64,000 bases of DNA, taken from a virus. Taxonomy: Duplodnaviria; Caudoviricetes. Under the pieces are notes generated by a model. That model was not told the DNA's origin. It did not search any database and was given only the letters and a program-made list of their open reading frames with translations. This document shows, in pieces, positions 1 to 64,000 of this stretch. Made by a program: the position numbers and the translations under genes. How positions within the stretch are numbered: the first letter of the stretch is position 1; every line of letters starts with the position of its first letter. The stretch spans positions 320,001 through 384,000 of the IMG/VR virus record IMGVR_UViG_3300011989_000257. One strand, given 5' to 3'.

Positions 1-1187
1 TCAATACCTAGGTTAAGTGGAGTTACATCAAGAAGCACAATGTCTCCTACACCTTTCTCGCCTCCAAGTACTGCACCTTGAATACATGCACCAAGTGATA
101 CTGCTTCATCTGGATTAACGGCCTTTGATGGGTCTTTCTGGAACACGCTTTTTGCAGCCTCAACGACCTTTGGTATACGTGTAGAACCACCAACAAGTAT
201 AACCTCGTCAATATCTTTAACCTCAAGTTTAGAAAGTTTTAATGCTTCATTACAAAGGTCAACTAGTTTCTTGTATAAAGGCTCAATTAGTTGCTCAAAT
301 TTAGCACGTGTCAATGTGGCAACAAAATGTTTTGGAGTACCATTCACTGGAGCCAAATAAGGCAAGTTAATCTCAGTTGACATTGTTGTAGAAAGTTCAA
401 TTTTTGCCTTCTCAGCAGCTTCCTTAATACGCTGCATTGCCATAGAATCAGTACTTACATCAGCACCCTCTTGTTTTTTGAACTCATCAACAACCCAACC
501 AACGATTGCTTGGTCAAAGTCCTCACCACCAAGGTGTGAATCGCCATTGGTAGAAATGACCTCGAATACGCCACCACCGAAATTAAGAATAGAAACGTCC
601 GATGTGCCACCACCGATGTCGTACACAACAATATTCATATCCTTGTCTGACTTGTCGATACCATAAGCTAATGCTGCTGCTGTAGGCTCATTAATAATAC
701 GTTTCACATCAAGTCCAGCAATCGTACCAGCCTCCATAGTAGCTTTACGTTGGTCATCATTAAAATATGCAGGGACTGTAATTACAGCCTCCTTAACCTC
801 AGTTCCTAGATAATCTTCGGCAGTTTTCTTCATCTTCTGAAGAATTGTAGCCGAAATCTCTTGTGGAGTGTATTTCTTGTTGTCAATATTCACACGTGGG
901 AAACCACCCTCATTAATCACATCATAAGTAACACGTTTTACTTCATCTGCAACGTTAGCATATGGCATACCCATGAAACGCTTAATGGCATATACAGTAT
1001 TCTTAGGGTTTGTAATAGCTTGTCTACGAGCAGCGTCACCAACCTTACGTTCACCATCCTTAATTCCTACAACTGATGGAGTTGTACGATTACCTTCACT
1101 ATTCACAATAACAGTAGGCTGACCTCCTTCAAAAACTGATACGCAAGATGTTGACGTACCAAGGTCAATTCCAATAATTTTACTCAT
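1..1187 (-). CDS. dnaK: Chaperone DnaK/Hsp70 (partial, runs off the left edge; missing from the ORF track)
   Basis: Manual translation from ATG 1187: [22 protein letters not shown]...[12 protein letters not shown]...[17 protein letters not shown]...[13 protein letters not shown]...[10 protein letters not shown]...LVGGSTRIP...NPDEAV, all Hsp70 signatures. Confidence 0.97.
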
Positions 1188-1209
1188 TGTCTTTTAATAT
1201 TTTTTTAAT

Positions 1210-1470
1210 TTACATTATTTTTTCCCAATCTTTAAATAGTATTCCTTTTGAATCCCTAAATGGTATTGAAGAGCGTGGTCCTGAATTATTAGCTTTTCCG
1301 TAATAAAGTCTAGTACCATACCCACAATCTTCAATTTGTGGATTTAGTTCATCAATAGTATGGTTTTCATAGCACCATTTTAATTCTAAAGTTCCATCTT
1401 CCATTATATACAGAAGATATTTCGAACCTTTGGTTATACCATCGCAAGAATATATCTCCTTTGCATCCAT
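1210..1470 (-). CDS. Hypothetical protein, paralog of the adjacent upstream gene
   Basis: Shares EIY..KGSK, LELKWC.EN, L.YG, PF and the WEKIM ending with 1472..1750. Confidence 0.8.
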   Translation of the reverse strand: MDAKEIYSCDGITKGSKYLLYIMEDGTLELKWCYENHTIDELNPQIEDCGYGTRLYYGKANNSGPRSSIPFRDSKGILFKDWEKIM

Positions 1471-1471
1471 A

Positions 1472-1750
1472 CTACATTATCTTCTCCCAACAAGGTTCAA
1501 GTTGTCCTTGTTCATTTTGGAATGGTAATGTTTGCCTTATTTGGAAAAGGTTAGGTTCTCCATACTCAAGTTTCATAGCCCTACCAACTTTAACAAATTG
1601 AGGACATATCTGTTTTTCTACAACATTCTCGCAACACCATTTAAGTTCCAAATCGCCTTTATCATATATGATTAATACGTTTTTAGAACCTTTGATGCTA
1701 CTATCACTAACATATATTTCCCTTACATCACCTTGCAAATTCTGTGCCAT
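1472..1750 (-). CDS. Hypothetical protein, paralog of 1210..1470
   Basis: Start reassigned to ATG 1750 (MAQNLQ) because the track's TTG start at 1780 lies inside the promoter -7 element. Confidence 0.75.
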   Translation of the reverse strand: MAQNLQGDVREIYVSDSSIKGSKNVLIIYDKGDLELKWCCENVVEKQICPQFVKVGRAMKLEYGEPNLFQIRQTLPFQNEQGQLEPCWEKIM

Positions 1751-1777
1751 ATTTCGCAATATATTTTTAATCTTGTG

Positions 1778-1809
1778 CAAAGATACAAAAAAAAATTGAG
1801 ATAGCCAAA
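1778..1809 (-). promoter_or_regulatory. Bacteroidota sigma-A type promoter (TTTG-N20-TATCTTTG)
   Basis: Minus strand reads TTTG GCTATCTCAATTTTTTTTTG TATCTTTG. Confidence 0.85.
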
Positions 1810-1826
1810 TAACTATCCCAATTTTT
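1787..1826 (-). terminator. Intrinsic terminator overlapping the promoter
   Basis: Stem AATTGGGATAG/CTATCTCAATT followed by a T run. Confidence 0.75.
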
Positions 1827-1853
1827 AATTTTTTTTAAGATAAAATTGTATTT

Positions 1854-2258
1854 TTATGGCAGATAATCCTCTATATTAGCCATTATCCAATTCAACTTTG
1901 TCATCAATTCAGCGAATATCGCATCTTCTGTAAGCATTGTAACATCGTTTGTCTCAACAGAACCCAATACTAGTCCATTCTTAATTCTAGATTTGGCAAT
2001 TTCTACGCCAACTTCCTCATCGAATGTGTCAAGAGGGTGACAAATTGACATACTAAGTGTCAGTTTTCTATGAAGTTTCTTAACCTTATACTTAAGTTCG
2101 CCCTTAACAGTACCCCCATTTGGAGTATCAACGTCCATCTCTTCAGTGATTTCAGTAGGCTTCCTACTCTGCTCTAGTTTTCCGACAACTGTCACAACAT
2201 GCTCTTCTCCGTCATCTGTCTTTACTTTTCCATAAACATGATAAAATTTAGTATTCAT
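1854..2258 (-). CDS. Hypothetical phage protein with a C.P.D.FD...G..IA..R motif (Gp49/66-like)
   Basis: SICHPLDTFDEEVGVEIAKSR. Confidence 0.55.
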   Translation of the reverse strand: MNTKFYHVYGKVKTDDGEEHVVTVVGKLEQSRKPTEITEEMDVDTPNGGTVKGELKYKVKKLHRKLTLSMSICHPLDTFDEEVGVEIAKSRIKNGLVLGSVETNDVTMLTEDAIFAELMTKLNWIMANIEDYLP

Positions 2259-2281
2259 AACTATATAGTTTTTTTAATTAC

Positions 2282-2629
2282 TTATTTTTCGCTGAACTCG
2301 TCTTCAAGAGAAGCAAGCTCTTTCATCCTTCTCTCATAAGCCTTGTCCCTCTTCTCTATCTCGTCGAATGGGGAGACTCCTGGAGGTAGTGTGGTAATCT
2401 TCTCAAACCCATTTTCCTCTGTAATAAGAGATTCCTTCTCTGAAGCACACCCTTCATATCTATCGCCATAACTACCAGTCATTTTCTTTGTTGCAGGGTC
2501 TAGGTCTCCCCAATCAGCAGAGTGGGCGCTCCCAATAACCTCTACAAAGTATTTCTTTCCTGTTACCTTTGATTTCACTATGAATCTTCCAGTGTTATCG
2601 CTGTCTTTCAAAAATCTATTCGTGTCCAT
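2282..2629 (-). CDS. Hypothetical phage protein
   Basis: Clean ORF coupled to its neighbour (GRFIV.S..TGKKYFVE, DWG..DPAT, ENGF). Confidence 0.75.
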   Translation of the reverse strand: MDTNRFLKDSDNTGRFIVKSKVTGKKYFVEVIGSAHSADWGDLDPATKKMTGSYGDRYEGCASEKESLITEENGFEKITTLPPGVSPFDEIEKRDKAYERRMKELASLEDEFSEK

Positions 2630-2829
2630 TAAAATTGATTTTTCGAAATCTTTACTTTCCTTACATATTCTGGGTTCTTAATCACTTTTCCAAGCATACC
2701 ATTATATGATGGTGGAACTGGACCTCCATTAACCCAAAATTGTCCTCTAAAATAGATTATTTCGCTTCCCTCTGGAAGTGTGCCTTCTCCAGCTTGATAA
2801 GGCTTAATCAATACATACTTTTCATTCAT
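2629..2829 (-). CDS. Hypothetical protein
   Basis: Start/stop overlaps with both neighbours. Confidence 0.7.
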   Translation of the reverse strand: MNEKYVLIKPYQAGEGTLPEGSEIIYFRGQFWVNGGPVPPSYNGMLGKVIKNPEYVRKVKISKNQF

Positions 2830-3314
2830 AATCTCACTTTTTTTAAGGTGGCACTTATATACTCCAATATAGGTGTCATTATTTTATCAACAGCCTCCCA
2901 ATCAACATATGGACGATTACAGCCATCAAACCATTTATGTGGTATACCTACACAACGGTCATCAATTGTGAATACGGCAAATGTCTTACTTACCTCATCA
3001 TCCTTTTGCCTTGGGTGTTTTCTTAAATTATAAAGTTTTACACCTTCTTTTTCAAGAGTTATTAAAGGTTCTTTTAAAATTTCATCATGTCTCATTGAAT
3101 TTAGAATCCAACCAACGTTATAATCCTTAGTCCAACGCTTCATAACGTCAAAAGCCTCATAATTTAACTCCATTGTTCCATCTTCCCAACATGAACATTT
3201 GGTTAATGTATAATCCCAATCCACTTCAATTGGGATTATCCACCTACCATCTTCACTCCTCTCACTATAATATAGAATTTCATCTACAATCCCATTATAC
3301 TTATCCATAATCAA
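2826..3314 (-). CDS. HAD-superfamily hydrolase (capless, BT0820-like)
   Basis: Motif I VDWDYTL (DxDxT), motif II ILNSMR, motif IV FTIDDR. Confidence 0.75.
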   Translation of the reverse strand: MIMDKYNGIVDEILYYSERSEDGRWIIPIEVDWDYTLTKCSCWEDGTMELNYEAFDVMKRWTKDYNVGWILNSMRHDEILKEPLITLEKEGVKLYNLRKHPRQKDDEVSKTFAVFTIDDRCVGIPHKWFDGCNRPYVDWEAVDKIMTPILEYISATLKKVRL

Positions 3315-3441
3315 AATATTTTGTGCAGTCGCTTGCTATTACATACAATATTTGAATTGGTATTTTACCGTCATCATCTTTAAAAATATCAAGTATCGGA
3401 CATTCAGCAAAGCTAGTGCAATTTAAACAACTTTTTTCCAC
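3301..3441 (-). CDS. Small Cys-containing protein (46 aa, below the track cutoff)
   Basis: GTG start, MEKSCLNCTSFAECPILDIF...SDCTKYFDYG; fills the gap in the operon exactly. Confidence 0.5.
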   Translation of the reverse strand: MEKSCLNCTSFAECPILDIFKDDDGKIPIQILYVIASDCTKYFDYG

Positions 3442-4023
3442 TTAATCTGTATTTACTATCCTTATTTTCGGCTCTGCCAAATCATTCGGATATTCAGCAT
3501 TACCGTCTTTATATTCATTCATATTATGCTTTTTCCAATACGCATGATTGAGCCTTCTTAATACACCTTGATTGAGCACCGTAGTATAGTCATTCCTATC
3601 TTCATACTCAACGTCTATGTCATGCTCTTGACAATACCTATATATAAATTCTCCAAATGCTCTTGACCTAGAATAACCAGCTCTACAATGAATTTTTATT
3701 TCATTAACCCCATTATCAACCATTTCCTCAATGAAGTCAACTGATTCCTCAGCTTGTTCCATTGTCATTGTCTTAAACAAATGTCCATTAAACATCACGT
3801 CTGAATCTATGTCATCAAAATCAAGATTCAGTACATTAGGGTGATTGGCAAAGTAGTGCTTGGTATCACCTTCATCAAGGTAATACTTAAGGCACTCTGG
3901 TGTTCCTATAATTGATATAAATGCTTTGTTAGAGTCCTCTACATTTGTATCGTTTAGACCCATTTTTCTCATATCTTCATCAAAAAGATAATGAGATAAT
4001 ACTATTAATTTAATCTTAGCCAT
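3442..4023 (-). CDS. Protein-tyrosine/dual-specificity phosphatase-like protein
   Basis: HCRAGYSRS (CX5R P-loop) and upstream LDFDDI. Confidence 0.88.
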   Translation of the reverse strand: MAKIKLIVLSHYLFDEDMRKMGLNDTNVEDSNKAFISIIGTPECLKYYLDEGDTKHYFANHPNVLNLDFDDIDSDVMFNGHLFKTMTMEQAEESVDFIEEMVDNGVNEIKIHCRAGYSRSRAFGEFIYRYCQEHDIDVEYEDRNDYTTVLNQGVLRRLNHAYWKKHNMNEYKDGNAEYPNDLAEPKIRIVNTD

Positions 4024-4262
4024 TTTTTAATCCTAGTTTTATACGACCACTTAAGGCTTGTTAAAAGATGTTTAACAGCCTTTTTTGCGGCTTCTTCATA
4101 TGTGCAACCATATTCCCAAAAGCCAAAAGAACCATTATGATATCTGTTATAATTTGTAATATATATCTCAAACACCATTTCTCCTTCTGTTCTTTTTACT
4201 TCCTTGGTAGTCATCTTAACATGAGTAAGACTAACCAAAATATCTAAGATTTTTCGAAACAT
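4005..4262 (-). CDS. Hypothetical protein
   Basis: ORF in a tightly packed operon. Confidence 0.6.
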   Translation of the reverse strand: MFRKILDILVSLTHVKMTTKEVKRTEGEMVFEIYITNYNRYHNGSFGFWEYGCTYEEAAKKAVKHLLTSLKWSYKTRIKKWLRLN

Positions 4263-4268
4263 ATTTTT

Positions 4269-4415
4269 TTATTTTAAATCATCAAATTTCTTTAAACCTT
4301 CTCTCAATTTCCTCATCATTCTTCTATAAAAAGTATAGAAATACCCTGATGTTACTAAACTTGACATTAACAAACCTATAATTGCACCAAGTATAAAATT
4401 GTTTTTATTTCTCAT
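4269..4415 (-). CDS. Small single-pass membrane protein (48 aa, below the track cutoff)
   Basis: MRNKNNFILGAIIGLLMSSLVTSGYFYTFYRRMMRK...; ATGA overlap with the upstream stop. Confidence 0.6.
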   Translation of the reverse strand: MRNKNNFILGAIIGLLMSSLVTSGYFYTFYRRMMRKLREGLKKFDDLK

Positions 4416-5263
4416 AATGTTTTCCTTAATCTTTCCGTATAATCATCAATTGGTATTAATTCGTAATTGCCATCATCTTTAAGCCATATAATTCTTCTGC
4501 CAATAACCTTTAAACCAATATCCTCCAATGGTAGTTGGTATGCTGAAAGCTGTAATTTATAACTTGATAATGCCTCATCATATAAATCTCCAAATGGTTC
4601 TGCAAAATATCTATTAACGCCTCTATTGAAATCATTTGTTAATGACCCATTAGTTTTATAATCTAGTATAATTAGACCACTTTTACTATCATCAGTGGGA
4701 TGCTTATAATACCAAAGAAGGTCAAATGTCCCAGCATAATCTTGTTTCAAATTGGTAAGTTTCTTATTCTTTCCTGTATACACCTTTGTTTCAGCCAATA
4801 CAAAGTATGTATTTTCATTGCTGAATGTTTCATCCCAAAACTTTAATACAGCTTCTTCTTTTGGTCTAGTAGGTATAAGCCAATTCTTTTCCTTGATATA
4901 CTTGCATTTGTTTTCCTCGGTTATAAATTCTGGATGTCTCGCTCTTAACCACCCTAATGACTCACCATATGCATGTACCAATGTTCCAGTTGTAGTTGCC
5001 TTTAAATTCTTGAACTTCCATTGGTCTAACCAATACTGTGCTGTCTCACCATGTTTCTCAGCATATGCTGCTGCTCGTTCTTCAGAATCAAAAGGATATT
5101 GACAAAACTTATGAGTTACTTCTGATACCGATGGCAACTGTTGACCATTAAGATAATACTTATGGCCATCTTCTATAAACTGAAGGTCTTTGAATTCCTT
5201 TAATATCTTATTCCTTATGTCTGTTACTTCTTTAGGTTCTCCTTCTACAATTATTTTTTTCAT
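4412..5263 (-). CDS. PD-(D/E)XK exonuclease (RecB/Cas4-like family)
   Basis: LPSVS, GTLVH, AE, AGTFD, IILDYKT, YKLQLSAY motifs. Confidence 0.88.
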   Translation of the reverse strand: MKKIIVEGEPKEVTDIRNKILKEFKDLQFIEDGHKYYLNGQQLPSVSEVTHKFCQYPFDSEERAAAYAEKHGETAQYWLDQWKFKNLKATTTGTLVHAYGESLGWLRARHPEFITEENKCKYIKEKNWLIPTRPKEEAVLKFWDETFSNENTYFVLAETKVYTGKNKKLTNLKQDYAGTFDLLWYYKHPTDDSKSGLIILDYKTNGSLTNDFNRGVNRYFAEPFGDLYDEALSSYKLQLSAYQLPLEDIGLKVIGRRIIWLKDDGNYELIPIDDYTERLRKTL

Positions 5264-5281
5264 TTTATTACTATCTCTTTT

Positions 5282-5824
5282 CTATTTTATGGTAATATCT
5301 ACATCCATTTCCTTGAATTCCACATTATCTGTAACGAATCTTGTCCATCTTTTCTTATAATCCTTTTCATCCTTGAAAAGAGTTGGATAATACCCCTTTC
5401 TCAAAATATCATATAGAAGATTCTTATATTCTTCTTTGTGTGTATCTTTATCAGAATAGTAATCTTCTATGACAAGTTTCTCCAAATTGTACAATTTCAG
5501 AAAAAGGCCATAAACATCCTCTGGCAACTCCTTTATGTATTTTTTAGAATCCATTTTTGTATCTCCATTGGTATATGTTTTGATACCGTACCAATGTCCG
5601 CTTGTATGTGTTCTATACTGTTTTGGATTGATAGATTCGTCCCAAGGATTCTCTAGTTCATACACTTCGTAGTAGTCAAGCCAATAGTCTTTTGGAAGTG
5701 ATTCTATGAAATCTTTAGTGACTTCTTCACTGTTCATACGTTTTCGAGCATTTGCTACCGTAGTATATCCAAGTGGATTGTTTGCTATATTTTTACCTTT
5801 ATAAAATGGAAATATCTTTTTCAT
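5282..5824 (-). CDS. Hypothetical protein
   Basis: 180-aa ORF directly downstream of a promoter. Confidence 0.7.
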   Translation of the reverse strand: MKKIFPFYKGKNIANNPLGYTTVANARKRMNSEEVTKDFIESLPKDYWLDYYEVYELENPWDESINPKQYRTHTSGHWYGIKTYTNGDTKMDSKKYIKELPEDVYGLFLKLYNLEKLVIEDYYSDKDTHKEEYKNLLYDILRKGYYPTLFKDEKDYKKRWTRFVTDNVEFKEMDVDITIK

Positions 5825-5839
5825 CTAATTAATTTTTTG

Positions 5840-5871
5840 CAAAGATATATAAAAAATATTAAAAAAACAAA
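5840..5871 (-). promoter_or_regulatory. Bacteroidota-type promoter (TTTG-N20-TATCTTTG)
   Basis: Consensus -33/-7 match with a 20-nt spacer. Confidence 0.85.
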
Positions 5872-5879
5872 TTTTTCTT

Positions 5880-5922
5880 AAAAAAAAAAAAGAAGCAACC
5901 ATCTCTGATTGCCTCTCTTTTT
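5880..5922 (-). terminator. Intrinsic terminator ending the virion module
   Basis: AGAGGCAATCAGAGATGGTTGCTTCT hairpin followed by a long T run. Confidence 0.7.
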
Positions 5923-5942
5923 ATCCAAGGTTAAACATATTA

Positions 5943-8159
5943 TTAAGGTAACTCTCCTTCATATGTGCCATCTAGTTCACTATCTTGACCTTGCATCTGC
6001 TTTATTAAAGCACCGTTATAATAAACCTTAAACCCATTGACGTGTATCACTGCTCCTCCGCACCATTCCGTACCTTCATCATAACTTTGTACTGAGTTAG
6101 CTGATGTTCCGCCAGTATAGTTTTGGGCAGATGTTGGTGTACAATTTTGGACAGACTTGTCATAGAAAGAACGTCTATAATACACTTCCACTTGCATTGT
6201 GGCTGATTGCCCATCTATTTTGAAATCAGTCACATCATAGCCAGTGTATCTGTTATAATCCCCAGTTACCATTGGACCTTCTTCATAATCATAGTATTTA
6301 AACTTGAAACTATAAGTATGCACCACTGGCGCAGGCTCTTGTGTTACATTTATTGTCTTGCAATGATTGCCATTTGCGTCATCAATATATACATTTGCAC
6401 TTCTAGTCGAAGTTGCTCGGCTTGTTGAATTGAATTCAAGTTTACCATTAGTTGCATTCACATCAAGCCAACCATCTGCTTCATTGTTATTAATATAAAC
6501 AGTGCAATTATGACTATAAGTTGTTTCTGCTGTAGAACCAGCTGCATATCCAAGTGTTATGGATGTAGTTCCAACTTTTACGTTTGCGTCTTCACAACTA
6601 CAGAACCCTTTGCTATTAACAGTAAAGTATGCGCATCTTGAACCATCAATTTCTATTGCATAGCTTCCTGTTCTATCTACAGTAGAAGTGTTTACCTTGC
6701 TTGCAGTAATCATGCCGTTCCTAATAGAAATAGTGCCTTCTAAAATGTTGTCTCCTTCTACTCTAACAACACTAGCTCCATCTATGCAATTAGCTGTATA
6801 CGTCGCTGCTATTACATTAACTCCTGGGTCAACTGTAGCTCCAGTCACACTGAAATTAGCAGACGAGCATGTACAAGCTTGAGGGGTTGCACCATTTTGT
6901 GTTACTGTGAAATCAGCACATTTTATATTATCAAAATACAATGAATAATATCCAGTTCTAGAAGATGTTGAAGTATTTTCATTTACAGTGGCTTTTATAT
7001 TACCATTGCTTATTGAACAAGTAGGAGTTTGTATAATCTGAGCACCATCGACGTATGCAACACTTGCGTTAGATGAACAAGAACTAGTATATGTAGCAAT
7101 CAGCACAGAAGTTGCGCTAGCATTGGCTACATTAGTTTTACCAGTAACTGAGCACGTACAAGAATCTTTTCCGTTTTGATTTATTGTTACTAACGCCCCA
7201 CATTGGCTACTGCCTAAGAATACGGCGATATTCTCACTTCTTTGGCCATATGAGTCAAGATTTGATGAACAATCTCCTGTTATTGTGTAACTAGTTGAAG
7301 AATTCCTAACTATGCCAATATTACTTATAAAATTAGAACCACTAACCCTTTTGACGATAAGAGTACTATTTTCACAATTTGTTGTGTACCTCCCTAATGT
7401 AGCAGTACCCCCAGTATTAGGTACTGTTGTTGTAAGTTGTTGTTGCGATACTCCTATTTTAGCGCAAGTATCACAAGTTGCAGGAGGAGGTGTAACATAG
7501 CCATTAAGCGTTATTGAATTATTGGCTTTAACTACACCAGTGGAAGGGCTAAATGTATATCCAGCTTTTGATATACTGACATTCTTTGAGGTTGGGTCTG
7601 TTGATGTAAGAACAGCCTTTCCTCCAGATATAGTATATGAAGAGCCTCCTATGTTAACTGAAGCGCCTTCAACGTTCGAATAAACAGTAAAGGTATAATT
7701 TGTCACTGGAGTACCCGATGCTTGAACGAATTGAATGGTTTGGCTGCAACAGCCTCCCCAAGAAGCAAATTTAAAATAAACACTCTTTTGACTAGTGGTA
7801 CTGTTTCTTGCCACATCAGCCTTTATTAAACCGTTTTCAAATTTGAAGTTACTTAAGAAATCGTCACCATAATCTTTCATAGGGGTTATTTCTTCTTGTC
7901 CGCTACCACAATTATTATAGTAGCTACCAATAACGATGCTATTTCCCCCTTCGGCTGGTATTAAGCCATTACTAGAAAATCCGCACTTAACTGGCGGGCA
8001 TGCCTTCACAGTAACATTTTTTGTTATTACAGAAGAAGTTGGTGTCTCCAAATAAGAAATTGTATACACCGTATCTTCGCTATGCATTTCAAAAGTGGCT
8101 AATCCGTTCCCATCTATACTTGCTAAACCAGTGTCTGGACTAATTGACCAAGTTCCCAT
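5943..8159 (-). CDS. Putative virion adhesin/decoration protein: N-terminal module, several Cys-rich BACON-like domains and a shared C-terminal domain
   Basis: Repeated CxC...GTYxxxC...NG.I.A.V..NT....R....C....VTQ units; C-terminal ~215 aa closely match 14314..16473. Confidence 0.75.
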   Translation of the reverse strand: MGTWSISPDTGLASIDGNGLATFEMHSEDTVYTISYLETPTSSVITKNVTVKACPPVKCGFSSNGLIPAEGGNSIVIGSYYNNCGSGQEEITPMKDYGDDFLSNFKFENGLIKADVARNSTTSQKSVYFKFASWGGCCSQTIQFVQASGTPVTNYTFTVYSNVEGASVNIGGSSYTISGGKAVLTSTDPTSKNVSISKAGYTFSPSTGVVKANNSITLNGYVTPPPATCDTCAKIGVSQQQLTTTVPNTGGTATLGRYTTNCENSTLIVKRVSGSNFISNIGIVRNSSTSYTITGDCSSNLDSYGQRSENIAVFLGSSQCGALVTINQNGKDSCTCSVTGKTNVANASATSVLIATYTSSCSSNASVAYVDGAQIIQTPTCSISNGNIKATVNENTSTSSRTGYYSLYFDNIKCADFTVTQNGATPQACTCSSANFSVTGATVDPGVNVIAATYTANCIDGASVVRVEGDNILEGTISIRNGMITASKVNTSTVDRTGSYAIEIDGSRCAYFTVNSKGFCSCEDANVKVGTTSITLGYAAGSTAETTYSHNCTVYINNNEADGWLDVNATNGKLEFNSTSRATSTRSANVYIDDANGNHCKTINVTQEPAPVVHTYSFKFKYYDYEEGPMVTGDYNRYTGYDVTDFKIDGQSATMQVEVYYRRSFYDKSVQNCTPTSAQNYTGGTSANSVQSYDEGTEWCGGAVIHVNGFKVYYNGALIKQMQGQDSELDGTYEGELP
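5945..6610. repeat. Dispersed direct repeat, copy 1 (3' part of the adhesin gene)
   Basis: Highly similar to 14316..14970, including 65 identical nt (6259-6323 = 14630-14694). Confidence 0.9.
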
Positions 8160-8187
8160 ATATTATTATATTATTTAAGTTATTATT

Positions 8188-9933
8188 TTAAGGATTATCT
8201 GACTTCGGACAAGGGTTTTGTGAGTCATAATTATCATTATCTCTCTGATAGAAATAAACCTTACCTTCTGTCATCCAATCATTGCTTGTCTTGAAGCTGC
8301 AATCGCATTCTCCACCAGTAGTCGTTACTGTTACTGTTCCTATCCTTTTTTCACCAGTTGTGTTTTCGGCTACTTTATAATGGACCATTCCATGACTACA
8401 CTCTCCAGAGGTGCTTAATGTCCCTGTATATATTTCCACTGTAAATGTAATCCAGTCATCATTAGATACAATATTGAAATCTGGAGAATGATACTCTCTG
8501 CTAGCTACTGTGCTACCAGTGCCAACATTTTTGCCATATCCAAAGTATATTCCATCACCAATTGCTTCTCCGCACGCTGCGATACCACAGTCTTTACATG
8601 CCCCAGCATTACATCCATAATAGTCTCCATCATGAGGTCCAGACCACCATCCACCTCTTGGTGGGGCATAAGATTTCCAAGGTTCGCAAACTTGTTTTGA
8701 CAAGTTTGTAACTCTACCCATGTTATCCATTGTCCTATACCCAATTATAGGGTCTTCACCACCGCACTCGCCTGTCCTATATTGTGCTTCGCCTTCACAA
8801 TATATTGTACTAAAGCCATATATTGTGTTACATTCCTCTGGTGTAGGAGGCGCTTGGCAAGCTGAGTCACTTGAACAAGAATTACACCTTGCTGAAAACA
8901 CCTTCGTACATGACTCAGTTCCAAATGATACCGTAACTGGTATTTCAACCGTTATCCCATTTGTGGGTATTTCACAGCAATCCATCTCAATTCTATCAAG
9001 TGAATATGAATTTGATATATTACCCGATTCATGAGAGGTAGTAGCTGACATTCTATCATAATCAATATCACCGCAGCCATCTTTCCACACATAATTGGTA
9101 GTTATAGTTACAGAACTAATCGCTTGTACTGTTAAAGTTTGCGATGGTATATAGCAAATTTTAGACCCAGCTTCATGGACACTTTCAATCAATAGATTAG
9201 AAGGCGATGATTGGCAATTAGTTAAGCTATAACTAGATGCAGATGATGATGTTTCAATCCATTGTCCGCTACCATTCCCGTTTTGTGTTACATTTACTGT
9301 ATTACTTTTAACTGTGTTTCCTCTCCAAATTGTTGATGCATAAATGGAATCGCTCCTTTGCGAAGAAGATGAGTTTTTATCTATAGAATATGATGAACAA
9401 TTACTAATTCCACCATGTGTTAACGTCCAAGATAAATCTTCACAATTTCCATTAATAGTTTCAACGACTGTTGGTCCAACAATTGAACATGAACTGTTCA
9501 TTGACTTAGAATATCTTGTATAATTGTACGTGGTAGTAACATTTGCACTATCTCCGCAAGCATCAAGACTTGATGTTTTGCTTAATGAAATAGATATGTT
9601 ATTTAATGTTGTATATCTTATTGATAAGTCCTTCTGATTTACTTCTTGATTAGGAGCATAAGGAGTTTCAGTCGAACCCCCTGTATATGTTGAGTTAACA
9701 ACAATGCCGTCGTTATCATATCTAGCATCAGTTGGATGAATATAAGCAAGTTGTATAATAGCCCCACTAGACAATTCTCCATATGTTGGGCAATAGCTAT
9801 CGCCTTTTGAATCGTCAACAGTAAGTATACTATTATCAACACTACTATGCAAATAGTTGCCTATAAAAGATTTCAAATATCCAATTGTGATAACTTTCAA
9901 GCATTCAGTTTGTTTTTCTTGACAACATGCCAT
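8188..9933 (-). CDS. Cys-rich putative virion protein with a C-terminal BACON-like domain
   Basis: C-terminal SNDDWITFTV...YKVAENTTGEKRIGTVTVTT is a typical BACON pattern; many cysteines. Confidence 0.7.
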   Translation of the reverse strand: MACCQEKQTECLKVITIGYLKSFIGNYLHSSVDNSILTVDDSKGDSYCPTYGELSSGAIIQLAYIHPTDARYDNDGIVVNSTYTGGSTETPYAPNQEVNQKDLSIRYTTLNNISISLSKTSSLDACGDSANVTTTYNYTRYSKSMNSSCSIVGPTVVETINGNCEDLSWTLTHGGISNCSSYSIDKNSSSSQRSDSIYASTIWRGNTVKSNTVNVTQNGNGSGQWIETSSSASSYSLTNCQSSPSNLLIESVHEAGSKICYIPSQTLTVQAISSVTITTNYVWKDGCGDIDYDRMSATTSHESGNISNSYSLDRIEMDCCEIPTNGITVEIPVTVSFGTESCTKVFSARCNSCSSDSACQAPPTPEECNTIYGFSTIYCEGEAQYRTGECGGEDPIIGYRTMDNMGRVTNLSKQVCEPWKSYAPPRGGWWSGPHDGDYYGCNAGACKDCGIAACGEAIGDGIYFGYGKNVGTGSTVASREYHSPDFNIVSNDDWITFTVEIYTGTLSTSGECSHGMVHYKVAENTTGEKRIGTVTVTTTGGECDCSFKTSNDWMTEGKVYFYQRDNDNYDSQNPCPKSDNP

Positions 9934-9960
9934 AATAATATTTTTTTTATTAAATTATTT

Positions 9961-9990
9961 AATGGTGGGTAGGAGTACTACCCACCATCA
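9961..9990. terminator. Stem-loop between the tail fibre and the downstream gene
   Basis: ATGGTGGGTAG-GAGTA-CTACCCACCAT perfect inverted repeat. Confidence 0.65.
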
Positions 9991-9993
9991 TTA

Positions 9994-12900
9994 TTATTTA
10001 TTTTTTTCTTCTAGCTCCTTAATTCTTTTTTCAAGTTGGGCTATTCTATAGTCAACATTAGACATATAAGCAACTAAATTATCATTAACTTTTCTCAAAT
10101 GGGCTAATTTAAGTATCATAAGTGATGTATAGTCTACTGCAAGATTTCCATCTTCGTTGGTATATACAAGTTCGTTAAGACCAGCATCTTGTACATCTTG
10201 TGCTATAACACCATAGATTTTGCTCTTATTTTCATCATTCTTGAAATTATAACTCTTATAGTTTATATTAGCCACTCTATCCATTTCATCATCTGTGACA
10301 AGACTAATATTTTCCTTAAGATTTCTATCTGATGAATAAATCTGCTGTTGTGCTGTCACAACACCATTAACGCAAAGATTTCTATTAACTGTAACGCATT
10401 GTCCAGCTGCTGTGTCAATTGTAACAATATTACTTAAATTAACATTACCATTAGTATCTAGTGCATTTGTTGTTACTTTATTACTAGCTGTAATGTTAGT
10501 GCCGCTTATCGTATCGCCTTTTACAGTTGTGCCACTTATATTTGTGCCATTAATGCTAACACCATTAATATTAGTTCCACTTATAACTGGACTCTTTATA
10601 GTAGAGGTAGCATTAATTGTTTGTGCGCTAACATTTGTTCCACTTACAGTATCAGTAGCATATAAATTAGCAGTATTAATCCTAGTATTTGCACTAATCG
10701 TATTCGCACTTACATTATTAGCCCTAATTGCAGCAGAAGCTGTAATGTTAGTGCCACTTATAGTAGGCGAAGTAACGCTTGTTGCGCTTATTGAAGAAGC
10801 AGATGTAGCTGCAAGCGTTGTATTACCAGTAGCGGTAAGAGTTCCAGCACTTACGGTTGCGCCTTTCACAGTTGTACCACTTACAGTAGCACCGCTAACA
10901 GTGTTACTAGCGTACATATTAGTAACATGCATGTTTGGAGTTGTTTCGGCAGAAATTTTATTATCTCCACTTGTTGCATCATACCAAACGCTAAGTTTCA
11001 CATTATGGTTTGCTGCTGTACCATTATCGCTTGGATTTACTGCTTCCAAATCCTTAACAAGTTCTTTTGCTGGAATATCTGTTGTTGTTTCTGATTCGGT
11101 TCTAGAATCTGGGTCAAATGTGTACCATACCAACCTTATAACCCATTCTCCGCTTGTGTCTTGAACAACCGACGCACTCTTAAGAGCCTTATCTTTTGCC
11201 ACCTCAATAGTATTAATATCAACGCCATTTTGTTTTATAGTATAAACCGTTGCAAGGCGTGTATCAGAAGGGTTAGTATTTTTCTCAATAGTAATAGCAC
11301 TTCTGTTTAATACTTCACAAAGGCTTGCGTTAACAGTAGTAGAAGTTATGCCAGTACAATCTGGCTTAAGGTATAATTTGCCTCCTATTGTTGTGTCACC
11401 ACTGATTGTTGTATTACCACTAATATAAGTTGTACCAGTAATATTGAAGTTAGCCTTATTATTAATGGTTGTAGCAGTATTGTTAATAGTGGTGAAATTA
11501 TTGTTATTGGTTGTTCCACCTTCATTAATAGTAGTACCGCTAATATTAATAGTAGTTGCTGTAGAATTATCACAAGCCTTACCGATATTTGTAGTAGGAG
11601 CACCAATACTAGCACTTGTAGAACCCTTAACACAGAAATCCTTTGCACTTATATTAGTGTTATTGGTCGATGTGATATTAACTGTTCCACCAGTCTCATT
11701 AAGTGTGTCCTTAGCAAACACCTCAACATCGCCACCAGTTCCGCTAGCTTGGATTGTAACCTTGTTGTTAGCACCATTGGTCTCTACATTCGTATTACCA
11801 GTAGACTTAATATTCGTAGTACCATTTGTGTTGATTGCAGTGTTACCACTCTCATTTACAGTAAGGTTTCCACCATTGATGTTCTGAGTTTGTGCTGTTA
11901 TACTGATTGTACCAGCAGTACCACATTGCTGTAGATTGATAGCATTGCTCTTCACAATATATTCATTACAGAACTCGAATTCAGCAGTACCACCAGTATT
12001 GCTACACTGCTTAAGTGTATACTTATCAGTTGTTACTTCAATCTTTCCGCAAGAGTTAATTGTTGTATTGGTTTCACTTATTGAAAGATTTGTACCATTA
12101 AGATTTGTATCAGTGCTATTAATTGTGCTAGTTGCTTCTGTTACATCCAAACTAGTGCCGCTCAACGTAGTAGAAGGTGTCTTAGCTGAAATGCTTGTAG
12201 TTTCATCAAATGATAATGTTTTACCACTTGCCTTTATATCAGTTTGGTTGATAACAGTCTTACCATTACCAGCAGCGCATTCTTGAATAGTGAATGCATT
12301 TGTCTTACCACTTATTCTTCCACAAGATTCAATATCTGTGTTAGTTTCTACAACGCTAAGGCTAGTACCACTCACATATGTGCTTGGGGTCTTAGCAGAG
12401 AGTCTTGTAGCCTCAGTGATGTCAAGTGTATTACCACTCAACGTTGCTGTGGTTGCAGATGTATTTGCTGTACCGATAATGGTAGTTGCAGTTGTTGCGC
12501 TTGTATATGCACTTGTTGATGTGGTATTAGCAGTTAATGCTCTCTTATTGGTTGTATTACCGCTAAGATTAAGAGTTGTTGCGCCAGTAACATTTGTAGT
12601 ATTACCACTGATTGTAGTTGTAGCGCCGCTCATATTAAGTGTAGTAGTACCAACAACAGTAGTTGCACTACCCTTTGTAGTTCCATCACAAGCGATACCT
12701 ATGTTAGTGTTTACCTTACCATAGAAATTAGCATTTGCTTGGGAATTTATACAAGTATTGCCTGTTGAATATATGCTGTGTGCGCCAGTTGTATTTTCAG
12801 CCTTGTCAGCTAGGTTTTTTTCAGTTACATTACTTGCTTTAGTTTCAGTTGTAGTACCAGTCGTATTGACAATAACATTGCCTGTTGTATTAACTGTATA

Positions 12901-13794
12901 ACCACTCTGATTGTTCTCAGTAACTTGACCCTTGAATGTCTCTGTTGTGCTACCGCTTGTTGCCCTCGTTACATTGTTCTTATTGTCCTCGGTTACAACA
13001 CCAGTTCTTGTAATATTGGTTGCTCCAGCCGTGCTCTCAGTCTTATCAGAAAAGTTATTCTCTATAACATTGCCAGTCTTATTCTCAGTCGTTGCTCCAC
13101 TAACTGTCAAGTTTTCAGTTCCTACAATAGTAGTTCTTGTGGTAGCACTTTCATTAAGAGTTGTTATCTTATTTGTCTCGTTCGTTATCGTTGATGTTCT
13201 ATTGGTGATTGTCTCAGTCCAATTGGTGTCATTTGCTGTAACGTCAGTTGTCTTGATTGCAAGGGTATGACCAATACGTGTGCCAGTACCATCGCCATTT
13301 GCGATTGTTGTGTTACCACTAAGGTCACTCTTGTCAGTTACGGTAATTGAACTGAACGATGGGTTTGCACCAATCATCGCATAACGTGACATATCAATTG
13401 CTATACCAGCACCATCAGTCTTACCACCATCAGTTGAAGGATTAACTGGCTGACCATCTATATCAACAGCTCCGTTAATCTTGTCATACTTAGGTGTGTT
13501 CTTTGCTGCCACCTGGTTAATCTTGATTTCAATGTTTGAACGGTTGGTGTCAAGATGCACATTGTCAACGACTCCACTGTAAGGCATAACCTCTTTCTTC
13601 TCAATCCAGTCAATGATGGTTGAGTCTGAAGAGAATCTTACAACTTTGTCATCTGAGTTCTTAATTGAAAGGAATTCTTTTTTTGCGGAATTGTTCACCG
13701 CAATTTCACCCACCTCAAGTGATTGTGGGGTTGGCTGCTTATCCGCAATACTGCTATGGATATGTTGCAGCTTTTTTCTGTCTTTTGTTGCCAT
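9994..13794 (-). CDS. Tail fibre/spike with Thr/Asn/Ser-rich beta-repeats and a C-terminal intramolecular chaperone (peptidase S74)
   Basis: N-terminal P....L..GEIAVN; long SG.T.. repeats; SSDRNLKENI...GVIAQDV...VDY and a terminal coiled coil. Confidence 0.9.
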   Translation of the reverse strand: MATKDRKKLQHIHSSIADKQPTPQSLEVGEIAVNNSAKKEFLSIKNSDDKVVRFSSDSTIIDWIEKKEVMPYSGVVDNVHLDTNRSNIEIKINQVAAKNTPKYDKINGAVDIDGQPVNPSTDGGKTDGAGIAIDMSRYAMIGANPSFSSITVTDKSDLSGNTTIANGDGTGTRIGHTLAIKTTDVTANDTNWTETITNRTSTITNETNKITTLNESATTRTTIVGTENLTVSGATTENKTGNVIENNFSDKTESTAGATNITRTGVVTEDNKNNVTRATSGSTTETFKGQVTENNQSGYTVNTTGNVIVNTTGTTTETKASNVTEKNLADKAENTTGAHSIYSTGNTCINSQANANFYGKVNTNIGIACDGTTKGSATTVVGTTTLNMSGATTTISGNTTNVTGATTLNLSGNTTNKRALTANTTSTSAYTSATTATTIIGTANTSATTATLSGNTLDITEATRLSAKTPSTYVSGTSLSVVETNTDIESCGRISGKTNAFTIQECAAGNGKTVINQTDIKASGKTLSFDETTSISAKTPSTTLSGTSLDVTEATSTINSTDTNLNGTNLSISETNTTINSCGKIEVTTDKYTLKQCSNTGGTAEFEFCNEYIVKSNAINLQQCGTAGTISITAQTQNINGGNLTVNESGNTAINTNGTTNIKSTGNTNVETNGANNKVTIQASGTGGDVEVFAKDTLNETGGTVNITSTNNTNISAKDFCVKGSTSASIGAPTTNIGKACDNSTATTINISGTTINEGGTTNNNNFTTINNTATTINNKANFNITGTTYISGNTTISGDTTIGGKLYLKPDCTGITSTTVNASLCEVLNRSAITIEKNTNPSDTRLATVYTIKQNGVDINTIEVAKDKALKSASVVQDTSGEWVIRLVWYTFDPDSRTESETTTDIPAKELVKDLEAVNPSDNGTAANHNVKLSVWYDATSGDNKISAETTPNMHVTNMYASNTVSGATVSGTTVKGATVSAGTLTATGNTTLAATSASSISATSVTSPTISGTNITASAAIRANNVSANTISANTRINTANLYATDTVSGTNVSAQTINATSTIKSPVISGTNINGVSINGTNISGTTVKGDTISGTNITASNKVTTNALDTNGNVNLSNIVTIDTAAGQCVTVNRNLCVNGVVTAQQQIYSSDRNLKENISLVTDDEMDRVANINYKSYNFKNDENKSKIYGVIAQDVQDAGLNELVYTNEDGNLAVDYTSLMILKLAHLRKVNDNLVAYMSNVDYRIAQLEKRIKELEEKNK

Positions 13795-13860
13795 ATTTTA
13801 ACTAAATAGTTTATTAAAGAAAAGCAAGTAAAGACTTGCTTAAATTATTAACATTTTAAT

Positions 13861-13867
13861 ATAAATA
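13861..13867 (-). promoter_or_regulatory. Putative phage late promoter motif TATTTAT
   Basis: Upstream of the tail fibre; the same motif precedes other structural transcription units. Confidence 0.5.
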
Positions 13868-13920
13868 TTTAGTTATTGGAAAAATACCTTATATTTTGTA
13901 AGGTATATATAATTTAAAAT

Positions 13921-14238
13921 ATGGGATTTGTTTATTTAATAGGGGAAATAGATAATAATGGAAGATATAAGATAGGTTCTACTAGGGCAAAAGATGTAAA
14001 TCACAGACTGAAACAACTTCAAACGGGTAATTCCTCTGAACTGTATATAAAGGAAGCATTTGAGACTGAACAGCCTTTCAAACTTGAAAAAATGCTCCAC
14101 AATCACTTCAAATATAAGAACCTTAATGGTGAATGGTTTGAGTTATCGGAAGCCGACATAGAGGCTTTTAAGGGCATCTGTGAGGAAAAGATAAGGATTA
14201 TTGATTCGTTGAAGGATAATCCATTTTTTAAAAAATAA
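13921..14238 (+). CDS. GIY-YIG family nuclease (T5orf172/MUG113-like)
   Basis: GFVYLI...YKIGST...RLKQLQTGN...LEKMLH...GEWF. Confidence 0.9.
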   Translation: MGFVYLIGEIDNNGRYKIGSTRAKDVNHRLKQLQTGNSSELYIKEAFETEQPFKLEKMLHNHFKYKNLNGEWFELSEADIEAFKGICEEKIRIIDSLKDNPFFKK

Positions 14239-14270
14239 AAGGAGAAGCCAAGTAGGTTTCTCCTTTTTTT
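14237..14270. terminator. Bidirectional intrinsic terminator
   Basis: AAAAGGAGAAGCC-AAGTA-GGTTTCTCCTTTTTTT between convergent genes. Confidence 0.75.
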
Positions 14271-14313
14271 AATCATAAATTATGCTATAGATAATACTTC
14301 TTATTGCCATTTG

Positions 14314-16473
14314 TTAGGAGAATTCTCCTTCATATGTACCATCTAATTCACTATCGTGACCTTGCATCTGCTTTAATATAATGCCGTTATATTTTACCAT
14401 AAACCCATTGACGTGTATCAATGAACCTCCACACCATTTCGTACCTTCAAGGTAACTTTGTACTGAGTTAGCTGATGTTCCTCCAGTATAATTCTGGAAA
14501 GATGTTGGTATACAATCTTCATTATCACTACTAAAGAAAGAACGCCTATAATATACTTCAACTTGCATTGTGGTTGGTTGGCCATCCACCTCAAAATCAG
14601 TCACATCATAACCAGTGTATCTATTATAGTCCCCAGTTACCATTGGACCTTCTTCATAATCATAGTATTTAAACTTGAAACTATAAGTATGCACAGGTCC
14701 TTCTTGTGTTACCTTGATTGTCTCACAATGTCTGCCATCTATATCATCAATATATACATTAGCGCTCCTTTCAGAAGTTGCTTGACTAATTGAATTGAAT
14801 TCAAGTTTACCATTCGTAGAATTGACATCAAGCCAACCTTCTGCCTCGTTGTTATTAATGTATACTGTACAATCGTGGCTATATGTTGTATTTGCACTAG
14901 AATAAGCCGCATTGCCAAGTGTTATGGCTGTAGTACCTACTTGTACATTTGCCTCTTGACAAGTACAAGTTGATGGTGTTGCCCCTTGTTGAGTAAACGT
15001 ATACTGCGCACACTTAGTTGTGCCTACATATATTCCTATATCTTCTGTTCTAGCAGTAGTTTCTGTATTTGCAGCAACAGTACCATATACATTTCCATTG
15101 CTTACTGTCATATTAGTAATAAAGTCTCCACCGCTAACTCTCTTAGCAGTAAGTCCAGGGTCACAATCATATGCAAAACTTCCTATTAGGATATTAGTTC
15201 CACCTTCTGCTGTAGCTCCTCCACTTAACCCTTGTATATTTGCATCTTCACAAGTAGTACAAGGTTCAGCCCCAGCTTGCACAACAGTGAAATCATCAGA
15301 GCAATTACCAATAGTTGCAGTATATACTGACGTTCTCGTTGCACTAGTGTTAGGTACTGATACTTTTGCTGAAATTGTACCATTTGAGAAACTGAAATCA
15401 GTTAGGAAATCAGTACCACTCTTAATTGTTGCTGACCAAGTTCCACTACAAGTTGATGAGTATGTACCAAGGTCAACCCTTGATGTTGTCACAGCACTTG
15501 ATATCGGATTCTTATGACCAGTTGCATTACAAGTACAAGTTTCTGTTTTTGGATTTTGAGTTAATGTAAATGACTTAGTACAAATCTCAGACCCAGCTTT
15601 ACCCGTCACAGTTATTTCTGTTGCTCTAGTATTAGTTGTGCTAGTATTCTCATTTATAGATGCTTTAATAGAGCCATTGCTTGCTGATATGCTAGTTATC
15701 CAATCTGCTGGTTCTGATGCTGCAATGTTTGTAACGCATCCAGCAGTATAAGTTCCAATTTCAAAATTGTTTCTTGCAGATGAGTCTATTGTCTTGTCTC
15801 CACTTACCTTTAAGTCATTACACTTACAAACTAGAGCGCCCAATTGAGTTATTGTGAAATCTCTTGATGGGCATTCTTGGCTATTAACAATCCATCGTAT
15901 AGTGCAAGACCTAGGTTTGTTAGTTGGATTTGGCGCAACAGTATATCTAATTGTACCAAGAGCATGTTTATACTCACCAATTTTATTGACAGCATCTTGT
16001 ACAACCTTCGGCAATGATGTCAATGGTGGGTTATGCTCTGCATTACAAGGGTCAACTTGTGTAGTTACCAATCCAGCTTGATACATAAGGTTATTTGCCA
16101 CACAAGGATAAGAGCCATAGTTTGTACACATCATTGATGGGTCATCCGTATCCCAATAGTACTTATTTATTGTAATCCAAGTCGAAGCACTTTCTGGTGT
16201 GAACTGAGGTGTGCCATCTACCCACAAAAATGCACTGTCACAAGTTGCAGCTCCAGTTGATGGAACATTATCCCATTCACCTCCATCAACAATGAATTTA
16301 TTGCAAACATCTTCTTTTTTAACAATAATGGTTGTTTTTGATTCGCACATACCATTATTGTATATTACAGTATATTTGTCTTTTAAATTAATACATTCTT
16401 TATTAAATGTGACGATTCCATTGTCATTAATGTCTACACAATCATCATCTGGTATAATTTTCCAATCTCCCAT
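14314..16473 (-). CDS. Putative virion adhesin/decoration protein (paralog of 5943..8159)
   Basis: Same N-terminal module (MGDWKIIP..D.NG..TF), Cys-rich BACON-like repeats and shared C-terminal domain. Confidence 0.75.
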   Translation of the reverse strand: MGDWKIIPDDDCVDINDNGIVTFNKECINLKDKYTVIYNNGMCESKTTIIVKKEDVCNKFIVDGGEWDNVPSTGAATCDSAFLWVDGTPQFTPESASTWITINKYYWDTDDPSMMCTNYGSYPCVANNLMYQAGLVTTQVDPCNAEHNPPLTSLPKVVQDAVNKIGEYKHALGTIRYTVAPNPTNKPRSCTIRWIVNSQECPSRDFTITQLGALVCKCNDLKVSGDKTIDSSARNNFEIGTYTAGCVTNIAASEPADWITSISASNGSIKASINENTSTTNTRATEITVTGKAGSEICTKSFTLTQNPKTETCTCNATGHKNPISSAVTTSRVDLGTYSSTCSGTWSATIKSGTDFLTDFSFSNGTISAKVSVPNTSATRTSVYTATIGNCSDDFTVVQAGAEPCTTCEDANIQGLSGGATAEGGTNILIGSFAYDCDPGLTAKRVSGGDFITNMTVSNGNVYGTVAANTETTARTEDIGIYVGTTKCAQYTFTQQGATPSTCTCQEANVQVGTTAITLGNAAYSSANTTYSHDCTVYINNNEAEGWLDVNSTNGKLEFNSISQATSERSANVYIDDIDGRHCETIKVTQEGPVHTYSFKFKYYDYEEGPMVTGDYNRYTGYDVTDFEVDGQPTTMQVEVYYRRSFFSSDNEDCIPTSFQNYTGGTSANSVQSYLEGTKWCGGSLIHVNGFMVKYNGIILKQMQGHDSELDGTYEGEFS
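14316..14970. repeat. Dispersed direct repeat, copy 2
   Basis: See 5945..6610. Confidence 0.9.
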
Positions 16474-16489
16474 TATAAATTATTTTTTT

Positions 16490-18133
16490 TTAATTAGTAG
16501 GTACGTCACCTTTTGCTTGGTTTAACCTATTATCATAATCTTTAACGGAGTGCGCTATTGCATTTCCAGCCGAACCAAGCACTCTACCCATAATAGTATC
16601 AGAAGTCCAATGCCATCTTGCAATAGTTCTATTTATTGCAAATTGGTTGGCTGCTTTCATTATCTTGTCAGCTTTATTTGGCATCAACTCAATCAAAGTC
16701 AATGCTCCACTCCATATTCCGCTTGAGTGTCCAGATGGATACGAGTTCGCTGGTAAAGAGTTCTTTTGCGCTTCACAATAATCCGACTTGGTATTTCCTT
16801 GGATATATGTGTAACCAACAAAGTCACCATTGGTATTATATGTCTTATATTGATTTGATGAAACACATCCATCACCATCTTCTATACCTTTATCACATAG
16901 TTCATTCCTCCTATCATCTATTTCTGAATTCTTTTTTGCTTCTTGCTCCCAAGAACAACCAGGTCTTAATCTTCCATATTGTTTTGGGTTCACATATGGA
17001 GAAAGTAATATCTTACGGTAATCACTTCCAACATCCACCATTGCATTTATCAAATTTGGTAAATTACCAGTGTCGTTTAACCTAACGCCTATTGTGTCAG
17101 TACCGAATACTGGGTGAAAAGTGTATGTACCAACAGTCCTATTGTCACCAAATAAATGTTCATTGCAAGCCTCTTTATCAGCAATTGCTTGAACTGTCAT
17201 TTGTTTTATATTAGAGTCGCTAGAATTAAGGTTATATGTTTCGACTATATGTTCGTGAATAGTTCTATCTACCTTTGTGTTACTGTATTCTTCTTTTTCG
17301 TCTGGAATAATATTTGAAGGTCTAGATTTATATCCTGGTGCGTAAGGTCCTGGGGCAGTCGGCATAAATTCCCTTAAATCAGTATAGAACCCATTTTTAT
17401 TTATCACGTAATTCTGTATTGCGCTTTCACTCTCTAAAGATAATTGCCTATAATAATCAAGGGTTTCACTATACTTGCTTCCACCTACTTCAGTTCTCAT
17501 TGTAGAAATGTTAGGACTCATTTTGCCTCTCATTGCTGCATATATTCCAGATGCTACAAGCCTAGCAACGTTTGGGTCTGTTTTGAACTTATACCCAAAT
17601 ACATTGCTTTTGTTAGTATACCCTCCAAGTTCATATCCAGTCTTAAATATGGCAACCCTGTTACTAGGTTTCAATTCTGCAAGTTGCAGTGCGAATAACC
17701 ATCCAATAAGTGTGTCAAACGCCTTTTTCTCTGTGCCATCTTCGCCATAATAATTATATACATTTGGAAAGTTTTCTTCTTTATATAATTTAGGCAAATC
17801 CTCTTCAGTGCCACCATCAAATTGTTCCTTTGCTTCGGCATATAATTTACACAAGTAATTATATGTGTTTTCATTTGGGTTAAATGTGTGTCCAACAGCC
17901 GTTTCAAATGCTTTTATATAGTCATCACAATCAGTTGGAGTTGGTGGTGTTGGACCTGGTGGAGTAGGTGGAGTTGGTTCACTTCCAACTGTAAACATTG
18001 CACTTGCTGAACAACTTTCACTAGTATATTTCACTATGTATGTATTTCCATCTGACCCATCAAGGAAAGTTGCTTTACCAGTATTTGAATCAAATTTTAC
18101 AAAATCTGTTGGACTAATTGACCAATTTCCCAT
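16490..18133 (-). CDS. Class A acid phosphatase/PAP2-superfamily enzyme fused to the shared N-terminal module via a Pro/Thr linker
   Basis: KQYGRLRP, SYPSGHS and NRTIARWHWTSD (RX5HX3D) motifs; N-terminus MGNWSISP..D..TG.ATF. Confidence 0.85.
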   Translation of the reverse strand: MGNWSISPTDFVKFDSNTGKATFLDGSDGNTYIVKYTSESCSASAMFTVGSEPTPPTPPGPTPPTPTDCDDYIKAFETAVGHTFNPNENTYNYLCKLYAEAKEQFDGGTEEDLPKLYKEENFPNVYNYYGEDGTEKKAFDTLIGWLFALQLAELKPSNRVAIFKTGYELGGYTNKSNVFGYKFKTDPNVARLVASGIYAAMRGKMSPNISTMRTEVGGSKYSETLDYYRQLSLESESAIQNYVINKNGFYTDLREFMPTAPGPYAPGYKSRPSNIIPDEKEEYSNTKVDRTIHEHIVETYNLNSSDSNIKQMTVQAIADKEACNEHLFGDNRTVGTYTFHPVFGTDTIGVRLNDTGNLPNLINAMVDVGSDYRKILLSPYVNPKQYGRLRPGCSWEQEAKKNSEIDDRRNELCDKGIEDGDGCVSSNQYKTYNTNGDFVGYTYIQGNTKSDYCEAQKNSLPANSYPSGHSSGIWSGALTLIELMPNKADKIMKAANQFAINRTIARWHWTSDTIMGRVLGSAGNAIAHSVKDYDNRLNQAKGDVPTN

Positions 18134-18330
18134 TAATTATTCTCCTCGTATTTTAAATAAATAATTGTTGTATTGTCAGGTTTATTGATTCTGTTAACCT
18201 CAACTATCTTACCACAACTCTTTTTATTATTTTTTAATAATATATTAAATATTTTAAATAATATATTATATATAATATTATAAATATTCTTAAATATATT
18301 CATATATTTTAATAATTTTAAGTATAAATA

Positions 18331-18362
18331 TTTGTTTTTTTAATATAATTTATATATCTTTG
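18331..18362 (+). promoter_or_regulatory. Bacteroidota-type promoter for the SbcD-like gene
   Basis: TTTG-N20-TATCTTTG. Confidence 0.85.
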
Positions 18363-18379
18363 CAAAAAGTAGTTAAAAA

Positions 18380-19213
18380 ATGAGTGACATTAAACGTATA
18401 ATACACATTGCAGACGTACATATGAAGAACTTTCAACGCTTGGAAGAATATTCAGAACAATTAACGAAAGTGGTTGATAAATGTAAAGAAATTGCATCAA
18501 ACTATAATAAAGATGAAATTCGTATTGTAATTTCTGGAGATTTATTACATAGCAAAAACAACATAAGCCCAGAGTTAATTGTGTTTTCAAGTTTCTTCCT
18601 AAGACAATTAGAAGAAATTGCAAAGGTATACGTCATTGCTGGAAATCATGACCTTATAGTAGAAAACAAAAGCAGAACTGATGCTATAACTGCGATATTC
18701 GACACTGCTGAATTTGAGAATTGCACATTCCTTGATGCCGAATTCGGATATAAAAGCGGATGTGCAATAGATGAAAATGTTGTATGGTGTTTATATTCAA
18801 TTTATGAAGATTTCAATAGACCAACAAATATTGATGAAATAAAGAAAAATAATCCAAACTATAAATTCATTGGACTATTTCATGGACAAATCATAGGTTC
18901 AACGCTTAATAACGGATATGTATCAGACAGTGGTCTTGATGGTGCTGAATTTGAAGGTTGTGATTGTGTAATGGCTGGACATCTTCATAAACGCCAAGTT
19001 ATAAAAAGAGGTGACTGCGTAATAGTTTATCCAGGTTCATTGATACAACAAACATATGGAGAAACAATATCTCAACATGGTTTTGCAGTATGGAATATAG
19101 AAGATATGTCCTATGAATTTGTTGATATTGATAGTAATTATGGCTTATATGATATTGAAATAAACGATATTTCGGATATTGATGAAGATAAAGAAAGGCT
19201 GATTAATTTCTAA
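18380..19213 (+). CDS. Mre11/SbcD (T4 gp47-like) metallophosphoesterase, recombination nuclease
   Basis: HIADVH, SGDLLH, AGNHD, FHG, GHLHKRQ, YPGSLIQQTYGE. Confidence 0.9.
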   Translation: MSDIKRIIHIADVHMKNFQRLEEYSEQLTKVVDKCKEIASNYNKDEIRIVISGDLLHSKNNISPELIVFSSFFLRQLEEIAKVYVIAGNHDLIVENKSRTDAITAIFDTAEFENCTFLDAEFGYKSGCAIDENVVWCLYSIYEDFNRPTNIDEIKKNNPNYKFIGLFHGQIIGSTLNNGYVSDSGLDGAEFEGCDCVMAGHLHKRQVIKRGDCVIVYPGSLIQQTYGETISQHGFAVWNIEDMSYEFVDIDSNYGLYDIEINDISDIDEDKERLINF

Positions 19214-19224
19214 TCAGCCTTTAA
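19193..19224. terminator. Bidirectional hairpin between convergent genes
   Basis: AAAGGCTGATTA-ATTTC-TAATCAGCCTTT. Confidence 0.7.
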
Positions 19225-19231
19225 AATAGAT

Positions 19232-20893
19232 TTATTGTATTCTAAATTGAATTTCATTTCCTATTGTGATATTAGGAGGCGTTATTATATTACAATTATG
19301 TTTTCCATCTTGACGGACTATAATGTCATCAGTACAGTTTCCAATATATATTGTGATGACATCTTCACGAGTATAATCTGTTTTTTCAACAGATAAGCCT
19401 ATAATGCCATCATCTAGCAAATCGTCATCAACCAACTTTACCCACCAAGGTAATTCAAAAAATACTTCTTTACCTTTACATTCCGTATTGGCTGATAATT
19501 GATAAGTGCCACCGCTTGCATCAAATGTTATTACATCAGCACTGAAACAATTGGTACATGTTTCTTTACATATTGTCTTATATTGGTTATAAGTAAATTC
19601 GACTATATTAGAGCATCCACTGCTAGCACATCCACCACTCTCCTTGAAAGTATAACTTATATTGCCACCACTCCAAACGCAGTCTTCAGCTTGCTTTATT
19701 GTAATACCACTTGATGGTATGTCATCATATTTAACAACAATTGTGGATTCAGAACCGCTAACACATTCGCCGCTATATGGTGGTATTGTGATGATATCTT
19801 CCCAAGTGTTTCCACTTGTGACAGCAGACGTACAATCATCATAGCATACATATGTATCATATCTCCAACGTAGTCTCACATTATCGCCATAAGATGGGAA
19901 TATGTAATTAGCAGGTAATTCTTTGCCATCCATCGTATATGCTGAAAAACTGTCCTTAACGATGCAATAACTAGTCCCAGCCGTGCATACTTGTCTGCAA
20001 TCATCTCTAGTATAGTCCCTATTACGTGTTATACTAAGTGGAATAGTTGTTGCACTACTTCCATTAATACATGATGCGTGGTCATTCCATGTATAGGATG
20101 AAACAATGTCAGACGTTATACAACATGCACTAGTTTCTTCACAATTTGGTATAGTCCAAGGTATCCTTTTACTTCTGCCATATGTAATCTTGGAGTTACA
20201 TTTGTCATCAGTATCAATCATCTTATAATCGAAATAGAAATATATTGTTCCACCACTATGTTCAACCTCAGTTATCTGTGTTCCACTAGAACCACTTGAA
20301 TCAACATATATGACATCACCTATCTCATAGCATATACCACTAGGTTTATCACAACATGTGTCTGGCATCTTGACATAAAAATCTATATCTTTTGTTTCGC
20401 TACCACATCCAATTGTTATAGCACTAGTTATCACTCTGCTATCAGCACTACAAGGCTTGTTTGTTTCGCTTGCAGTGAAGGTACATATGGCAGACCCACT
20501 AACCTTATGTCTAGTTATTTCACAATCTGCTTCATTATACTGCCAATAGGTGTAATATACGTTACTAGTACTGTCTGCGCTATATGGGATATAATATGGT
20601 GACACATACATGTCTATGAGTTCACACCAATTACTAGTTGGACATGGGTCACAATCTGTCCTAGGTAATTGGGTGATGACATATGAAATTGTTTTTCCAG
20701 ACCAATCAAATTGTCCACTATACGAGTGTTTACTACAATCACCAACGCCTATATAAATAGACTCACAAAACGTTTCCTCAACATCACCAAAACACCCACT
20801 GTCATCACCATTTACAGCAATCCAGCAAATGTTAGCATATGCACTGTCTGCCTCAACTGTCACTTTAATTGGTAATTCTGTCTTAATGTCCAT
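19232..20893 (-). CDS. Cys-rich putative virion protein with a C-terminal BACON-like domain
   Basis: ITFDASGGT...LPWWV...SVEKT...RE..ITI...IIVRQDG; very high Cys content. Confidence 0.7.
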   Translation of the reverse strand: MDIKTELPIKVTVEADSAYANICWIAVNGDDSGCFGDVEETFCESIYIGVGDCSKHSYSGQFDWSGKTISYVITQLPRTDCDPCPTSNWCELIDMYVSPYYIPYSADSTSNVYYTYWQYNEADCEITRHKVSGSAICTFTASETNKPCSADSRVITSAITIGCGSETKDIDFYVKMPDTCCDKPSGICYEIGDVIYVDSSGSSGTQITEVEHSGGTIYFYFDYKMIDTDDKCNSKITYGRSKRIPWTIPNCEETSACCITSDIVSSYTWNDHASCINGSSATTIPLSITRNRDYTRDDCRQVCTAGTSYCIVKDSFSAYTMDGKELPANYIFPSYGDNVRLRWRYDTYVCYDDCTSAVTSGNTWEDIITIPPYSGECVSGSESTIVVKYDDIPSSGITIKQAEDCVWSGGNISYTFKESGGCASSGCSNIVEFTYNQYKTICKETCTNCFSADVITFDASGGTYQLSANTECKGKEVFFELPWWVKLVDDDLLDDGIIGLSVEKTDYTREDVITIYIGNCTDDIIVRQDGKHNCNIITPPNITIGNEIQFRIQ

Positions 20894-20899
20894 TGGTTA

Positions 20900-23800
20900 T
20901 TATCGTTTCTCGTATCTTATTTGTAATATTGCTGTTGAAGGTATCATCTGTGTGAGATAGTTCATAACAATATCGTCAATGTATTTCATCTCACTTGCAC
21001 CAATATCAGTTAATTTACCATTTTTAATCAAAACTTCATGTAATCTGAATGTAATTCTAATTACCTTAGTATTGAAACTACAGTTCGTTATCTCATCCTT
21101 ATGTTCGTTAACAAAGGCGTGTATTTTAGAATCACCTATATCAGTTGTTATTGAACTGAACCCATATCCATTGATGGTGTCACGATATGCATCAAAGTCA
21201 TTATAACATCTCTCATCGAACAAATCGTTTTCCAATGCGTATTTGAACAAATGCTTGTAATATTCAAAATATTCCTCACCATTGTCATACCTCATCATGC
21301 CATTATGAGGGTTGTTGCCCTTATTGCCGTTGATGATAGTGTTAATCATCTTGTACTCCCTATCGCCCAACGATAAGCGTTTCCAACCATTTCCTCCTAA
21401 TCTGTTTGAATAAGAGAAATCATTTATCTTGAAATAGTTCGTATAGTTCTCTGCATTTGGGTCAATGACAACAAACTGGTCACTACAGTTTTTAGTATCG
21501 TCATAGCATTGTATTCTGCCATTCACTATATAGCAGTTTATAGGCTGTCCATTTGGTATTTCTCTTATATTGATGCTTTTAACTGTTCCATATCTATCAT
21601 AGACTCTAATAACATCATCAAAGAAGTAGTCATCTCCAGCTTGAACAACGCCATTCGCTTTTATAAGCTCAATGTATTTTCCAAACCTATCAGATTTAAT
21701 GTTATAGACTTTTCCAGCAAGTACTGCAATATTATCTTGTATATTTGTGACATATACAATCTGGTCATCATGTATCTCATATGATGGAACTGACAACATA
21801 TCTTGCAATGTGTCAAACCTTCTTATATTCCTTACAGTTTCCTTGAATAAATCATCATTTTTAATATATATAATGTTATTGTCTGCATCAAATTGGAAAC
21901 CATAATAATTTCTACCATATTTGAATTTCTTATCTTCCCATCCTCCATTCATCTGAAAATAGAAATCACCGTCATACTTCTCGTACTTCTCGAAATTAGG
22001 ATATAGGTATCGTTTTCCATCCTTATCCTCATATTTCACAGGAAGTCCTTGATATGGGATATAATCAATGTCAGAGCCATCTCTATTGTAATTGGATATT
22101 GACCTATAATCATAGGTTATTGTCTTTGTAGAGTTAACCCAATCTATATGGTACATCTGATGAGGTGCGTCCCAACAATCGTCTATTGGATTTGTTTTAG
22201 CTATGAACTCTTCTATCTTGTAATCATAATCTTTATTATAGCACGCATTATCTCCATTTTTTTTTCTATCAACCCATTTTTCATTCCTTAGTCCAAACAT
22301 TCCAAGAATCATATCAATTCCTTCGATTGTGCCCTTATGACGCCAGATGGCACGAGAATTGAGTTTAAGCCTCCTCAAAAACTCGTTATTGACATCATGG
22401 TATGAATATACCCTTTCGTCAGAATATGACCTTATACGATTCCTTAAAATTGGAGATTTCGCACATTCGTCAAACATAGTATATTGGTTCGCACTTGCAG
22501 AAATCTTCTTATATTGCCCATTGCTATATTCACATGGAGTTTCCCCACTAGAACAGCAACTGATGAAATATCCATACTGGTCTTCTAACAAGTCTTCAGT
22601 ATAAGGAGTTACATCACCACTAGCATCAATGAAATGTGTCTCTATGGTTTCACAGTCACTATTATTGAATACAGAATTCCCACTTAAATTAAATGGTGTC
22701 ACCAACGAAACGTTCCACCCTTCATTCTCAACAGTGTCAGTCAAGAAATAGTCTGGAAGATTTCCTCTTTCGTCATATGTAACCCTATTAAGATTCTTAA
22801 TGTTGTTAATATATGATAATATCTCATCGAACTCCCTTGCAAACACTCTAAGTGCTTTCTGAACTTTTTCACCACCAAGAACGTACTCTTCCTCATCACC
22901 TTCCACAAACTCACGTGTATAAGTCCAGTCGAAGTTCTTGATTGCCTCATGGGTCATAGACCTATATAGGTTATCAGTGAAGAACTCATCGTAGAATTCT
23001 CCAATCTGTGAAAGTCTTGTCGTATATGTATTAAACCCATAAGATGTTGCATCTATATTGTATCCACCTTCAGATGTAGGGAATATGAAATCCTCGAATT
23101 CCCTATAATACCCGTTTTCATTCTCCTTGATAACTGAAAACGTTGCTTTATATTTAGGGGTAGACTTTGGATTCAGAATCAACCTTTGAAAATTATCGCA
23201 TTCATTATAGAATTCATCTAGATACTTTTTGGTTGGGCGAATATGCAATTCATTCAAACCAGTAGTTCCAGATTCTTTTTCATATAAATAATAAGGGATA
23301 TCATCATCACCAAGAAATACTCCTATATCATATTTTATTGATGGTGTTCCAACATGATTTAAATCTAATGCCCCAATACGCTCACCTTTACAAGGATAAT
23401 ATGTCACTATAGGAGTACCACTAGAGATTGTAGTAGTAACTTCACTTTCATTTATTTCTGTTATCGCTGAATATGGTATATATTTTTTGCTTTTAGAATC
23501 ATATTCTGAATAGAAATTATAGATTTTCATATCATTTATTTGATACTCTTCTCCATTTTCATCGACATATACATAATTTTTGTACCCACCTTCTGCAAAA
23601 TATTTTAATGGATTTACATCTTTAGGAAGCTTGGTTGCATACATATTTATCCCAAACGGATTCGTTAACAGATGCAAATCTGTTTCATGTGTTGTATAAC
23701 CAGTTATTCTTCCTTCAGCATCCCTACTAGGTATTTCACTGCCCAATTTTCTTCTTGTCTCTATTTGCTCTCCGTCTATCGTCTCATATGTAGTATAATA

Positions 23801-24238
23801 TACATCATAATCAGTACCGTATAATTCCCCTGGAAATCTTGCGATGGCATCAGTTATGGATGCACGGAACATCTCAGACAATGAGCCATAATAGCAGAAG
23901 TCACGGAAATCATAGTAATCTTGCTTAAGTACTATCTTCGTATCATTCTGCGTATCATCTTGAGAAACCATCCCACTGACTGCTGTTGCTGTCCATACAT
24001 CGCCACTAGACTTGTTCTCAGTCCATTTTTTTCTGTTGTATTGGTTGGATATACCACCATCATCCCTTACCGTAATAATAAAGTTATTACTACGATAGAT
24101 TGGTTTCTGTCCTTGAGCAAACTGATTCAAACCACCAATGGTTGTAATATCCCTTTCAAAAATGGTACTACCATCCCCAAGTGCTTGATGCTTTGACTTC
24201 AATACATAATTACTATGACTCTTTATATATTTTGGCAT
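20900..24238 (-). CDS. Large virion structural protein (baseplate wedge-like)
   Basis: Contains RHKGTIEGIDMILGMFG, a KGT..I motif seen in baseplate wedge/tail I-like proteins; lies in the structural operon. Confidence 0.6.
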   Translation of the reverse strand: MPKYIKSHSNYVLKSKHQALGDGSTIFERDITTIGGLNQFAQGQKPIYRSNNFIITVRDDGGISNQYNRKKWTENKSSGDVWTATAVSGMVSQDDTQNDTKIVLKQDYYDFRDFCYYGSLSEMFRASITDAIARFPGELYGTDYDVYYTTYETIDGEQIETRRKLGSEIPSRDAEGRITGYTTHETDLHLLTNPFGINMYATKLPKDVNPLKYFAEGGYKNYVYVDENGEEYQINDMKIYNFYSEYDSKSKKYIPYSAITEINESEVTTTISSGTPIVTYYPCKGERIGALDLNHVGTPSIKYDIGVFLGDDDIPYYLYEKESGTTGLNELHIRPTKKYLDEFYNECDNFQRLILNPKSTPKYKATFSVIKENENGYYREFEDFIFPTSEGGYNIDATSYGFNTYTTRLSQIGEFYDEFFTDNLYRSMTHEAIKNFDWTYTREFVEGDEEEYVLGGEKVQKALRVFAREFDEILSYINNIKNLNRVTYDERGNLPDYFLTDTVENEGWNVSLVTPFNLSGNSVFNNSDCETIETHFIDASGDVTPYTEDLLEDQYGYFISCCSSGETPCEYSNGQYKKISASANQYTMFDECAKSPILRNRIRSYSDERVYSYHDVNNEFLRRLKLNSRAIWRHKGTIEGIDMILGMFGLRNEKWVDRKKNGDNACYNKDYDYKIEEFIAKTNPIDDCWDAPHQMYHIDWVNSTKTITYDYRSISNYNRDGSDIDYIPYQGLPVKYEDKDGKRYLYPNFEKYEKYDGDFYFQMNGGWEDKKFKYGRNYYGFQFDADNNIIYIKNDDLFKETVRNIRRFDTLQDMLSVPSYEIHDDQIVYVTNIQDNIAVLAGKVYNIKSDRFGKYIELIKANGVVQAGDDYFFDDVIRVYDRYGTVKSINIREIPNGQPINCYIVNGRIQCYDDTKNCSDQFVVIDPNAENYTNYFKINDFSYSNRLGGNGWKRLSLGDREYKMINTIINGNKGNNPHNGMMRYDNGEEYFEYYKHLFKYALENDLFDERCYNDFDAYRDTINGYGFSSITTDIGDSKIHAFVNEHKDEITNCSFNTKVIRITFRLHEVLIKNGKLTDIGASEMKYIDDIVMNYLTQMIPSTAILQIRYEKR

Positions 24239-24240
24239 AA

Positions 24241-25155
24241 TTATCCTAATTTATCCTCTATTGTTTGGCTAAAATCGATACCATTCTTCTTATTTTCCTT
24301 AACTTCATACACTGGTTTACCACTATATTGGTCTTTCAATGTAAAGTGCTCTGCTTGATGATAAATTTCATTCTTTTCATTGAATGTTGTAACAAGACCA
24401 TTATCAAGGTCTCTAAGTTGACTATTCTCCAACATATAACTGATTGTATCAGCATCATGTGTTGTCATCTCTATGTCAATTTGTATTGGTTCAAATAACG
24501 TATTGGTTAGCAACACTTCTTGCCCAACTTTTCCTATGTATGGACTTTGATTATCCTTGAACATTGGCGCTGCTGAAGGTGATAATGTTATAAAGGTCAA
24601 TGTAGAACTGTCCTCGTAGCGATAAGTATAGGATTTATCGCTTGATGTTGCTGGCATTGAAACTACTGGTTCACACTTGTTATTTGATGTCACTATCCTA
24701 TAATAGTCTTGTCTCCCGCCAGTGCTGTCAAGGAATATGATACGATATCCAACAAGTTCGTTGTTTTTTAATGCCTTTTCCTTAACCAATGTATTACCGT
24801 TTATCTGTGCAGTGTCAAGAACGATTCCTCTAACATCTGGGAATGCTGTCAAATTACCAACATCAATAATCTTGGTCTTAGTCTCTTTTGGCTTTATATA
24901 TACAGTATAGAAGCCTTTCTTATTAAACTCACTAAGAGGAAGTTGAAGGTTATACATACCCTCAACCACACTGTCATTACTTTCACCTTTAGCTCTTGTC
25001 AAAACGCTAGATGGTAAAGATTTAAACCTTGCATCACTCAATGAATCATAACTCCTTGTTTCATGATAACAGAAGGAAATATCCACTAAGTTATCTATAT
25101 CTCCATCCTTGATATTAATTGGTATTGTTGTCCCGTAAGCGCCTAAAGCTCCCAT
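24241..25155 (-). CDS. Putative virion structural protein
   Basis: Position in the contiguous baseplate operon. Confidence 0.55.
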   Translation of the reverse strand: MGALGAYGTTIPINIKDGDIDNLVDISFCYHETRSYDSLSDARFKSLPSSVLTRAKGESNDSVVEGMYNLQLPLSEFNKKGFYTVYIKPKETKTKIIDVGNLTAFPDVRGIVLDTAQINGNTLVKEKALKNNELVGYRIIFLDSTGGRQDYYRIVTSNNKCEPVVSMPATSSDKSYTYRYEDSSTLTFITLSPSAAPMFKDNQSPYIGKVGQEVLLTNTLFEPIQIDIEMTTHDADTISYMLENSQLRDLDNGLVTTFNEKNEIYHQAEHFTLKDQYSGKPVYEVKENKKNGIDFSQTIEDKLG

Positions 25156-25168
25156 GTTCTCTTATCTA

Positions 25169-27211
25169 TTATTTATCCATTATTTTAAAATATCCATTTC
25201 CATAGTTCTCCAAAGCCTCCAAACTAGTAACCTCACCAAGTTTAAGATGCTTTTCAAACGCAGAGTTTATTCCTCTGTCTATATAAATATCACCCTTAAC
25301 ACTTTCTTGCGCAGCTATGCCAAGCCTATATTCCTCCCTTATTAGAGGTACTTTAGTATCTCCTGAAATATCATAATCACTATCATATACCCTATTCATT
25401 GCGCTTATAGGGGTTTCAAAGTATGATAGGCTATCAGTATATGGCGTATCATATGTATTGTCCCTAATCGTCTCTTCATTTTGCTTAAGTCTATATACAT
25501 ATATCGGGTAACTTACAGAATGTGCAGATGGTGTTGACTTATCCGTTGGAACTGCATTTTTATCAACTTGTTTCAAGTAATACTCAACCCTAGTCTTTAT
25601 AAATTGTACTGTCTCACTGTATTCTATACCCTCACTAGACAAAATTGGGGTATTGCCGCTTAATTGGTATATGTTACCAACATGATATACAACATCACAA
25701 TATACATCATCGTCATATATTAAGTCAGCGTTCTTTTCAGCCTCTGCCGCAGTTATTGCTGACACTACAGTATAAGCACTAGTTTCTGAGTATGCGCTTG
25801 CTCGATGTTTGCTAGTGCCACTGTCACTATCTGTCAATTTATAATAGAAGTCCATAGTGTCAATAACATCACCCTTGAACATGTCATCATGCCCATCTAT
25901 ACTCATAACATTGGTAATTGCACTGACTTGATATAACGGCTCTAGAACTTCGCCTTCATTTGGCTGGTGATTAGTCTTACCACTTATGTCATATAAGCCC
26001 TCAATCATATTCCCTATATCATCAGTAAGGTAGTTATCCAAGTGTATTGTATTTAATTTCGATGTGGTGTATCCACTTACAACGCCATCTGTTTCACTTG
26101 ATAAATTAATTTCAATCCATCCATTTTCATCATCTATTTTTTCCATGAACACCTCATCGAATACATAGCCACTACCACTAGCAAGCCTCTGAACCTTGCC
26201 ATCTTTTATAACGGTAGCCCCACTATGGGTATTACCACTCTCAAAATGTATGATGGTTTCAGTTTTGGCACTTTCTGTTGGAATAGTTCTATAGTCTGTT
26301 CCAATCTCATACCTTTCACAAAATATAGAGAATTCTCCCAAATCTTCAATAGAATTCTGCAATTCAATTGGAGAAATAATATGAGGAACAAAACAATCAC
26401 TTGTATTTGCGCTTAAGGCTTTAATGTTATCTTGTATGTCATCATACCAAGTTGTCATTGCTGAATATTCATTGTATCCACCACGTCTAACATATTCAAC
26501 ACAGTCACAGCAATCTGAAGATGCTGAACAGCTTTCCTCTGATGTGTAGGCAGAATACCCATTTCTATCCTCGAACCATCCAATCCATCTTATCACATCT
26601 GGGTAATATAGTGTGTCTCTTTGCCAATAGTCTTGCAAATCACGAGGAATACTATAGGTTGGCACTATATTATCACAAATCCATTTATAAAAACCATTGT
26701 CTATGGATTCAGTGATTCCAGAAGTCTGACATGAGGTTTGGTTTCTTGTACTACAAGTTACAACACCACCCATACATTCTATCTCTTTATCTAGTTCCTC
26801 GTATGTTTCCCTAACATTGCCATAATATAAATCCTCTGGCCATCTTTTAACCTCGTTATCATAATATTGTGTTGCAGAACTATACACAGTACTACAATGT
26901 CCATAATGATTTAATAAGTTATAATATTCCTTGAACTTGTAATACCAATTGCTTAAACGTTCAAAAGAGATGACAGTACAACCACTAACTCCATTGCCAT
27001 TGGTTATTCCACTAGCATGGCAGATGCCACTAGGTAATTCCACATTACAAGGTATCAAACCCCAGTTGCTAGTATATGCATACCCCCTACCACTCAATGA
27101 CTCTTCATCAAAGGTAATGGGGGTATTAGTACCAGGGATATATGCTGGTACAACACTAGGCAATCTGCTAGTCATTGGTTCTAACGATATGGTCTTATAT
27201 ATTTTCCTCAT
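25169..27211 (-). CDS. Putative virion structural protein
   Basis: Operon context; C-terminal IYIDRG.NSAFE.H..LGE. Confidence 0.55.
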   Translation of the reverse strand: MRKIYKTISLEPMTSRLPSVVPAYIPGTNTPITFDEESLSGRGYAYTSNWGLIPCNVELPSGICHASGITNGNGVSGCTVISFERLSNWYYKFKEYYNLLNHYGHCSTVYSSATQYYDNEVKRWPEDLYYGNVRETYEELDKEIECMGGVVTCSTRNQTSCQTSGITESIDNGFYKWICDNIVPTYSIPRDLQDYWQRDTLYYPDVIRWIGWFEDRNGYSAYTSEESCSASSDCCDCVEYVRRGGYNEYSAMTTWYDDIQDNIKALSANTSDCFVPHIISPIELQNSIEDLGEFSIFCERYEIGTDYRTIPTESAKTETIIHFESGNTHSGATVIKDGKVQRLASGSGYVFDEVFMEKIDDENGWIEINLSSETDGVVSGYTTSKLNTIHLDNYLTDDIGNMIEGLYDISGKTNHQPNEGEVLEPLYQVSAITNVMSIDGHDDMFKGDVIDTMDFYYKLTDSDSGTSKHRASAYSETSAYTVVSAITAAEAEKNADLIYDDDVYCDVVYHVGNIYQLSGNTPILSSEGIEYSETVQFIKTRVEYYLKQVDKNAVPTDKSTPSAHSVSYPIYVYRLKQNEETIRDNTYDTPYTDSLSYFETPISAMNRVYDSDYDISGDTKVPLIREEYRLGIAAQESVKGDIYIDRGINSAFEKHLKLGEVTSLEALENYGNGYFKIMDK

Positions 27212-30200
27212 TTCCTTCGAATTTATAGTTTATTACTGCTGTTCCATAATTACTATTTGGGTCAGTATCATTCATTATCTTTGCTTCAAAAAGGTTTAAT
27301 GTAACCACGTTATCCTTAATCATCACATACCTATTATCAAAAACATATCCATATTCCTTGTTTTTAAAGTCATACACAGCATATAATGGTATGTATGCTT
27401 GTGCATATACCCAAGACAATGGTATGCCCATCTTGAGGATTTCTAGGTCTGTCATGCCAGATGATGTATTGGCTGATAGTGTCAACATTCTTTCTGGATA
27501 TACCTCATAATATTCAGTATTTGAACTAGATGCACTGCTCGTTTCATCTACTTCAAAGCCATTCTCAGTTACTGTTATCTCATTGCTTTCATCATTTTCA
27601 GTTATCCCACTTGTCCATTTCATTGGAACTATGAATGGTATTGTTTTTCCAATTCCAGCATGGTTAAATTCAATTTTCATATAAATAGGCTTTGGATGTA
27701 GTTTTTCAGCATATTCCCTAAACATATATATGTAGAAACCTTCAGATGAAGTATCCGTAGTATATTTATTATCAATTACGAATCTAGAGTCAATCCTTTT
27801 GTCATCATCCTTAATTGAAATGTATTTTTCTTTTCCAGTTTCGCCTATTTTAATAAAATTAATTTCATCACCCTTCTCAGTCTTTTCATTCCTTAAACGT
27901 TCTGAAGTTACGTTGATTCTACTTGTTTCCACACATCCACTTAGTTCATCAGTTGAAAAACTTATATAGGTATTCATGCCTTTCCTTGAGTTATCTATGT
28001 ATCTCTTGAAGAGTTTATGCTCGTCCATGAACACTGTTGAAGTTGCCAACAATGACTGTGTTTGTGGGTCAGTGGAATCGTAATATGAGAATCTTAAGAA
28101 AGATTTTGCAATCCTTGATTTTTGGTAAAATACATCATTGTTGTTAAAATACATTAAGCCTAACAAATCTGAGGAACTAATCATCCTTTCATATTTGTCT
28201 TTCCTCTCATCTTTTTTAGTCTCTGGAATCCCAGATACGGATGCAATCATAGACCTATATGGCTCGAAATCAGTTATAAACCAGTTTGAAAAACCGCTTA
28301 ATGAAATGTCGTTATAATCTTCATTCACCTTCCAATTGTCAATGTTTCTAGTTCTGAAATGTAGGTTAACATTTATTGTATGTACTGGTGTAAAATCAGT
28401 CGTAGAACCACTGTAATTCGCATTTAGCATTATCTTTGGAGTATAAACATCTTTCTCTAAGTCAACAATCCTATTGATGGCTTTTTCTTTTTCCTTTTCG
28501 CAAAAATCTTTCTGTATTATCTCACTTTGCAATAGGTTATTAGCAACATTGACGTTTAGATTTATTGGTATGTTTACATATCCATTCTTATTCTCAATCT
28601 CAAGGTTATCGAATATATTATATGCGTCATCACTAGATATTGCGCCACTAACTGATGAAAATATTGATTGCCTTGATATCGGCTTTGAACCAAACACATT
28701 ATTGTTTATCTGTAATGAATACCCATCTTGATTGGCTATGATTTCGCTAGCCAATTCTGTCTGCATTGTATGAATGGTTCCAGATGAATATTCATTTGGA
28801 CTTATTGAGGCTTCACATATAAACAATGAGTTACCCTTAATCTCATCAACCACGAACTTTATCTTCCTTGGAATGGTCAATTCAGCAACATTGTCTCTGA
28901 TGATATATCTATTGCCTTCGATGGTAACACCAGAATATGAGTTTATATCATATGATTCATTCGTTGGTACATCCCCACTGACCATAACAAGCCCATATCT
29001 TTCTAGTTTATTACCATTTTTCTTCATTGGTACTTGTTCGTCCTCAATATTCACATATGCTATGTTAGAATTAAAATCATCATATGTAATGTCATACTCA
29101 TTACCATTAATAACTGCTTTATCAAACAAGTTAGCCTCTGCATCATATCTGTTACCATCATAAAGGATTGCATTGTCTTCAAGGTCTATATATGATTCGT
29201 CACCATTTAACGTATAAACAAATGTGATTTCATCACCTACATTGATTGTTGCCCCTTGGTTTTCTAACATAACCATTATAAACCTAGAAGCACTAGTTTC
29301 CCTATAGTCCCCCAATATTTCATATGCATCATCATTAATCTTTATAAATGCCTTGAACTTATCCAAATCATTTATGTCTTGTGCATCATTGGTAGTAATC
29401 TCAATAATACTAGTATCATCATCAGTATATGCTGATACGTTATAATTGGTTATAACAGAAGGGTCATTTTCACTTGGGACTTGGCAAACATATTTACTAC
29501 TACTAGGTATCACTGGACAATAGTCCTCACCATGTTTTGTATAGAAAAATTTCTCGCAATATTTAATGCTTTTAGGCTTATATTGTACAAATGGAATAGA
29601 ATATGCCTTGAATTTGCATACATCATGTATCAATGACACATCATCGTATGGTATACAATCTATATCTCCTAATGCTGTTATATTAGTTCCTTTGTCAGTA
29701 TATTTGATGCATCCTTTAGTACCATTTGGCTGTTGCTCATCTTTGTCGAATATGTATTTGTTACCATCAATGGTTACATATCCATCTTCAATCCAATAAA
29801 CAGTATCAAGTTTTATGAAATTACCATCTATAGTTGGCTCAACAGTTTTCTCAACTATTTTTGGTACATATTTCCCATTTTCATTTCTAGCAAATACTTC
29901 ACACTGCCAATCCTTAATAGTAAATTTACCATTATTTTTATAGAAGAACCTACCATTAAGTTCAACATAATCGTTACCGTTGAATGTTTTAATTCGATAT
30001 TTCTTACCCCTTACTATAACATATCCAAGCCTTGTAACAACCTCGCATTCGACACTTAGTACTGAGTTGTTATTAGTCAAAGGGCTTATTACAGATATTG
30101 TATCATGTTTTTCAAGATGATATGATGAGTCTGTTACACCAGAAATAAATGATAAATCTGGTGCAACATATTTTTCCCTCCAAATTATGTTATTGTCTTT

Positions 30201-30239
30201 GAAATCGTTTTCAGTAAGTCTTACTTTATATTTTAACAT
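27195..30239 (-). CDS. Putative virion structural protein
   Basis: 1014-aa ORF overlapping both neighbours in the baseplate operon. Confidence 0.55.
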   Translation of the reverse strand: MLKYKVRLTENDFKDNNIIWREKYVAPDLSFISGVTDSSYHLEKHDTISVISPLTNNNSVLSVECEVVTRLGYVIVRGKKYRIKTFNGNDYVELNGRFFYKNNGKFTIKDWQCEVFARNENGKYVPKIVEKTVEPTIDGNFIKLDTVYWIEDGYVTIDGNKYIFDKDEQQPNGTKGCIKYTDKGTNITALGDIDCIPYDDVSLIHDVCKFKAYSIPFVQYKPKSIKYCEKFFYTKHGEDYCPVIPSSSKYVCQVPSENDPSVITNYNVSAYTDDDTSIIEITTNDAQDINDLDKFKAFIKINDDAYEILGDYRETSASRFIMVMLENQGATINVGDEITFVYTLNGDESYIDLEDNAILYDGNRYDAEANLFDKAVINGNEYDITYDDFNSNIAYVNIEDEQVPMKKNGNKLERYGLVMVSGDVPTNESYDINSYSGVTIEGNRYIIRDNVAELTIPRKIKFVVDEIKGNSLFICEASISPNEYSSGTIHTMQTELASEIIANQDGYSLQINNNVFGSKPISRQSIFSSVSGAISSDDAYNIFDNLEIENKNGYVNIPINLNVNVANNLLQSEIIQKDFCEKEKEKAINRIVDLEKDVYTPKIMLNANYSGSTTDFTPVHTINVNLHFRTRNIDNWKVNEDYNDISLSGFSNWFITDFEPYRSMIASVSGIPETKKDERKDKYERMISSSDLLGLMYFNNNDVFYQKSRIAKSFLRFSYYDSTDPQTQSLLATSTVFMDEHKLFKRYIDNSRKGMNTYISFSTDELSGCVETSRINVTSERLRNEKTEKGDEINFIKIGETGKEKYISIKDDDKRIDSRFVIDNKYTTDTSSEGFYIYMFREYAEKLHPKPIYMKIEFNHAGIGKTIPFIVPMKWTSGITENDESNEITVTENGFEVDETSSASSSNTEYYEVYPERMLTLSANTSSGMTDLEILKMGIPLSWVYAQAYIPLYAVYDFKNKEYGYVFDNRYVMIKDNVVTLNLFEAKIMNDTDPNSNYGTAVINYKFEGNEENI

Positions 30240-33200
30240 ACTATATCTTTTTCTTTAACATAATTATTCTCATTCTCAATCTTTGCTTCCCTTCCAAGAA
30301 TATCATCATCGGAATAAAGTCCATATAAGTCATACGGGTCTTGTCTCTTTAGATATAAGTTGACTCTCTTATTGATGTAAAATGCCCCATTTGTGAAAGG
30401 ATACTCTTCAATTGTCTTATCAGAAGGATTCATACCATTGTTTATTATATCACGCCATATGAATCTGCATGTGCCATCCCTAAGAATATGGGCATAAGAA
30501 GGTATGTTCAGATTATCTATCTTAAACAGTCTATACCTTAACAGATTATCAGATGATGCGAATAAATCAGGTATTCTATCTGTCTTATTGCCTTCCTCAT
30601 CATAGATGTTACATACAAATACCTTATCGTTGTCACCACTTATAGTCACACAGTAATATAGCTCATCAGTCTCAGTATCATATATCATCGCCTTGTCACC
30701 AACCCCTAGGAAATGTTTTTCTAATACTGTTATCCTAGTTCCATTTGATGTATTTACCAAAGACCTTATATTAAGGAACATTGGCATTACAGAATTGATG
30801 GTACTGAATGTTTTTATTGGTATCTCATAGTGAGGTACATAATAATATCCCTCATTGTGATTATTGACATCTTTTTCAGTATTTGTTTTTATTTCATATT
30901 TATCATTTTTGTCGTAATCATCATTTTTAATCTCATCATAGATATATGTGTTAAAATATTCTGTCGATTCTGATTTATTCGATTCCCTCTGTGCGGTGTT
31001 GAATCTATGCAACATTGGTTGTATATGCCTCTCAACAGCATTGAATGCATCATAATAGGACAAATCACCGTAATAACTTGTATCATAGTCATACCAGATT
31101 TCTTGAGCATCTATATGATATATATCTTTATCATCATAACCCCATTCTCTTTCGCCATTGATTAAACTACAATCATACCCAATATTCATACCATTATTAT
31201 TTATCGACTTTATATTCAGTATCCTGTAATCTCTAGCAGATTCTTCGCAACAATCAAATGCACAAGTAATCTTCCCAAAACAATGTGAATACTCTATACT
31301 ATCTCCACTAACCTCACTGACATCCCAAGTATCTGCACTATTTGTAAAGCCATACCATTGTTTATACCCCTTATTGTTCTTAACCAATGTCAAATATACT
31401 GAAGATAATGGTCTTCCTAGATTATCTTTAAGATTTGATATATCTATATCATCTGTATAGACAATCTCTCCTATATCATCTGAATATATGTTCTTTGCAA
31501 AAGCTAGTCTTGATACATGGCTCTCAAAATCATATTTAGGGTCTTGATATTCCTTCAACAACCCGTTATCCTCACCATATAGGTCATATTCTGAAGTACC
31601 ACCACTTGCAAACTTGAAATTAGGGACTCTTGAGAAAATCCTGACATAATATTCGCATTCAATGCCATTCACTACCTTTTTGAATGATATGTTTTGAGCA
31701 TTTTTATCAAAATTGACATACCCATTATACCCCCTTCTTTTATTGACAATATAATATCTTTCTATAACCCCATCATCGTCATTGAACTCATAGAAGAAAT
31801 CCTTTGTCTCATCATCCAATACATATAGTGTACTTGCACTGTCACCACTTATAGTAATACCACTTATGATGTCATCATTTGACACTTCAACCCATGTATC
31901 ACTTATCTGGACATCAGCACCAAATAACGTGAAAATGTAATCATCTACGATTTCATCTACCTTTGCATTCTCAATTATCCTTTCAGTAATGGTCTCGCCA
32001 CTCTCTTCATATGTCTTATATATATTTACATAATCACCTTTGGATAAACCATGCTTCGCAATACTGTACATAACCAATTGCGCAGTGCCATTATCAGACC
32101 TAGTATTCTCATCGAAATACATCACTTTCAATGAATTAACGCCATTGTTAGTCTCTATGATATCATCAAACCCATTTGTAGTAGATGAACTTGGATATGT
32201 TATGCAATAGTTCCAGTTTTTTTCTATCCTATGTTTGAAATTGTTCCACTTCGGTACAAATGAATATAAATCACGACTTGGATACATGTCAACGAAATCG
32301 CCACCATTCATATACATTAATGGTCTTTCCAAACCCAAAGAGGAATTAGTATCAAAATCAAAATACGATTTTATCTTAGAAGAATTGATAAATCCAAACC
32401 ACCCATTATATTTCTCGATAAGTTTGTTTTCTACTGCTTCGTCAAAGGTATATATGTCATCATATTCGTATAAGTGCCTCATTATCAGTTTAGCATTACC
32501 ATCAACTTGAGCGCTTACTGGGAAATACATCTTCTCAATTACCTTATTACCATCAACATCACGCATTACGTCAGCAATTGTATTGAATGCAGTGTACTCT
32601 TCACTACCTTCATCACTTTCTCTTTTACTTACTGGTTTGAATGTCTTACTTCTTATTAAATGATTATTGAATATATCCAATCCACAATGATATACGAAAT
32701 GGCTACCTTTACTGTCATCCTTAGATAATTGCATATCCCTAATAGCATTTGCACAAGATATGCCACTTGAATCACCAAAAGGCTTTGTAGTACCGTCAGT
32801 TTCGCTTAAAGTTATCACAGCTTCTGATAAAGGGGTTTCATATGATAGTGATTCAATCATGCTAGTATATTGTGATGTATTACCACTCCAAAATTCCATC
32901 GTCTTTGGCTTGTATTTCACATTATCAAATATACAATAACTAGATGCATTGTCTTCTCCACAAGCGCTAGCCTCAGTGTTACTAAAGCCATAATTAAGCA
33001 TTGTAAGCCCACTACTCCCCTCATCCTTTACAATCTCAGTCACACGGTTAAAAAGCACGTTAGAACAAACAGGATTCACTTGACATGTAAGTCTTATTAT
33101 GTTACATGCCTCTCTTTCCTTTGAATATTGGTCATATGCACTTATTACATATGACATGTCAGTGGATGGTAAAAGCCTTCTTTTACCACCCAAAGCCACG

Positions 33201-33268
33201 TTTAAACCACTTGTATTGCTGACAGATTTCTTACTGCCGAATTCATTAAGAAAAATTTGAGTATCCAT
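30233..33268 (-). CDS. Putative virion structural protein
   Basis: 1011-aa ORF in the baseplate operon; ends YPFTNG.FY...KRQDP. Confidence 0.55.
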   Translation of the reverse strand: MDTQIFLNEFGSKKSVSNTSGLNVALGGKRRLLPSTDMSYVISAYDQYSKEREACNIIRLTCQVNPVCSNVLFNRVTEIVKDEGSSGLTMLNYGFSNTEASACGEDNASSYCIFDNVKYKPKTMEFWSGNTSQYTSMIESLSYETPLSEAVITLSETDGTTKPFGDSSGISCANAIRDMQLSKDDSKGSHFVYHCGLDIFNNHLIRSKTFKPVSKRESDEGSEEYTAFNTIADVMRDVDGNKVIEKMYFPVSAQVDGNAKLIMRHLYEYDDIYTFDEAVENKLIEKYNGWFGFINSSKIKSYFDFDTNSSLGLERPLMYMNGGDFVDMYPSRDLYSFVPKWNNFKHRIEKNWNYCITYPSSSTTNGFDDIIETNNGVNSLKVMYFDENTRSDNGTAQLVMYSIAKHGLSKGDYVNIYKTYEESGETITERIIENAKVDEIVDDYIFTLFGADVQISDTWVEVSNDDIISGITISGDSASTLYVLDDETKDFFYEFNDDDGVIERYYIVNKRRGYNGYVNFDKNAQNISFKKVVNGIECEYYVRIFSRVPNFKFASGGTSEYDLYGEDNGLLKEYQDPKYDFESHVSRLAFAKNIYSDDIGEIVYTDDIDISNLKDNLGRPLSSVYLTLVKNNKGYKQWYGFTNSADTWDVSEVSGDSIEYSHCFGKITCAFDCCEESARDYRILNIKSINNNGMNIGYDCSLINGEREWGYDDKDIYHIDAQEIWYDYDTSYYGDLSYYDAFNAVERHIQPMLHRFNTAQRESNKSESTEYFNTYIYDEIKNDDYDKNDKYEIKTNTEKDVNNHNEGYYYVPHYEIPIKTFSTINSVMPMFLNIRSLVNTSNGTRITVLEKHFLGVGDKAMIYDTETDELYYCVTISGDNDKVFVCNIYDEEGNKTDRIPDLFASSDNLLRYRLFKIDNLNIPSYAHILRDGTCRFIWRDIINNGMNPSDKTIEEYPFTNGAFYINKRVNLYLKRQDPYDLYGLYSDDDILGREAKIENENNYVKEKDIVC

Positions 33269-33272
33269 TTAA

Positions 33273-36200
33273 TTAAATTATAATCTGTGCTTCTGTTATT
33301 GTAAAATGGTCTTTTTCGGGTAATTCTTTACTATTGCCACTAAGCATAAAAGGTCCGATTTTATAAGAGAAACCAGAACTTGTTTTTGCCATTAAATAGC
33401 ATCTCCATTGCTTTCCACTATCTAACAATGTGCCCATTTCTGGAGTCCATTTTCCGCTTATACGTACTATCATTGAATTATCATTCTCGCTTTCACCACT
33501 AACTTGGCATCCAACTTGATACTGAGTTGTGTAATCATCAAACACCAATGTGAATGACATGCTATCAAAACTAGCAAATGCTTGATTTGCAATACTAGTT
33601 GGATTTCCGTTAGCAGCATCAACCTTAATTTCAAATGCTGTAGTTTGAATGTATTGAATTTCTTCAGTGCCACCGCTTAACTTCATATCCTTTGCCTCAA
33701 CATAGCTCAATGGGGCGCTTTCTGTTCCACTAACAAATTTCATTAATATATCCCTAGCATCGAATAGTTCACTTGTTTCAATCGTTCTAACTTTTTTAGT
33801 TAATCTACTATTAGAGTTATCAACACAATATTTATCAACTAATATTGAGAATACCTTTACGTCATCTAAGTTAATACTAGTTCTAAATGCAATTTTATCA
33901 AAATTGTCATTATCTGTTGTGATAAATGATTCGCTGCTTTCTTCCCAAAATGACGAGAAATCATCAAGTATCTTTTGGTCATTCGCACCTATTAAAGAAT
34001 TAGTTTCAATGGATATTCCATCTGGCAATATGACATCTCTTAAATCAATGCCAAATAAATACAAATAAAACCCACCATCAAATTTATATAAAGTAACATC
34101 ATTAATTGCTTCATCAACTGTTTTACTAGCCTTTATTTCTCCAGTTGGTGTTGCTGTTTTAAAGTATGTTATGCCATCAACGCCATCAATGTATGGCAAC
34201 ACTTTAATTACCCTTGGAAGTGCTGTATATACGTCAAACTCATCAGATATAGTTTTATTTAAAGTGAAATAAAGATTAGCAACGGATGCATTAAATCTAG
34301 TATAATCACTTCCATTTTCACCTAAAGAATATTCCACATTGCCAACATCATTTTTCTCACTTGGGTATTGCATAAATCTTATAGGATTCTCAAATGATAA
34401 GTCAACATCAATTCCTTCTCCTTCCTTTGCTTCAGCAGTTATTGTACTGTCTTCATTGATTACGCTTCTCACACCGCCATATGAGCATGGGGTAATTGTC
34501 ATCGAATAACTACCCATAGGTAATATGTTACATATATCTACATATCTTCTAGTTGGGTATTTATTGGACATAACTGCATCATCCCTATTAAAGTCACCAT
34601 TATAATAACTTGCTTGGCCACTTGGGTATAAAAATACATAAGGCGTATATCCGCTAGAATCATATGATGGCTGTCCACTAGCAACATATTTACTTAGCCT
34701 ATTCTTGTTGAATGTTGACCAGAAATAATCCCTAATGTCAACACCAAGCAACGATGCTTCATAGAAACGCTTGTTCATGGTTTCTCCATCTGTAGGTGTA
34801 TACCCACTTGCAAGGTCTCTCTCCCAAAATACATCAGTTGGCTCATTATAAATCGTTATGGCATCCGTTTCACCACTTGATATGCTATAACTATACTCCA
34901 AGAATGTATTTGCAGAAGCACTGATAATATCAGTTGTTGCGGAATCAACGATAGTTTCAGCACTGATTATGTTATAATCCTCATCATATGACATCTCGAT
35001 ACCATTGTAGAATGTTCCAAATACACGAGCAGACTTCCAAAGTTTGTCCATATCTTTACTTTCATCATTATGTTCGTATAGATTGAACTTAGTGCCAACA
35101 GCTGGACCGATGAATGTCAAATCATAGTCAAGCCTCCTATCAACTGTCAATGCTCTAAGATATGGCTGTGATTTTTTGCCTTCGTCTTTGTCATATGCAT
35201 ATGGAAATGAAGTAATACTACCTTTCTCTTGCTTCCCTTTTGGCTTAGTATTTTCGTTAACATTAACAAGGGCATAACTTGGACTCTTTATAACCACCTC
35301 TTTAGGGTCAATTTCTTTTTTGTTTATATAGCCACCGTCATTGGTGAATGCTGCAAAGTAGTTACCTAATTTATCTGTATTATTATAAAAATCATTAAAC
35401 GTTGGTATGCCACTTCGTGCTTCATCATCTCCATATATAGCATAGTTATTACCAATGATATTTGGCAGTTGTCTAGTAACCGTAACATAATTGGTGTCAC
35501 CAAAGACATATTGGGAATTAGCAGTCCTAGAGTTCCCATAGTAAGGGGTAACACTTCTGTACAATGTAGGTTGTACACCACCGACAGAAGTGTATCTGAA
35601 CTCTCCAGATACATATACTGCATTTGATAAACTAAACATCTTATCAAACTTATAATCAATAATGCTCAGTTTCGCAACTGGGTCTGTAATTCTTCTTCCA
35701 CCAAATTTAATGAAATCCTCCCATATTATCTCATTTTCTGAAACTGTATCATTAAATCTATACGTATCTTCTTGATGTACACCAAACCATCCTCTAACAC
35801 CTTCATCAGTTGCATTACTAACATGTTCACTTCTGTAAAAATAATTACCATTCGCAATAGAAGCATGTGAATCATCATTATTAGTGCCAAGCATGAATCT
35901 AGTAGGCATTGTATTTAAGAATGTATTGAAATTCTCGCCATTTGGGACTTTTACAATTTCTGATGTCTTATTCTCCTCTAGTTCAGTACATGTTTCTGCC
36001 TCACCACTTTCAGCACAGCATTGTTTTAATTCCATCATATACCTCTTTGGCTTATATACATTGAATTGTATGTAGGAACGTTGATTTTCCCCTTCTCCTT
36101 CTGTTTTTACACTCACTCTAGGTTCATCTGGTTCTCCGCATAAGCATTCCTTTATCTCATCGTAGCGTTCAGCCTCAATGGTACTGAAATGAAGATAAAC

Positions 36201-39200
36201 TGTTCCACCACTTATCTTACCATTGGTTGATTTCAAGCCTGAGATTTCAAATACATATTCACCTTCATCACTTGTTTCTCCTGATTCAAAGCTAGTGGTA
36301 CTAGAAATTGGACAATCCATACCATCGATTACAATGTCATCGATTTCAATCCTTCCATAGAATTCATTATCTTCATCGCATATATATTCCTTTGGAGAAT
36401 TGGCTACATCATAAAATTTAGTGCCAAGTTTATAGGATGCATAATTCAAAGAAAGAGTTGGCATACTAAGTTCAATTCTTCTGTTAACCTTCTTACCGTT
36501 ATCATCCATTACAACCAAGTTATACGTTTGATTGGTAAGACCAGAAAGTCCGTACTCATTCTCAACTATCACACCATCTTGGTATTTAACTTTACCATCA
36601 CCATCATTACTAACATCACCAATAGTAAACGTTAATGCTGTCATATTGGTTTCACCTATAACAACTTCGCCATACGAGTCATATAATGTATATGAATAAG
36701 GGATTTGTATATCATCAAGTTCTACCTTTATATATCCATAAGAATCTGTGATGCTAGAATATGCTGTAGGGCAGTATGACTTGCCCTTAGTATCAAGGTT
36801 AAGCGAGAATGGTTCAATTTCGTTGCCAACACAATCTGCCATGTATAGGTTATTGAACTTATCAATTGCGGTATTTCCTTTGTTTATGCCAAAATAGAAA
36901 TAGAATGAATTGTTATACAAAGGAAAGTGGAAAGCATCTCCCTCTTTATAGTAGAAATGCCTGTATCTTCCATGAGCACCTTCTTTATCGCCACCAAGCC
37001 TAAATGTTAGATACGCTTGGTCTTGCTCATCATACATTGCTTGTTCAAACCCATTCTGGTATCTCTTCATTATCTCATCCATTCTGCCATCAAAGTCTGT
37101 TGGATAAATGAACCTGAACTTAGGAACAAGATATGTTGTATTCTCATCTTCAACTTGTGTTGTATATCCGCTTATACTATCTTGATATGCTTGCGGCACA
37201 AAACCAATGTGATTTAACGTTGCGAACATTGCACGATTATCCATATCATCAAGTTCATACTTGGTGATAAAACCGTCAGCCTCGATTACACCTCTTTGTA
37301 TATTATTGCCATTCCTTGAATAAGACATATTGTATGTCATGTCAAGGTTAACACCTAATTCACTAAGTCTCTCCACGTTAATGCAAGACTTTAGTTTTGT
37401 GTCTGCGTATGTACAAGCAAGGTCTAAGAGTAGACCACTTCCATAAGTAGGTACTGCCTCATCTCCACCTCTACGCCAAACCATACCATTAGTAATGGTT
37501 GTACCGCTATCTTCACTTTGTGTAGAATCGTATTTGTTGTTTTCTACCTTCTTATCTTCATCCTCTAGACTTTCTTCTATTGAGGCAATTGGTGGTATAT
37601 TTGCTGTTGTTGATGGCAATACTTTAAAGAACTGAGGTATACCATACAGATTGTCCTCATTCAAGTTACCCAATAGTATTATGTCAGTCGCATATAGTCT
37701 TATCACAAAGAAACCTTCTTTACGAGTTTCAATTGGTTCATAATAGTTATCATCAGTAGGCTGCATCGCAACATAATAATATGCAGTCAAGCCATCCTTA
37801 TTGGTAACACCCTTGATAAGACCATTTGGAAAACGGACACCACCAGACCTACTTCTATGCCATCTATCTTCTTCAGAACTACTAGCAGATGATTCAACAG
37901 TCAAGTTTTCATCTTCATATGGGATATCGCAAGTGAAATATGTCTTAAGCCTACTGTATGTCCTATCACAATCGCAAAACTCATTCTTTGCGCTACTGCT
38001 GAACAAACCAAACAAGAATGTCTTCTTTTTTCTTTTTCTCCAATACCATAGCGGCATGTAAAGGCAACCATTCACCCAATCTTGATGGAAATCCAATTTA
38101 ACCACATTATATTGGAGTGCTAGATTTTCTTGGATGATGTCTAGTAATTCGCCCATATTCTCACTCTTCCTACAGTTTGGTACTTCTGGGTCACAATCAG
38201 CGGCATCTTTTCCCTTACCACAATAACACCCAGGAAGATACATTACATTGCCTTCAGTTAAGCCAGCTGCCAATTGAACACAAGCAATATATGGTATATC
38301 TGGAATCCATTTAAACAAATACTTAATAGGCCAAGGCTTCTTTAATAATCCAAACACATTGTTAATCAATTGAATCATTGCATTCAATGGGCAAATCAAC
38401 GTTGCATTTATAAATGCTATGATAACCATTACTATAGTGAATAGGATGCACACAATCATATACATAAATGGTATTTCAATCTGCATCTTATTGAATGGTA
38501 TAGGATTTTGGTTATCAGTGATATTACTCCCTTTCAATGAGCCATAGTTAGGTGAATATGGTCTATGTGCCACTTGTACCTTTGGTATATAGTTCTTTAC
38601 AGAATATACATTATTCCAATAAAGGTCACGGAAACAACTTTGTGGTGTATTTGAACCGAAGTTATACAAACGTTCAAAATTAGCGCCATCAAGTAATGAC
38701 TTTGGCTTCATTTCATCTTCCTTTATAGGAGGATTCATTGGTACAAGGTATTTTGCTGTATGACGAGATACACCTTCATCACCAGTTTCTGTTTTACTGA
38801 ATCTAAACCTTACTTGTGTCCTTGTAGGGATACCCTTATTTGGGTTATCTGTTGGTATTATGTTACCGTATTCATCAGTACCTATATAATCTAGGTTCAT
38901 TGGAATCTGATAGCACCACACGCCATCACTGTCAATAAGCCTATTTCCTTGAATCTGGTATTCTTCAACAAGTCCATCAACAGTTTTACGAATCATCTCA
39001 ATTGTGCCTTCTCCAGCAACCAATTGATTGTTCATGCCGTTTTCTTCAGATGGGGCACATTTATGCCCTATTGCATTAGCCTCATTGTCAGATATGATTG
39101 CACCCATGAATATACAAGTTGGTTCAAATTTATAATCAACTTGCACATCGCATCTCGTAATCGATGCAATACCATTCTCAATATCACCCCAGAATGGATA

Positions 39201-39857
39201 AACAAATACGCTCTTATTCTGTGATATTATCTGCCTCAGATTATCAAGGTTAGTGCTAGACTTAAATTGATTTGCATTATCGAATTCAGTCATATTATAT
39301 CCTTTATATAGGAAATCACGAGGTTTTTGGGATAATATACCAATGTCCGAAAGGTCAATATCAGTGTGAATCTGTTGAGAACCCGTTGGGATGCCAAATA
39401 TCATGTAATCACCCGCATTGTTGGTAACTGTAGTATATTTCCAATATTTCTCATATACCTCAAGATATGTATCATCATCCAATAATAATCTCTTATTAGG
39501 GAATGTTCCAACAATTCTATAACATTCGTCATCACTATAATCTGGCAACAAATTATATCTTATGTTTTTCCTATCCTTTGTTGTGACATCATTATAAGGA
39601 TATATATTCTCAATTTCGGTGGTATCACTGTTATCTCTCTCGATGAATATGGAAACCTTTGCATTAGGAATACCAAATGCATCATTAGCAAGAACCCTTC
39701 CAACTATAACGCCATAGTTGGAAGAGTGTATCTTATAAGCATCCTTCTGGGCAAGTTTCAATGACAACACTTCAAGAAACTCAAAGTCTTGTTTCATATT
39801 AACATTGAGAACTGTATCCTTAGATATATTAGTATGTATTCTGTATGATTTATCCAT
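33273..39857 (-). CDS. Very large tail/baseplate protein with an internal hydrophobic segment
   Basis: 2194 aa; N-terminal carboxypeptidase-regulatory-like pattern (YGVIVGRV..GIPNAKVS); hydrophobic stretch FMYMIVCILFTIVMVIIAFINATLICPL. Confidence 0.6.
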   Translation of the reverse strand: MDKSYRIHTNISKDTVLNVNMKQDFEFLEVLSLKLAQKDAYKIHSSNYGVIVGRVLANDAFGIPNAKVSIFIERDNSDTTEIENIYPYNDVTTKDRKNIRYNLLPDYSDDECYRIVGTFPNKRLLLDDDTYLEVYEKYWKYTTVTNNAGDYMIFGIPTGSQQIHTDIDLSDIGILSQKPRDFLYKGYNMTEFDNANQFKSSTNLDNLRQIISQNKSVFVYPFWGDIENGIASITRCDVQVDYKFEPTCIFMGAIISDNEANAIGHKCAPSEENGMNNQLVAGEGTIEMIRKTVDGLVEEYQIQGNRLIDSDGVWCYQIPMNLDYIGTDEYGNIIPTDNPNKGIPTRTQVRFRFSKTETGDEGVSRHTAKYLVPMNPPIKEDEMKPKSLLDGANFERLYNFGSNTPQSCFRDLYWNNVYSVKNYIPKVQVAHRPYSPNYGSLKGSNITDNQNPIPFNKMQIEIPFMYMIVCILFTIVMVIIAFINATLICPLNAMIQLINNVFGLLKKPWPIKYLFKWIPDIPYIACVQLAAGLTEGNVMYLPGCYCGKGKDAADCDPEVPNCRKSENMGELLDIIQENLALQYNVVKLDFHQDWVNGCLYMPLWYWRKRKKKTFLFGLFSSSAKNEFCDCDRTYSRLKTYFTCDIPYEDENLTVESSASSSEEDRWHRSRSGGVRFPNGLIKGVTNKDGLTAYYYVAMQPTDDNYYEPIETRKEGFFVIRLYATDIILLGNLNEDNLYGIPQFFKVLPSTTANIPPIASIEESLEDEDKKVENNKYDSTQSEDSGTTITNGMVWRRGGDEAVPTYGSGLLLDLACTYADTKLKSCINVERLSELGVNLDMTYNMSYSRNGNNIQRGVIEADGFITKYELDDMDNRAMFATLNHIGFVPQAYQDSISGYTTQVEDENTTYLVPKFRFIYPTDFDGRMDEIMKRYQNGFEQAMYDEQDQAYLTFRLGGDKEGAHGRYRHFYYKEGDAFHFPLYNNSFYFYFGINKGNTAIDKFNNLYMADCVGNEIEPFSLNLDTKGKSYCPTAYSSITDSYGYIKVELDDIQIPYSYTLYDSYGEVVIGETNMTALTFTIGDVSNDGDGKVKYQDGVIVENEYGLSGLTNQTYNLVVMDDNGKKVNRRIELSMPTLSLNYASYKLGTKFYDVANSPKEYICDEDNEFYGRIEIDDIVIDGMDCPISSTTSFESGETSDEGEYVFEISGLKSTNGKISGGTVYLHFSTIEAERYDEIKECLCGEPDEPRVSVKTEGEGENQRSYIQFNVYKPKRYMMELKQCCAESGEAETCTELEENKTSEIVKVPNGENFNTFLNTMPTRFMLGTNNDDSHASIANGNYFYRSEHVSNATDEGVRGWFGVHQEDTYRFNDTVSENEIIWEDFIKFGGRRITDPVAKLSIIDYKFDKMFSLSNAVYVSGEFRYTSVGGVQPTLYRSVTPYYGNSRTANSQYVFGDTNYVTVTRQLPNIIGNNYAIYGDDEARSGIPTFNDFYNNTDKLGNYFAAFTNDGGYINKKEIDPKEVVIKSPSYALVNVNENTKPKGKQEKGSITSFPYAYDKDEGKKSQPYLRALTVDRRLDYDLTFIGPAVGTKFNLYEHNDESKDMDKLWKSARVFGTFYNGIEMSYDEDYNIISAETIVDSATTDIISASANTFLEYSYSISSGETDAITIYNEPTDVFWERDLASGYTPTDGETMNKRFYEASLLGVDIRDYFWSTFNKNRLSKYVASGQPSYDSSGYTPYVFLYPSGQASYYNGDFNRDDAVMSNKYPTRRYVDICNILPMGSYSMTITPCSYGGVRSVINEDSTITAEAKEGEGIDVDLSFENPIRFMQYPSEKNDVGNVEYSLGENGSDYTRFNASVANLYFTLNKTISDEFDVYTALPRVIKVLPYIDGVDGITYFKTATPTGEIKASKTVDEAINDVTLYKFDGGFYLYLFGIDLRDVILPDGISIETNSLIGANDQKILDDFSSFWEESSESFITTDNDNFDKIAFRTSINLDDVKVFSILVDKYCVDNSNSRLTKKVRTIETSELFDARDILMKFVSGTESAPLSYVEAKDMKLSGGTEEIQYIQTTAFEIKVDAANGNPTSIANQAFASFDSMSFTLVFDDYTTQYQVGCQVSGESENDNSMIVRISGKWTPEMGTLLDSGKQWRCYLMAKTSSGFSYKIGPFMLSGNSKELPEKDHFTITEAQIII

Positions 39858-39864
39858 AAATTAC

Positions 39865-40107
39865 CTATTTCTTTCTCATATATTTTGACATGAACTCTGG
39901 TAATACAATTGGTTCACTATTTTTGAAAATCATTTTATATAATGCAATTATAATTATGGTAGGAGCTACTACCATTGTGATTAATATTGCAAACGTAAAA
40001 ATCATTATTCTATATGATAATCTAAACCCCTTTTCTAACGTGGTCTCTTCTTGAGGAACACCATATTTGTCCTCAATTTCAATCTTTTTCTTACAATTAC
40101 ATGCCAT
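39865..40107 (-). CDS. Small membrane protein with N-terminal MACNCK
   Basis: Hydrophobic IMIFTFAILITMVVAPTIIIIALY. Confidence 0.7.
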   Translation of the reverse strand: MACNCKKKIEIEDKYGVPQEETTLEKGFRLSYRIMIFTFAILITMVVAPTIIIIALYKMIFKNSEPIVLPEFMSKYMRKK

Positions 40108-40127
40108 AACACTATTTTCGTTAACAA

Positions 40128-42113
40128 TTAAATGGTTTTAACCCTAATTTTTATATCATCTCCATCTGGATTCTTTATCTCATACATGCTGTTGTAATCA
40201 CTATACAAAACTTTATCAGTAGCATTTAAATCCAATTGTTTTTGTCCCTCAAACATGCTTTCAGTAGGAGTGTCACAGCTACTACCTTCCACTATCGTTG
40301 GTAAAGGGCATATATCTTCACTATAGCCGTTGCCGTGCAATGTATACACTTTAAGGCTGATGATACTGATTACGCCATCTTGCGTATTGATTTCTTTCTC
40401 CAAATCACCGACAAATATATCCTCACCCATGTCATGATTATTAACATTGAAATAATCCTTAATCTTCTCTATGACATTTGAAACGACATTGGCTGTGTTG
40501 TAATTTTTGTCAGTAAACAAATCAACTGCAACTCCGATATTATAGATTCTTCCGCTTCTAATTTCAATGTAATCATTTATCTGCTTGTAATTGGTCATGT
40601 ACTCCTTTATATTATCAACCAATGTACTTGGTAGATAAGATGTCAATTTTCCTTCTCCATCTAGTCCAAGCATATCAATCTCTATCTTGTTATTAGTTTC
40701 CACAACACTGCTTCTGAATGGAGCACCATATTTAGGAGGCATCTGCATAAGTTTAACCTTATAGTCCTTAACAGTCACAGCACGGTTCTGTGATGATGTA
40801 TTGTACTTCATAAGAGCCTTTATTTCATCTGTTGATGGTTCGTCTTTACCAGCCAATGCTGTTGAAATATTTGTGACTTTCATGGAATTAATTACATTAC
40901 CTCTAATAGTACCGTTAGTACCTTCCACATTGCCCCAATCTATGTTTGCGACTGTAATTTTGTTGATTGAACCAGGTCCTAAATTAGTTGATATTCCTCC
41001 ACCTACACGATAAAGTATGAACATAGTCCATCCTTCTTTTGGTAGTACCCCTAACATATCATTATTAATAATTCTAGAGGCTATGTATTGACCATATGTT
41101 GTAGTATTACTAGGAACTGTCTCGTATCCATTTCCAGCACCAAATATTACCTTCATATAGCCATTATCTGTAAATTCCGTGATGAACTTCTGAGTTAATG
41201 GTTTCCACTTACCACGATAATATCTAGTTGTTCTTGTAGTGGTGCTATCACCCTCAGTATCATCATCATATACCTCTGGATTATATATATCCTTAATTAT
41301 ATTATTATCAATCTTATTGAATTCGCTTCCAAACCTCCATTGGTCTGCCAATGAATCACATTCAAAAAAACGATATGTCATTACAGCAGCACTTGTAGTC
41401 CTAAATTCTTCAGAATCAATATAATATTCATATATCTCTGGATTTTCATTAAAATCAGAAGATTCTTTAAATATTATTGATTCTACATTCATAACATTTG
41501 ATTCTGGCAATACAAATTCCATAAACGGCTGAAGGTCTGATGAATATATAACTTTCTTATATACCTTGGTATTTCCATTTACAGCAATAGTAGACTTGGT
41601 AACAGTATATCCTGTAATATTACCATTATTGTCTCTAGACGCAACTATTTTTCTATTAGAATAGCCATTCTCATTGAATTGTTCAGCAAAATTCACATTT
41701 TCCATTAGTTCAAAGTTATATGCCCCAGCAGAAACGATACTAGTTTTCTGTAATATTGGAGCATATTGCCAATCTGGGACAGATATATTTGTACTATTAA
41801 CTGGCAGTTCACAACTAATTTCTATTTCGCATGTAGATGCTTTACGTCCTGGAATCTTCAATCCATTAGTTCTAGCCATATTCAATACAGTGCTTCTAAG
41901 ATTCGCACTATCAAGATTAGTTTCTTGGTACATTCTATCCGTATGGTAACTTAAGTCATCACCAACTGCTGAAACAAGGTCGATAAACCATGAACCAATG
42001 CTAGAATCATTAAAATCATTGAATATTTCTGGATAATATTGATTACTGAATTTTAATAATTCTTCTTTTATACCTTCAAAATCTCGTTGCAAATAATTTA
42101 TCTTTTTTTCCAT
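40128..42113 (-). CDS. Baseplate wedge subunit (T4 gp6/baseplate J-like)
   Basis: INY..RDF..IK..L, S.G..FIDL.S.VGD.LSY, QNRAVT..DY. Confidence 0.88.
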   Translation of the reverse strand: MEKKINYLQRDFEGIKEELLKFSNQYYPEIFNDFNDSSIGSWFIDLVSAVGDDLSYHTDRMYQETNLDSANLRSTVLNMARTNGLKIPGRKASTCEIEISCELPVNSTNISVPDWQYAPILQKTSIVSAGAYNFELMENVNFAEQFNENGYSNRKIVASRDNNGNITGYTVTKSTIAVNGNTKVYKKVIYSSDLQPFMEFVLPESNVMNVESIIFKESSDFNENPEIYEYYIDSEEFRTTSAAVMTYRFFECDSLADQWRFGSEFNKIDNNIIKDIYNPEVYDDDTEGDSTTTRTTRYYRGKWKPLTQKFITEFTDNGYMKVIFGAGNGYETVPSNTTTYGQYIASRIINNDMLGVLPKEGWTMFILYRVGGGISTNLGPGSINKITVANIDWGNVEGTNGTIRGNVINSMKVTNISTALAGKDEPSTDEIKALMKYNTSSQNRAVTVKDYKVKLMQMPPKYGAPFRSSVVETNNKIEIDMLGLDGEGKLTSYLPSTLVDNIKEYMTNYKQINDYIEIRSGRIYNIGVAVDLFTDKNYNTANVVSNVIEKIKDYFNVNNHDMGEDIFVGDLEKEINTQDGVISIISLKVYTLHGNGYSEDICPLPTIVEGSSCDTPTESMFEGQKQLDLNATDKVLYSDYNSMYEIKNPDGDDIKIRVKTI

Positions 42114-42502
42114 TATACTTGTACTACTATGCTGTCATTAGTTATTTTATTCCCTTCTGTAACACTATAATCAAGTCTCACATATATTTCTGATTCATCT
42201 TCTTCATTCTTAACCACTTGTATATTGTTAAGTGTTATATCGTTAGACCACCTTCTAACTGATTCACTCACTTCATTTTTAACTGATTCCCATGTCACCC
42301 CTTCATTTGGGTCAAATATGAATTTGATAAGGTCTGTTCCAAACTCAGGCAGCCTAATCCTCTGCCCTTTAGGAGTGAATACGATATGCATAATCTCGCT
42401 TCTAGCCTTTTCCTTTGGAGTATCGTTTGTGTCGATGAAAAAGTGCTGAAATCCATCTGTACGAAAAGGGTATTTTATACCAAAATATTGTCTTTTAGCC
42501 AT
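42113..42502 (-). CDS. Baseplate wedge subunit (T4 gp25/GPW-like)
   Basis: GIKYPF...TPKGQRIRLPEFGTDL..FIFDP. Confidence 0.9.
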   Translation of the reverse strand: MAKRQYFGIKYPFRTDGFQHFFIDTNDTPKEKARSEIMHIVFTPKGQRIRLPEFGTDLIKFIFDPNEGVTWESVKNEVSESVRRWSNDITLNNIQVVKNEEDESEIYVRLDYSVTEGNKITNDSIVVQV

Positions 42503-42623
42503 TATCTCAAAAATTATTTATAATAAGTATATAAAAAATAATTTTTTAAACCATTAAAATAAATAAAATTTAGGTAAATACCTTTTAACGAAAACTACTA
42601 TTTATTAAAAAAAATATACAAAC

Positions 42624-44564
42624 ATGAGTACAGGATTAATAGTTTTAATTGTTTTCATCATCCTTATAATAGGATGTGTTGTTTGGTTCTTTATAAATAA
42701 TAAGAAACCAGACCCAACACCAGTACCTGATACTGGTGACACCCCTGACACAGGAGACACACCAACACCACCTACTCCAGACCCTGACCCACAGCCAGAC
42801 CCTGACACTGGTGACACACCTGACACTGGAGATACACCAACTCCTCCAGAACCAGAACCTCCTTGCATTTGTGAAAGTGAGACACATAGAATTCAAGATT
42901 CTATACCATCAGGTGTAACATCTGAGCCAATACAAGTTGGTACATATGACAATGGCAATATGTGTGAATGCACGTGGTCTGTCATAGGAGTGAAGACTGG
43001 TGAGGATTTCCTTAAGGATTTCAAATTCGAAGACGGAAAGATATTCGCCATCGTGTCAAAGACTAATGACGGTGAGGAAAGAACCACAAGATACATAACA
43101 CATCTAGAAGGTGAGAATGTATCTAAGGATGACTATTTCGATGTAACCCAGAAAAGTGGTATTGACAAGGAATTTGAGACATATGTCGATGCGTTCAAGG
43201 AATATGCTGTCATTGCTAGAAGCGGTGCAACATATAACTATCTGAAGGTGTTATATGATGAGGCAAAGAATCAGTTCAACGAGGTTGACTCTACAAATGG
43301 TGTACCACAGTTATACAAAGAGGAGAATTTCCCTAACATATATAACATATACGGCAACGATGGCACAGAAAGCAAGGGATTCATCAGTATGGTGGGATGG
43401 TTATTTGCACTTCAATTGTCAGAACTAAAGCCAAGATACAGGTCATATATGCTTAAGATTGGCTATGAACTTGGTGGGTATGACAGATATTCAAACATAT
43501 ATGGTTATAAGTTCAAGGCAGACCCTAATGTGGCAAGATTGGTTGCTTCCACACTATACAGCAGTATGAGGTCTTTGAAGAAACCTAATGTTGATGCGAT
43601 GAGGGCTGAAATTGGTGGTAGCAAATATGACCAATCTCTTGAAGTATTGAGTAAAAGCAGCAGAGATGCTGTGAGCAAGGGAGATTTCTTCATTGACTTC
43701 AGGAAGTTCCTTCCAACAGCGCCTGGTCCTTATGCTCCTGGATATACAACACGTCCTGATGAGACATTCCCAAATGAGAAGAAGGAGAGCAACAAGAACT
43801 TGTCAGTAGATGCTGCAATACACGAAATGGTTGTGCAGACATACAATATGAACAGCGTAGAATATTCTGCAAGCAGTGTGCAAGCAATTGCTGATGAGGA
43901 ATGCTGTAAGTATCACGTATTTGGCAAAGATAAGGTAATAGGTCAATACAAGTTCCATCCAGTATTTGGAAAGGAGACCATAGGCACTGAAATATCTCCT
44001 GATAAATATGTAGGGGGATTGGCTGAGCTTATGCTTTATGTTGCAAGCGCATCAAGGGGTATAATGCAGAGTGCCACTGTTAACCCTAAACAATATGGTA
44101 GATTAAGACCTGGCTGTTCTTGGCAACAAGAGGCGAAAAAGAACTCTACAACCGATGACAGAAGAAACGTATTGTGTGAGATTGACATTGAAGACAATGA
44201 TGGCTGTAAGGAGACTGCAAACTCAGTAGGATACTACAACAAGGATGGCGTTTGGGTATACACGCAAGCACAAGAGGACAAGTATTGCGAGACGAAGAAG
44301 AATTCGCTTTATGCCAACTCATATCCTTCAGGTCACTCAAGTGGTATGTGGGGCGCTGCAATGATGCTTGTTGAATTGTTCCCAGAGAAGGCTGACAAGA
44401 TTATGAAGGAGGCAAACCAGTTCGCTATCAACAGAACTATTGTAAGGTGGCACTGGACTTCAGATACAATTAACGGTAGGGTGCTTGGTGGAGCAACACA
44501 CGCTGTATGTCACGCAACAAGCGACTATGATACAATGTTAAATAAGGCTAAGAAAGAGCTTTAA
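42624..44564 (+). CDS. Membrane-anchored class A acid phosphatase/PAP2 enzyme (TM, Pro/Asp/Thr linker, BACON-like domain, catalytic domain)
   Basis: N-terminal hydrophobic helix; KQYGRLRP, SYPSGHS, NRTIVRWHWTSD; paralog of 16490..18133. Confidence 0.88.
   Translation: MSTGLIVLIVFIILIIGCVVWFFINNKKPDPTPVPDTGDTPDTGDTPTPPTPDPDPQPDPDTGDTPDTGDTPTPPEPEPPCICESETHRIQDSIPSGVTSEPIQVGTYDNGNMCECTWSVIGVKTGEDFLKDFKFEDGKIFAIVSKTNDGEERTTRYITHLEGENVSKDDYFDVTQKSGIDKEFETYVDAFKEYAVIARSGATYNYLKVLYDEAKNQFNEVDSTNGVPQLYKEENFPNIYNIYGNDGTESKGFISMVGWLFALQLSELKPRYRSYMLKIGYELGGYDRYSNIYGYKFKADPNVARLVASTLYSSMRSLKKPNVDAMRAEIGGSKYDQSLEVLSKSSRDAVSKGDFFIDFRKFLPTAPGPYAPGYTTRPDETFPNEKKESNKNLSVDAAIHEMVVQTYNMNSVEYSASSVQAIADEECCKYHVFGKDKVIGQYKFHPVFGKETIGTEISPDKYVGGLAELMLYVASASRGIMQSATVNPKQYGRLRPGCSWQQEAKKNSTTDDRRNVLCEIDIEDNDGCKETANSVGYYNKDGVWVYTQAQEDKYCETKKNSLYANSYPSGHSSGMWGAAMMLVELFPEKADKIMKEANQFAINRTIVRWHWTSDTINGRVLGGATHAVCHATSDYDTMLNKAKKEL
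42708..42862 (+). repeat. Low-complexity coding repeat, (PDTGDT)2-PTPP duplicated
   Basis: PDTGDTPDTGDTPTPP occurs twice. Confidence 0.85.
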
Positions 44565-44598
44565 GAAAAAAGCGTAGGAACAATCCTACGCTTTTTTT
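44565..44598. terminator. Bidirectional intrinsic terminator
   Basis: AAAAAAGCGTAGGA-ACAA-TCCTACGCTTTTTTT between convergent genes. Confidence 0.88.
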
Positions 44599-44600
44599 AT

Positions 44601-45221
44601 TCAATATATTGTCCAAATTTCCATAAATTTATTAAAATCATCGTATGGTATAATAGAATAACCATTATCGCCATAAGACCTTCCCCATGAATTCCTTATA
44701 ATAAATCCATCTTCATTATATCCGACAATGGCAACAGCATGACCACCTTCATAATCTCCATAAGCACTATCCCAAAATTCAGTTACCCTTGAATCGTATA
44801 CTGGTAATGCCCCTACACATGGTCCATTTAATATAAGGGCTTGTTTTAAACAAATCATACTACCAATTGTGGCATATCTATCTATAGTCTCAACACCTTC
44901 CTTAGTTGATACACCCTCATGTTTTAAAAACTTAAGTCCATCCTTAAACGTCATTCCTTCACTGCTTTTAACAGAACTGCTGTCAAATATCTCTTGTAAA
45001 TCAACTTCATTATCGACTTTATTTTCTCCAGTATCTGTATTTATTACCCAATTTATATAGGCAGACAATGAGCAAGGAACGCATATAGGCTTATTTCCTT
45101 GGTCAATAACTGATGGAAGGTATTTCTTGTATGAATACTCAATTGGTATTTCAAAGTCCCTAATTTTCTTGAACTTTGTTTCAGACCCATCCATCTTCGA
45201 AGGTACAAATCCGTAATTCAT
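44601..45221 (-). CDS. Papain-like cysteine peptidase (C1 family)
   Basis: DQGNKPIC (oxyanion Gln and catalytic Cys), GGHAVAIVGY (His), IIRNSWG (Asn). Confidence 0.9.
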   Translation of the reverse strand: MNYGFVPSKMDGSETKFKKIRDFEIPIEYSYKKYLPSVIDQGNKPICVPCSLSAYINWVINTDTGENKVDNEVDLQEIFDSSSVKSSEGMTFKDGLKFLKHEGVSTKEGVETIDRYATIGSMICLKQALILNGPCVGALPVYDSRVTEFWDSAYGDYEGGHAVAIVGYNEDGFIIRNSWGRSYGDNGYSIIPYDDFNKFMEIWTIY

Positions 45222-45223
45222 AG

Positions 45224-45550
45224 TTAATCCTTAATTATACGCTTTGTTATTTTCACACTGTCATTCATCAACTCCTCTACCTTATACACGGTCTCATATC
45301 TGCCGTTTGATTTCATATAGAGGAAAAGTGAATGCTTGTCCCTTGACTCATATTCCTTAAGCCCAAGGAACTTCCATTCGGTCAAACTCTTAGGTAATGT
45401 ATCTGCAACACACATCGAATCAAACTGTACATATGAATATTTACCTTTCATTGTATTGACCATGACATCTCCCTTGTCTATCTTCTCAATCACCTTCGGA
45501 TTGCAAGAAAGGAAGAAAATACACATTATTATATATATTATATTCCTCAT
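45224..45550 (-). CDS. Putative lipoprotein
   Basis: MRNIIYIIMCIFFLS-C signal with an FLSC lipobox. Confidence 0.75.
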   Translation of the reverse strand: MRNIIYIIMCIFFLSCNPKVIEKIDKGDVMVNTMKGKYSYVQFDSMCVADTLPKSLTEWKFLGLKEYESRDKHSLFLYMKSNGRYETVYKVEELMNDSVKITKRIIKD

Positions 45551-45562
45551 ATCTATAAATAT

Positions 45563-45590
45563 AAAAAGGTAGCCATTTCTAGCTACCTTT
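45563..45590 (-). terminator. Terminator after nrdG, directly followed by a TATTTAT motif (45555-45561)
   Basis: AAAGGTAGC-TAGAAATG-GCTACCTTTTT. Confidence 0.7.
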
Positions 45591-46073
45591 CTTCCAAAAT
45601 AAATGAGTTATATCCTCAAAATCAATCTGTTCAACGCCCTCACTCTCAAAAATCTTATGTTTCAGCTTATAAAGTTTTTGATTTGTGGTTTTTTTATTCA
45701 ATCCACCCAATTCCTCATCGTAATGTCCTAACTTAATGTAATCGAAATAATGGAAATTGATACTTTTATAATACGAATCTCTTCCACTATACCACCCAAC
45801 CTTTAGGTGTTTATTATCATGCACATATTCTGCTAAATCTTGTATTGCTTGTGGCTCAGCGTCTCCACCCATAAAGCATACAGTTGTAATGCCGTTATTT
45901 TTCTCTATCAGCCTATCCAATTCTTCAGTAGTCAACTCAGTACCTATATCTTCCCATAGGAACTTTGAATGACATCCTTTACAATGGCAAGGGCAATTGG
46001 TTATGTTAACCGCCAACGTTATCTCATTTGGTATTTCCTCAAATACCACCATTGCATTATAATATTTTACCAT
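45579..46073 (-). CDS. nrdG: Anaerobic ribonucleotide reductase activase (radical SAM)
   Basis: VVFEEIPNEITLA.NITNCPCHCKGCHS (CX3CX2C); start reassigned to MVKYYN at 46073. Confidence 0.93.
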   Translation of the reverse strand: MVKYYNAMVVFEEIPNEITLAVNITNCPCHCKGCHSKFLWEDIGTELTTEELDRLIEKNNGITTVCFMGGDAEPQAIQDLAEYVHDNKHLKVGWYSGRDSYYKSINFHYFDYIKLGHYDEELGGLNKKTTNQKLYKLKHKIFESEGVEQIDFEDITHLFWKKGS

Positions 46074-46078
46074 AAAAC

Positions 46079-46321
46079 TTATATTTCTCTTTTTGGTATT
46101 TTTGTTCCATCTAATACATATAATCCGCATTCGCATTTACCCTTTATAGTATAATCTGTACAAGGGCAATGCAAATCCTTTCCTTCATAATCCTCAGAAT
46201 TGTGTACGCAAGGGCACAGTCTTTCGTTTTTCTCACACCTTTTAAGTATTGCATTCACAACCTTATCGTTCGGGTTCAGAACCCATCCTTCTTTTCTAAG
46301 TATCTGTATCATATCAATCAT
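46079..46321 (-). CDS. Ferredoxin:thioredoxin reductase catalytic (beta) subunit-like Fe-S protein
   Basis: GWVLNP...LCPC...HCPC...CECGLY (CPC/CPC/CxC triad); start at 46321 or 46312. Confidence 0.8.
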   Translation of the reverse strand: MIDMIQILRKEGWVLNPNDKVVNAILKRCEKNERLCPCVHNSEDYEGKDLHCPCTDYTIKGKCECGLYVLDGTKIPKREI

Positions 46322-46362
46322 TCTAAGATTAAAATTGGGTACTGATTGAGTACCCAAATTAT

Positions 46363-48555
46363 TTATTCTACATTATAATATCTCATATGTTCCTCGGTCT
46401 GTCTTGCTTCATTAAATGAGCTAACACGCTTAAGATAACCTATAATTCTAGTTAAATAGTCTATATTATGGCTACCACATTTAGGACAAACATCAAGAGT
46501 ATCTTTACTTATATGACCGCAATCGTTGCAAACTGAATTCTTACAATTGAACGTGAAATAACTACACCCATATTCAGAAGCAACCCTTAGTAGTTGTCTA
46601 TATTGCTCAAATGAAAGGTGTTCATTTATATTAAGGTGAGCTGCTTGTCCTCCGTCAAGATACTTTACATATTCATTACCGTGCAGTTTCATCTTATCCA
46701 ATATTGAAAGACTAGTATCCTCAGGATTGAAGAAATAGCTGCTGTACATTATATGTTTTGGAGAGACATAATATCCATCCTTTTTATCCCAATTATAATT
46801 CTTATTTGAAAGATTCTCGCCAGGTACAAACTCTGTGTTGTACATGCAATCCCTTGTCTTATCCTTTTTATTGGAAATATTAATAGTTTCAAGAATTAGA
46901 TTAACAAACTCCTTGTAATCATCGTTAAGATTTGCATCTATTGAAAGGAATTCTGCTGCATCTGTTAGTCCATTAACACCAATAGTAAGATATTGTTTCT
47001 TCATATTAATGAAGCCAGCTCTATAGATGTCAAGCATATTTGCATTCAAGAAATCCTTTATAATCTCATTAAATGCCCTCTGATACTTATGAACTCTTTC
47101 AGTAATTTCAGTTATACCGTTTGAGATATACTGATAAAGTAATTTCTTATCCTTTACTTTATTAATATCTATTTGCTGTTCTCTCTCTAGTATAATTCCT
47201 TCGTATTCCTCAAAGTATTCTCTTGCTGCATTCTGTATTACTCTGTTGAGATTAATAGTCATAACTGATTTAGAACCAGTCGCAACTGACGCAGTACCCA
47301 TTGAGAATTGATGTGTTGTATGGTTATGTTCTTCATCTTCACCATCTTTAAGCGAGTTTCTTAGTCGGCAACAGCTTGATAGACTATCTGGTGAATCACT
47401 CAAATAACAGAAGAATGAATGTCCCTCAGCCCACATTTCTGCTGTGAAATCAGCATATTCCTTATCTACTATATCGTGTCCATCTGTTAGCATTGCCATT
47501 GTTTCGACAGGGAATGTAAGTATATATTTGGTTCTTTCTTCATTGAACCACTTCATAAACTTCTTCTGCAACCAAGACAATGTTTCCCATTTTGGCGCTG
47601 TTCCATCAGGAAACTTGAATTCTCCAAATACACCATCGAAATAATTTTTATCAAAATAACCAACATTCCAAAAAACTGTTTGATAACCACGATTACCTGC
47701 TGGCATATTCATTGAATGCACAACTTGCTGGAACGCATTCTCGATTACTTGCTCAAGTGTTCTACTCTTTCTGTTTATCTCTACAACCTTATTAAGTATT
47801 TCGAGATAATCATCACCATAGTCTTTTCTGATGAAATAATCCATATACATAAGGAACTCTGGGGTAGCAACTGCGCCCATAAACTGTGATGAAACCGAAT
47901 ATACTAGATTAATGAACTCTCCACAGTAGGACTTCAAATCAGTTGGAGCTTTAGATTGTCCTCCAATTTTTGTTAAACCATCAATTAGGAATGGATACAT
48001 CGTAATTGCAACACAATATGGATATCCTGGAGTTCCGCTTTCATCATGTTTATACAGAACATGGCTTTCTAAGTCTTTTATATATTGGTCTGCAAGTTTT
48101 TTAGAATACAATGCTTTTATTTTATTGTGCATTATATATCTATTTTGTTGAATGTTTTTCCCTTTATGTAGTTCTTGACCCAAGGTAACAACGTTTTTGT
48201 TCTCGACATTGGCGTTTGAATCATATTTAGAACCAGTTGAGGCATTTGACGCACTGATATAATCCCTTATGAAGTCACTATCCTTTTTAAGGACTTTATC
48301 CTTGTCTTGTTTCTCTTCAAATTTCTTAATATATTCTCTTGCAACTTTTTTATTTACTGACATCAATGCTTCTTCAACTTGTCTTCTGATTTCATTTGAA
48401 GAAATCTTGTCATAAATAAAAAGATTATCTATTAGAGATTCAATTAATCCATCTGGACATACTTCTTTTACTGCTGTATATGCCTCACAGATTCCATGTT
48501 TCACCTTATCAGAATTGTATTCTTCAAAGGTACTATCACTTTTTCTTACTTCCAT
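46363..48555 (-). CDS. nrdD: Class III (anaerobic) ribonucleoside-triphosphate reductase with ATP cone
   Basis: ATP cone, YKHDE..PYC, SSCCRL, CNDC..CPKCGS, TRIIGYL glycyl-radical motif. Confidence 0.97.
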   Translation of the reverse strand: MEVRKSDSTFEEYNSDKVKHGICEAYTAVKEVCPDGLIESLIDNLFIYDKISSNEIRRQVEEALMSVNKKVAREYIKKFEEKQDKDKVLKKDSDFIRDYISASNASTGSKYDSNANVENKNVVTLGQELHKGKNIQQNRYIMHNKIKALYSKKLADQYIKDLESHVLYKHDESGTPGYPYCVAITMYPFLIDGLTKIGGQSKAPTDLKSYCGEFINLVYSVSSQFMGAVATPEFLMYMDYFIRKDYGDDYLEILNKVVEINRKSRTLEQVIENAFQQVVHSMNMPAGNRGYQTVFWNVGYFDKNYFDGVFGEFKFPDGTAPKWETLSWLQKKFMKWFNEERTKYILTFPVETMAMLTDGHDIVDKEYADFTAEMWAEGHSFFCYLSDSPDSLSSCCRLRNSLKDGEDEEHNHTTHQFSMGTASVATGSKSVMTINLNRVIQNAAREYFEEYEGIILEREQQIDINKVKDKKLLYQYISNGITEITERVHKYQRAFNEIIKDFLNANMLDIYRAGFINMKKQYLTIGVNGLTDAAEFLSIDANLNDDYKEFVNLILETINISNKKDKTRDCMYNTEFVPGENLSNKNYNWDKKDGYYVSPKHIMYSSYFFNPEDTSLSILDKMKLHGNEYVKYLDGGQAAHLNINEHLSFEQYRQLLRVASEYGCSYFTFNCKNSVCNDCGHISKDTLDVCPKCGSHNIDYLTRIIGYLKRVSSFNEARQTEEHMRYYNVE

Positions 48556-48742
48556 TAAAGCAAAACTTTATTTCCGTTATTTTATTATTTTAGATTCGGT
48601 TAACCATTATTTTATTTTTACATCTGATGTTAAAATAAATATGATTTCAAACTATAAAAAACAATCAAAAATAAAAAAAATTGGTCATCAATTTTATAAG
48701 TTTCTGATAACCAATTTATAGTGATTGAAAAAGATAAAAAAA

Positions 48743-50149
48743 TTATTTTTTATCGTTTTTACTTGCTAAAAAAACTTCTTTTTGAATATTTAGTTTAGTT
48801 TCTTCTTGTTTTTGTTTAAGTTCGAACAAACTATCCAATTCATTAACATTATCAGTACTTATACGGCATGTTCCATTGTTAAATTCCACATTGTTAAAGA
48901 CTTTTCCAGACTTTCCTGCACGATTTTTCAATATTGCAATAGTTGCTTTGTTATTGGCGATATCATCCACTGTCCTTGCAATTGACAATATAATGTGGGC
49001 AATCTGTGCTTTCTTAACTGACCCACCAATTTTATCCATTGTAACAAGTTCAAGATTGATTGAATCTTTAGTACCTTGAGATGGAATCCACATTGCAATA
49101 TTGAGTTCACCAACCATTGCCTCGAATATTCTCATTGTCTTGCCTTCTTTTTCAAACTCATTACTTGCATCACGGCTTGGTTCATGTGCAAGACATTCAA
49201 AGTAATCCACTATAACAAGGTCAGGTTTAAACCCACTATTCGTAAGTTTGATAATGAACCTTTTGATGTCTCTTGCAGTCTTTTCACCACTTGGAAATTT
49301 AACAATTCTAAGATTCTCGTTAAGTTTATCCTTATCTGGGAAATTCTCTATAGCAGCCTTTACCAAATCAATGTTATCTGGTTTTGATAAATCTTTTGCT
49401 TCAACCCCAGTAATACGTCCAAGATGCTTTCTTTGAATCTGCTTGATTCTATCCTCAAACACTATTTGCAATACCTTCCAACCATTACATGCAGCATGGG
49501 AAGCCATTGCAGTAGTCATACTACTTTTTCCGAATCCTGAAGGACCGATTATAACACCTAACTCTCCCTTGCCAAGACCTCCTTCAAGTGTTTCATCAAT
49601 TTTGCCAATACCAGTTGGAATTGGTATTCTATAATCATCTGATAAGGTTTCGTTTATATGGTCAAATGGTTTTTCGCCAAAATCATTATGTAATCCTTGC
49701 GTCATTGCATCATTTAGCAACCCCACACATGCATCATACTTATCAGTATCACCATTCCCAGCAATTCTTAATATTTCATTAGCTGTCTTTACAATATTCT
49801 GTTGCCTAAAGAACTTCTCAGCCTTCTCCCTTATTCTATCCACACCTTCACTTGTGGTATTTTTAATCTTTTCAATAATTGCGAGATATGTTTCAATCTC
49901 TTTGTCAGAGTGTGAAATATCTCGCAATTCAATTTCCATCATTTCATAAGAAGGGACATTACCCTCTCTTTCGAAATAATTTTTCATAACACCAACAAAT
50001 GTCTTGAGGTTTGGGTCAGTAAACATATTCTGGTCTACTATACTGCACAAATCCTCAAAAAAAGTGTGGTTTTCCATAAACTCATGAGCTAGTCTATATT
50101 GAAATTTTTCTCCTAGAAATCCTAGGTCTTTCTTGTTATTTTGAGCCAT
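48743..50149 (-). CDS. Replicative DNA helicase (DnaB/T4 gp41-like)
   Basis: PTGI..ID..L.GGLGKGELGVIIGPSGFGKS, VIVDY, SQ, KNRAG. Confidence 0.93.
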   Translation of the reverse strand: MAQNNKKDLGFLGEKFQYRLAHEFMENHTFFEDLCSIVDQNMFTDPNLKTFVGVMKNYFEREGNVPSYEMMEIELRDISHSDKEIETYLAIIEKIKNTTSEGVDRIREKAEKFFRQQNIVKTANEILRIAGNGDTDKYDACVGLLNDAMTQGLHNDFGEKPFDHINETLSDDYRIPIPTGIGKIDETLEGGLGKGELGVIIGPSGFGKSSMTTAMASHAACNGWKVLQIVFEDRIKQIQRKHLGRITGVEAKDLSKPDNIDLVKAAIENFPDKDKLNENLRIVKFPSGEKTARDIKRFIIKLTNSGFKPDLVIVDYFECLAHEPSRDASNEFEKEGKTMRIFEAMVGELNIAMWIPSQGTKDSINLELVTMDKIGGSVKKAQIAHIILSIARTVDDIANNKATIAILKNRAGKSGKVFNNVEFNNGTCRISTDNVNELDSLFELKQKQEETKLNIQKEVFLASKNDKK

Positions 50150-50183
50150 TAAAAACCACTCTTTTTAAATCAAATTATTTTCC

Positions 50184-50960
50184 TTAGAATAAATTCTTAA
50201 AATAACGATTGGTCTTAGCCATAACTGAGCGTTCCCAATCTTTTTCAATTTTTTTGTTCGCCAAATTTAGACTATAAGCGTATTTCTTTGTTTTTCCATT
50301 TGCATCTTTGCCATAGTCATCAATTACAGTGTACTTGCTGAGATATTTATTATTCTCCTTCCAATCAAAATATCCCTTATCTTTTATTTCTTCCCTTGAT
50401 GGTGAACAAGCCTCACAAATTTTCTTGGTAATCTGTAACAATACATCTGGCTTATCAATTATCATTTTCTTCAATACTTCATGTTCGAATGATAATCTCC
50501 CATCATTTGCCTTAAAAAACGACTCCTTATCATACGAGAATGACTGGCCTTCCTTATTAGTTACCTTGACGTTTTTATTGCTAAGGTCAACTTTATCACG
50601 AATAAACTTAGGATAAGCATATCCGTCCCAAATCCTAGTGATTACATCCCTTTTATTATCCGATATTACAATCTTGAATGTGCAAACCCAAGGGTCAAGT
50701 GGCTTCCCTGCAAATTCTTCAAATGCGTCTTTTTCATTGGGATTAAAATAACACCATGTATAAACACGACTTTTAGACTTCAAGTCATCGTCAATCAACT
50801 TCACAATACCATCAACAGTTTCCTTGAACTCCAATGTATTCATACTGTTTTCAATGAAATTGAAAATTCTGAAATTTCTTTTACAAATAATGTTATCATT
50901 TACATAGATTGTAAATTCAAATCTCTCTTCTTTGTAATCCTTAGTTTCTTTAGTTTCCAT
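50184..50960 (-). CDS. Hypothetical phage protein
   Basis: 258-aa ORF co-transcribed with the helicase. Confidence 0.75.
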   Translation of the reverse strand: METKETKDYKEERFEFTIYVNDNIICKRNFRIFNFIENSMNTLEFKETVDGIVKLIDDDLKSKSRVYTWCYFNPNEKDAFEEFAGKPLDPWVCTFKIVISDNKRDVITRIWDGYAYPKFIRDKVDLSNKNVKVTNKEGQSFSYDKESFFKANDGRLSFEHEVLKKMIIDKPDVLLQITKKICEACSPSREEIKDKGYFDWKENNKYLSKYTVIDDYGKDANGKTKKYAYSLNLANKKIEKDWERSVMAKTNRYFKNLF

Positions 50961-51006
50961 AAATTAAAAATTGTTAAAAGTTAAACATATTTGTTAAATT
51001 GTGTTG

Positions 51007-51038
51007 CAAAGATATATAAAATTTGTTAAAATTCCAAA
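51007..51038 (-). promoter_or_regulatory. Bacteroidota-type promoter
   Basis: TTTG-N20-TATCTTTG. Confidence 0.85.
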
Positions 51039-51039
51039 T

Positions 51040-51309
51040 TTAAAGACCAAAATGTTTAAAAAAAGGCTTAACTAAAACTGAACCACGAAATAAGCAATTA
51101 CTAAAGCAATTTGGTATAGTTTCGTATTTATCCAATATTATTGTAATATCATTAATTCTTCCTTCATCTGCCAATTTTATTAATTTCTTTACTCGTGTCT
51201 TGTCATTTCTAACATTTGGAAAATAATAAAGAATCAATGTTACTTTCCTATATAACATGTAATTGGATTTTATATTTTTCTTTAAGAACTTACTTAACTC
51301 TTCAATCAT
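51040..51309 (-). CDS. Hypothetical protein (paralog of 51306..51641)
   Basis: Shared YYFPN, PN and FKHF.L ending. Confidence 0.65.
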   Translation of the reverse strand: MIEELSKFLKKNIKSNYMLYRKVTLILYYFPNVRNDKTRVKKLIKLADEGRINDITIILDKYETIPNCFSNCLFRGSVLVKPFFKHFGL

Positions 51310-51641
51310 AGATTAAAATGCTTAAAAATATCGTCAATTGAAATATATCTAGTCTCATCCCATGAATTGGGAACAAATTCTCTGCCATTAATTTTTTCAT
51401 ACACTTTGTCAAAAATCTTACATCTTGGGTCTTCATTTCTTAGGTATATGTATGTTTCGTCTGCATACTCCATTGCAGTTTCGAAATCATCTAATGATAT
51501 GCCATATAATATATTGGGGAAATAATATACCAATATTTTAGTCCTATTGTACTTCTTAAAATCCTTATTCTTTAATAGCCTTTTCAGATAATTCCTTAGC
51601 CATTCACATTTATTAATCTCAATTCTTTTCTCTAGCTGCAT
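51306..51641 (-). CDS. Hypothetical protein (paralog of 51040..51309)
   Basis: Shared YYFPN, PN and FKHF.L ending. Confidence 0.65.
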   Translation of the reverse strand: MQLEKRIEINKCEWLRNYLKRLLKNKDFKKYNRTKILVYYFPNILYGISLDDFETAMEYADETYIYLRNEDPRCKIFDKVYEKINGREFVPNSWDETRYISIDDIFKHFNL

Positions 51642-52788
51642 AATCTCTAAATCTTTTGTTTTCCATCATCTGTATTCTATCAAACGGTTCTAAAATACTA
51701 CCGAACTTATCCTCATCAAGAATATCATTCACTTTGTTCTCACTTACTATTTTGTAAATATTCTTTATACTCCTATCAGATGTATCCATTGGAGCATGGA
51801 ATTCATCATCCATTGTTTGTTTCGCTTCATCGGTCAATAGAGGCTCAGATAAATCTATTATCTTCTCATTAATCTCATATAATCTATTTCCTTGGCATCC
51901 ATCTGTAACCCCATTAATGATATTTTCAAGCGATTTGAGGGGTTTTTTCTTCTCTGCCTTCCTCTCATCAAGCAACTCCCTAGAACGCCTCATAATGAAC
52001 TCCAAATCGATTTTTTCTTTCTCTATCTCTGGAAATAACTTCCTCAATGTTTCACTACCAACACCCTTAACACCTTTAATGTTGTCGGATACATCACCAC
52101 ATATTATTTTCTCTAACACGACATTTTCCGATAAGATGCCTATTTCTTCTTTTGCGTTTTCCTTTGTGATAAACTTTCTTTTCCTTGGGTTATATATGAT
52201 TACAGTATCAGAAATAAGTTGTGTAAGGTCTTTATCTGATGAAACAATAACTATTTTTTCATCTTCTTTCTTGGAATGTACATAATAGCTTATAATATCA
52301 TCGCCCTCCACATTCTCAAACTCATATTGTCTTATACAAAGTTCGTCCAATATTCTCTGGAGTATTTCCTTCTGTCTTGCAAAACTCTCTTCTTCACTTT
52401 CCTTGTCACATTTCTCCCTAGAATATTTCAGCACATTCCTCGTATAGTTCTCTATGTATTTGTCATAATCACTCTTATTTGGGTTATGTAATTCATAGTT
52501 CTTATCCCTATTTGCCTTATAATCTTTATAATATTGATACCTAAGAACACCACTACCTTCATCATCATATGCAACTATGCAATAGTCAAAATCTTTCTTT
52601 CTAAGTATATCGCCTATTAGTCTCAATGATGTTAATATTATGCCGTATTCCTTTCCGTCATTGTTCATCTTATGGTCAACAGATGCAATCTTCAAGATAT
52701 TGTTTCCATCTATTAGTAATGTATATTTATACTTCTTTGTATCAATTTTATTTGCTTCAGCTACTCGTTTTCTAATTGGTTGTATCAT
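51619..52788 (-). CDS. 5'-3' exonuclease/flap endonuclease (T4 RNase H-like)
   Basis: LLIDGNN, YKANR, EGDDII, VSSDKDLTQL, GDVSDNIKGVKGVG. Confidence 0.93.
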   Translation of the reverse strand: MIQPIRKRVAEANKIDTKKYKYTLLIDGNNILKIASVDHKMNNDGKEYGIILTSLRLIGDILRKKDFDYCIVAYDDEGSGVLRYQYYKDYKANRDKNYELHNPNKSDYDKYIENYTRNVLKYSREKCDKESEEESFARQKEILQRILDELCIRQYEFENVEGDDIISYYVHSKKEDEKIVIVSSDKDLTQLISDTVIIYNPRKRKFITKENAKEEIGILSENVVLEKIICGDVSDNIKGVKGVGSETLRKLFPEIEKEKIDLEFIMRRSRELLDERKAEKKKPLKSLENIINGVTDGCQGNRLYEINEKIIDLSEPLLTDEAKQTMDDEFHAPMDTSDRSIKNIYKIVSENKVNDILDEDKFGSILEPFDRIQMMENKRFRDYAAREKN

Positions 52789-53149
52789 ATCTAACTACTC
52801 TTGTTGGTAAGTTTTTTTCAGTCATTATATCAATCATATGTTTTGTTCCTTTAGATTGCCCATCCCAAAATGCAATGAGGCCATCGGCAACCTCTGCCAT
52901 TTGTTCATTACGTCTATATCCTGCTCGTTTTCCATACTTATCCCATTGTGCTGGATAAATCTCCATTGAGAATCCCTCATCTTGAGCATACTTCTCTCCC
53001 AATAGGTCTGCTCCACGTGCATGACCACTTACGATGATAATATCGCAAGTCTTTCTCTTATCACGTAAGTACTTATTACACTGCTCTTTAAGTAGTTTAT
53101 AATTACTAAAACCACGAGAGCCTGCGATAATCACTTTAAAATTATCCAT
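52772..53149 (-). CDS. SLOG-superfamily YspA/DUF2493-like protein
   Basis: IIAGSR, IVSGHARGAD, W..YGKRAG..RN..MA, AFWDG.SKGT.HMI. Confidence 0.88.
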   Translation of the reverse strand: MDNFKVIIAGSRGFSNYKLLKEQCNKYLRDKRKTCDIIIVSGHARGADLLGEKYAQDEGFSMEIYPAQWDKYGKRAGYRRNEQMAEVADGLIAFWDGQSKGTKHMIDIMTEKNLPTRVVRYDTTN

Positions 53150-53169
53150 TCATCTATTATAATTTAATG

Positions 53170-53201
53170 CAAAGATATACAAAAAATGTTAAATTTCCAA
53201 A
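53170..53201 (-). promoter_or_regulatory. Bacteroidota-type promoter, back-to-back with a plus-strand TATTTAT motif (53211-53217)
   Basis: TTTG-N20-TATCTTTG. Confidence 0.85.
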
Positions 53202-53238
53202 TAAAATTAATATTTATTGTTAAAAATATTTTTTTAAA

Positions 53239-54516
53239 ATGAACATAAATATTACAGAAAACCAATATAACAATCTTATAATAAATGAAGCAGAAAACGT
53301 TGCATATAACAGAAGTAATGCTAAAGAACCTAATTTAAAAGCTATTTGGGCTGCAATTGATTCAAAACAAAAAATGCTTCAACAAGAAGTATTTGGTGAA
53401 CTTAGTGAGAAAATATATGACATCACTATGGAAAAGGCTAAGTCAATGGGCGAGGAATATATGCAAATACCCAATAACATTTGTAATGCTGGTAATGACA
53501 AATTACCATCTAGTGTGCTTATAATAAATATGTCATCATCATTAATGTGTCCTTCATATTATTTAGGCATATGTACAATCACAAATGGCGCTTGTTATGC
53601 GCAAAGAGCAGAAAATCAATATTCAGCAAAAGGTAAATCTAGTGTGTTGACCAATAGATGGAAAACTGACTTAATGCACACACAAATGTTGCAACAATAT
53701 CAGCACGGAAACAAAAAACCAATGAAAGATTATTTTAATCTGATTGAAACATATATACAACTTGGTAATGCATATTCAGAAAACCTTTACAAAAAAGAAC
53801 TTCAACGAATGCAACTAAGATTAGGAAGAGAATTGACACAACAAGAAAAAAATTTTCTAAGAATACAACAATCAGAAAATAAGATAACTGATGTACGTAT
53901 CAATGAAACAGGTGATTTCCAATGCCAACTTGCAGTTGACCTATGGAGTAAATTTGCTGCAAAAATAAAGAAAAAATATGGTATAAACACACATGCATAT
54001 ACAGCTAGAAACCTAGATTTTTCAAAAGCAGTTGGAAATATGGCAATAAACCCTTCACACGAAGGAATTAATCTAGGAAATGTACAGCCTAGAATGTTCA
54101 AAGCAGTTGGGGAAAAATTCTACAATAGTTTACAAGGTGGAGACCAAGTTAAAAACAGACAACCTATACTAGGTGAAATTAACGGTAAATTCTTCTATAA
54201 GTGCCCTTGCAGCAGAGGTGAAACACACTGTGACCAATGTGGTGTATGCTTCGCAAAAAATCAAACAGGAAAGCCATATACAATATATGTCAAATATCAT
54301 GGATTAATTGCTGCAAATGGTTTTAAAAACTTATTCAAAAAAGATGAAATAGAAAATGTAATAGAGAAACTTTATCAAAATGGTTGGATAACAGAAGAAG
54401 AATATAAATCATACAATTCTCCAAAACAACAAAACTTCTTGAACAAAATATCAGCAAACATAGAAAAACAACGAAATCAAAAGGTAAAGACAAAAAGAAA
54501 AAAGGCTAAGAAATAA
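53239..54516 (+). CDS. Gp88-like Cys-cluster (Fe-S/Zn) protein with an N-terminal ITE.Q leader
   Basis: GNDKL, CPS...C.....CYA, VRINETGDF, AYT, CPC...CDQCGVC, YHG. Confidence 0.7.
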   Translation: MNINITENQYNNLIINEAENVAYNRSNAKEPNLKAIWAAIDSKQKMLQQEVFGELSEKIYDITMEKAKSMGEEYMQIPNNICNAGNDKLPSSVLIINMSSSLMCPSYYLGICTITNGACYAQRAENQYSAKGKSSVLTNRWKTDLMHTQMLQQYQHGNKKPMKDYFNLIETYIQLGNAYSENLYKKELQRMQLRLGRELTQQEKNFLRIQQSENKITDVRINETGDFQCQLAVDLWSKFAAKIKKKYGINTHAYTARNLDFSKAVGNMAINPSHEGINLGNVQPRMFKAVGEKFYNSLQGGDQVKNRQPILGEINGKFFYKCPCSRGETHCDQCGVCFAKNQTGKPYTIYVKYHGLIAANGFKNLFKKDEIENVIEKLYQNGWITEEEYKSYNSPKQQNFLNKISANIEKQRNQKVKTKRKKAKK

Positions 54517-54528
54517 TCTTAGCCTTTA
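54499..54528. terminator. Bidirectional hairpin terminator
   Basis: AAAAGGCTAAGA-AATAA-TCTTAGCCTTTT. Confidence 0.75.
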
Positions 54529-54544
54529 TATTTTTCATCAAATT

Positions 54545-54724
54545 TTAAAACTCCCAGCCAAGCCATTGCTTTTTACCATGACCGCCAACCTCATCATCAC
54601 CAATCTTTTTGTTCTTGATGCGAAGCCACTTATTCATCTGCTTTTTAGCCCATTTGTAGGACTTGCGCTTACGTCTCTTCTCAGAGTACATATAAGGCTC
54701 TAACTGTTCTCTAAATAATGCCAT
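54545..54724 (-). CDS. Small highly basic Lys/Arg/Trp-rich protein (59 aa, below the track cutoff)
   Basis: MALFREQLEPYMYSEKRRKRKSYKWAKKQMNKWLRIKNKKIGDDEVGGHGKKQWLGWEF; starts 1 nt after the upstream stop. Confidence 0.65.
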   Translation of the reverse strand: MALFREQLEPYMYSEKRRKRKSYKWAKKQMNKWLRIKNKKIGDDEVGGHGKKQWLGWEF

Positions 54725-54725
54725 A

Positions 54726-54962
54726 TTATTTCTTTTTTCTTAAGTCAACAAACTTTATCCTCTCATTCTTAGGATTTGTGTTTGTAAGCTTCACAACAAT
54801 ATTGTCATTACACTTCTGTGCATCCATTGGAGGAAAAACAATAGGACGATACTGCACGTCTGTATTCAATGCAGAAAAAAACTCAGATAAATTAACTCCT
54901 ACACTGCCACTGTCAAGTCTAATACCATGACATAGAGGCAATAAACATAATATCTTTTCCAT
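54726..54962 (-). CDS. Hypothetical protein
   Basis: Start reassigned to MEKIL (54962), downstream of the promoter at 54984-55014. Confidence 0.6.
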   Translation of the reverse strand: MEKILCLLPLCHGIRLDSGSVGVNLSEFFSALNTDVQYRPIVFPPMDAQKCNDNIVVKLTNTNPKNERIKFVDLRKKK

Positions 54963-54983
54963 TTTTTTTAATTTTTTGCATTG

Positions 54984-55031
54984 CAAATGTACGAAAAAAA
55001 GTTGGATTAACAAAATTCTAATCCAACTTTT
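54984..55031 (-). promoter_or_regulatory. Fused terminator and Bacteroidota-type promoter
   Basis: AAAAGTTGGATTAGAATTTTGTTAATCCAACTTTTTTTCGTACATTTG: the hairpin loop carries TTTG, 19-nt spacer, TACATTTG. Confidence 0.8.
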
Positions 55032-55039
55032 AACATTTA

Positions 55040-56191
55040 TTATCTCCAATACATCCCTAAAGGTTTATTCTTCAAAACCCTAATAAGTTGTTCGTTTAGG
55101 TCTCCTTGGTTCTTCATTAGATTCCAAGGAAGCATCCTTTCCAACCTCTCCTTTAAGTCATTAAGAACAGCCTCCTTCTCAGACTTTCCTTGCTCAAGGA
55201 AAATAGAATAGTCCAATTTCATCTCAGCTTGCGGTATTTTAACCTCACCACTAGCATAACCACGAATATTTCCAAGCAGTATCTTAGCCTCTGCAACAAG
55301 CAAACGTCTTATAATCTGCTGTGTTGGATAGTTCATCAATTCATATTTCATCTTATCCAACGGAACTTGGTCTGGGGTTATAATTACATCGTCCTTGTTC
55401 TCTATCATACAAAGGTCTGCGTCTTCAGCACTGCCACTCACATCATAGTATGTATACCAAACATAGCAATTAGCATACTTATTCCACCCCCAAGTATCAT
55501 CAGCAGCAATACCGCCAACCATATTTGGAGAACCAGGAACGGACATTAAGTGTACTAAATGCGTACCTTCTGGTCCCGCTGTTACTTTGTAAGCCAAATC
55601 GCCTCTAAGTAATGAGTTCTTAAATTTCAAGTCAACTGACATGAGAGCTGTATCATATGCAGAACCTACATAGAAGCCTGTTATGCCCATGCCATTTCCC
55701 ATATTTCCATATTGACCAAAACCACCACCGATTCCTGTATCAAGCGTACCTAGATTACCATACAATGCTGCCTTAGTAGTAGAAGGTGTAACATACATTA
55801 CTTTATTAATTTCTCTTCCTGCAGGTATTACATATACTTGTTTCCCTCTTTCTACTTGGAAGAAATCTTTTTTAAGTTCATAATTCCCACGTTGTTGTAA
55901 CCCAACTTCTCTACTAAACCAATATGAATAATCACGTGACCAATCCATTGTACGGACTGTCATAGCATATGCTAATTCGTTTGCGTTTTGGAACTGTATT
56001 TGGTTTTTACTTTGTAAATTAAGCCATTGTGTCTCAAGAACCCAATTCTGCACCTTTTCAGCATAATCACCTATTGCAATATCTAGTAAATCACACAATT
56101 GTTCATCTTCAAGTTGAACAGGACGTATTGGAGCACCCATTGTTGTTCTAACCAATTTAAACAAATGTTTTAAGTCTTCAGTTAATACCAT
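55040..56191 (-). CDS. Neck/head-completion protein (T4 gp13-like)
   Basis: MGAPIRPVQLEDEQL..., AKILLG.IRG..SG, L..G..EK..L...L; preceded by TATTTAT. Confidence 0.8.
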   Translation of the reverse strand: MVLTEDLKHLFKLVRTTMGAPIRPVQLEDEQLCDLLDIAIGDYAEKVQNWVLETQWLNLQSKNQIQFQNANELAYAMTVRTMDWSRDYSYWFSREVGLQQRGNYELKKDFFQVERGKQVYVIPAGREINKVMYVTPSTTKAALYGNLGTLDTGIGGGFGQYGNMGNGMGITGFYVGSAYDTALMSVDLKFKNSLLRGDLAYKVTAGPEGTHLVHLMSVPGSPNMVGGIAADDTWGWNKYANCYVWYTYYDVSGSAEDADLCMIENKDDVIITPDQVPLDKMKYELMNYPTQQIIRRLLVAEAKILLGNIRGYASGEVKIPQAEMKLDYSIFLEQGKSEKEAVLNDLKERLERMLPWNLMKNQGDLNEQLIRVLKNKPLGMYWR

Positions 56192-56230
56192 AGTTTTTTT
56201 TTTAATATTTACTATAAATATTTACCAAAT

Positions 56231-56263
56231 AAAAAAAGCAGCAAGATTTCTATTGCTGCTTTT
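56231..56263 (-). terminator. Intrinsic terminator
   Basis: AAAAGCAGCAATAGAAATCTTGCTGCTTTTTTT. Confidence 0.8.
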
Positions 56264-56403
56264 ATGTTTCTTCGTTTATTTCTTCTTCAGCTTCTCGTTT
56301 TATGAAAAGCCTCATATATTTTTTTCTCCATTTGCTCCACATATGCTGTCTATCAGACTTATAATCCCTTTCACCTAGAAATGAATAAGACCTAAACGCA
56401 TAT

Positions 56404-56667
56404 TTAGTTTTTCTTTTCATTGGAAACCTTTTCATACCTTAATCTATGATTTGCCCTTATTTTACGTATTACTTCATCATGACTCATTCCATAATGCCGT
56501 GTAAATTCTCGTTCTGCTCTACAATCTTCTCTGATAAAGTTTTCAAACTTGAAATTATCTGACCAAGAATTATAATATTCCCATTTCTGTAATTCTCCTT
56601 TACACCACTCATCAGAATCTATCCCATAAGAATTTGCTATTCTCTTAATTTCATCAAGTAGTTCCAT
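56404..56667 (-). CDS. Hypothetical protein
   Basis: Coupled ORF. Confidence 0.6.
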   Translation of the reverse strand: MELLDEIKRIANSYGIDSDEWCKGELQKWEYYNSWSDNFKFENFIREDCRAEREFTRHYGMSHDEVIRKIRANHRLRYEKVSNEKKN

Positions 56668-57049
56668 TTTTTATGTGCTCCATTTTTTCCTTAATCAATC
56701 TTCTCTGTAATTTCTTTGCAATTATATCCCCATGACAAGGTTTTGGTTTGCAAAAGCATTGCAAGTAAACATCCTCTCCATTCTTATAATGCTTATATAT
56801 TTCATCAAATGCCTTTGTGAATTCTTCATTATTTCCATACATCTTATCGAAGTATTTATCATAGGCTTCAATGGCTTCTTCCCTTGTTTTAAAAGTAAGT
56901 GTTTTGAATACGCTTCTAACCCCATTATGGGAAAATGGATTGCCTAATGGACTACCTCTGCCTATATAGAAATTGTTAGGCTTATTTGTAAAATCTTCTT
57001 GATGACTATTATAAACGTATATCATTCCTTTGTCTTTGTTAATTTCCAC
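56654..57049 (-). CDS. DUF4326-domain protein
   Basis: YIGRGSPLGNPF, REEAIEAY, LQCFCKPKPCHGD. Confidence 0.88.
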   Translation of the reverse strand: MEINKDKGMIYVYNSHQEDFTNKPNNFYIGRGSPLGNPFSHNGVRSVFKTLTFKTREEAIEAYDKYFDKMYGNNEEFTKAFDEIYKHYKNGEDVYLQCFCKPKPCHGDIIAKKLQRRLIKEKMEHIKNGTT

Positions 57050-57525
57050 TTATTATATGATAAAGCATCCCAAGGAGAAAGATACTTGTTATAGTTTGAG
57101 ATATTTCCCTTAATAAATTCATGCCATTTTTTTATAAGTCTTAAAGTCCAATATCGTTTATATCCAATTTTACTTGGAATCTCGGCATTCTCTCTCTCAA
57201 GGTATCTATTTTTCTTTTTTGTCGTACCTATAATTGATGGCATGTAATACAAAAGGTATCTCATAAAAGATGAAAGAGAAGTACAATATGATGATTCCCC
57301 ATACTTACCAAGATGATTGGCTGTATAAACGGTGTTATGCATGATTCTTTCAGCAAAAGTATTCTCAATTTCATGCACTTCTTTCTTTTCATCAATTCGC
57401 TTTCTCCACAAATATTCATTTTGCTTATTTCGTACATTGATACGTATTTCAGTCATCAAAGCTAATCTCTCATTTGGTGTAACTCCGTTTTTTAGGAATA
57501 ATTTAAATACTTCAGTAGGTGTCAT
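57022..57525 (-). CDS. Hypothetical protein (paralog of 57522..58004)
   Basis: MT.T.V..LF.K....E; KW..F.K.NI. Confidence 0.7.
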   Translation of the reverse strand: MTPTEVFKLFLKNGVTPNERLALMTEIRINVRNKQNEYLWRKRIDEKKEVHEIENTFAERIMHNTVYTANHLGKYGESSYCTSLSSFMRYLLYYMPSIIGTTKKKNRYLERENAEIPSKIGYKRYWTLRLIKKWHEFIKGNISNYNKYLSPWDALSYNKWKLTKTKE

Positions 57526-58004
57526 TTAATTTTTAATTTAAATTTATAGTTTTCTCCCTTTTTAAAAGGACTGTTGAATTTTTTATTGCTTTCTATATTT
57601 TCTTTTAAGAACTGTTTCCATTTTCTTTTATAGTAGTTTACATACATGCCACTATTCCAACTTTTGAAAATACATGGTCTATAAAAAGGTTCATACTCAT
57701 CATACACCAAATATCTCCTCCCTTCATTACGTTTATTAAAATCAATCTTGATAGATTTCCATCTAGGGTTTTCATAACGTTTTAGAGTTAAGTTAGGCGC
57801 AAGTATGAATAACCTAGTCATGTAGTTGTTTAAAGCCCTTCCATTCCTAGATAGATAATCTTCAACAAACGTTGAAGTGTACAGTGGTCTTTTCCTAAAA
57901 TATTTATTGCCATTGTCCTTCAATATAATGTGTTTGAAAAACCTCATTTCCTCAATGGTACAACATTCCTTAAAGAAAAGAAATAATACTTGTGTAGCTG
58001 TCAT
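57522..58004 (-). CDS. Hypothetical protein (paralog of 57022..57525)
   Basis: Same conserved N- and C-terminal patterns. Confidence 0.7.
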   Translation of the reverse strand: MTATQVLFLFFKECCTIEEMRFFKHIILKDNGNKYFRKRPLYTSTFVEDYLSRNGRALNNYMTRLFILAPNLTLKRYENPRWKSIKIDFNKRNEGRRYLVYDEYEPFYRPCIFKSWNSGMYVNYYKRKWKQFLKENIESNKKFNSPFKKGENYKFKLKIK

Positions 58005-58021
58005 TAATATTACTTTTTAAG

Positions 58022-58053
58022 CAAAGATATATAAAAAAAACATAAATAACAAA
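58022..58053 (-). promoter_or_regulatory. Bacteroidota-type promoter
   Basis: TTTG-N20-TATCTTTG. Confidence 0.85.
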
Positions 58054-58055
58054 TT

Positions 58056-58226
58056 TTAGAATAAATTTTTATTTTCTTCTAAACTTTCATATAATTCTTT
58101 AACATCTTCCCTAGTTAACATAATATCATCAATATAATGCCCATACTTATCATACACTGTAAGCGTATAATTTCTCTCGTACTTATCGTACTTCAACTCG
58201 ATTTTATCATTACTAATTATATCCAT
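58056..58226 (-). CDS. Small hypothetical protein (56 aa, below the track cutoff)
   Basis: MDIISNDKIELKYDKYERNYTLTVYDKYGHYIDDIMLTREDVKELYESLEENKNLF; TATTTAT upstream. Confidence 0.6.
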   Translation of the reverse strand: MDIISNDKIELKYDKYERNYTLTVYDKYGHYIDDIMLTREDVKELYESLEENKNLF

Positions 58227-58367
58227 ATTACTTAATTTTTAGAATAAATATAACCATAATCCCAAAAAGAAAAATGCTGACCATCTTCACAGATAATCAG
58301 CATCTTTTGTGGCATATAAACCACTAAAACAACCTTTTAAATTTTATTTCTTATCCAAAAAAAAATC

Positions 58368-58571
58368 TTAATCCCAACCCCAAATCTCGTGAGACATTGG
58401 AAATCTCATAGACATACGTTTCAACAGTTCATCCGTGAACCACTTCTTCTTACGGAAAAACCACTTAAACTTCTTATGGTCACTGCTCATTACATGTGCC
58501 CTCCAACTCTTCTTATGCGGCATCTTATGCCAAAACCTTTTGGGGGTATTGTATTTCTTACCTTTTGACAT
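58368..58571 (-). CDS. Small basic Lys/Arg/Trp-rich protein
   Basis: 67 aa, ends IWGWD; downstream of the tRNAs. Confidence 0.65.
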   Translation of the reverse strand: MSKGKKYNTPKRFWHKMPHKKSWRAHVMSSDHKKFKWFFRKKKWFTDELLKRMSMRFPMSHEIWGWD

Positions 58572-58600
58572 ATTGCTATTATATATGCGTATATAAACAG

Positions 58601-58671
58601 TTGGGGTAGTAGGATTCGAACCTACTCAAACAGCTCCAAAAACTGTTGTGCTACCATTACACCATACCCCA
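58601..58671 (-). tRNA. tRNA-Gln (anticodon TTG)
   Basis: TGGGGTA..TACCCCA acceptor stem; ACAGT-TTTTGGA-GCTGT anticodon arm; GTAGG-TTCGAAT-CCTAC T arm; no encoded CCA. Confidence 0.93.
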
Positions 58672-58771
58672 ATGTAATGGGCATTTGGGCAATACCATAA
58701 TACCCATATAGCATCCGTTTGTTCCAATTATAGCAGTTAGTAACGTGATTTAAACAACTCGCCAAACAAAG

Positions 58772-58855
58772 TACCCTCGGAGGGACTCGAACCCTCACGT
58801 ATATTTCAACACCACATCCTTAGTGTGGCCTCTATACCAATTCGAGTACGAGGGC
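58772..58855 (-). tRNA. tRNA-Leu (anticodon AAG)
   Basis: GCCCTCG..CGAGGGT acceptor stem, A73; CCACA-CTAAGGA-TGTGG anticodon arm; long variable arm; GAGGG-TTCGAGT-CCCTC. Confidence 0.92.
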
Positions 58856-58861
58856 ATATCA

Positions 58862-59062
58862 TTATATATTAAAAATCTCAACGAATTTCTTTCCCAAATC
58901 TGTTAATTCAAATGAGCCATTATTTTCCTTAATAACGCCAAGATTAGCAAGTCTTTCAACGTTATTTTCACCAATGACTTCTGACAGTTTATCAATATTT
59001 CCTATCCCATCAATAATCATTGGCTCATGCATAATGGTTTTAAATGGGATGTACTTTTCCAT
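58862..59062 (-). CDS. Small hypothetical protein between two tRNA-Leu genes (possible winged helix)
   Basis: L..LGVI......FELTDLGK ending; ATG 2 nt after the tRNA 3' end. Confidence 0.55.
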   Translation of the reverse strand: MEKYIPFKTIMHEPMIIDGIGNIDKLSEVIGENNVERLANLGVIKENNGSFELTDLGKKFVEIFNI

Positions 59063-59063
59063 G

Positions 59064-59147
59064 TAGCTCTAGAGGGACTCGAACCCTCACGCCATCGCTG
59101 ACACTTGATTTTGAGTCAAGCCTGTCTACCAATTCCAGCATAAAGCC
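59064..59147 (-). tRNA. tRNA-Leu (anticodon CAA)
   Basis: GGCTTTA..TAGAGCT acceptor stem; CTTGA-CTCAAAA-TCAAG anticodon arm; long variable arm; TTCGAGT loop. Confidence 0.93.
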
Positions 59148-59194
59148 ATAAAAAATAAAATTGCATTATGAATTAAAATTATCAACTCATAATG

Positions 59195-59226
59195 CAAAGA
59201 TATGAAAAAAAATTGAAATAACCAAA
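59195..59226 (-). promoter_or_regulatory. Bacteroidota-type promoter for the tRNA cluster
   Basis: TTTG-N20-TATCTTTG, overlapped by a downstream hairpin (59161-59197). Confidence 0.85.
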
Positions 59227-59240
59227 TTTATTAATAAAAA

Positions 59241-59369
59241 TTAACGAATAATTCTTTTCTCAATTCTTCTACCACCAACACTTCCGTTATTAAGTGGGTT
59301 ACTTGGTCTCTGTACTGCTTGTTTACTTACAGTAGCTTGATTTTGTTTATTCTTACAACCGCATGCCAT
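59241..59369 (-). CDS. Small basic peptide with N-terminal MACGCK (42 aa, below the track cutoff)
   Basis: MACGCKNKQNQATVSKQAVQRPSNPLNNGSVGGRRIEKRIIR. Confidence 0.6.
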   Translation of the reverse strand: MACGCKNKQNQATVSKQAVQRPSNPLNNGSVGGRRIEKRIIR

Positions 59370-59395
59370 GATATTATATATTTTTAATAACGTTA

Positions 59396-59845
59396 TTAAT
59401 ACTCAGAAAAATAATCTTGCTCACTTGGTATGTCATCTCCGCTATAATCAATCTCAACATTCTTCTCTAAAGTCTGTTGAATGATTCCATTATCTTGGAT
59501 TGGTAGACATTCACCATCTTTACAAATAACAATCTCAACAACTTCAATCGTTGGATTATCTACAATTTCATCTGAGCCATCTGGCACATCATAAGAACTA
59601 GTTCTCATATCTTGTCGCATATATGGATTAGTTTCAACGACAAATTCTATTTGCGCTATTGCATCACCTTGCAAACTAACCTCTATATCGTTTTTCCCTT
59701 GATTAGCAATCAGTTGTTGCTGCACAAGACTTTGCGCAATTGATTGCAAGAGGAAATTTTCATCTTGTTCACGCAATACTCTCAGCACACTACGTTGAAT
59801 GAGATTATGCAAATCTGACTCAGTTAATCTAATTATTTTCTTCAT
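59396..59845 (-). CDS. Acidic protein with an N-terminal RLTESDLH...LRE leader (putative internal virion protein)
   Basis: MKKIIRLTESDLHNLIQRSVLRVLREQ; TATTTAT at 59866-59872. Confidence 0.7.
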   Translation of the reverse strand: MKKIIRLTESDLHNLIQRSVLRVLREQDENFLLQSIAQSLVQQQLIANQGKNDIEVSLQGDAIAQIEFVVETNPYMRQDMRTSSYDVPDGSDEIVDNPTIEVVEIVICKDGECLPIQDNGIIQQTLEKNVEIDYSGDDIPSEQDYFSEY

Positions 59846-59893
59846 TTTAAATGTAATTTTCTAATATAAATATACAATAAAGTTAGAAAATAA

Positions 59894-60118
59894 TCAATAA
59901 TTAACATTAATTTCTTTCAAAATTTGCTTGGTTAGGTCTTTTTCATAACACCAGCGTTTATAATTGGTTATTGGTTTAACCAATCCATACCTACTATAGA
60001 ATTTATTATCTTCTTCATTGAACCAAACATGGGCTATTTTGCCGCTTGTTGTTAGAATCAATATTCTATCAATTTTGCTGTTTGGTTTCTCCTCTTTCAA
60101 CGTTTTCCAAATGCTCAT
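59894..60118 (-). CDS. Hypothetical protein (DUF551-like pattern)
   Basis: W.....EKP......L...G; W.Y near the C-terminus. Confidence 0.55.
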   Translation of the reverse strand: MSIWKTLKEEKPNSKIDRILILTTSGKIAHVWFNEEDNKFYSRYGLVKPITNYKRWCYEKDLTKQILKEINVNY

Positions 60119-60288
60119 TTTTGTTTATATTGTCCTATTTTACAACGGACATAACTATCAGTATCATGCCCATCAACTTTGCATCGACCATCATATCCAG
60201 TTCCAATATGAAAATTCACTATTCCCATATTCTCGAAATGTACACAAGTGTAACATTCCCCATAATGTGAACAACATTTATTACTCAT
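60115..60288 (-). CDS. Small Cys-rich protein
   Basis: MSNKCCSHYGECYTCVHF...GRC...C; ATGA overlap with the downstream gene. Confidence 0.55.
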   Translation of the reverse strand: MSNKCCSHYGECYTCVHFENMGIVNFHIGTGYDGRCKVDGHDTDSYVRCKIGQYKQK

Positions 60289-60707
60289 AATCCTAAATAA
60301 TCTAAAATTGGATAACAATTCTTTCTTATCTCTTCTCTCTCGTCATCAGTATACTTATCAGTCTGGGTTAATAGATAGTCAACCTCTTCCCTTGCATTCC
60401 TTGGGCAAGCGTTTTTAGTGTATCTGCCGCATTCCCAATCAATGACTGCTGCAAGCCAATCCACTTTATTCAAACCATAATGTCGTCCAGAAAATATATG
60501 GTGTTTATTATGGTGCTTATGCCACTTCTGAACCTTCTTATACTCTCCCCAGAATAGTTTCAGCCAAGGCTTCTCAATATCATGTAACAAGTACTTTGGC
60601 TTCCATACACCAAGATTCCAAGCTACCCAGTTATATGCCAAGTAATGATTCCACCAATAAGGAAACGTACTTCTGTCCTTTTTGTCGAATTTTCTAAACT
60701 TTATCAT
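60285..60707 (-). CDS. HD-like protein (DUF5662-like)
   Basis: H..., LLHDIEK, HKHHNKHH, IDWE; start reassigned to MIKFRK. Confidence 0.65.
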   Translation of the reverse strand: MIKFRKFDKKDRSTFPYWWNHYLAYNWVAWNLGVWKPKYLLHDIEKPWLKLFWGEYKKVQKWHKHHNKHHIFSGRHYGLNKVDWLAAVIDWECGRYTKNACPRNAREEVDYLLTQTDKYTDDEREEIRKNCYPILDYLGL

Positions 60708-61011
60708 ATCCTTCAATTTTATTGTCCTTGTTCTTACCAATGTGATAGCCATCGCAGAAAAGGCACTTGTAGAACGAGAAATGTGCCCCACGTTTCTTTG
60801 ACATCGCCTCTGCTGCTTTTTTAGCACTCTCAATAGTGTTGTACGTAACCTTTTCTTTCCTAGTATGCTGATTAACGTGTGAGTTTATGGAAAATGCTCC
60901 CCAAGCGTTTCTAGTGATAAAAAAATTCGTAAACCACCTTTTTCTTTTAATTTGGTCAACTAGCCAAATTTTTAAATTTCTGTATTTAATTTTTTTTATA
61001 TCTTTAAACAT
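60694..61011 (-). CDS. Hypothetical protein with a C-x2-C-x3-H zinc-finger-like motif
   Basis: K..Y.T...A...A; YKCLFCDGYHIG. Confidence 0.7.
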   Translation of the reverse strand: MFKDIKKIKYRNLKIWLVDQIKRKRWFTNFFITRNAWGAFSINSHVNQHTRKEKVTYNTIESAKKAAEAMSKKRGAHFSFYKCLFCDGYHIGKNKDNKIEGYDKV

Positions 61012-61534
61012 AACGATTAGGAGTTATATAACGTATATTCTTATGCATATTGGCAAACTTCAAAATCTTGTTTTTAATTGCTGAAATCTCATTAGTCTGA
61101 TATAACGGAATATTGTATCTCTCGCATACAACTCTAACGTTATCAAACCTATAGAAATTTGGTTCACAAAATACTATTAATTTATGGTCTTTTGCAAATA
61201 ATCCAATCTCCATTAATGATATTGGTGATTTTGAGTTAGCCAATATATTCATTATAATCAAACTAGCATCTTCCAAATGAGATAGTTCCCAATTAATCTG
61301 TTTATCAATCTCACTATGGTCATCAGATGATGGCCACTCAGAACGTCTTGGGTTAAAAACTACGATAGGATGAACTGTGTCACAAGAACTCAGTTCACCT
61401 ATCAATTCATCTTGCCAATTTATACTTTCCCCATTGTCTATAGTGCCTCCTAAAAACACTCTTAATGGCATAATATCATATGTTGTATCTTTGCCATTGC
61501 AGTCATTGGGTGTGAAAACTTTAATTTTATCCAT
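61004..61534 (-). CDS. Nucleoside 2-deoxyribosyltransferase-like protein
   Basis: VFLGGTI, WQ, VFNPRR, QINWEL, SPISLMEIGL, NV..VC.RY.IP. Confidence 0.85.
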   Translation of the reverse strand: MDKIKVFTPNDCNGKDTTYDIMPLRVFLGGTIDNGESINWQDELIGELSSCDTVHPIVVFNPRRSEWPSSDDHSEIDKQINWELSHLEDASLIIMNILANSKSPISLMEIGLFAKDHKLIVFCEPNFYRFDNVRVVCERYNIPLYQTNEISAIKNKILKFANMHKNIRYITPNRYV

Positions 61535-61540
61535 ACTACG

Positions 61541-61572
61541 CAAATATATAGAAAAAAATTAAAATAACCAAA
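61541..61572 (-). promoter_or_regulatory. Bacteroidota-type promoter
   Basis: TTTG-N20-TATATTTG, 7 nt from the ATG. Confidence 0.75.
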
Positions 61573-61573
61573 T

Positions 61574-62257
61574 TTATTCTTCTTTTTTAGCGGAAATTAA
61601 CACTTTATCTGCAATACCCAAATCTACAGCCTCTTGCCCTATAAACCATCTATCTCTATCACAAAGTTTCTCGATTTCCTCAAATGAATGGTTAGTGTTT
61701 TCCGAAAGAATCTTATAAATATCCTCTTGACATCTCAATGTTTGTTCCATTTCTATCTTAATATCAGCAGTATGTCCTTGGAAACCGCTAGAAACAGAAT
61801 GTATCATAACTCTACTATGAGGCAATACAAACCTTTTACCATTATCACCACAACTTAATAGTACTGCGCCCATAGATGCTGCCATACCAATGCAAGTGGT
61901 TGAAATTGGACAATTAATATAATTCATAGTATCAATTAAACCAAGTCCAGAGATTACACTTCCTCCAGGACTATTCACATACATATTAATATCTCTATCA
62001 TCTATTGAAGATAGATAAAGCATCTGTGCAATTGCTGTATTGCATGTATCATCATTAACTGTTCCTGCGAAATAAATGATTCTATCATACATTAATCTTG
62101 AAAACACATCCATTTGTGTTACATTAAGTTGTCTTTCCTCAAGGATGAATGGTGTCATCATGTTATTTACCTTATTAATCTTATCATCAATAACTGATGG
62201 TGATGCATTCACTTTATCAATAGCAAAGTGCCTAAAATCTTTTGTAATATTTTCCAT
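61574..62257 (-). CDS. clpP: ATP-dependent Clp protease proteolytic subunit
   Basis: DVFSRLM.DRII, YVNSPGGSV, MAASMG (Ser), VMIH (His), DRDRW (Asp). Confidence 0.95.
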   Translation of the reverse strand: MENITKDFRHFAIDKVNASPSVIDDKINKVNNMMTPFILEERQLNVTQMDVFSRLMYDRIIYFAGTVNDDTCNTAIAQMLYLSSIDDRDINMYVNSPGGSVISGLGLIDTMNYINCPISTTCIGMAASMGAVLLSCGDNGKRFVLPHSRVMIHSVSSGFQGHTADIKIEMEQTLRCQEDIYKILSENTNHSFEEIEKLCDRDRWFIGQEAVDLGIADKVLISAKKEE

Positions 62258-62553
62258 TATTTTGTATTTGTTAGATATTCATTAAGTAAATCTTCTGTAA
62301 ACACTATAGCTTTCACATTTTTGAAGCTAGCTCTAGTGAAACCCCAAAATTCTATATGTGTGTCATCTATCTCGATTGCAATACTATCTCCGCTTTTAAC
62401 ATATTTATCTATCCAAGGTGCTTTCTCATATACACTTTTGTGCAAGTTATCACTCCTTACAACAAGTTCGCTCTTCTTCTTAGCATTGTTCATAACAACA
62501 AGAACATCACCAGTTCTATCAAACTTGAAATCTTTTATATTAATCCACTCCAT
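62257..62553 (-). CDS. Hypothetical protein
   Basis: Coupled ORF. Confidence 0.65.
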   Translation of the reverse strand: MEWINIKDFKFDRTGDVLVVMNNAKKKSELVVRSDNLHKSVYEKAPWIDKYVKSGDSIAIEIDDTHIEFWGFTRASFKNVKAIVFTEDLLNEYLTNTK

Positions 62554-63100
62554 CGTTTACAATAGTTAAATCTTGTCTTTTGTGGTACTTAAGTTCTCTC
62601 ATTATGAAATCAGTTATCACACTATATGCGCCATCAATAGGTAATGTTGTGTAATTGATTCCATTGTCATCTAGAACTCTTTTGACAGTTTTATCTACCT
62701 CCTTTGCTTCCTCTTCGGTTTGCATTCTACCTTCAATTTGGTACTCACTACCTCTCTCAAGTAGGAAATTAAAGTTGGCAAATTTGTTAAATTGCTCCAT
62801 TATCAATGTGTGGAATGCTTGTGAATTCTCCTTGTCATAGACGATTGATATTGGTAGAGGTGAATCTGTTATGATTACATCAACCTTATCTTTCAATCTC
62901 CATATCTTATGAAACTGTTTGCCGAAGATATAAATCTGGTCATCCATTGTCTTAAATGATTCTTCCCATACCTTATCCTTTGCAAATTCAAGAGCCATTT
63001 CACAGTTGACTCCCATTAGTTTAAGTTCAGCAAATATACGTGCTGCTGTGGTGCTTTTACCAACACCTGGTCCTGCAAATAAATTAATTACTATTGCCAT
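62540..63100 (-). CDS. P-loop kinase (NadR/AAA_28-like)
   Basis: INLFAGPGVGKSTT, EFAKD..W, ITDSPL, GR.Q. Confidence 0.85.
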   Translation of the reverse strand: MAIVINLFAGPGVGKSTTAARIFAELKLMGVNCEMALEFAKDKVWEESFKTMDDQIYIFGKQFHKIWRLKDKVDVIITDSPLPISIVYDKENSQAFHTLIMEQFNKFANFNFLLERGSEYQIEGRMQTEEEAKEVDKTVKRVLDDNGINYTTLPIDGAYSVITDFIMRELKYHKRQDLTIVNDGVD

Positions 63101-63103
63101 ATA

Positions 63104-63319
63104 TTAATTTAAATTTAATTCGTCAAATCTAACGTGCTCACCAGTACGCATATACCAATTTTCCAAAGCAAACTCTATTCTTTGCCTCGTTATAGCATTG
63201 TCAACCTCTCCTTCAAACTGGCTTAATACCTCGTTTAATGTTTGTGGCTCATTCATTGGCATATATTTACCAAATACAATATTAATATTATTTTTTCTAG
63301 GTATTTTTAGTCTTGCCAT
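63104..63319 (-). CDS. Hypothetical protein
   Basis: Coupled ORF. Confidence 0.6.
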   Translation of the reverse strand: MARLKIPRKNNINIVFGKYMPMNEPQTLNEVLSQFEGEVDNAITRQRIEFALENWYMRTGEHVRFDELNLN

Positions 63320-64000
63320 TTATTTTCCCCTTTCCTTTGGATATTCGTAAACTTTATTCAGCTCCAAGAACTTTTTCCTAAGATACTTTGTTTCTCTCTT
63401 ATCTCTTCCCAATACAAATGCATATTTATGCTTGTTTGGAAATATAATCTTCTCAGCTTTCTTGAACATTTCCCTAGAGTATTCCCTAAGTTTCTGCTCA
63501 ACATCATCTGGTACATTCTTCCATTCCATCCTACTTCTATCGTTCCAATCCTTATGCCATTCAATGCCAAGGTCTTTCGCATAAAGCTTATAGAAGCTAC
63601 GAGAACGGAATGTCCTGTCAGAAATCAATGAATTGGGTTTATATGGATTGATACATTTTATTGTACCACCACTCTTTTGTCCTAGATAATAGAAATTAAG
63701 TGCTTGGTATATGCTACCCATTTCCTTTGCTTGTGGGTCACTGTAGCAAGTGAATATACGATACGGTGTGTTGTTCACCATCCACTTGATACACCACATT
63801 ACGAACTTGCTTCCAAGATTGAAGGGACACCATGAGGCAGATGCGCCTCTTGTAATCAACGCTTCAATGTTTTCTGTACCTTCCCCTAAGAGTTTGGAAA
63901 AGGCATTTGGTGGACTCATAATCACAACCCCACCAAGAATGCCTTTATATCTAGCTGTAAACCACTGCATAGGGAAACCATTAACTTCCTCAAGCCACTC
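63320..64000 (-). CDS. Mom-like (GNAT-fold) DNA adenine-modification protein (5'-partial; frame open to the window edge)
   Basis: LITRG......P.N..S......; YSDP....GSIYQALNFYYLG matches the Mom family YAD...G.IYQA.N..Y.G. Confidence 0.72.
   Translation of the reverse strand, partial: EWLEEVNGFPMQWFTARYKGILGGVVIMSPPNAFSKLLGEGTENIEALITRGASASWCPFNLGSKFVMWCIKWMVNNTPYRIFTCYSDPQAKEMGSIYQALNFYYLGQKSGGTIKCINPYKPNSLISDRTFRSRSFYKLYAKDLGIEWHKDWNDRSRMEWKNVPDDVEQKLREYSREMFKKAEKIIFPNKHKYAFVLGRDKRETKYLRKKFLELNKVYEYPKERGK

Follow-up and report, generated by a model that had tools for sequence, protein, structure and literature searches.

What is the role of a short N-terminal segment that recurs on three proteins encoded next to the tail-fibre gene of a large phage? 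The window analysed here is a 64,000-nt stretch of a 412,514-bp phage genome, in which the genes carrying this module adjoin the tail-fibre gene. The phage is uncultured and originates from gut or rumen. The module, of about 54 aa, is common to P0001, P0004 and P0005, all encoded on the minus strand and starting with the residues quoted in the original prediction. Copy 1 (7998..8159, minus strand; residues 1-54 of P0001, gene 5943-8159) was identified from the translation, HMM matches and an AlphaFold2 model, and copies 2 (16306..16473, minus strand; residues 1-56 of P0004, gene 14314-16473) and 3 (17978..18133, minus strand; residues 1-52 of P0005, gene 16490-18133) from HMM matches. Pairwise identity between the copies is weak (28-33%), and BLASTP detected the P0001 and P0004 modules as similar at E 7e-4. 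We then built leave-one-out HMMs from two copies each and searched 6162 six-frame ORFs of the whole genome. The third copy was always the top non-self match, aligned at residue 1, with E-values of 2.4e-5, 2.2e-3 and 6.7e-3. Since the omitted copy was recovered each time, the likeness among the modules is above chance despite the weak pairwise identity, and the N-termini named in the original prediction, which had also proposed the genome scan, do share a module. HMM search of the whole 412,514-bp genome gave no fourth copy.

In-frame stop codons lie 1-2 codons upstream of the ATG in all three window genes, and therefore no N-terminal extension of these proteins is possible. The predicted near-identity of the 5' ends of the 8159 and 18133 genes was confirmed, with one mismatch in the first 24 nt; codon choice is identical to a degree expected with P ~0.003 given the shared residues and local codon usage, and the same 5' sequence was found again in relatives. 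By direct reading, a hydrophobic h-region is absent from all three N-termini, in agreement with the prediction that none carries a signal peptide, and in contrast to the paralogous PAP2 gene at 42624.

The bodies attached to the module were analysed next. The P0001 body (5943..7997, minus strand) consists of Cys-rich BACON-like repeats (about residues 57-608) and a 130-aa C-terminal tip (nt 5946-6335, minus strand) without a Pfam match, and the P0004 body (14314..16305, minus strand) of a BACON array and a tip paralogous to that of P0001. BACON (PF13004) scored 33.7 bits in P0004, above the Pfam cut-off of 25, and 22.1 bits in P0001, below it. The C-terminal 430 aa of the two proteins are 55% identical, and their tips share 83% nucleotide identity over 654 nt. 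Three different payloads had been proposed; judged from these alignments, P0001 and P0004 are paralogues and not independent payloads. The PAP2 body of P0005 (16490..17929, minus strand) follows a Pro/Thr-rich linker read directly at residues 53-68 (17930..17977, minus strand); it matches PF01569 with 42.2 bits against a cut-off of 27.2, and the catalytic motifs KX6RP, PSGH and RX5HX3D are readable.

The PAP2 body is found behind other N-termini as well. It is 57% identical to the paralogue encoded at 42624..44564 (plus strand), in which an N-terminal transmembrane helix replaces the module, and 92% identical to the body of P0195, in which the same PAP2 body is fused to a long structural-operon protein as its N-terminal carrier. 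The similarity to P0195 starts at P0005 residue 64, marking a breakpoint. Occurrence of the same body behind a membrane anchor and on a structural-operon protein indicates that the N-terminal element sets its location. Exchange takes place at the distal end as well: relatives of P0001 retain the N-terminal part and exchange the tip, and P0004 is 95% identical to P0010 over residues 1-316, followed by a different C-terminus.

The origin of the module was revealed by profile comparison. The module profile also matches internal repeats, about 80-96 aa long, of Bacteroidota T9SS surface proteins, and those scanned are mostly Pfam Big_2 arrays. Among them are P0043 (E 2.6e-15) and P0055 (E 6.8e-13), with eight and nine Big_2 repeats in tandem (E 2e-65 and 7.7e-74, respectively). 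By hhalign, module residues 3-25 were placed on columns 44-66 of the 97-column Big_2 repeat (Prob 96%, E 4.2e-9). The conserved TWS motif, at column 44 of 97, is where the module starts, and thus the first ~36 residues, corresponding to strands A-B, are missing. A reading of the MG start as N-myristoylation-like was rejected: in the parent repeats strand C is preceded by G-(G)-T-W, and G2-T3-W4 corresponds to it.

The AlphaFold2 model of copy 1 has five strands with pLDDT 92.5; with its 54 residues it is smaller than a complete Ig sandwich (~79 residues). Together with the Pro/Thr linker that follows the module, this confident stand-alone model indicates an independent domain. Its top structural neighbours are Big_2 domains, including Atlas clusters (TM 0.83) and the BIG2 domain of phi29 gp8 (Z 5.7). 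The Pfam model of Big_2 (PF02368) matched neither the full proteins (E up to 0.1) nor the isolated modules (E up to 10), nor anything else in the phage genome. Like Big_2, including the C-terminal BIG2 domain of phi29 gp8 (6qvk), the module has homologous sequence, strands C to G and the conserved Trp; unlike Big_2, it lacks the first ~36 residues, stays below the Pfam model and occurs as a single copy at the extreme N-terminus. These observations altogether support the conclusion, in line with the truncated Big_2-like fold of the original prediction, that we are dealing with an Ig domain of the Big_2 type in which the start codon falls immediately ahead of the third strand, so that five of about seven strands are left.

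Other Ig-derived folds that lack two strands are known. Rib is an atrophied Ig domain that folds on its own (Whelan et al. 2019, PMC6936399). Both Rib (Z 5.4, rmsd 1.8 over 55 residues for Rib-Long) and aBig_2 (PF20578; clusters at TM 0.64-0.71) are structural neighbours of the module. In Gram-positive bacteria both are repeated in tandem along surface proteins and fold autonomously, unlike the module, in which the strand loss is made by the start codon and which is always present in single copy (107/107). The Pfam models of Rib and aBig_2 did not match the isolated modules.

Loss of strands A-B should bare part of the core, and in view of the oligomeric state usual for fibre-type proteins the truncated sandwich could self-associate through its exposed face, making dimers or trimers of the adhesins or joining the three module proteins with one another. 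We consider this quite unlikely, as there is no known need for trimerisation in BACON arrays or PAP2 enzymes and several relatives have a single module gene in the stretch seen.

The family was then extended by profile search of protein collections, from which all relatives were taken. This search gave 107 homologues with the module at their first residues; scans of IMG/VR with the module alignment and with P0005, and megablast of the region against phage records, gave no matches. In all 107 homologues the single copy starts within residues 1-6, with an MG start in 86 and an MA start in 16, and in-frame stops lie 1-5 codons upstream of the module genes in the window and in loci L001-L004. Behind the module, 102 proteins fall into at least 28 payload groups unrelated by BLAST, including BACON arrays, BspA-type LRRs, PAP2 phosphatases and small tip domains; Pfam, applied to 98 members, detected BACON in 20, LRR_5 in 2 and PAP2 in 2. 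In 291 pairs the modules are at least 60% identical and the payloads unrelated, and these pairs include modules of 98-100% identity. This comparative evidence supports the interchangeable platform that had been predicted, the module being always N-terminal and near-identical modules carrying unrelated bodies.

The smallest carriers (158-200 aa) consist of the module, a linker and one hypervariable domain of about 100 aa. This composition bears on the alternative that the Ig-like module is accessory, acting as a spacer or binding glycans weakly, and plays no part in docking, attachment being made, if at all, through other parts of the protein. The folds closest to it are indeed Big_2 and Ig domains of a generic kind, from capsid, tail and whisker proteins, and the parent repeats come from T9SS surface proteins, where they are adhesin repeats. 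Yet the smallest carriers have no other conserved part for anchoring, and the strict position at residue 1, as well as the conservation of the module against variable bodies, would be unexpected for an accessory domain. This explanation is therefore rather doubtful.

The position of the module genes is fixed as well. The order of S74 fibre, Cys-rich middle protein and module protein as the third gene was found in six loci (the window, L001, L002, L003, L004/L006 and L007), and it stays constant despite differences in length and distal sequence in each of the three proteins. In the window the first gene of this cassette is the tail fibre P0003 (9994..13794, minus strand; Peptidase_S74, E 1.5e-12), of which the N-terminal ~175 aa are conserved in L001 and L003 and the N-terminus HMM gave matches in five loci. 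The second encodes P0002 (8188..9933, minus strand), with a conserved Cys-rich N-terminal part of about 125 aa and a variable remainder. The conserved N-terminus was seen in alignments, and 18 homologues as well as HMM matches in six loci were found; its N-domain was modelled with pLDDT 78, and no fold match was obtained for it (best Z 2.2). The fibre-middle-module unit is closed by a terminator-like hairpin with a 17-pair stem followed by a T run (5885..5922, minus strand). The assignment of this part of the genome to a structural region, made in the original prediction, rests on the adjoining Peptidase_S74 tail fibre at 9994-13794; no Pfam family was found for the large neighbouring genes and no PHROGs family for ten proteins of the region, and PDB sequence searches of three neighbours were empty.

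Instead of a site on the particle, the module might address its carriers to a non-virion target, such as host membranes or vesicles, with or onto which they would be released, or an assembly chaperone that recognises them, for action in or on the infected cell. The PAP2 body is also made as a membrane-anchored paralogue for the infected cell, and a conserved 56-aa ORF (18136-18303) overlaps the P0005 start, both in favour of such an address. The proteins are, however, without signal peptide or hydrophobic stretch, the module genes lie inside the tail-fibre cassette in every locus, and hypervariability of C-terminal tips is a typical sign of receptor binding by particles, all of which make this explanation very improbable.

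As judged from sequence and gene arrangement, the module probably serves as a constant N-terminal anchor by which exchangeable adhesins and an enzyme are held on the virion, a reading to which we give a probability of roughly 0.55. It is from gene position that we infer association with the virion. The carriers would be organised in the order of module, short Cys/Pro/Thr-rich linker, zero to several BACON-like spacer domains and a variable distal payload, the latter being a receptor-binding tip, an LRR array or a PAP2 phosphatase. The module would hold them at a conserved site, presumably of the tail-fibre/baseplate complex, and recombination behind it would exchange the payloads. The phage under study might then carry two glycan-binding adhesins and one virion-borne phosphatase acting on phosphorylated envelope components. 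Retention of the N-terminal part and swapping of distal parts among close relatives (P0004/P0010; P0005/P0195) count for this anchor. Against it, the ~30% identity among the three modules appears low for one shared docking site, and the large neighbours match no baseplate or tail protein in any library. Ig-like domains on phage proteins are, in addition, often accessory and not anchoring.

A conserved N-terminal anchor with swappable distal parts is a general principle already established. Branched receptor-binding-protein systems of Klebsiella and other phages are composed of an anchor, a branching domain and a conserved docking peptide (Latka et al. 2019, PMC6872550), and this architecture was validated experimentally (PMC13352976). 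That phage receptor-binding proteins are known to combine a conserved N-terminal anchor or docking peptide with distal parts that vary (PMC6872550, PMC13352976) speaks for the anchor here. As in these systems, a conserved N-terminal element is followed by interchangeable receptor-binding or enzymatic parts, the genes adjoin the primary fibre, and recombination exchanges what lies behind the conserved element. The module differs from a short peptide and from a T7 gp17-like anchor in being a folded 54-aa truncated Ig domain; a gp10-like branching domain was not found here, and the carriers of the module are probably monomeric BACON stalks, unlike trimeric tailspikes. The module-bearing proteins are thus best read as a new variant of the known phage receptor-binding-protein architecture. 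BACON arrays beside structural genes are also shared with the tail-associated proteins and adhesins of crAss-like and other gut phages of Bacteroidota (PMC6949934; PMC13370021). In PMC13370021 the displayed proteins mediate adherence; term searches of these two papers gave no mention of the mode of particle attachment or of this N-terminal module.

With its start-codon truncation of Big_2, the module defines a domain family that no Pfam or PHROG model matches and by which about 100 protein clusters from uncultured ~400-kb phages of Bacteroidota are marked. The constant part of their adhesins is thereby set apart from the exchangeable one, and determinants of host range and mucus binding can therefore be found by sequence. 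Should the module suffice for incorporation, such particles could be loaded with adhesins or enzymes by means of this small natural tag. The family also points to a putative virion-associated PAP2 phosphatase, a payload type undiscussed in the cited receptor-binding-protein papers.

How the anchor might dock leads back to the missing strands. Chaperone-usher pilins have an Ig fold without the C-terminal G strand, which is completed by a known donor strand. The incomplete fold of the module could be completed in trans in a similar way, as the original prediction suggested, with the differences that it misses the N-terminal A-B strands and that no donor was found. The module might thus be half of a split Ig domain, to which a virion protein gives strands A-B so that payloads click in by fold complementation; if true, a jumbo phage would have a natural plug-in display system that works without covalent bonds. 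We regard it as improbable. HMMs of the A-B region, built from Big_2-type and CHU-type repeats, gave nothing below E 0.1 in six-frame ORFs of the genome. The conserved tail of the candidate partner P0207 (19232..20893, minus strand; 553 aa) had no Big_2 match in Pfam. With its ~20 residues this tail gives comparisons of little power: its chimera with the module scored 47.4 bits (rank 141 among 462 control tails), and hhalign against the Big_2 repeat gave Prob 0.1%. The HMM, chimera and hhalign searches for a donor being empty, the split-domain idea is without sequence support, and the predicted plugging into a common virion site by strand complementation finds no support here. Complex prediction of the fibre N-terminus (1-180), P0002 (1-300) and the module scored 0.02, which says nothing either way, and the Atlas feature search of P0207 stayed below 0.9.

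If the Ig domain is split, P0207 would be the best donor lead, because a homologue is fused to the same PAP2 body in a relative and its amphipathic tail of about 20 aa is conserved. The last 22 residues (nt 19235-19300, minus strand) are kept down to homologues of 56% identity. The fused homologue is the N-terminal 720 aa of P0195, which is weakly similar to P0207 (23% over 411 aa, E 2e-8), and the relative with P0195 shows no module gene within the stretch seen. The second lead would be the 56-aa ORF at the start of P0005.

The viral genome is one record of 412,514 bp with 34.5% G+C, judged complete by CheckV, and the window covers its bases 320001-384000. The region of interest carries five co-directional genes, all on the minus strand, for P0005 (16490-18133, 547 aa), P0004 (14314-16473, 719 aa), P0003 (9994-13794, 1266 aa), P0002 (8188-9933, 581 aa) and P0001 (5943-8159, 738 aa), and a terminator-like hairpin (5885-5922) follows P0001. 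A Peptidase_S74 chaperone domain (E 1.5e-12) closes P0003, which is therefore a tail fibre or spike. P0001, P0004 and P0005 all start with MG-x-W-x-I-x-P and have about 54 residues in common at 28-33% identity; an in-frame stop lies one or two codons upstream of each ATG. When an HMM was built from two of these copies, the remaining copy was the top non-self match among 6162 six-frame ORFs of the whole genome (E-values 2.4e-5, 2.2e-3 and 6.7e-3), at residue 1 every time, and the original prediction of an N-terminal module common to three ORFs was thus borne out. A fourth copy is absent from the genome. As also predicted, the first 24 nt of the P0001 and P0005 genes differ at a single position; use of the same codons at their shared residues has a P of about 0.003 under local codon usage. 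The 5' sequence, ATGGGAACTTGGTCAATTA, was found again in relatives despite diverged proteins. This conservation at the nucleotide level covers the first 19-24 nt or so of the module genes (8136-8159, 16450-16473 and 18110-18133, minus strand; also in the relatives' loci L001 and L004), even where the proteins are only 37% identical, and may serve to anchor recombination or be imposed by translation initiation.

Queried with the three modules, a word-indexed search gave 18 proteins; HMMER with a profile of 13 sequences, run in full against 1.84 billion representatives (E up to 1e-3), gave 179 matches, which split into two classes. Class A comprises 107 proteins of 58-1387 aa with a single N-terminal module at residues 1-6, starting with MG in 86 and MA in 16, and with bodies forming 28 groups mutually unrelated by BLAST. 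By Pfam, 20 of the 98 scanned carry BACON, two BspA-type LRR_5 and two PAP2; in many members, only 158-300 aa long, the module and a linker rich in Pro or Cys are followed by a single small unrelated domain. In 291 class A pairs, modules at least 60% identical stand on unrelated bodies, the modules being 98-100% identical in pairs such as P0021/P0022, P0028/P0031 and P0034/P0036. Between close relatives the N-terminal part is retained and distal parts are exchanged, as with P0004 and its homologue P0010, 95% identical up to residue 316 and different beyond. In class B are about 50 large proteins, Bacteroidota surface adhesins built of tandem repeats 80-96 aa in period. Among six scanned, three contain Pfam Big_2 arrays (P0043, E 2e-65; P0055, E 7.7e-74; P0075, E 1.2e-12) and three T9SS C-terminal sorting domains (P0029, P0043 and P0055).

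The alignment of the module with the class B repeats starts at their conserved (G)TWS motif, and the preceding 36 or so repeat residues correspond to strands A-B, the first two of the full fold. By hhalign, module residues 3-25 fall on columns 44-66 of the 97-column repeat unit (Prob 96%, E 4.2e-9). As the MG start corresponds to the G-(G)-T-W ahead of strand C in the parent repeats, the gene start falls in the B-C loop. An AlphaFold2 model (pLDDT 92.5) has five strands (residues 3-7, 13-15, 21-23, 30-37 and 45-51), with structural neighbours among Big_2 clusters in Atlas (TM 0.83, rmsd 1.5 over 56 residues), the BIG2 domain of phi29 gp8 (Z 5.7, rmsd 1.7 over 54 residues), Rib-Long (Z 5.4), atrophied aBig_2 clusters (TM 0.64-0.71) and viral BIG2 proteins (E 0.04). 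Since every Z is below 8, the fold by itself is generic, and it is the sequence profile that carries the argument for Big_2. Neither the full proteins nor the isolated modules brought the module to any Pfam model. The predicted cut-down Big_2-like Ig fold is supported by the repeat alignment, hhalign and the model, the module being best read as a truncated Big_2 domain. The principle of an anchor with swappable distal parts is already known; the element itself is a single Big_2 domain truncated by its start codon. The module has no match in Pfam or PHROGs, and term searches of two BACON-phage papers (PMC6949934, PMC13370021) gave no mention of it. So far it is restricted to relatives of this phage of about 400 kb, including contigs of 408-422 kb.

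The payloads were predicted to be three different ones. The PAP2 phosphatase of P0005 is indeed distinct; its assignment is sound, with a Pfam score of 42.2 bits and catalytic motifs legible in translation. The P0001 and P0004 bodies, in contrast, are those of paralogues, with 55% identity across the C-terminal 430 aa. Their C-terminal tips (5946-6600 and 14317-14970, minus strand), which match no Pfam family, show 83% nucleotide identity over 654 nt, and the genes outside the tips are far more diverged, which looks like a recent tip exchange within the genome.

All loci for which DNA is available share one order, namely fibre (conserved N-terminus and S74), P0002-type protein and module protein, as seen in the window, L001, L003, L004/L006 and L007, and also in L002, where the contig end cuts the fibre; HMM matches confirm the whole arrangement. 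Lengths vary widely, over 851-1395 aa for the fibre, 388-1133 aa for the middle protein and 471-1387 aa for the third, each retaining its own N-terminal element across loci. Phage receptor-binding proteins characteristically combine a constant N-terminus with a variable distal part (PMC6872550, PMC13352976), and all three cassette proteins have this pattern. We consider it somewhat favoured, at a probability of roughly 0.55, that modular appendage proteins are anchored by the module at their N-terminus and that recombination behind it swaps their payloads. A T5orf172/MUG113 homing-endonuclease-like gene (13921-14238, plus strand; T5orf172 E 4e-14) sits on the opposite strand between P0004 and P0003, immediately upstream of the tail-fibre cassette, and holds the same place in L001, L003, L004, L006 and L007. 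Between close relatives the adjacent cassette has about 37% identity and is far more divergent than the genes on the other side, and in L004 and L007 a module-PAP2 and module-BACON pair is likewise found upstream of the endonuclease gene.

In what amounts to a natural swap experiment, the PAP2 body occurs behind three different N-terminal carriers. The first is the module with a Pro/Thr linker in P0005. The second, in a paralogue (42624-44564, plus strand) 57% identical to P0005 over 458 aa, is a transmembrane helix, an acidic/Pro linker and a BACON-like domain. The third is a 720-aa Cys-rich region in the homologue P0195, whose body is 92% identical to P0005 from residue 64 on. This region resembles P0207 (19232-20893, minus strand, 553 aa; 23% over 411 aa, E 2e-8), and in the relative's locus L009, P0195 closes the large structural operon in the place of P0207. 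The stretch of L009 seen contains no module gene, and a P0004-like body there has another N-terminus. It is thus the N-terminal element that sets the destination of the enzyme. L009 also has the membrane-anchored paralogue, at 94% identity and immediately behind the fused PAP2 gene.

By Rosetta-stone reasoning from the P0195 fusion, P0207 is a candidate partner for the module. Its C-terminal tail (19235-19300, minus strand; ...PPNITIGNEIQFRIQ) is amphipathic and about 20 aa long; it is conserved down to homologues 56% identical, and in L011 a tail of this type occurs with a module-bearing PAP2-like gene next door. The original prediction also raised docking by strand complementation as a possibility, which is unsupported: HMMs detected no donor of strands A-B among the genome's six-frame ORFs, and the tail has no similarity to the A-B region, a comparison of little power over only 20 residues. 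Ig domains that have lost strands, Rib among them, are stable by themselves (PMC6936399). For this low power of the sequence tests, we keep complementation as an improbable reading and do not dismiss it. A 56-aa ORF (18136-18303, minus strand), its stop overlapping the P0005 start (TAATG), is conserved; the N-terminal half of its product is hydrophobic and helix-like, the C-terminal half hairpin-like. The L011 version shares 84% identity, the ORF is also called in L004, and no Pfam family matches; the product could serve the module protein as chaperone or partner.

In the P0002 family (8188-9933, minus strand, in the window; 18 homologues), a Cys-rich N-terminal domain of about 125 aa (MACC...ECLKV.TIGYL...YCPTY) is conserved and the bodies vary; the model of this domain (pLDDT 78) gave no PDB fold match. 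A second, unrelated N-terminal module of about 42 aa (M-A-x-Y-L-K-x-F ... I-L-P-N-V-S) heads five proteins of 254-697 aa encoded outside the window, at G000:C1 124140-126230, 132915-133676, 140633-141394 and 141617-142378 (minus strand) and 231426-232457 (plus strand), so that the phage fits its variable bodies with no fewer than two different constant N-terminal elements.

Follow-up and report, generated by a model that had tools for sequence, protein, structure and literature searches.

Two genes of a phage whose host is probably a rumen Prevotella, P0001 and P0002, encode the same kind of catalytic domain, an enlarged class-A non-specific acid phosphatase (NSAP) of PAP2 fold whose active site is intact and strongly conserved. 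The domain is joined in P0001 to an N-terminal module of fibre type and in P0002 to an N-terminal transmembrane (TM) helix. Both ORFs lie within the 64,000-nucleotide stretch of DNA analysed here (the window; Table 1) and are present as described in the first-pass annotation, as are their two architectures. The explanation that best joins the observations, for which we see the balance as about even, is that both are working enzymes, one tethered at the cytoplasmic face and the other mounted on the virion, with an envelope glycoconjugate as substrate. It draws on homology, fold, conserved catalytic residues, architectures, a cassette swap and the recurrence of the pair, from which we infer activity, virion location, topology and substrate.

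BLASTP aligns residues 90-544 of P0001 with residues 203-646 of P0002 at 259 identities over 458 residues (57%; E 0.0), and every identical block quoted in the initial description of the shared catalytic region is visible in this alignment. These are the sole copies of the domain found by tblastn in the whole genome of 412,514 bp. Pfam PAP2 scores above threshold in the two proteins (42.2 and 45.8 bits; cut-off 27.2), the match being confined to their final 100-140 aa. A simple in-genome duplication as the source of the pair was rejected: P0001 falls outside the P0002 clade in the tree, among TM-anchored enzymes from other phages (support 0.996).

Table 1. Coordinates of the two phosphatase genes, their domains and motifs, and associated features (positions in the window).
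Feature	Position	Strand	Remarks
P0125, BACON-repeat protein	5943..8159	-	second putative fibre protein; N-terminal module like that of P0001
P0123, BACON-repeat protein	14314..16473	-	putative fibre protein; N-terminal module like that of P0001
P0001, 547 aa	16490..18133	-	fibre-type N-terminal module, PT linker, enlarged class-A acid-phosphatase domain
P0001 catalytic domain, residues 69-547	16493..17929	-	~155-aa helical extension, then class-A NSAP core with insertions
P0001 motif 3, Rx5Hx3D	16598..16630	-	R502, H508, D512 invariant
P0001 motif 2, PSGH, residues 466-469	16727..16738	-	S, G, H invariant in 83 sequences
P0001 motif 1, RLRP	16961..16972	-	R388, R390, P391 invariant in 83 sequences
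P0001 Pro/Thr linker, residues 53-68	17930..17977	-	its end is the payload-swap break point relative to L110
P0001 N-terminal module, residues 1-52	17978..18133	-	five-strand small Ig-like beta domain
TATTTAT upstream of P0001	18157..18163	-	24 nt before ATG
Baseplate wedge genes (gp6-like, gp25-like)	40128..42502	-	divergent from P0002; same neighbourhood in relative G001
TATTTAT upstream of P0002	42599..42605	+	19 nt before ATG
P0002, 646 aa	42624..44564	+	N-terminal TM helix, basic cluster, acidic Pro-rich linker, one fibre-type repeat, phosphatase domain
P0002 TM helix, residues 5-24	42636..42695	+	20 hydrophobic residues
P0002 PDTGDT / Pro-rich acidic linker, residues 29-79	42708..42860	+	
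P0002 fibre-type (BACON-like) repeat	42861..43169	+	homologous to P0123 residues 312-388
P0002 catalytic domain, residues 184-646	43173..44561	+	
P0002 motif RLRP	44100..44111	+	
P0002 motif PSGH	44325..44336	+	
P0002 motif Rx5Hx3D	44433..44465	+	

The assignment to the PAP2/class-A acid phosphatases made in the first-pass annotation is borne out by sequence matches to PhoC, PhoN and the Escherichia blattae (E. blattae) NSAP, and by structure. The model of the P0001 catalytic domain (pLDDT 93.9) superimposes over its range 156-482 on PhoN (2a96) with Z 18.6 and rmsd 2.5 A (210 of 219 residues aligned), whereas membrane PAP2 enzymes and vanadium haloperoxidases stay below Z 10. R388, R390, P391, S467, G468, H469, S470, R502, H508 and D512 are invariant in 83 sequences with identity down to 28%. 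The motif-1 Lys is offset by one residue, as was noticed initially, giving KX5RP instead of KX6RP in both proteins; in P0001 it is Lys384, conserved in only 33 of the 83 sequences. Catalysis may differ from that of PhoN because this Lys is displaced and poorly conserved. Members of the reference class (Salmonella PhoN, Morganella/Klebsiella PhoC, E. blattae NSAP and Shigella apyrase-type enzymes; 2a96, 9qcj, 1d2t, 8yc1) have in common with the phage domain the all-helical PAP2 core (Z 17-18.6, rmsd 2.5-3.0 A, ~210 residues), PSGH and Rx5Hx3D motifs identical in kind, and RxRP. The phage domain differs in being twice as long, through a 155-aa helical extension and ~110 aa of insertions, in having 74 residues between motifs 1 and 2, a non-conserved motif-1 Lys at X5 and no signal peptide, and in being joined to a TM helix or fibre module; it scores 88 against the PhoC equivalog, whose cut-off is 430. 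The two proteins are most likely members of an uncharacterised enlarged class-A branch in which the ~155-aa extension precedes the PhoN-like core, and this branch is common to rumen Prevotella, as a stand-alone lipoprotein, and to a clade of large T4-like phages. Judged from sequence and model, P0001 and P0002 most likely encode working phosphatases or phosphotransferases.

Two other readings of the domain concern its chemistry. It is very improbable that it no longer catalyses and only binds a phosphorylated receptor: receptor-binding proteins are often enzyme-derived and the canonical motif-1 Lys is displaced and variable, but in 83 sequences of 28-98% identity there is no variation at the nucleophile His508, its partner Asp512, the proton donor His469 or either Arg, which fits purifying selection on catalysis. 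A vanadium-dependent haloperoxidase, named initially among the enzymes defined by these motifs, has if anything even less to recommend it. Such enzymes have the active-site motifs in common with the phage domain, their likeness extends to the length (~460 aa) and to additional helices at the N-terminus, and weak structural alignments run over model residues 90-473; but haloperoxidases reach Z 6-9.7 only, where class-A NSAPs reach 17-18.6, and their Foldseek probability does not exceed 0.35. Haloperoxidases need the motif-1 Lys to activate peroxide, and here this residue is not conserved; the Asp of HX3D never varies, which is the state in phosphatases.

The N-terminal module of P0001 resembles the first residues of P0125 (E 2e-5) and P0123 (E 0.012), and the start-anchored pattern M[GAS]xWx[IVL]xP occurs genome-wide in three ORFs, which are exactly these, so the module is indeed common to P0001 and the two BACON proteins. 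It is followed by the linker reported earlier, here delimited as Pro/Thr-rich. The module stands at residue 1 in all of the 27 database proteins that have it, with BACON arrays or PAP2 as payloads. Its best structural match has Z 5.1, with Foldseek E of 0.09 or worse, as for a generic small Ig-like domain; this counts against virion mounting, and a docking role of the 52 residues is putative. P0001 and P0123 are separated by 16 nt, a gap in which a terminator was looked for and none found, and the two genes are probably co-transcribed. P0001 has neither a signal peptide nor another export signal. In L110, a phage with 85-97% nucleotide identity to this one on both flanks of the slot, homology spans the first 188 nt of the slot gene (module and linker) and then stops, the payload behind being a very divergent PAP2 (about 20-35% identity). 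An identical-type module and linker before so different a domain in a ~90%-identical phage means that the payload was exchanged at the linker: P0001 behaves as an exchangeable cassette. Phages with several tailspikes use a shared N-terminal attachment module with enzymatic payloads, and G7C gp63.1 is an O-antigen deacetylase tailspike. P0001 is like such modular receptor-binding proteins in its conserved N-terminal module with interchangeable payloads, in the linker break point between near-identical genomes and in an enzyme payload that would modify, not cut, a surface polymer; it differs in that the payload is a phosphatase and that docking by its Ig-like module is putative.

The architecture first described for P0002 holds for the TM helix, the PDTGDT linker and the repeat, which is homologous to residues 312-388 of P0123 (E 1e-12; phmmer 2e-13), whereas the Pfam BACON model itself gives no score against P0002. 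K/R residues are absent before the helix and a basic NNKK/KNKK stretch follows it. This pattern, pointed out initially, holds family-wide: a single N-terminal helix is present in 99 of ~120 homologues, K/R is missing ahead of it in 93 of the 99, and the 10 residues after it contain 3.4 K/R on average. Two-helix variants, with a K-rich N-tail and a K-rich stretch behind helix 2, agree with the single-helix set. The charges thus predict a cytoplasm-facing catalytic domain (N-out/C-in). An anchored receptor destroyer at the cell surface, placed first in the first-pass annotation, is weakened by these statistics, which favour the cytoplasm-facing alternative it had placed last. The predicted layout recalls ZipA-type proteins, which are bitopic N-out/C-in, in its short uncharged N-tail, single TM helix, basic cluster, long Pro-rich linker and globular C-terminal domain, though the sequences are unrelated. 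For P0002 the charge rule could be misleading. To our knowledge every characterised class-A NSAP is periplasmic and characterised membrane PAP2 enzymes act outside the cytoplasm. The cellular homologues carry lipoprotein export signals, and an extracytoplasmic location is the usual one for BACON and Big_2 modules, so that a C-in enzyme would be unprecedented.

The membrane-anchored form is the norm among phages, ancestral or default, and the fibre-module form with the catalytic type of P0001 is rare. All four large genomes checked have one anchored and one non-anchored PAP2. In G001, a more distant syntenic phage, the module-PAP2 gene lies 14 nt upstream of the adjacent, co-oriented TM-PAP2 gene, which keeps its place beside gp25; in L110/L111 the corresponding fibre slot is occupied by module-PAP2, and one TM and one non-TM form are present in G002 and likewise in a 435-kb phage. 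A lone copy with no conserved architecture was thus found in none of these relatives. In other phages the domain is embedded in proteins of 1,000-3,400 aa beside T4 gp2-like and portal genes. Retention of the pair despite the cassette swap suggests that infection includes a step, so far undescribed, in which phosphate is removed.

Both genes are preceded by TATTTAT, as originally reported. Its raw count in the window is at chance level (45 against 45.5 expected), while genome-wide it peaks on the sense strand 21-30 nt upstream of starts (31 in the bin against a background of ~2) and precedes 59 of 468 genes, against 23 in the antisense control. It also stands upstream of the major capsid and portal genes. 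This one sequence motif suggests late-type timing of P0001 and P0002.

In the proposed two-way deployment, P0002 would be suspended by its helix and long flexible linker at the cytoplasmic side of the inner membrane, in a ZipA-like layout predicted from charge. P0001 is most likely carried on the virion along with the fibres, given its lack of an export signal, a module and PT linker that are elsewhere confined to BACON-repeat fibre proteins, its position as first gene of a unit with a fibre gene, and its cassette behaviour; we found no phosphatase described on any virion in the literature. The domain is repeatedly fused to glycan-binding-type modules (BACON-like, Big_2, Laminin_G_3), which suggests a phosphorylated envelope glycoconjugate or lipid-linked precursor as substrate; class-A NSAPs are known to act on phosphomonoesters that are small and soluble, and glycolipids are not among their known substrates. 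On the particle, the enzyme would take phosphate off the cell surface, or transfer it there, as the phage adsorbs or is released; the tethered copy would carry out the same chemistry within the host cell at a late stage of infection. PgpB, BcrC, LpxE and LpxF belong to the PAP2 superfamily with its catalytic motifs, and their substrates (undecaprenyl pyrophosphate, lipid A phosphates) are of the envelope kind proposed here; these lipid phosphatases are, however, multi-pass integral-membrane enzymes with periplasmic active sites (Z 7-10), unlike the soluble domain on a leash of P0002.

Three other arrangements bear on where the enzymes work. P0001 might stay off the particle: it would be a soluble enzyme of the cytoplasm with a small Ig-like domain in common with the products of neighbouring genes, and both copies would act intracellularly. 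The missing signal peptide and a module that matches generic Ig-like folds only would suit this, but we consider it unlikely: the module is limited to three fibre-block ORFs, always at residue 1, co-transcription with the BACON fibre gene is probable, cassette behaviour is typical of receptor-binding proteins, and other phages carry the domain inside giant proteins of morphogenesis blocks. We find it improbable that the TM form is an auxiliary metabolic gene replacing the host exported lipoprotein phosphatase, facing the periplasm and freeing phosphate and nucleosides from organophosphates for 412-kb replication, domain shuffling having produced the fibre copy incidentally. Class-A NSAPs do scavenge in the periplasm, phages are known to carry phosphate-acquisition genes (pstS and phoA in cyanophages), the cellular homologues carry lipoprotein export signals and the periplasm could be bridged by the Pro-rich linker. 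Against this, the charge pattern of the 99 single-helix and the two-helix variants predicts C-in, the fusion partners are glycan-binding-type modules instead of transport partners, scavenging leaves unexplained why a phosphatase was kept in the fibre slot through the cassette swap, and the late-type motif counts against a role in the replication phase. The predicted C-in topology and the broad nucleotide substrate range of class-A NSAPs and Shigella apyrase would accommodate a tethered enzyme that degrades defence second messengers, alarmones or nucleotide pools in counter-defence or host takeover. Degradation of nucleotide signals had been raised initially. There is little in favour of it otherwise: neither the fibre-module copy nor the fusions with BACON, Big_2 and lectin modules are tied to it, PAP2 enzymes cleave monoesters or pyrophosphates and are not diesterases of cyclic nucleotides, and a late-type motif is ill-suited to early counter-defence. 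Of the earlier interpretation as a whole, domain identity and the two architectures stand and the pair recurs in relatives; the surface-anchored receptor destroyer is weakened and the haloperoxidase unlikely.

The full 460-aa domain, extension included, is also encoded in rumen Prevotella chromosomes, as lipoproteins of ~505-512 aa (Prevotella sp. ne3005, RUG383 and others) with 45-51% identity over its whole length, those of ne3005 and RUG383 having lipoboxes and 45-46% identity. A lipoprotein signal peptide replaces the TM-linker or fibre module of the phage proteins. These proteins are uncharacterised and their genomic contexts are cellular and not conserved, with neighbours such as RecA, DnaK and amylase. 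The uncharacterised relatives of the domain include an ESM Atlas cluster named 'PAP2 superfamily protein' (Bacteroidota).

The two ORFs in which the first-pass annotation had recognized a common catalytic region are related as it described. P0001, the form with an N-terminal module, and P0002, the membrane-anchored form, are 57% identical over 458 residues and contain all the sequence blocks quoted for them; the module, linker, TM helix and repeat are also present. No third copy of the phosphatase domain was found in the whole 412,514-bp genome. Both proteins exceed the gathering threshold of Pfam family PF01569 (PAP2; 42.2 and 45.8 bits versus 27.2), the PAP2/class-A acid phosphatase signal in Pfam and PDB sequence searches being confined to the last 90–140 residues. 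An AlphaFold model generated from 83 homologues (pLDDT 93.9, pTM 0.95) has PhoN as its best fold match (Z 18.6, rmsd 2.5 Å, 210 of 219 residues aligned). Model residues 156–482 superpose over ~210 residues on PhoN, PhoC, the E. blattae non-specific acid phosphatase (NSAP) and the Shigella enzyme with Z 17–18.6. Thirteen NSAP entries score above Z 14 in the structure search and the next class below 10; integral-membrane PAP2 enzymes and vanadium haloperoxidases remain below this value. The low haloperoxidase scores of the full model (best Z 9.7 versus 18.6 for PhoN) make a haloperoxidase reading unlikely. The first ~155 residues of the domain form an extra helical part for which no convincing structural match was obtained when it was compared as part of the full model.

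The nucleophile, the proton donor and the arginines are strongly constrained across the 83 sequences, which reach down to 28% identity. R388, R390, P391, S467, G468, H469, S470, R502, H508 and D512 (P0001 numbering) are invariant, as are D289, Q315, I417 and G516. Motif 2 (PSGH) has its S, G and H in 83/83 sequences and its P in 82/83, while motif 3 (SRX5HX3D) is represented by the invariant R502, H508 and D512, preceded by N (56 sequences) or S (17). The displaced Lys of motif 1 pointed out earlier is found in both proteins (KX5RP versus KX6RP in the definition); RP is invariant. This Lys is kept in 33 of the 83 homologues and an invariant Arg is found instead two residues before R390. The one-residue offset is relative to the motif definition and not to a PhoN alignment, since a 37-aa query around motif 1 found no match among PDB sequences. 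Strict class-A membership thus breaks down at motif 1, where the Lys is both displaced and poorly conserved. The size and secretion pattern differ as well: the domain has 460 aa versus ~230 aa for the secreted class-A NSAPs with their cleaved signal peptide, P0001 lacks a signal peptide, and P0002 carries a TM helix whose charge pattern is inverted. The phage enzyme would work like a class-A NSAP but departs from the class in two formal features, its Lys spacing and this size/secretion pattern. Nor is it a PhoC equivalog (NF045654; 88 and 85 bits, cut-off 430). Conservation and fold argue strongly for an active enzyme, a phosphatase or phosphotransferase whose phosphate-binding pocket is modified, and P0001 and P0002 are most likely both active enzymes.

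The window spans bases 320001–384000 of the 412,514-bp virus record. The genome has a GC content of 34.5% and no end repeat in this record, its completeness being that of the CheckV estimate (100%). It carries T4-type structural genes (gp23 capsid, T4-type portal, gp25 and gp6-like baseplate wedges), and a gp13-like gene was seen in relatives. A rumen Prevotella host is inferred from domain homologues in Prevotella isolate chromosomes and rumen MAGs and from the presence of BACON, a Bacteroidota-type domain. On the minus strand, positions 42502 to about 5900 form a single long baseplate and fibre block. Very large ORFs are found there, together with a 1266-aa fibre that has an S74 intramolecular chaperone, and three proteins of the block score for BACON. 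The product of the ORF at 19232–20893, for which no Pfam or PHROG family was found, looks like another Cys-rich fibre-type protein. The SbcD-like gene of this block keeps its position directly upstream of the module-phosphatase gene in the related phages L110 and L111; its product was rejected as a member of the phosphatase system because it lacks an export signal and resembles DNA enzymes.

P0001 shares its N-terminus with proteins of this block. Exactly three ORFs of the genome begin at residue 1 with M-[G/A/S]-x-W-x-[I/V/L]-x-P, namely P0001 and the BACON-repeat fibre proteins P0123 and P0125. A profile of the 52-aa module retrieved 27 database proteins in which it is always found at the very start, followed by BACON arrays or PAP2 domains as payloads. 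Its predicted fold has five strands (pLDDT 91), and searches for a specific structural relative gave none, the matches all being generic Ig- or cadherin-like domains (best Z 5.1; Foldseek E ≥0.09). P0123 begins 16 nt after P0001; the first terminator-like site lies beyond the end of P0123. The strongest single result for the fibre-module form is the comparison with L110, which is 85–97% identical to our phage on both flanks of the module-phosphatase gene. The two nucleotide sequences remain homologous across the upstream genes and the opening 188 nt of the phosphatase gene (module and PT linker); homology is then lost and returns with the following gene. In L110 the payload, P0277, is again a PAP2 protein with RLRP, PSGH and Rx5Hx3D, only ~20–35% identical and with an extra C-terminal domain. 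This break and the nature of the new payload indicate replacement of one phosphatase by another at the linker, as diversifying selection would be expected to bring about in a fibre cassette for receptor binding or enzymatic action. P0001 thus combines two traits of a modular fibre protein: it shares its module with other proteins of the fibre block, and its payload has been exchanged at the linker. The architecture would work like modular tailspike systems. P0001 would have no exit from the cell other than with the particle or at lysis, and with the preceding evidence we consider its mounting on the virion rather likely.

The anchored form has a conserved layout. A single N-terminal hydrophobic helix of ~21 residues is found in 99 of ~120 close homologues; no K/R precedes it in 93 of these 99, an acidic residue does so in 13, and the ten residues that follow contain on average 3.4 Lys/Arg. 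Acidic, Pro-rich linkers of 50–250 residues come after the helix and basic stretch. A two-helix subgroup agrees with this pattern, having a Lys-rich N-tail and a Lys-rich segment again after helix 2. The positive-inside rule, applied to both layouts, predicts a cytoplasmic catalytic domain in a ZipA-like arrangement, the short uncharged N-tail, TM helix and C-side basic cluster being those of this bitopic protein. Against this stand the periplasmic location of every characterised PAP2 enzyme known to us and the export signals of the cellular homologues. For these reasons we lean only modestly towards a cytoplasm-facing enzyme. A disulfide argument for an extracytoplasmic site carries no weight in this choice because the four Cys of the insertion are poorly kept in the family (C393 in 57/83 sequences, the others in 14–21/83). 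The repeat of P0002, which has no match to Pfam BACON (PF13004), is homologous to residues 312–388 of P0123 (E 1e-12), whose own BACON score (33.7 bits) lies at 166–210. The anchored gene is divergent from gp25, an arrangement kept in the syntenic 412,753-bp genome of phage G001 (66–81% nucleotide identity).

The expectation that both types of gene would co-occur in relatives was borne out: one anchored and one non-anchored PAP2 protein were found in 4/4 large genomes inspected (copy numbers for L001 and L004 were taken from locus tables). In G001 the module-PAP2 gene lies 14 nt upstream of the TM-PAP2 gene on the same strand, beside gp25, and the pair is followed by a 268-aa ORF similar to P0123. 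Phage G002 (129.5 kb) encodes a TM form of 563 aa and another PAP2 domain that lies within a much longer protein (1779 aa or more). A 435-kb phage combines a TM form with a TM-less PAP2 fused to a Laminin_G_3/concanavalin-like lectin, whose gene adjoins an ORF with weak tape-measure similarity. A recent duplication within the genome was rejected on the basis of the tree. P0001 falls in a clade (support 1.0) that lies within TM forms from other phages (0.996) and apart from the clade of P0002 (0.989), a placement indicating that the pair was assembled by exchange.

Coordinates of the phosphatase genes, their neighbours and related features (locus-prefixed coordinates belong to other contigs)
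Feature	Position	Strand	Remarks
P0001, module-phosphatase	16490-18133	-	547 aa
P0002, anchored phosphatase	42624-44564	+	646 aa
P0123, BACON-repeat fibre protein	14314-16473	-	
P0125, BACON-repeat fibre protein	5943-8159	-	
Third BACON-scoring fibre-block protein	8188-9933	-	581 aa; very Cys-rich; without the shared N-terminal module
SbcD/Mre11-like metallophosphoesterase	18380-19213	+	277 aa; opposite strand within fibre block
Very Cys-rich protein, BACON-like C-terminal end	19232-20893	-	553 aa; 87-91% identical in L110 and L111
Papain-family (C1) peptidase-like ORF	44601-45221	-	no signal peptide; converges on 3' end of P0002 gene
Small ORF upstream of the C1 peptidase-like ORF	45224-45550	-	also converges on 3' end of P0002 gene
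TATTTAT before P0001 gene	18157-18163	-	
TATTTAT before P0002 gene	42599-42605	+	
TATTTAT, further example	45555-45561	-	
TATTTAT, further example	53211-53217	+	
P0276, G001 module-PAP2	L002:7308-9398	+	696 aa; again very divergent
P0013, G001 TM-PAP2	L002:9413-11725	+	770 aa; 131-aa C-terminal extension
TM-less PAP2 with C-terminal lectin (435-kb phage)	L020:9836-11836	+	third PAP2 type; 27% identical
Prevotella lipoprotein homologue	L088:7827-9365	+	504-512 aa (both homologues); full enlarged domain; uncharacterised cellular family
Prevotella lipoprotein homologue	L091:7851-9365	+	as preceding
Very long phosphatase protein	L108:10001-20113	+	3370 aa; three to four domain copies

The TATTTAT motif that had been noticed in front of both phosphatase genes is indeed there. 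Its raw count equals chance, with no enrichment, so that the meaningful test is the positional one: genome-wide, sense-strand copies of the motif peak sharply 21–30 nt before start codons. The motif is carried by 59 of the 468 ORFs of the whole genome, and is also found in front of the major capsid and portal genes. TATTTAT is a candidate for the late-promoter core of the phage. Its presence upstream of the capsid and portal genes suggests, from this one motif, that both phosphatase genes are probably late.

The domain is repeatedly fused to modules of glycan-binding type, namely the fibre-type repeat in the P0002 clade, Big_2 in the two-TM clade and a lectin in P0274. These fusions point to glycoconjugates rather than free nucleotides as substrates. 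Candidate benefits are adsorption, escape from decoys, removal of the receptor from the dying cell and help with lysis. It is conceivable, although we regard it as unlikely, that the phage modifies a single receptor, a phosphorylated glycolipid or polysaccharide of the envelope, at both faces of this envelope. The fibre-mounted phosphatase would then strip or transfer phosphate at the cell surface, which could allow binding to become irreversible or the phage to evade vesicle and debris decoys. The leash-tethered, cytoplasm-facing copy, guided by the same fibre-type glycan-binding repeat, would attack a lipid-pyrophosphate-linked precursor at the inner leaflet late in infection, and the dying cell would thereby cease to display the receptor. 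If true, this two-sided action would be without precedent in two respects, as it involves a phosphatase borne on a virion and a soluble PAP2 enzyme facing the cytoplasm. The virion-borne enzymes known to us act on surface polymers by cutting or de-acylating them. In Bacteroidota, susceptibility to infection is decided by capsule and LPS variation, and a phosphatase cassette on a fibre module would bring a new chemistry to phage-host recognition in this group. The conserved inverted charge pattern of the anchored form poses a sharp question of its own, whether a PAP2 enzyme is at work on the cytoplasmic side.

We regard P0001 and P0002 as a new NSAP branch, and the payload and its deployment as new too. 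The literature on phage, virion and jumbo-phage PAP2 or acid phosphatases, jumbo-phage surveys included, yielded no mention of such proteins, and neither a virion phosphatase of a phage nor the P0001/P0002 family was found described in the searchable literature. The family is large, with 291 database matches by word-indexed search and 552 representatives by exhaustive search, none of them named; ~100 of ~120 close homologues are membrane-tethered, and further versions lie inside giant proteins. Close matches occur on contigs of up to 442 kb carrying T4-type genes. PHROGs has no family for either protein, 50,697 GenBank phage records gave nothing useful by megablast of 20 kb or tblastn of the domain, and BFVD gave no match at E ≤0.001, only weak rows of giant-virus membrane PAP2 proteins. 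The family thus appears to be unannotated dark matter among the jumbo phages of rumen and gut. The full 460-aa domain is found at 45–51% identity in Prevotella sp. ne3005 and several rumen Prevotella MAGs, behind lipoprotein signal peptides and in ordinary chromosomal contexts that differ between genomes, with no conserved neighbours. Tree support around the Prevotella branch is 0.5–0.86, compatible with transfer in either direction. As these lipoproteins are likewise uncharacterised, one biochemical study would annotate both phage and host families. The gene for the 3370-aa protein of a T4-like phage (L108) is flanked by a 450-aa ORF on one side and by gp2-like and portal genes on the other, and L109 has a 2324-aa single-domain version in the same gp2-like/portal context. 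Short PAP2 matches, with 30–44% identity over 60–80 residues around PSGH and Rx5Hx3D, were also seen in dozens of unrelated viral contigs of IMG/VR (L026–L081; 6–276 kb), so that PAP2 genes in uncultured phages may be more numerous than their annotation indicates.
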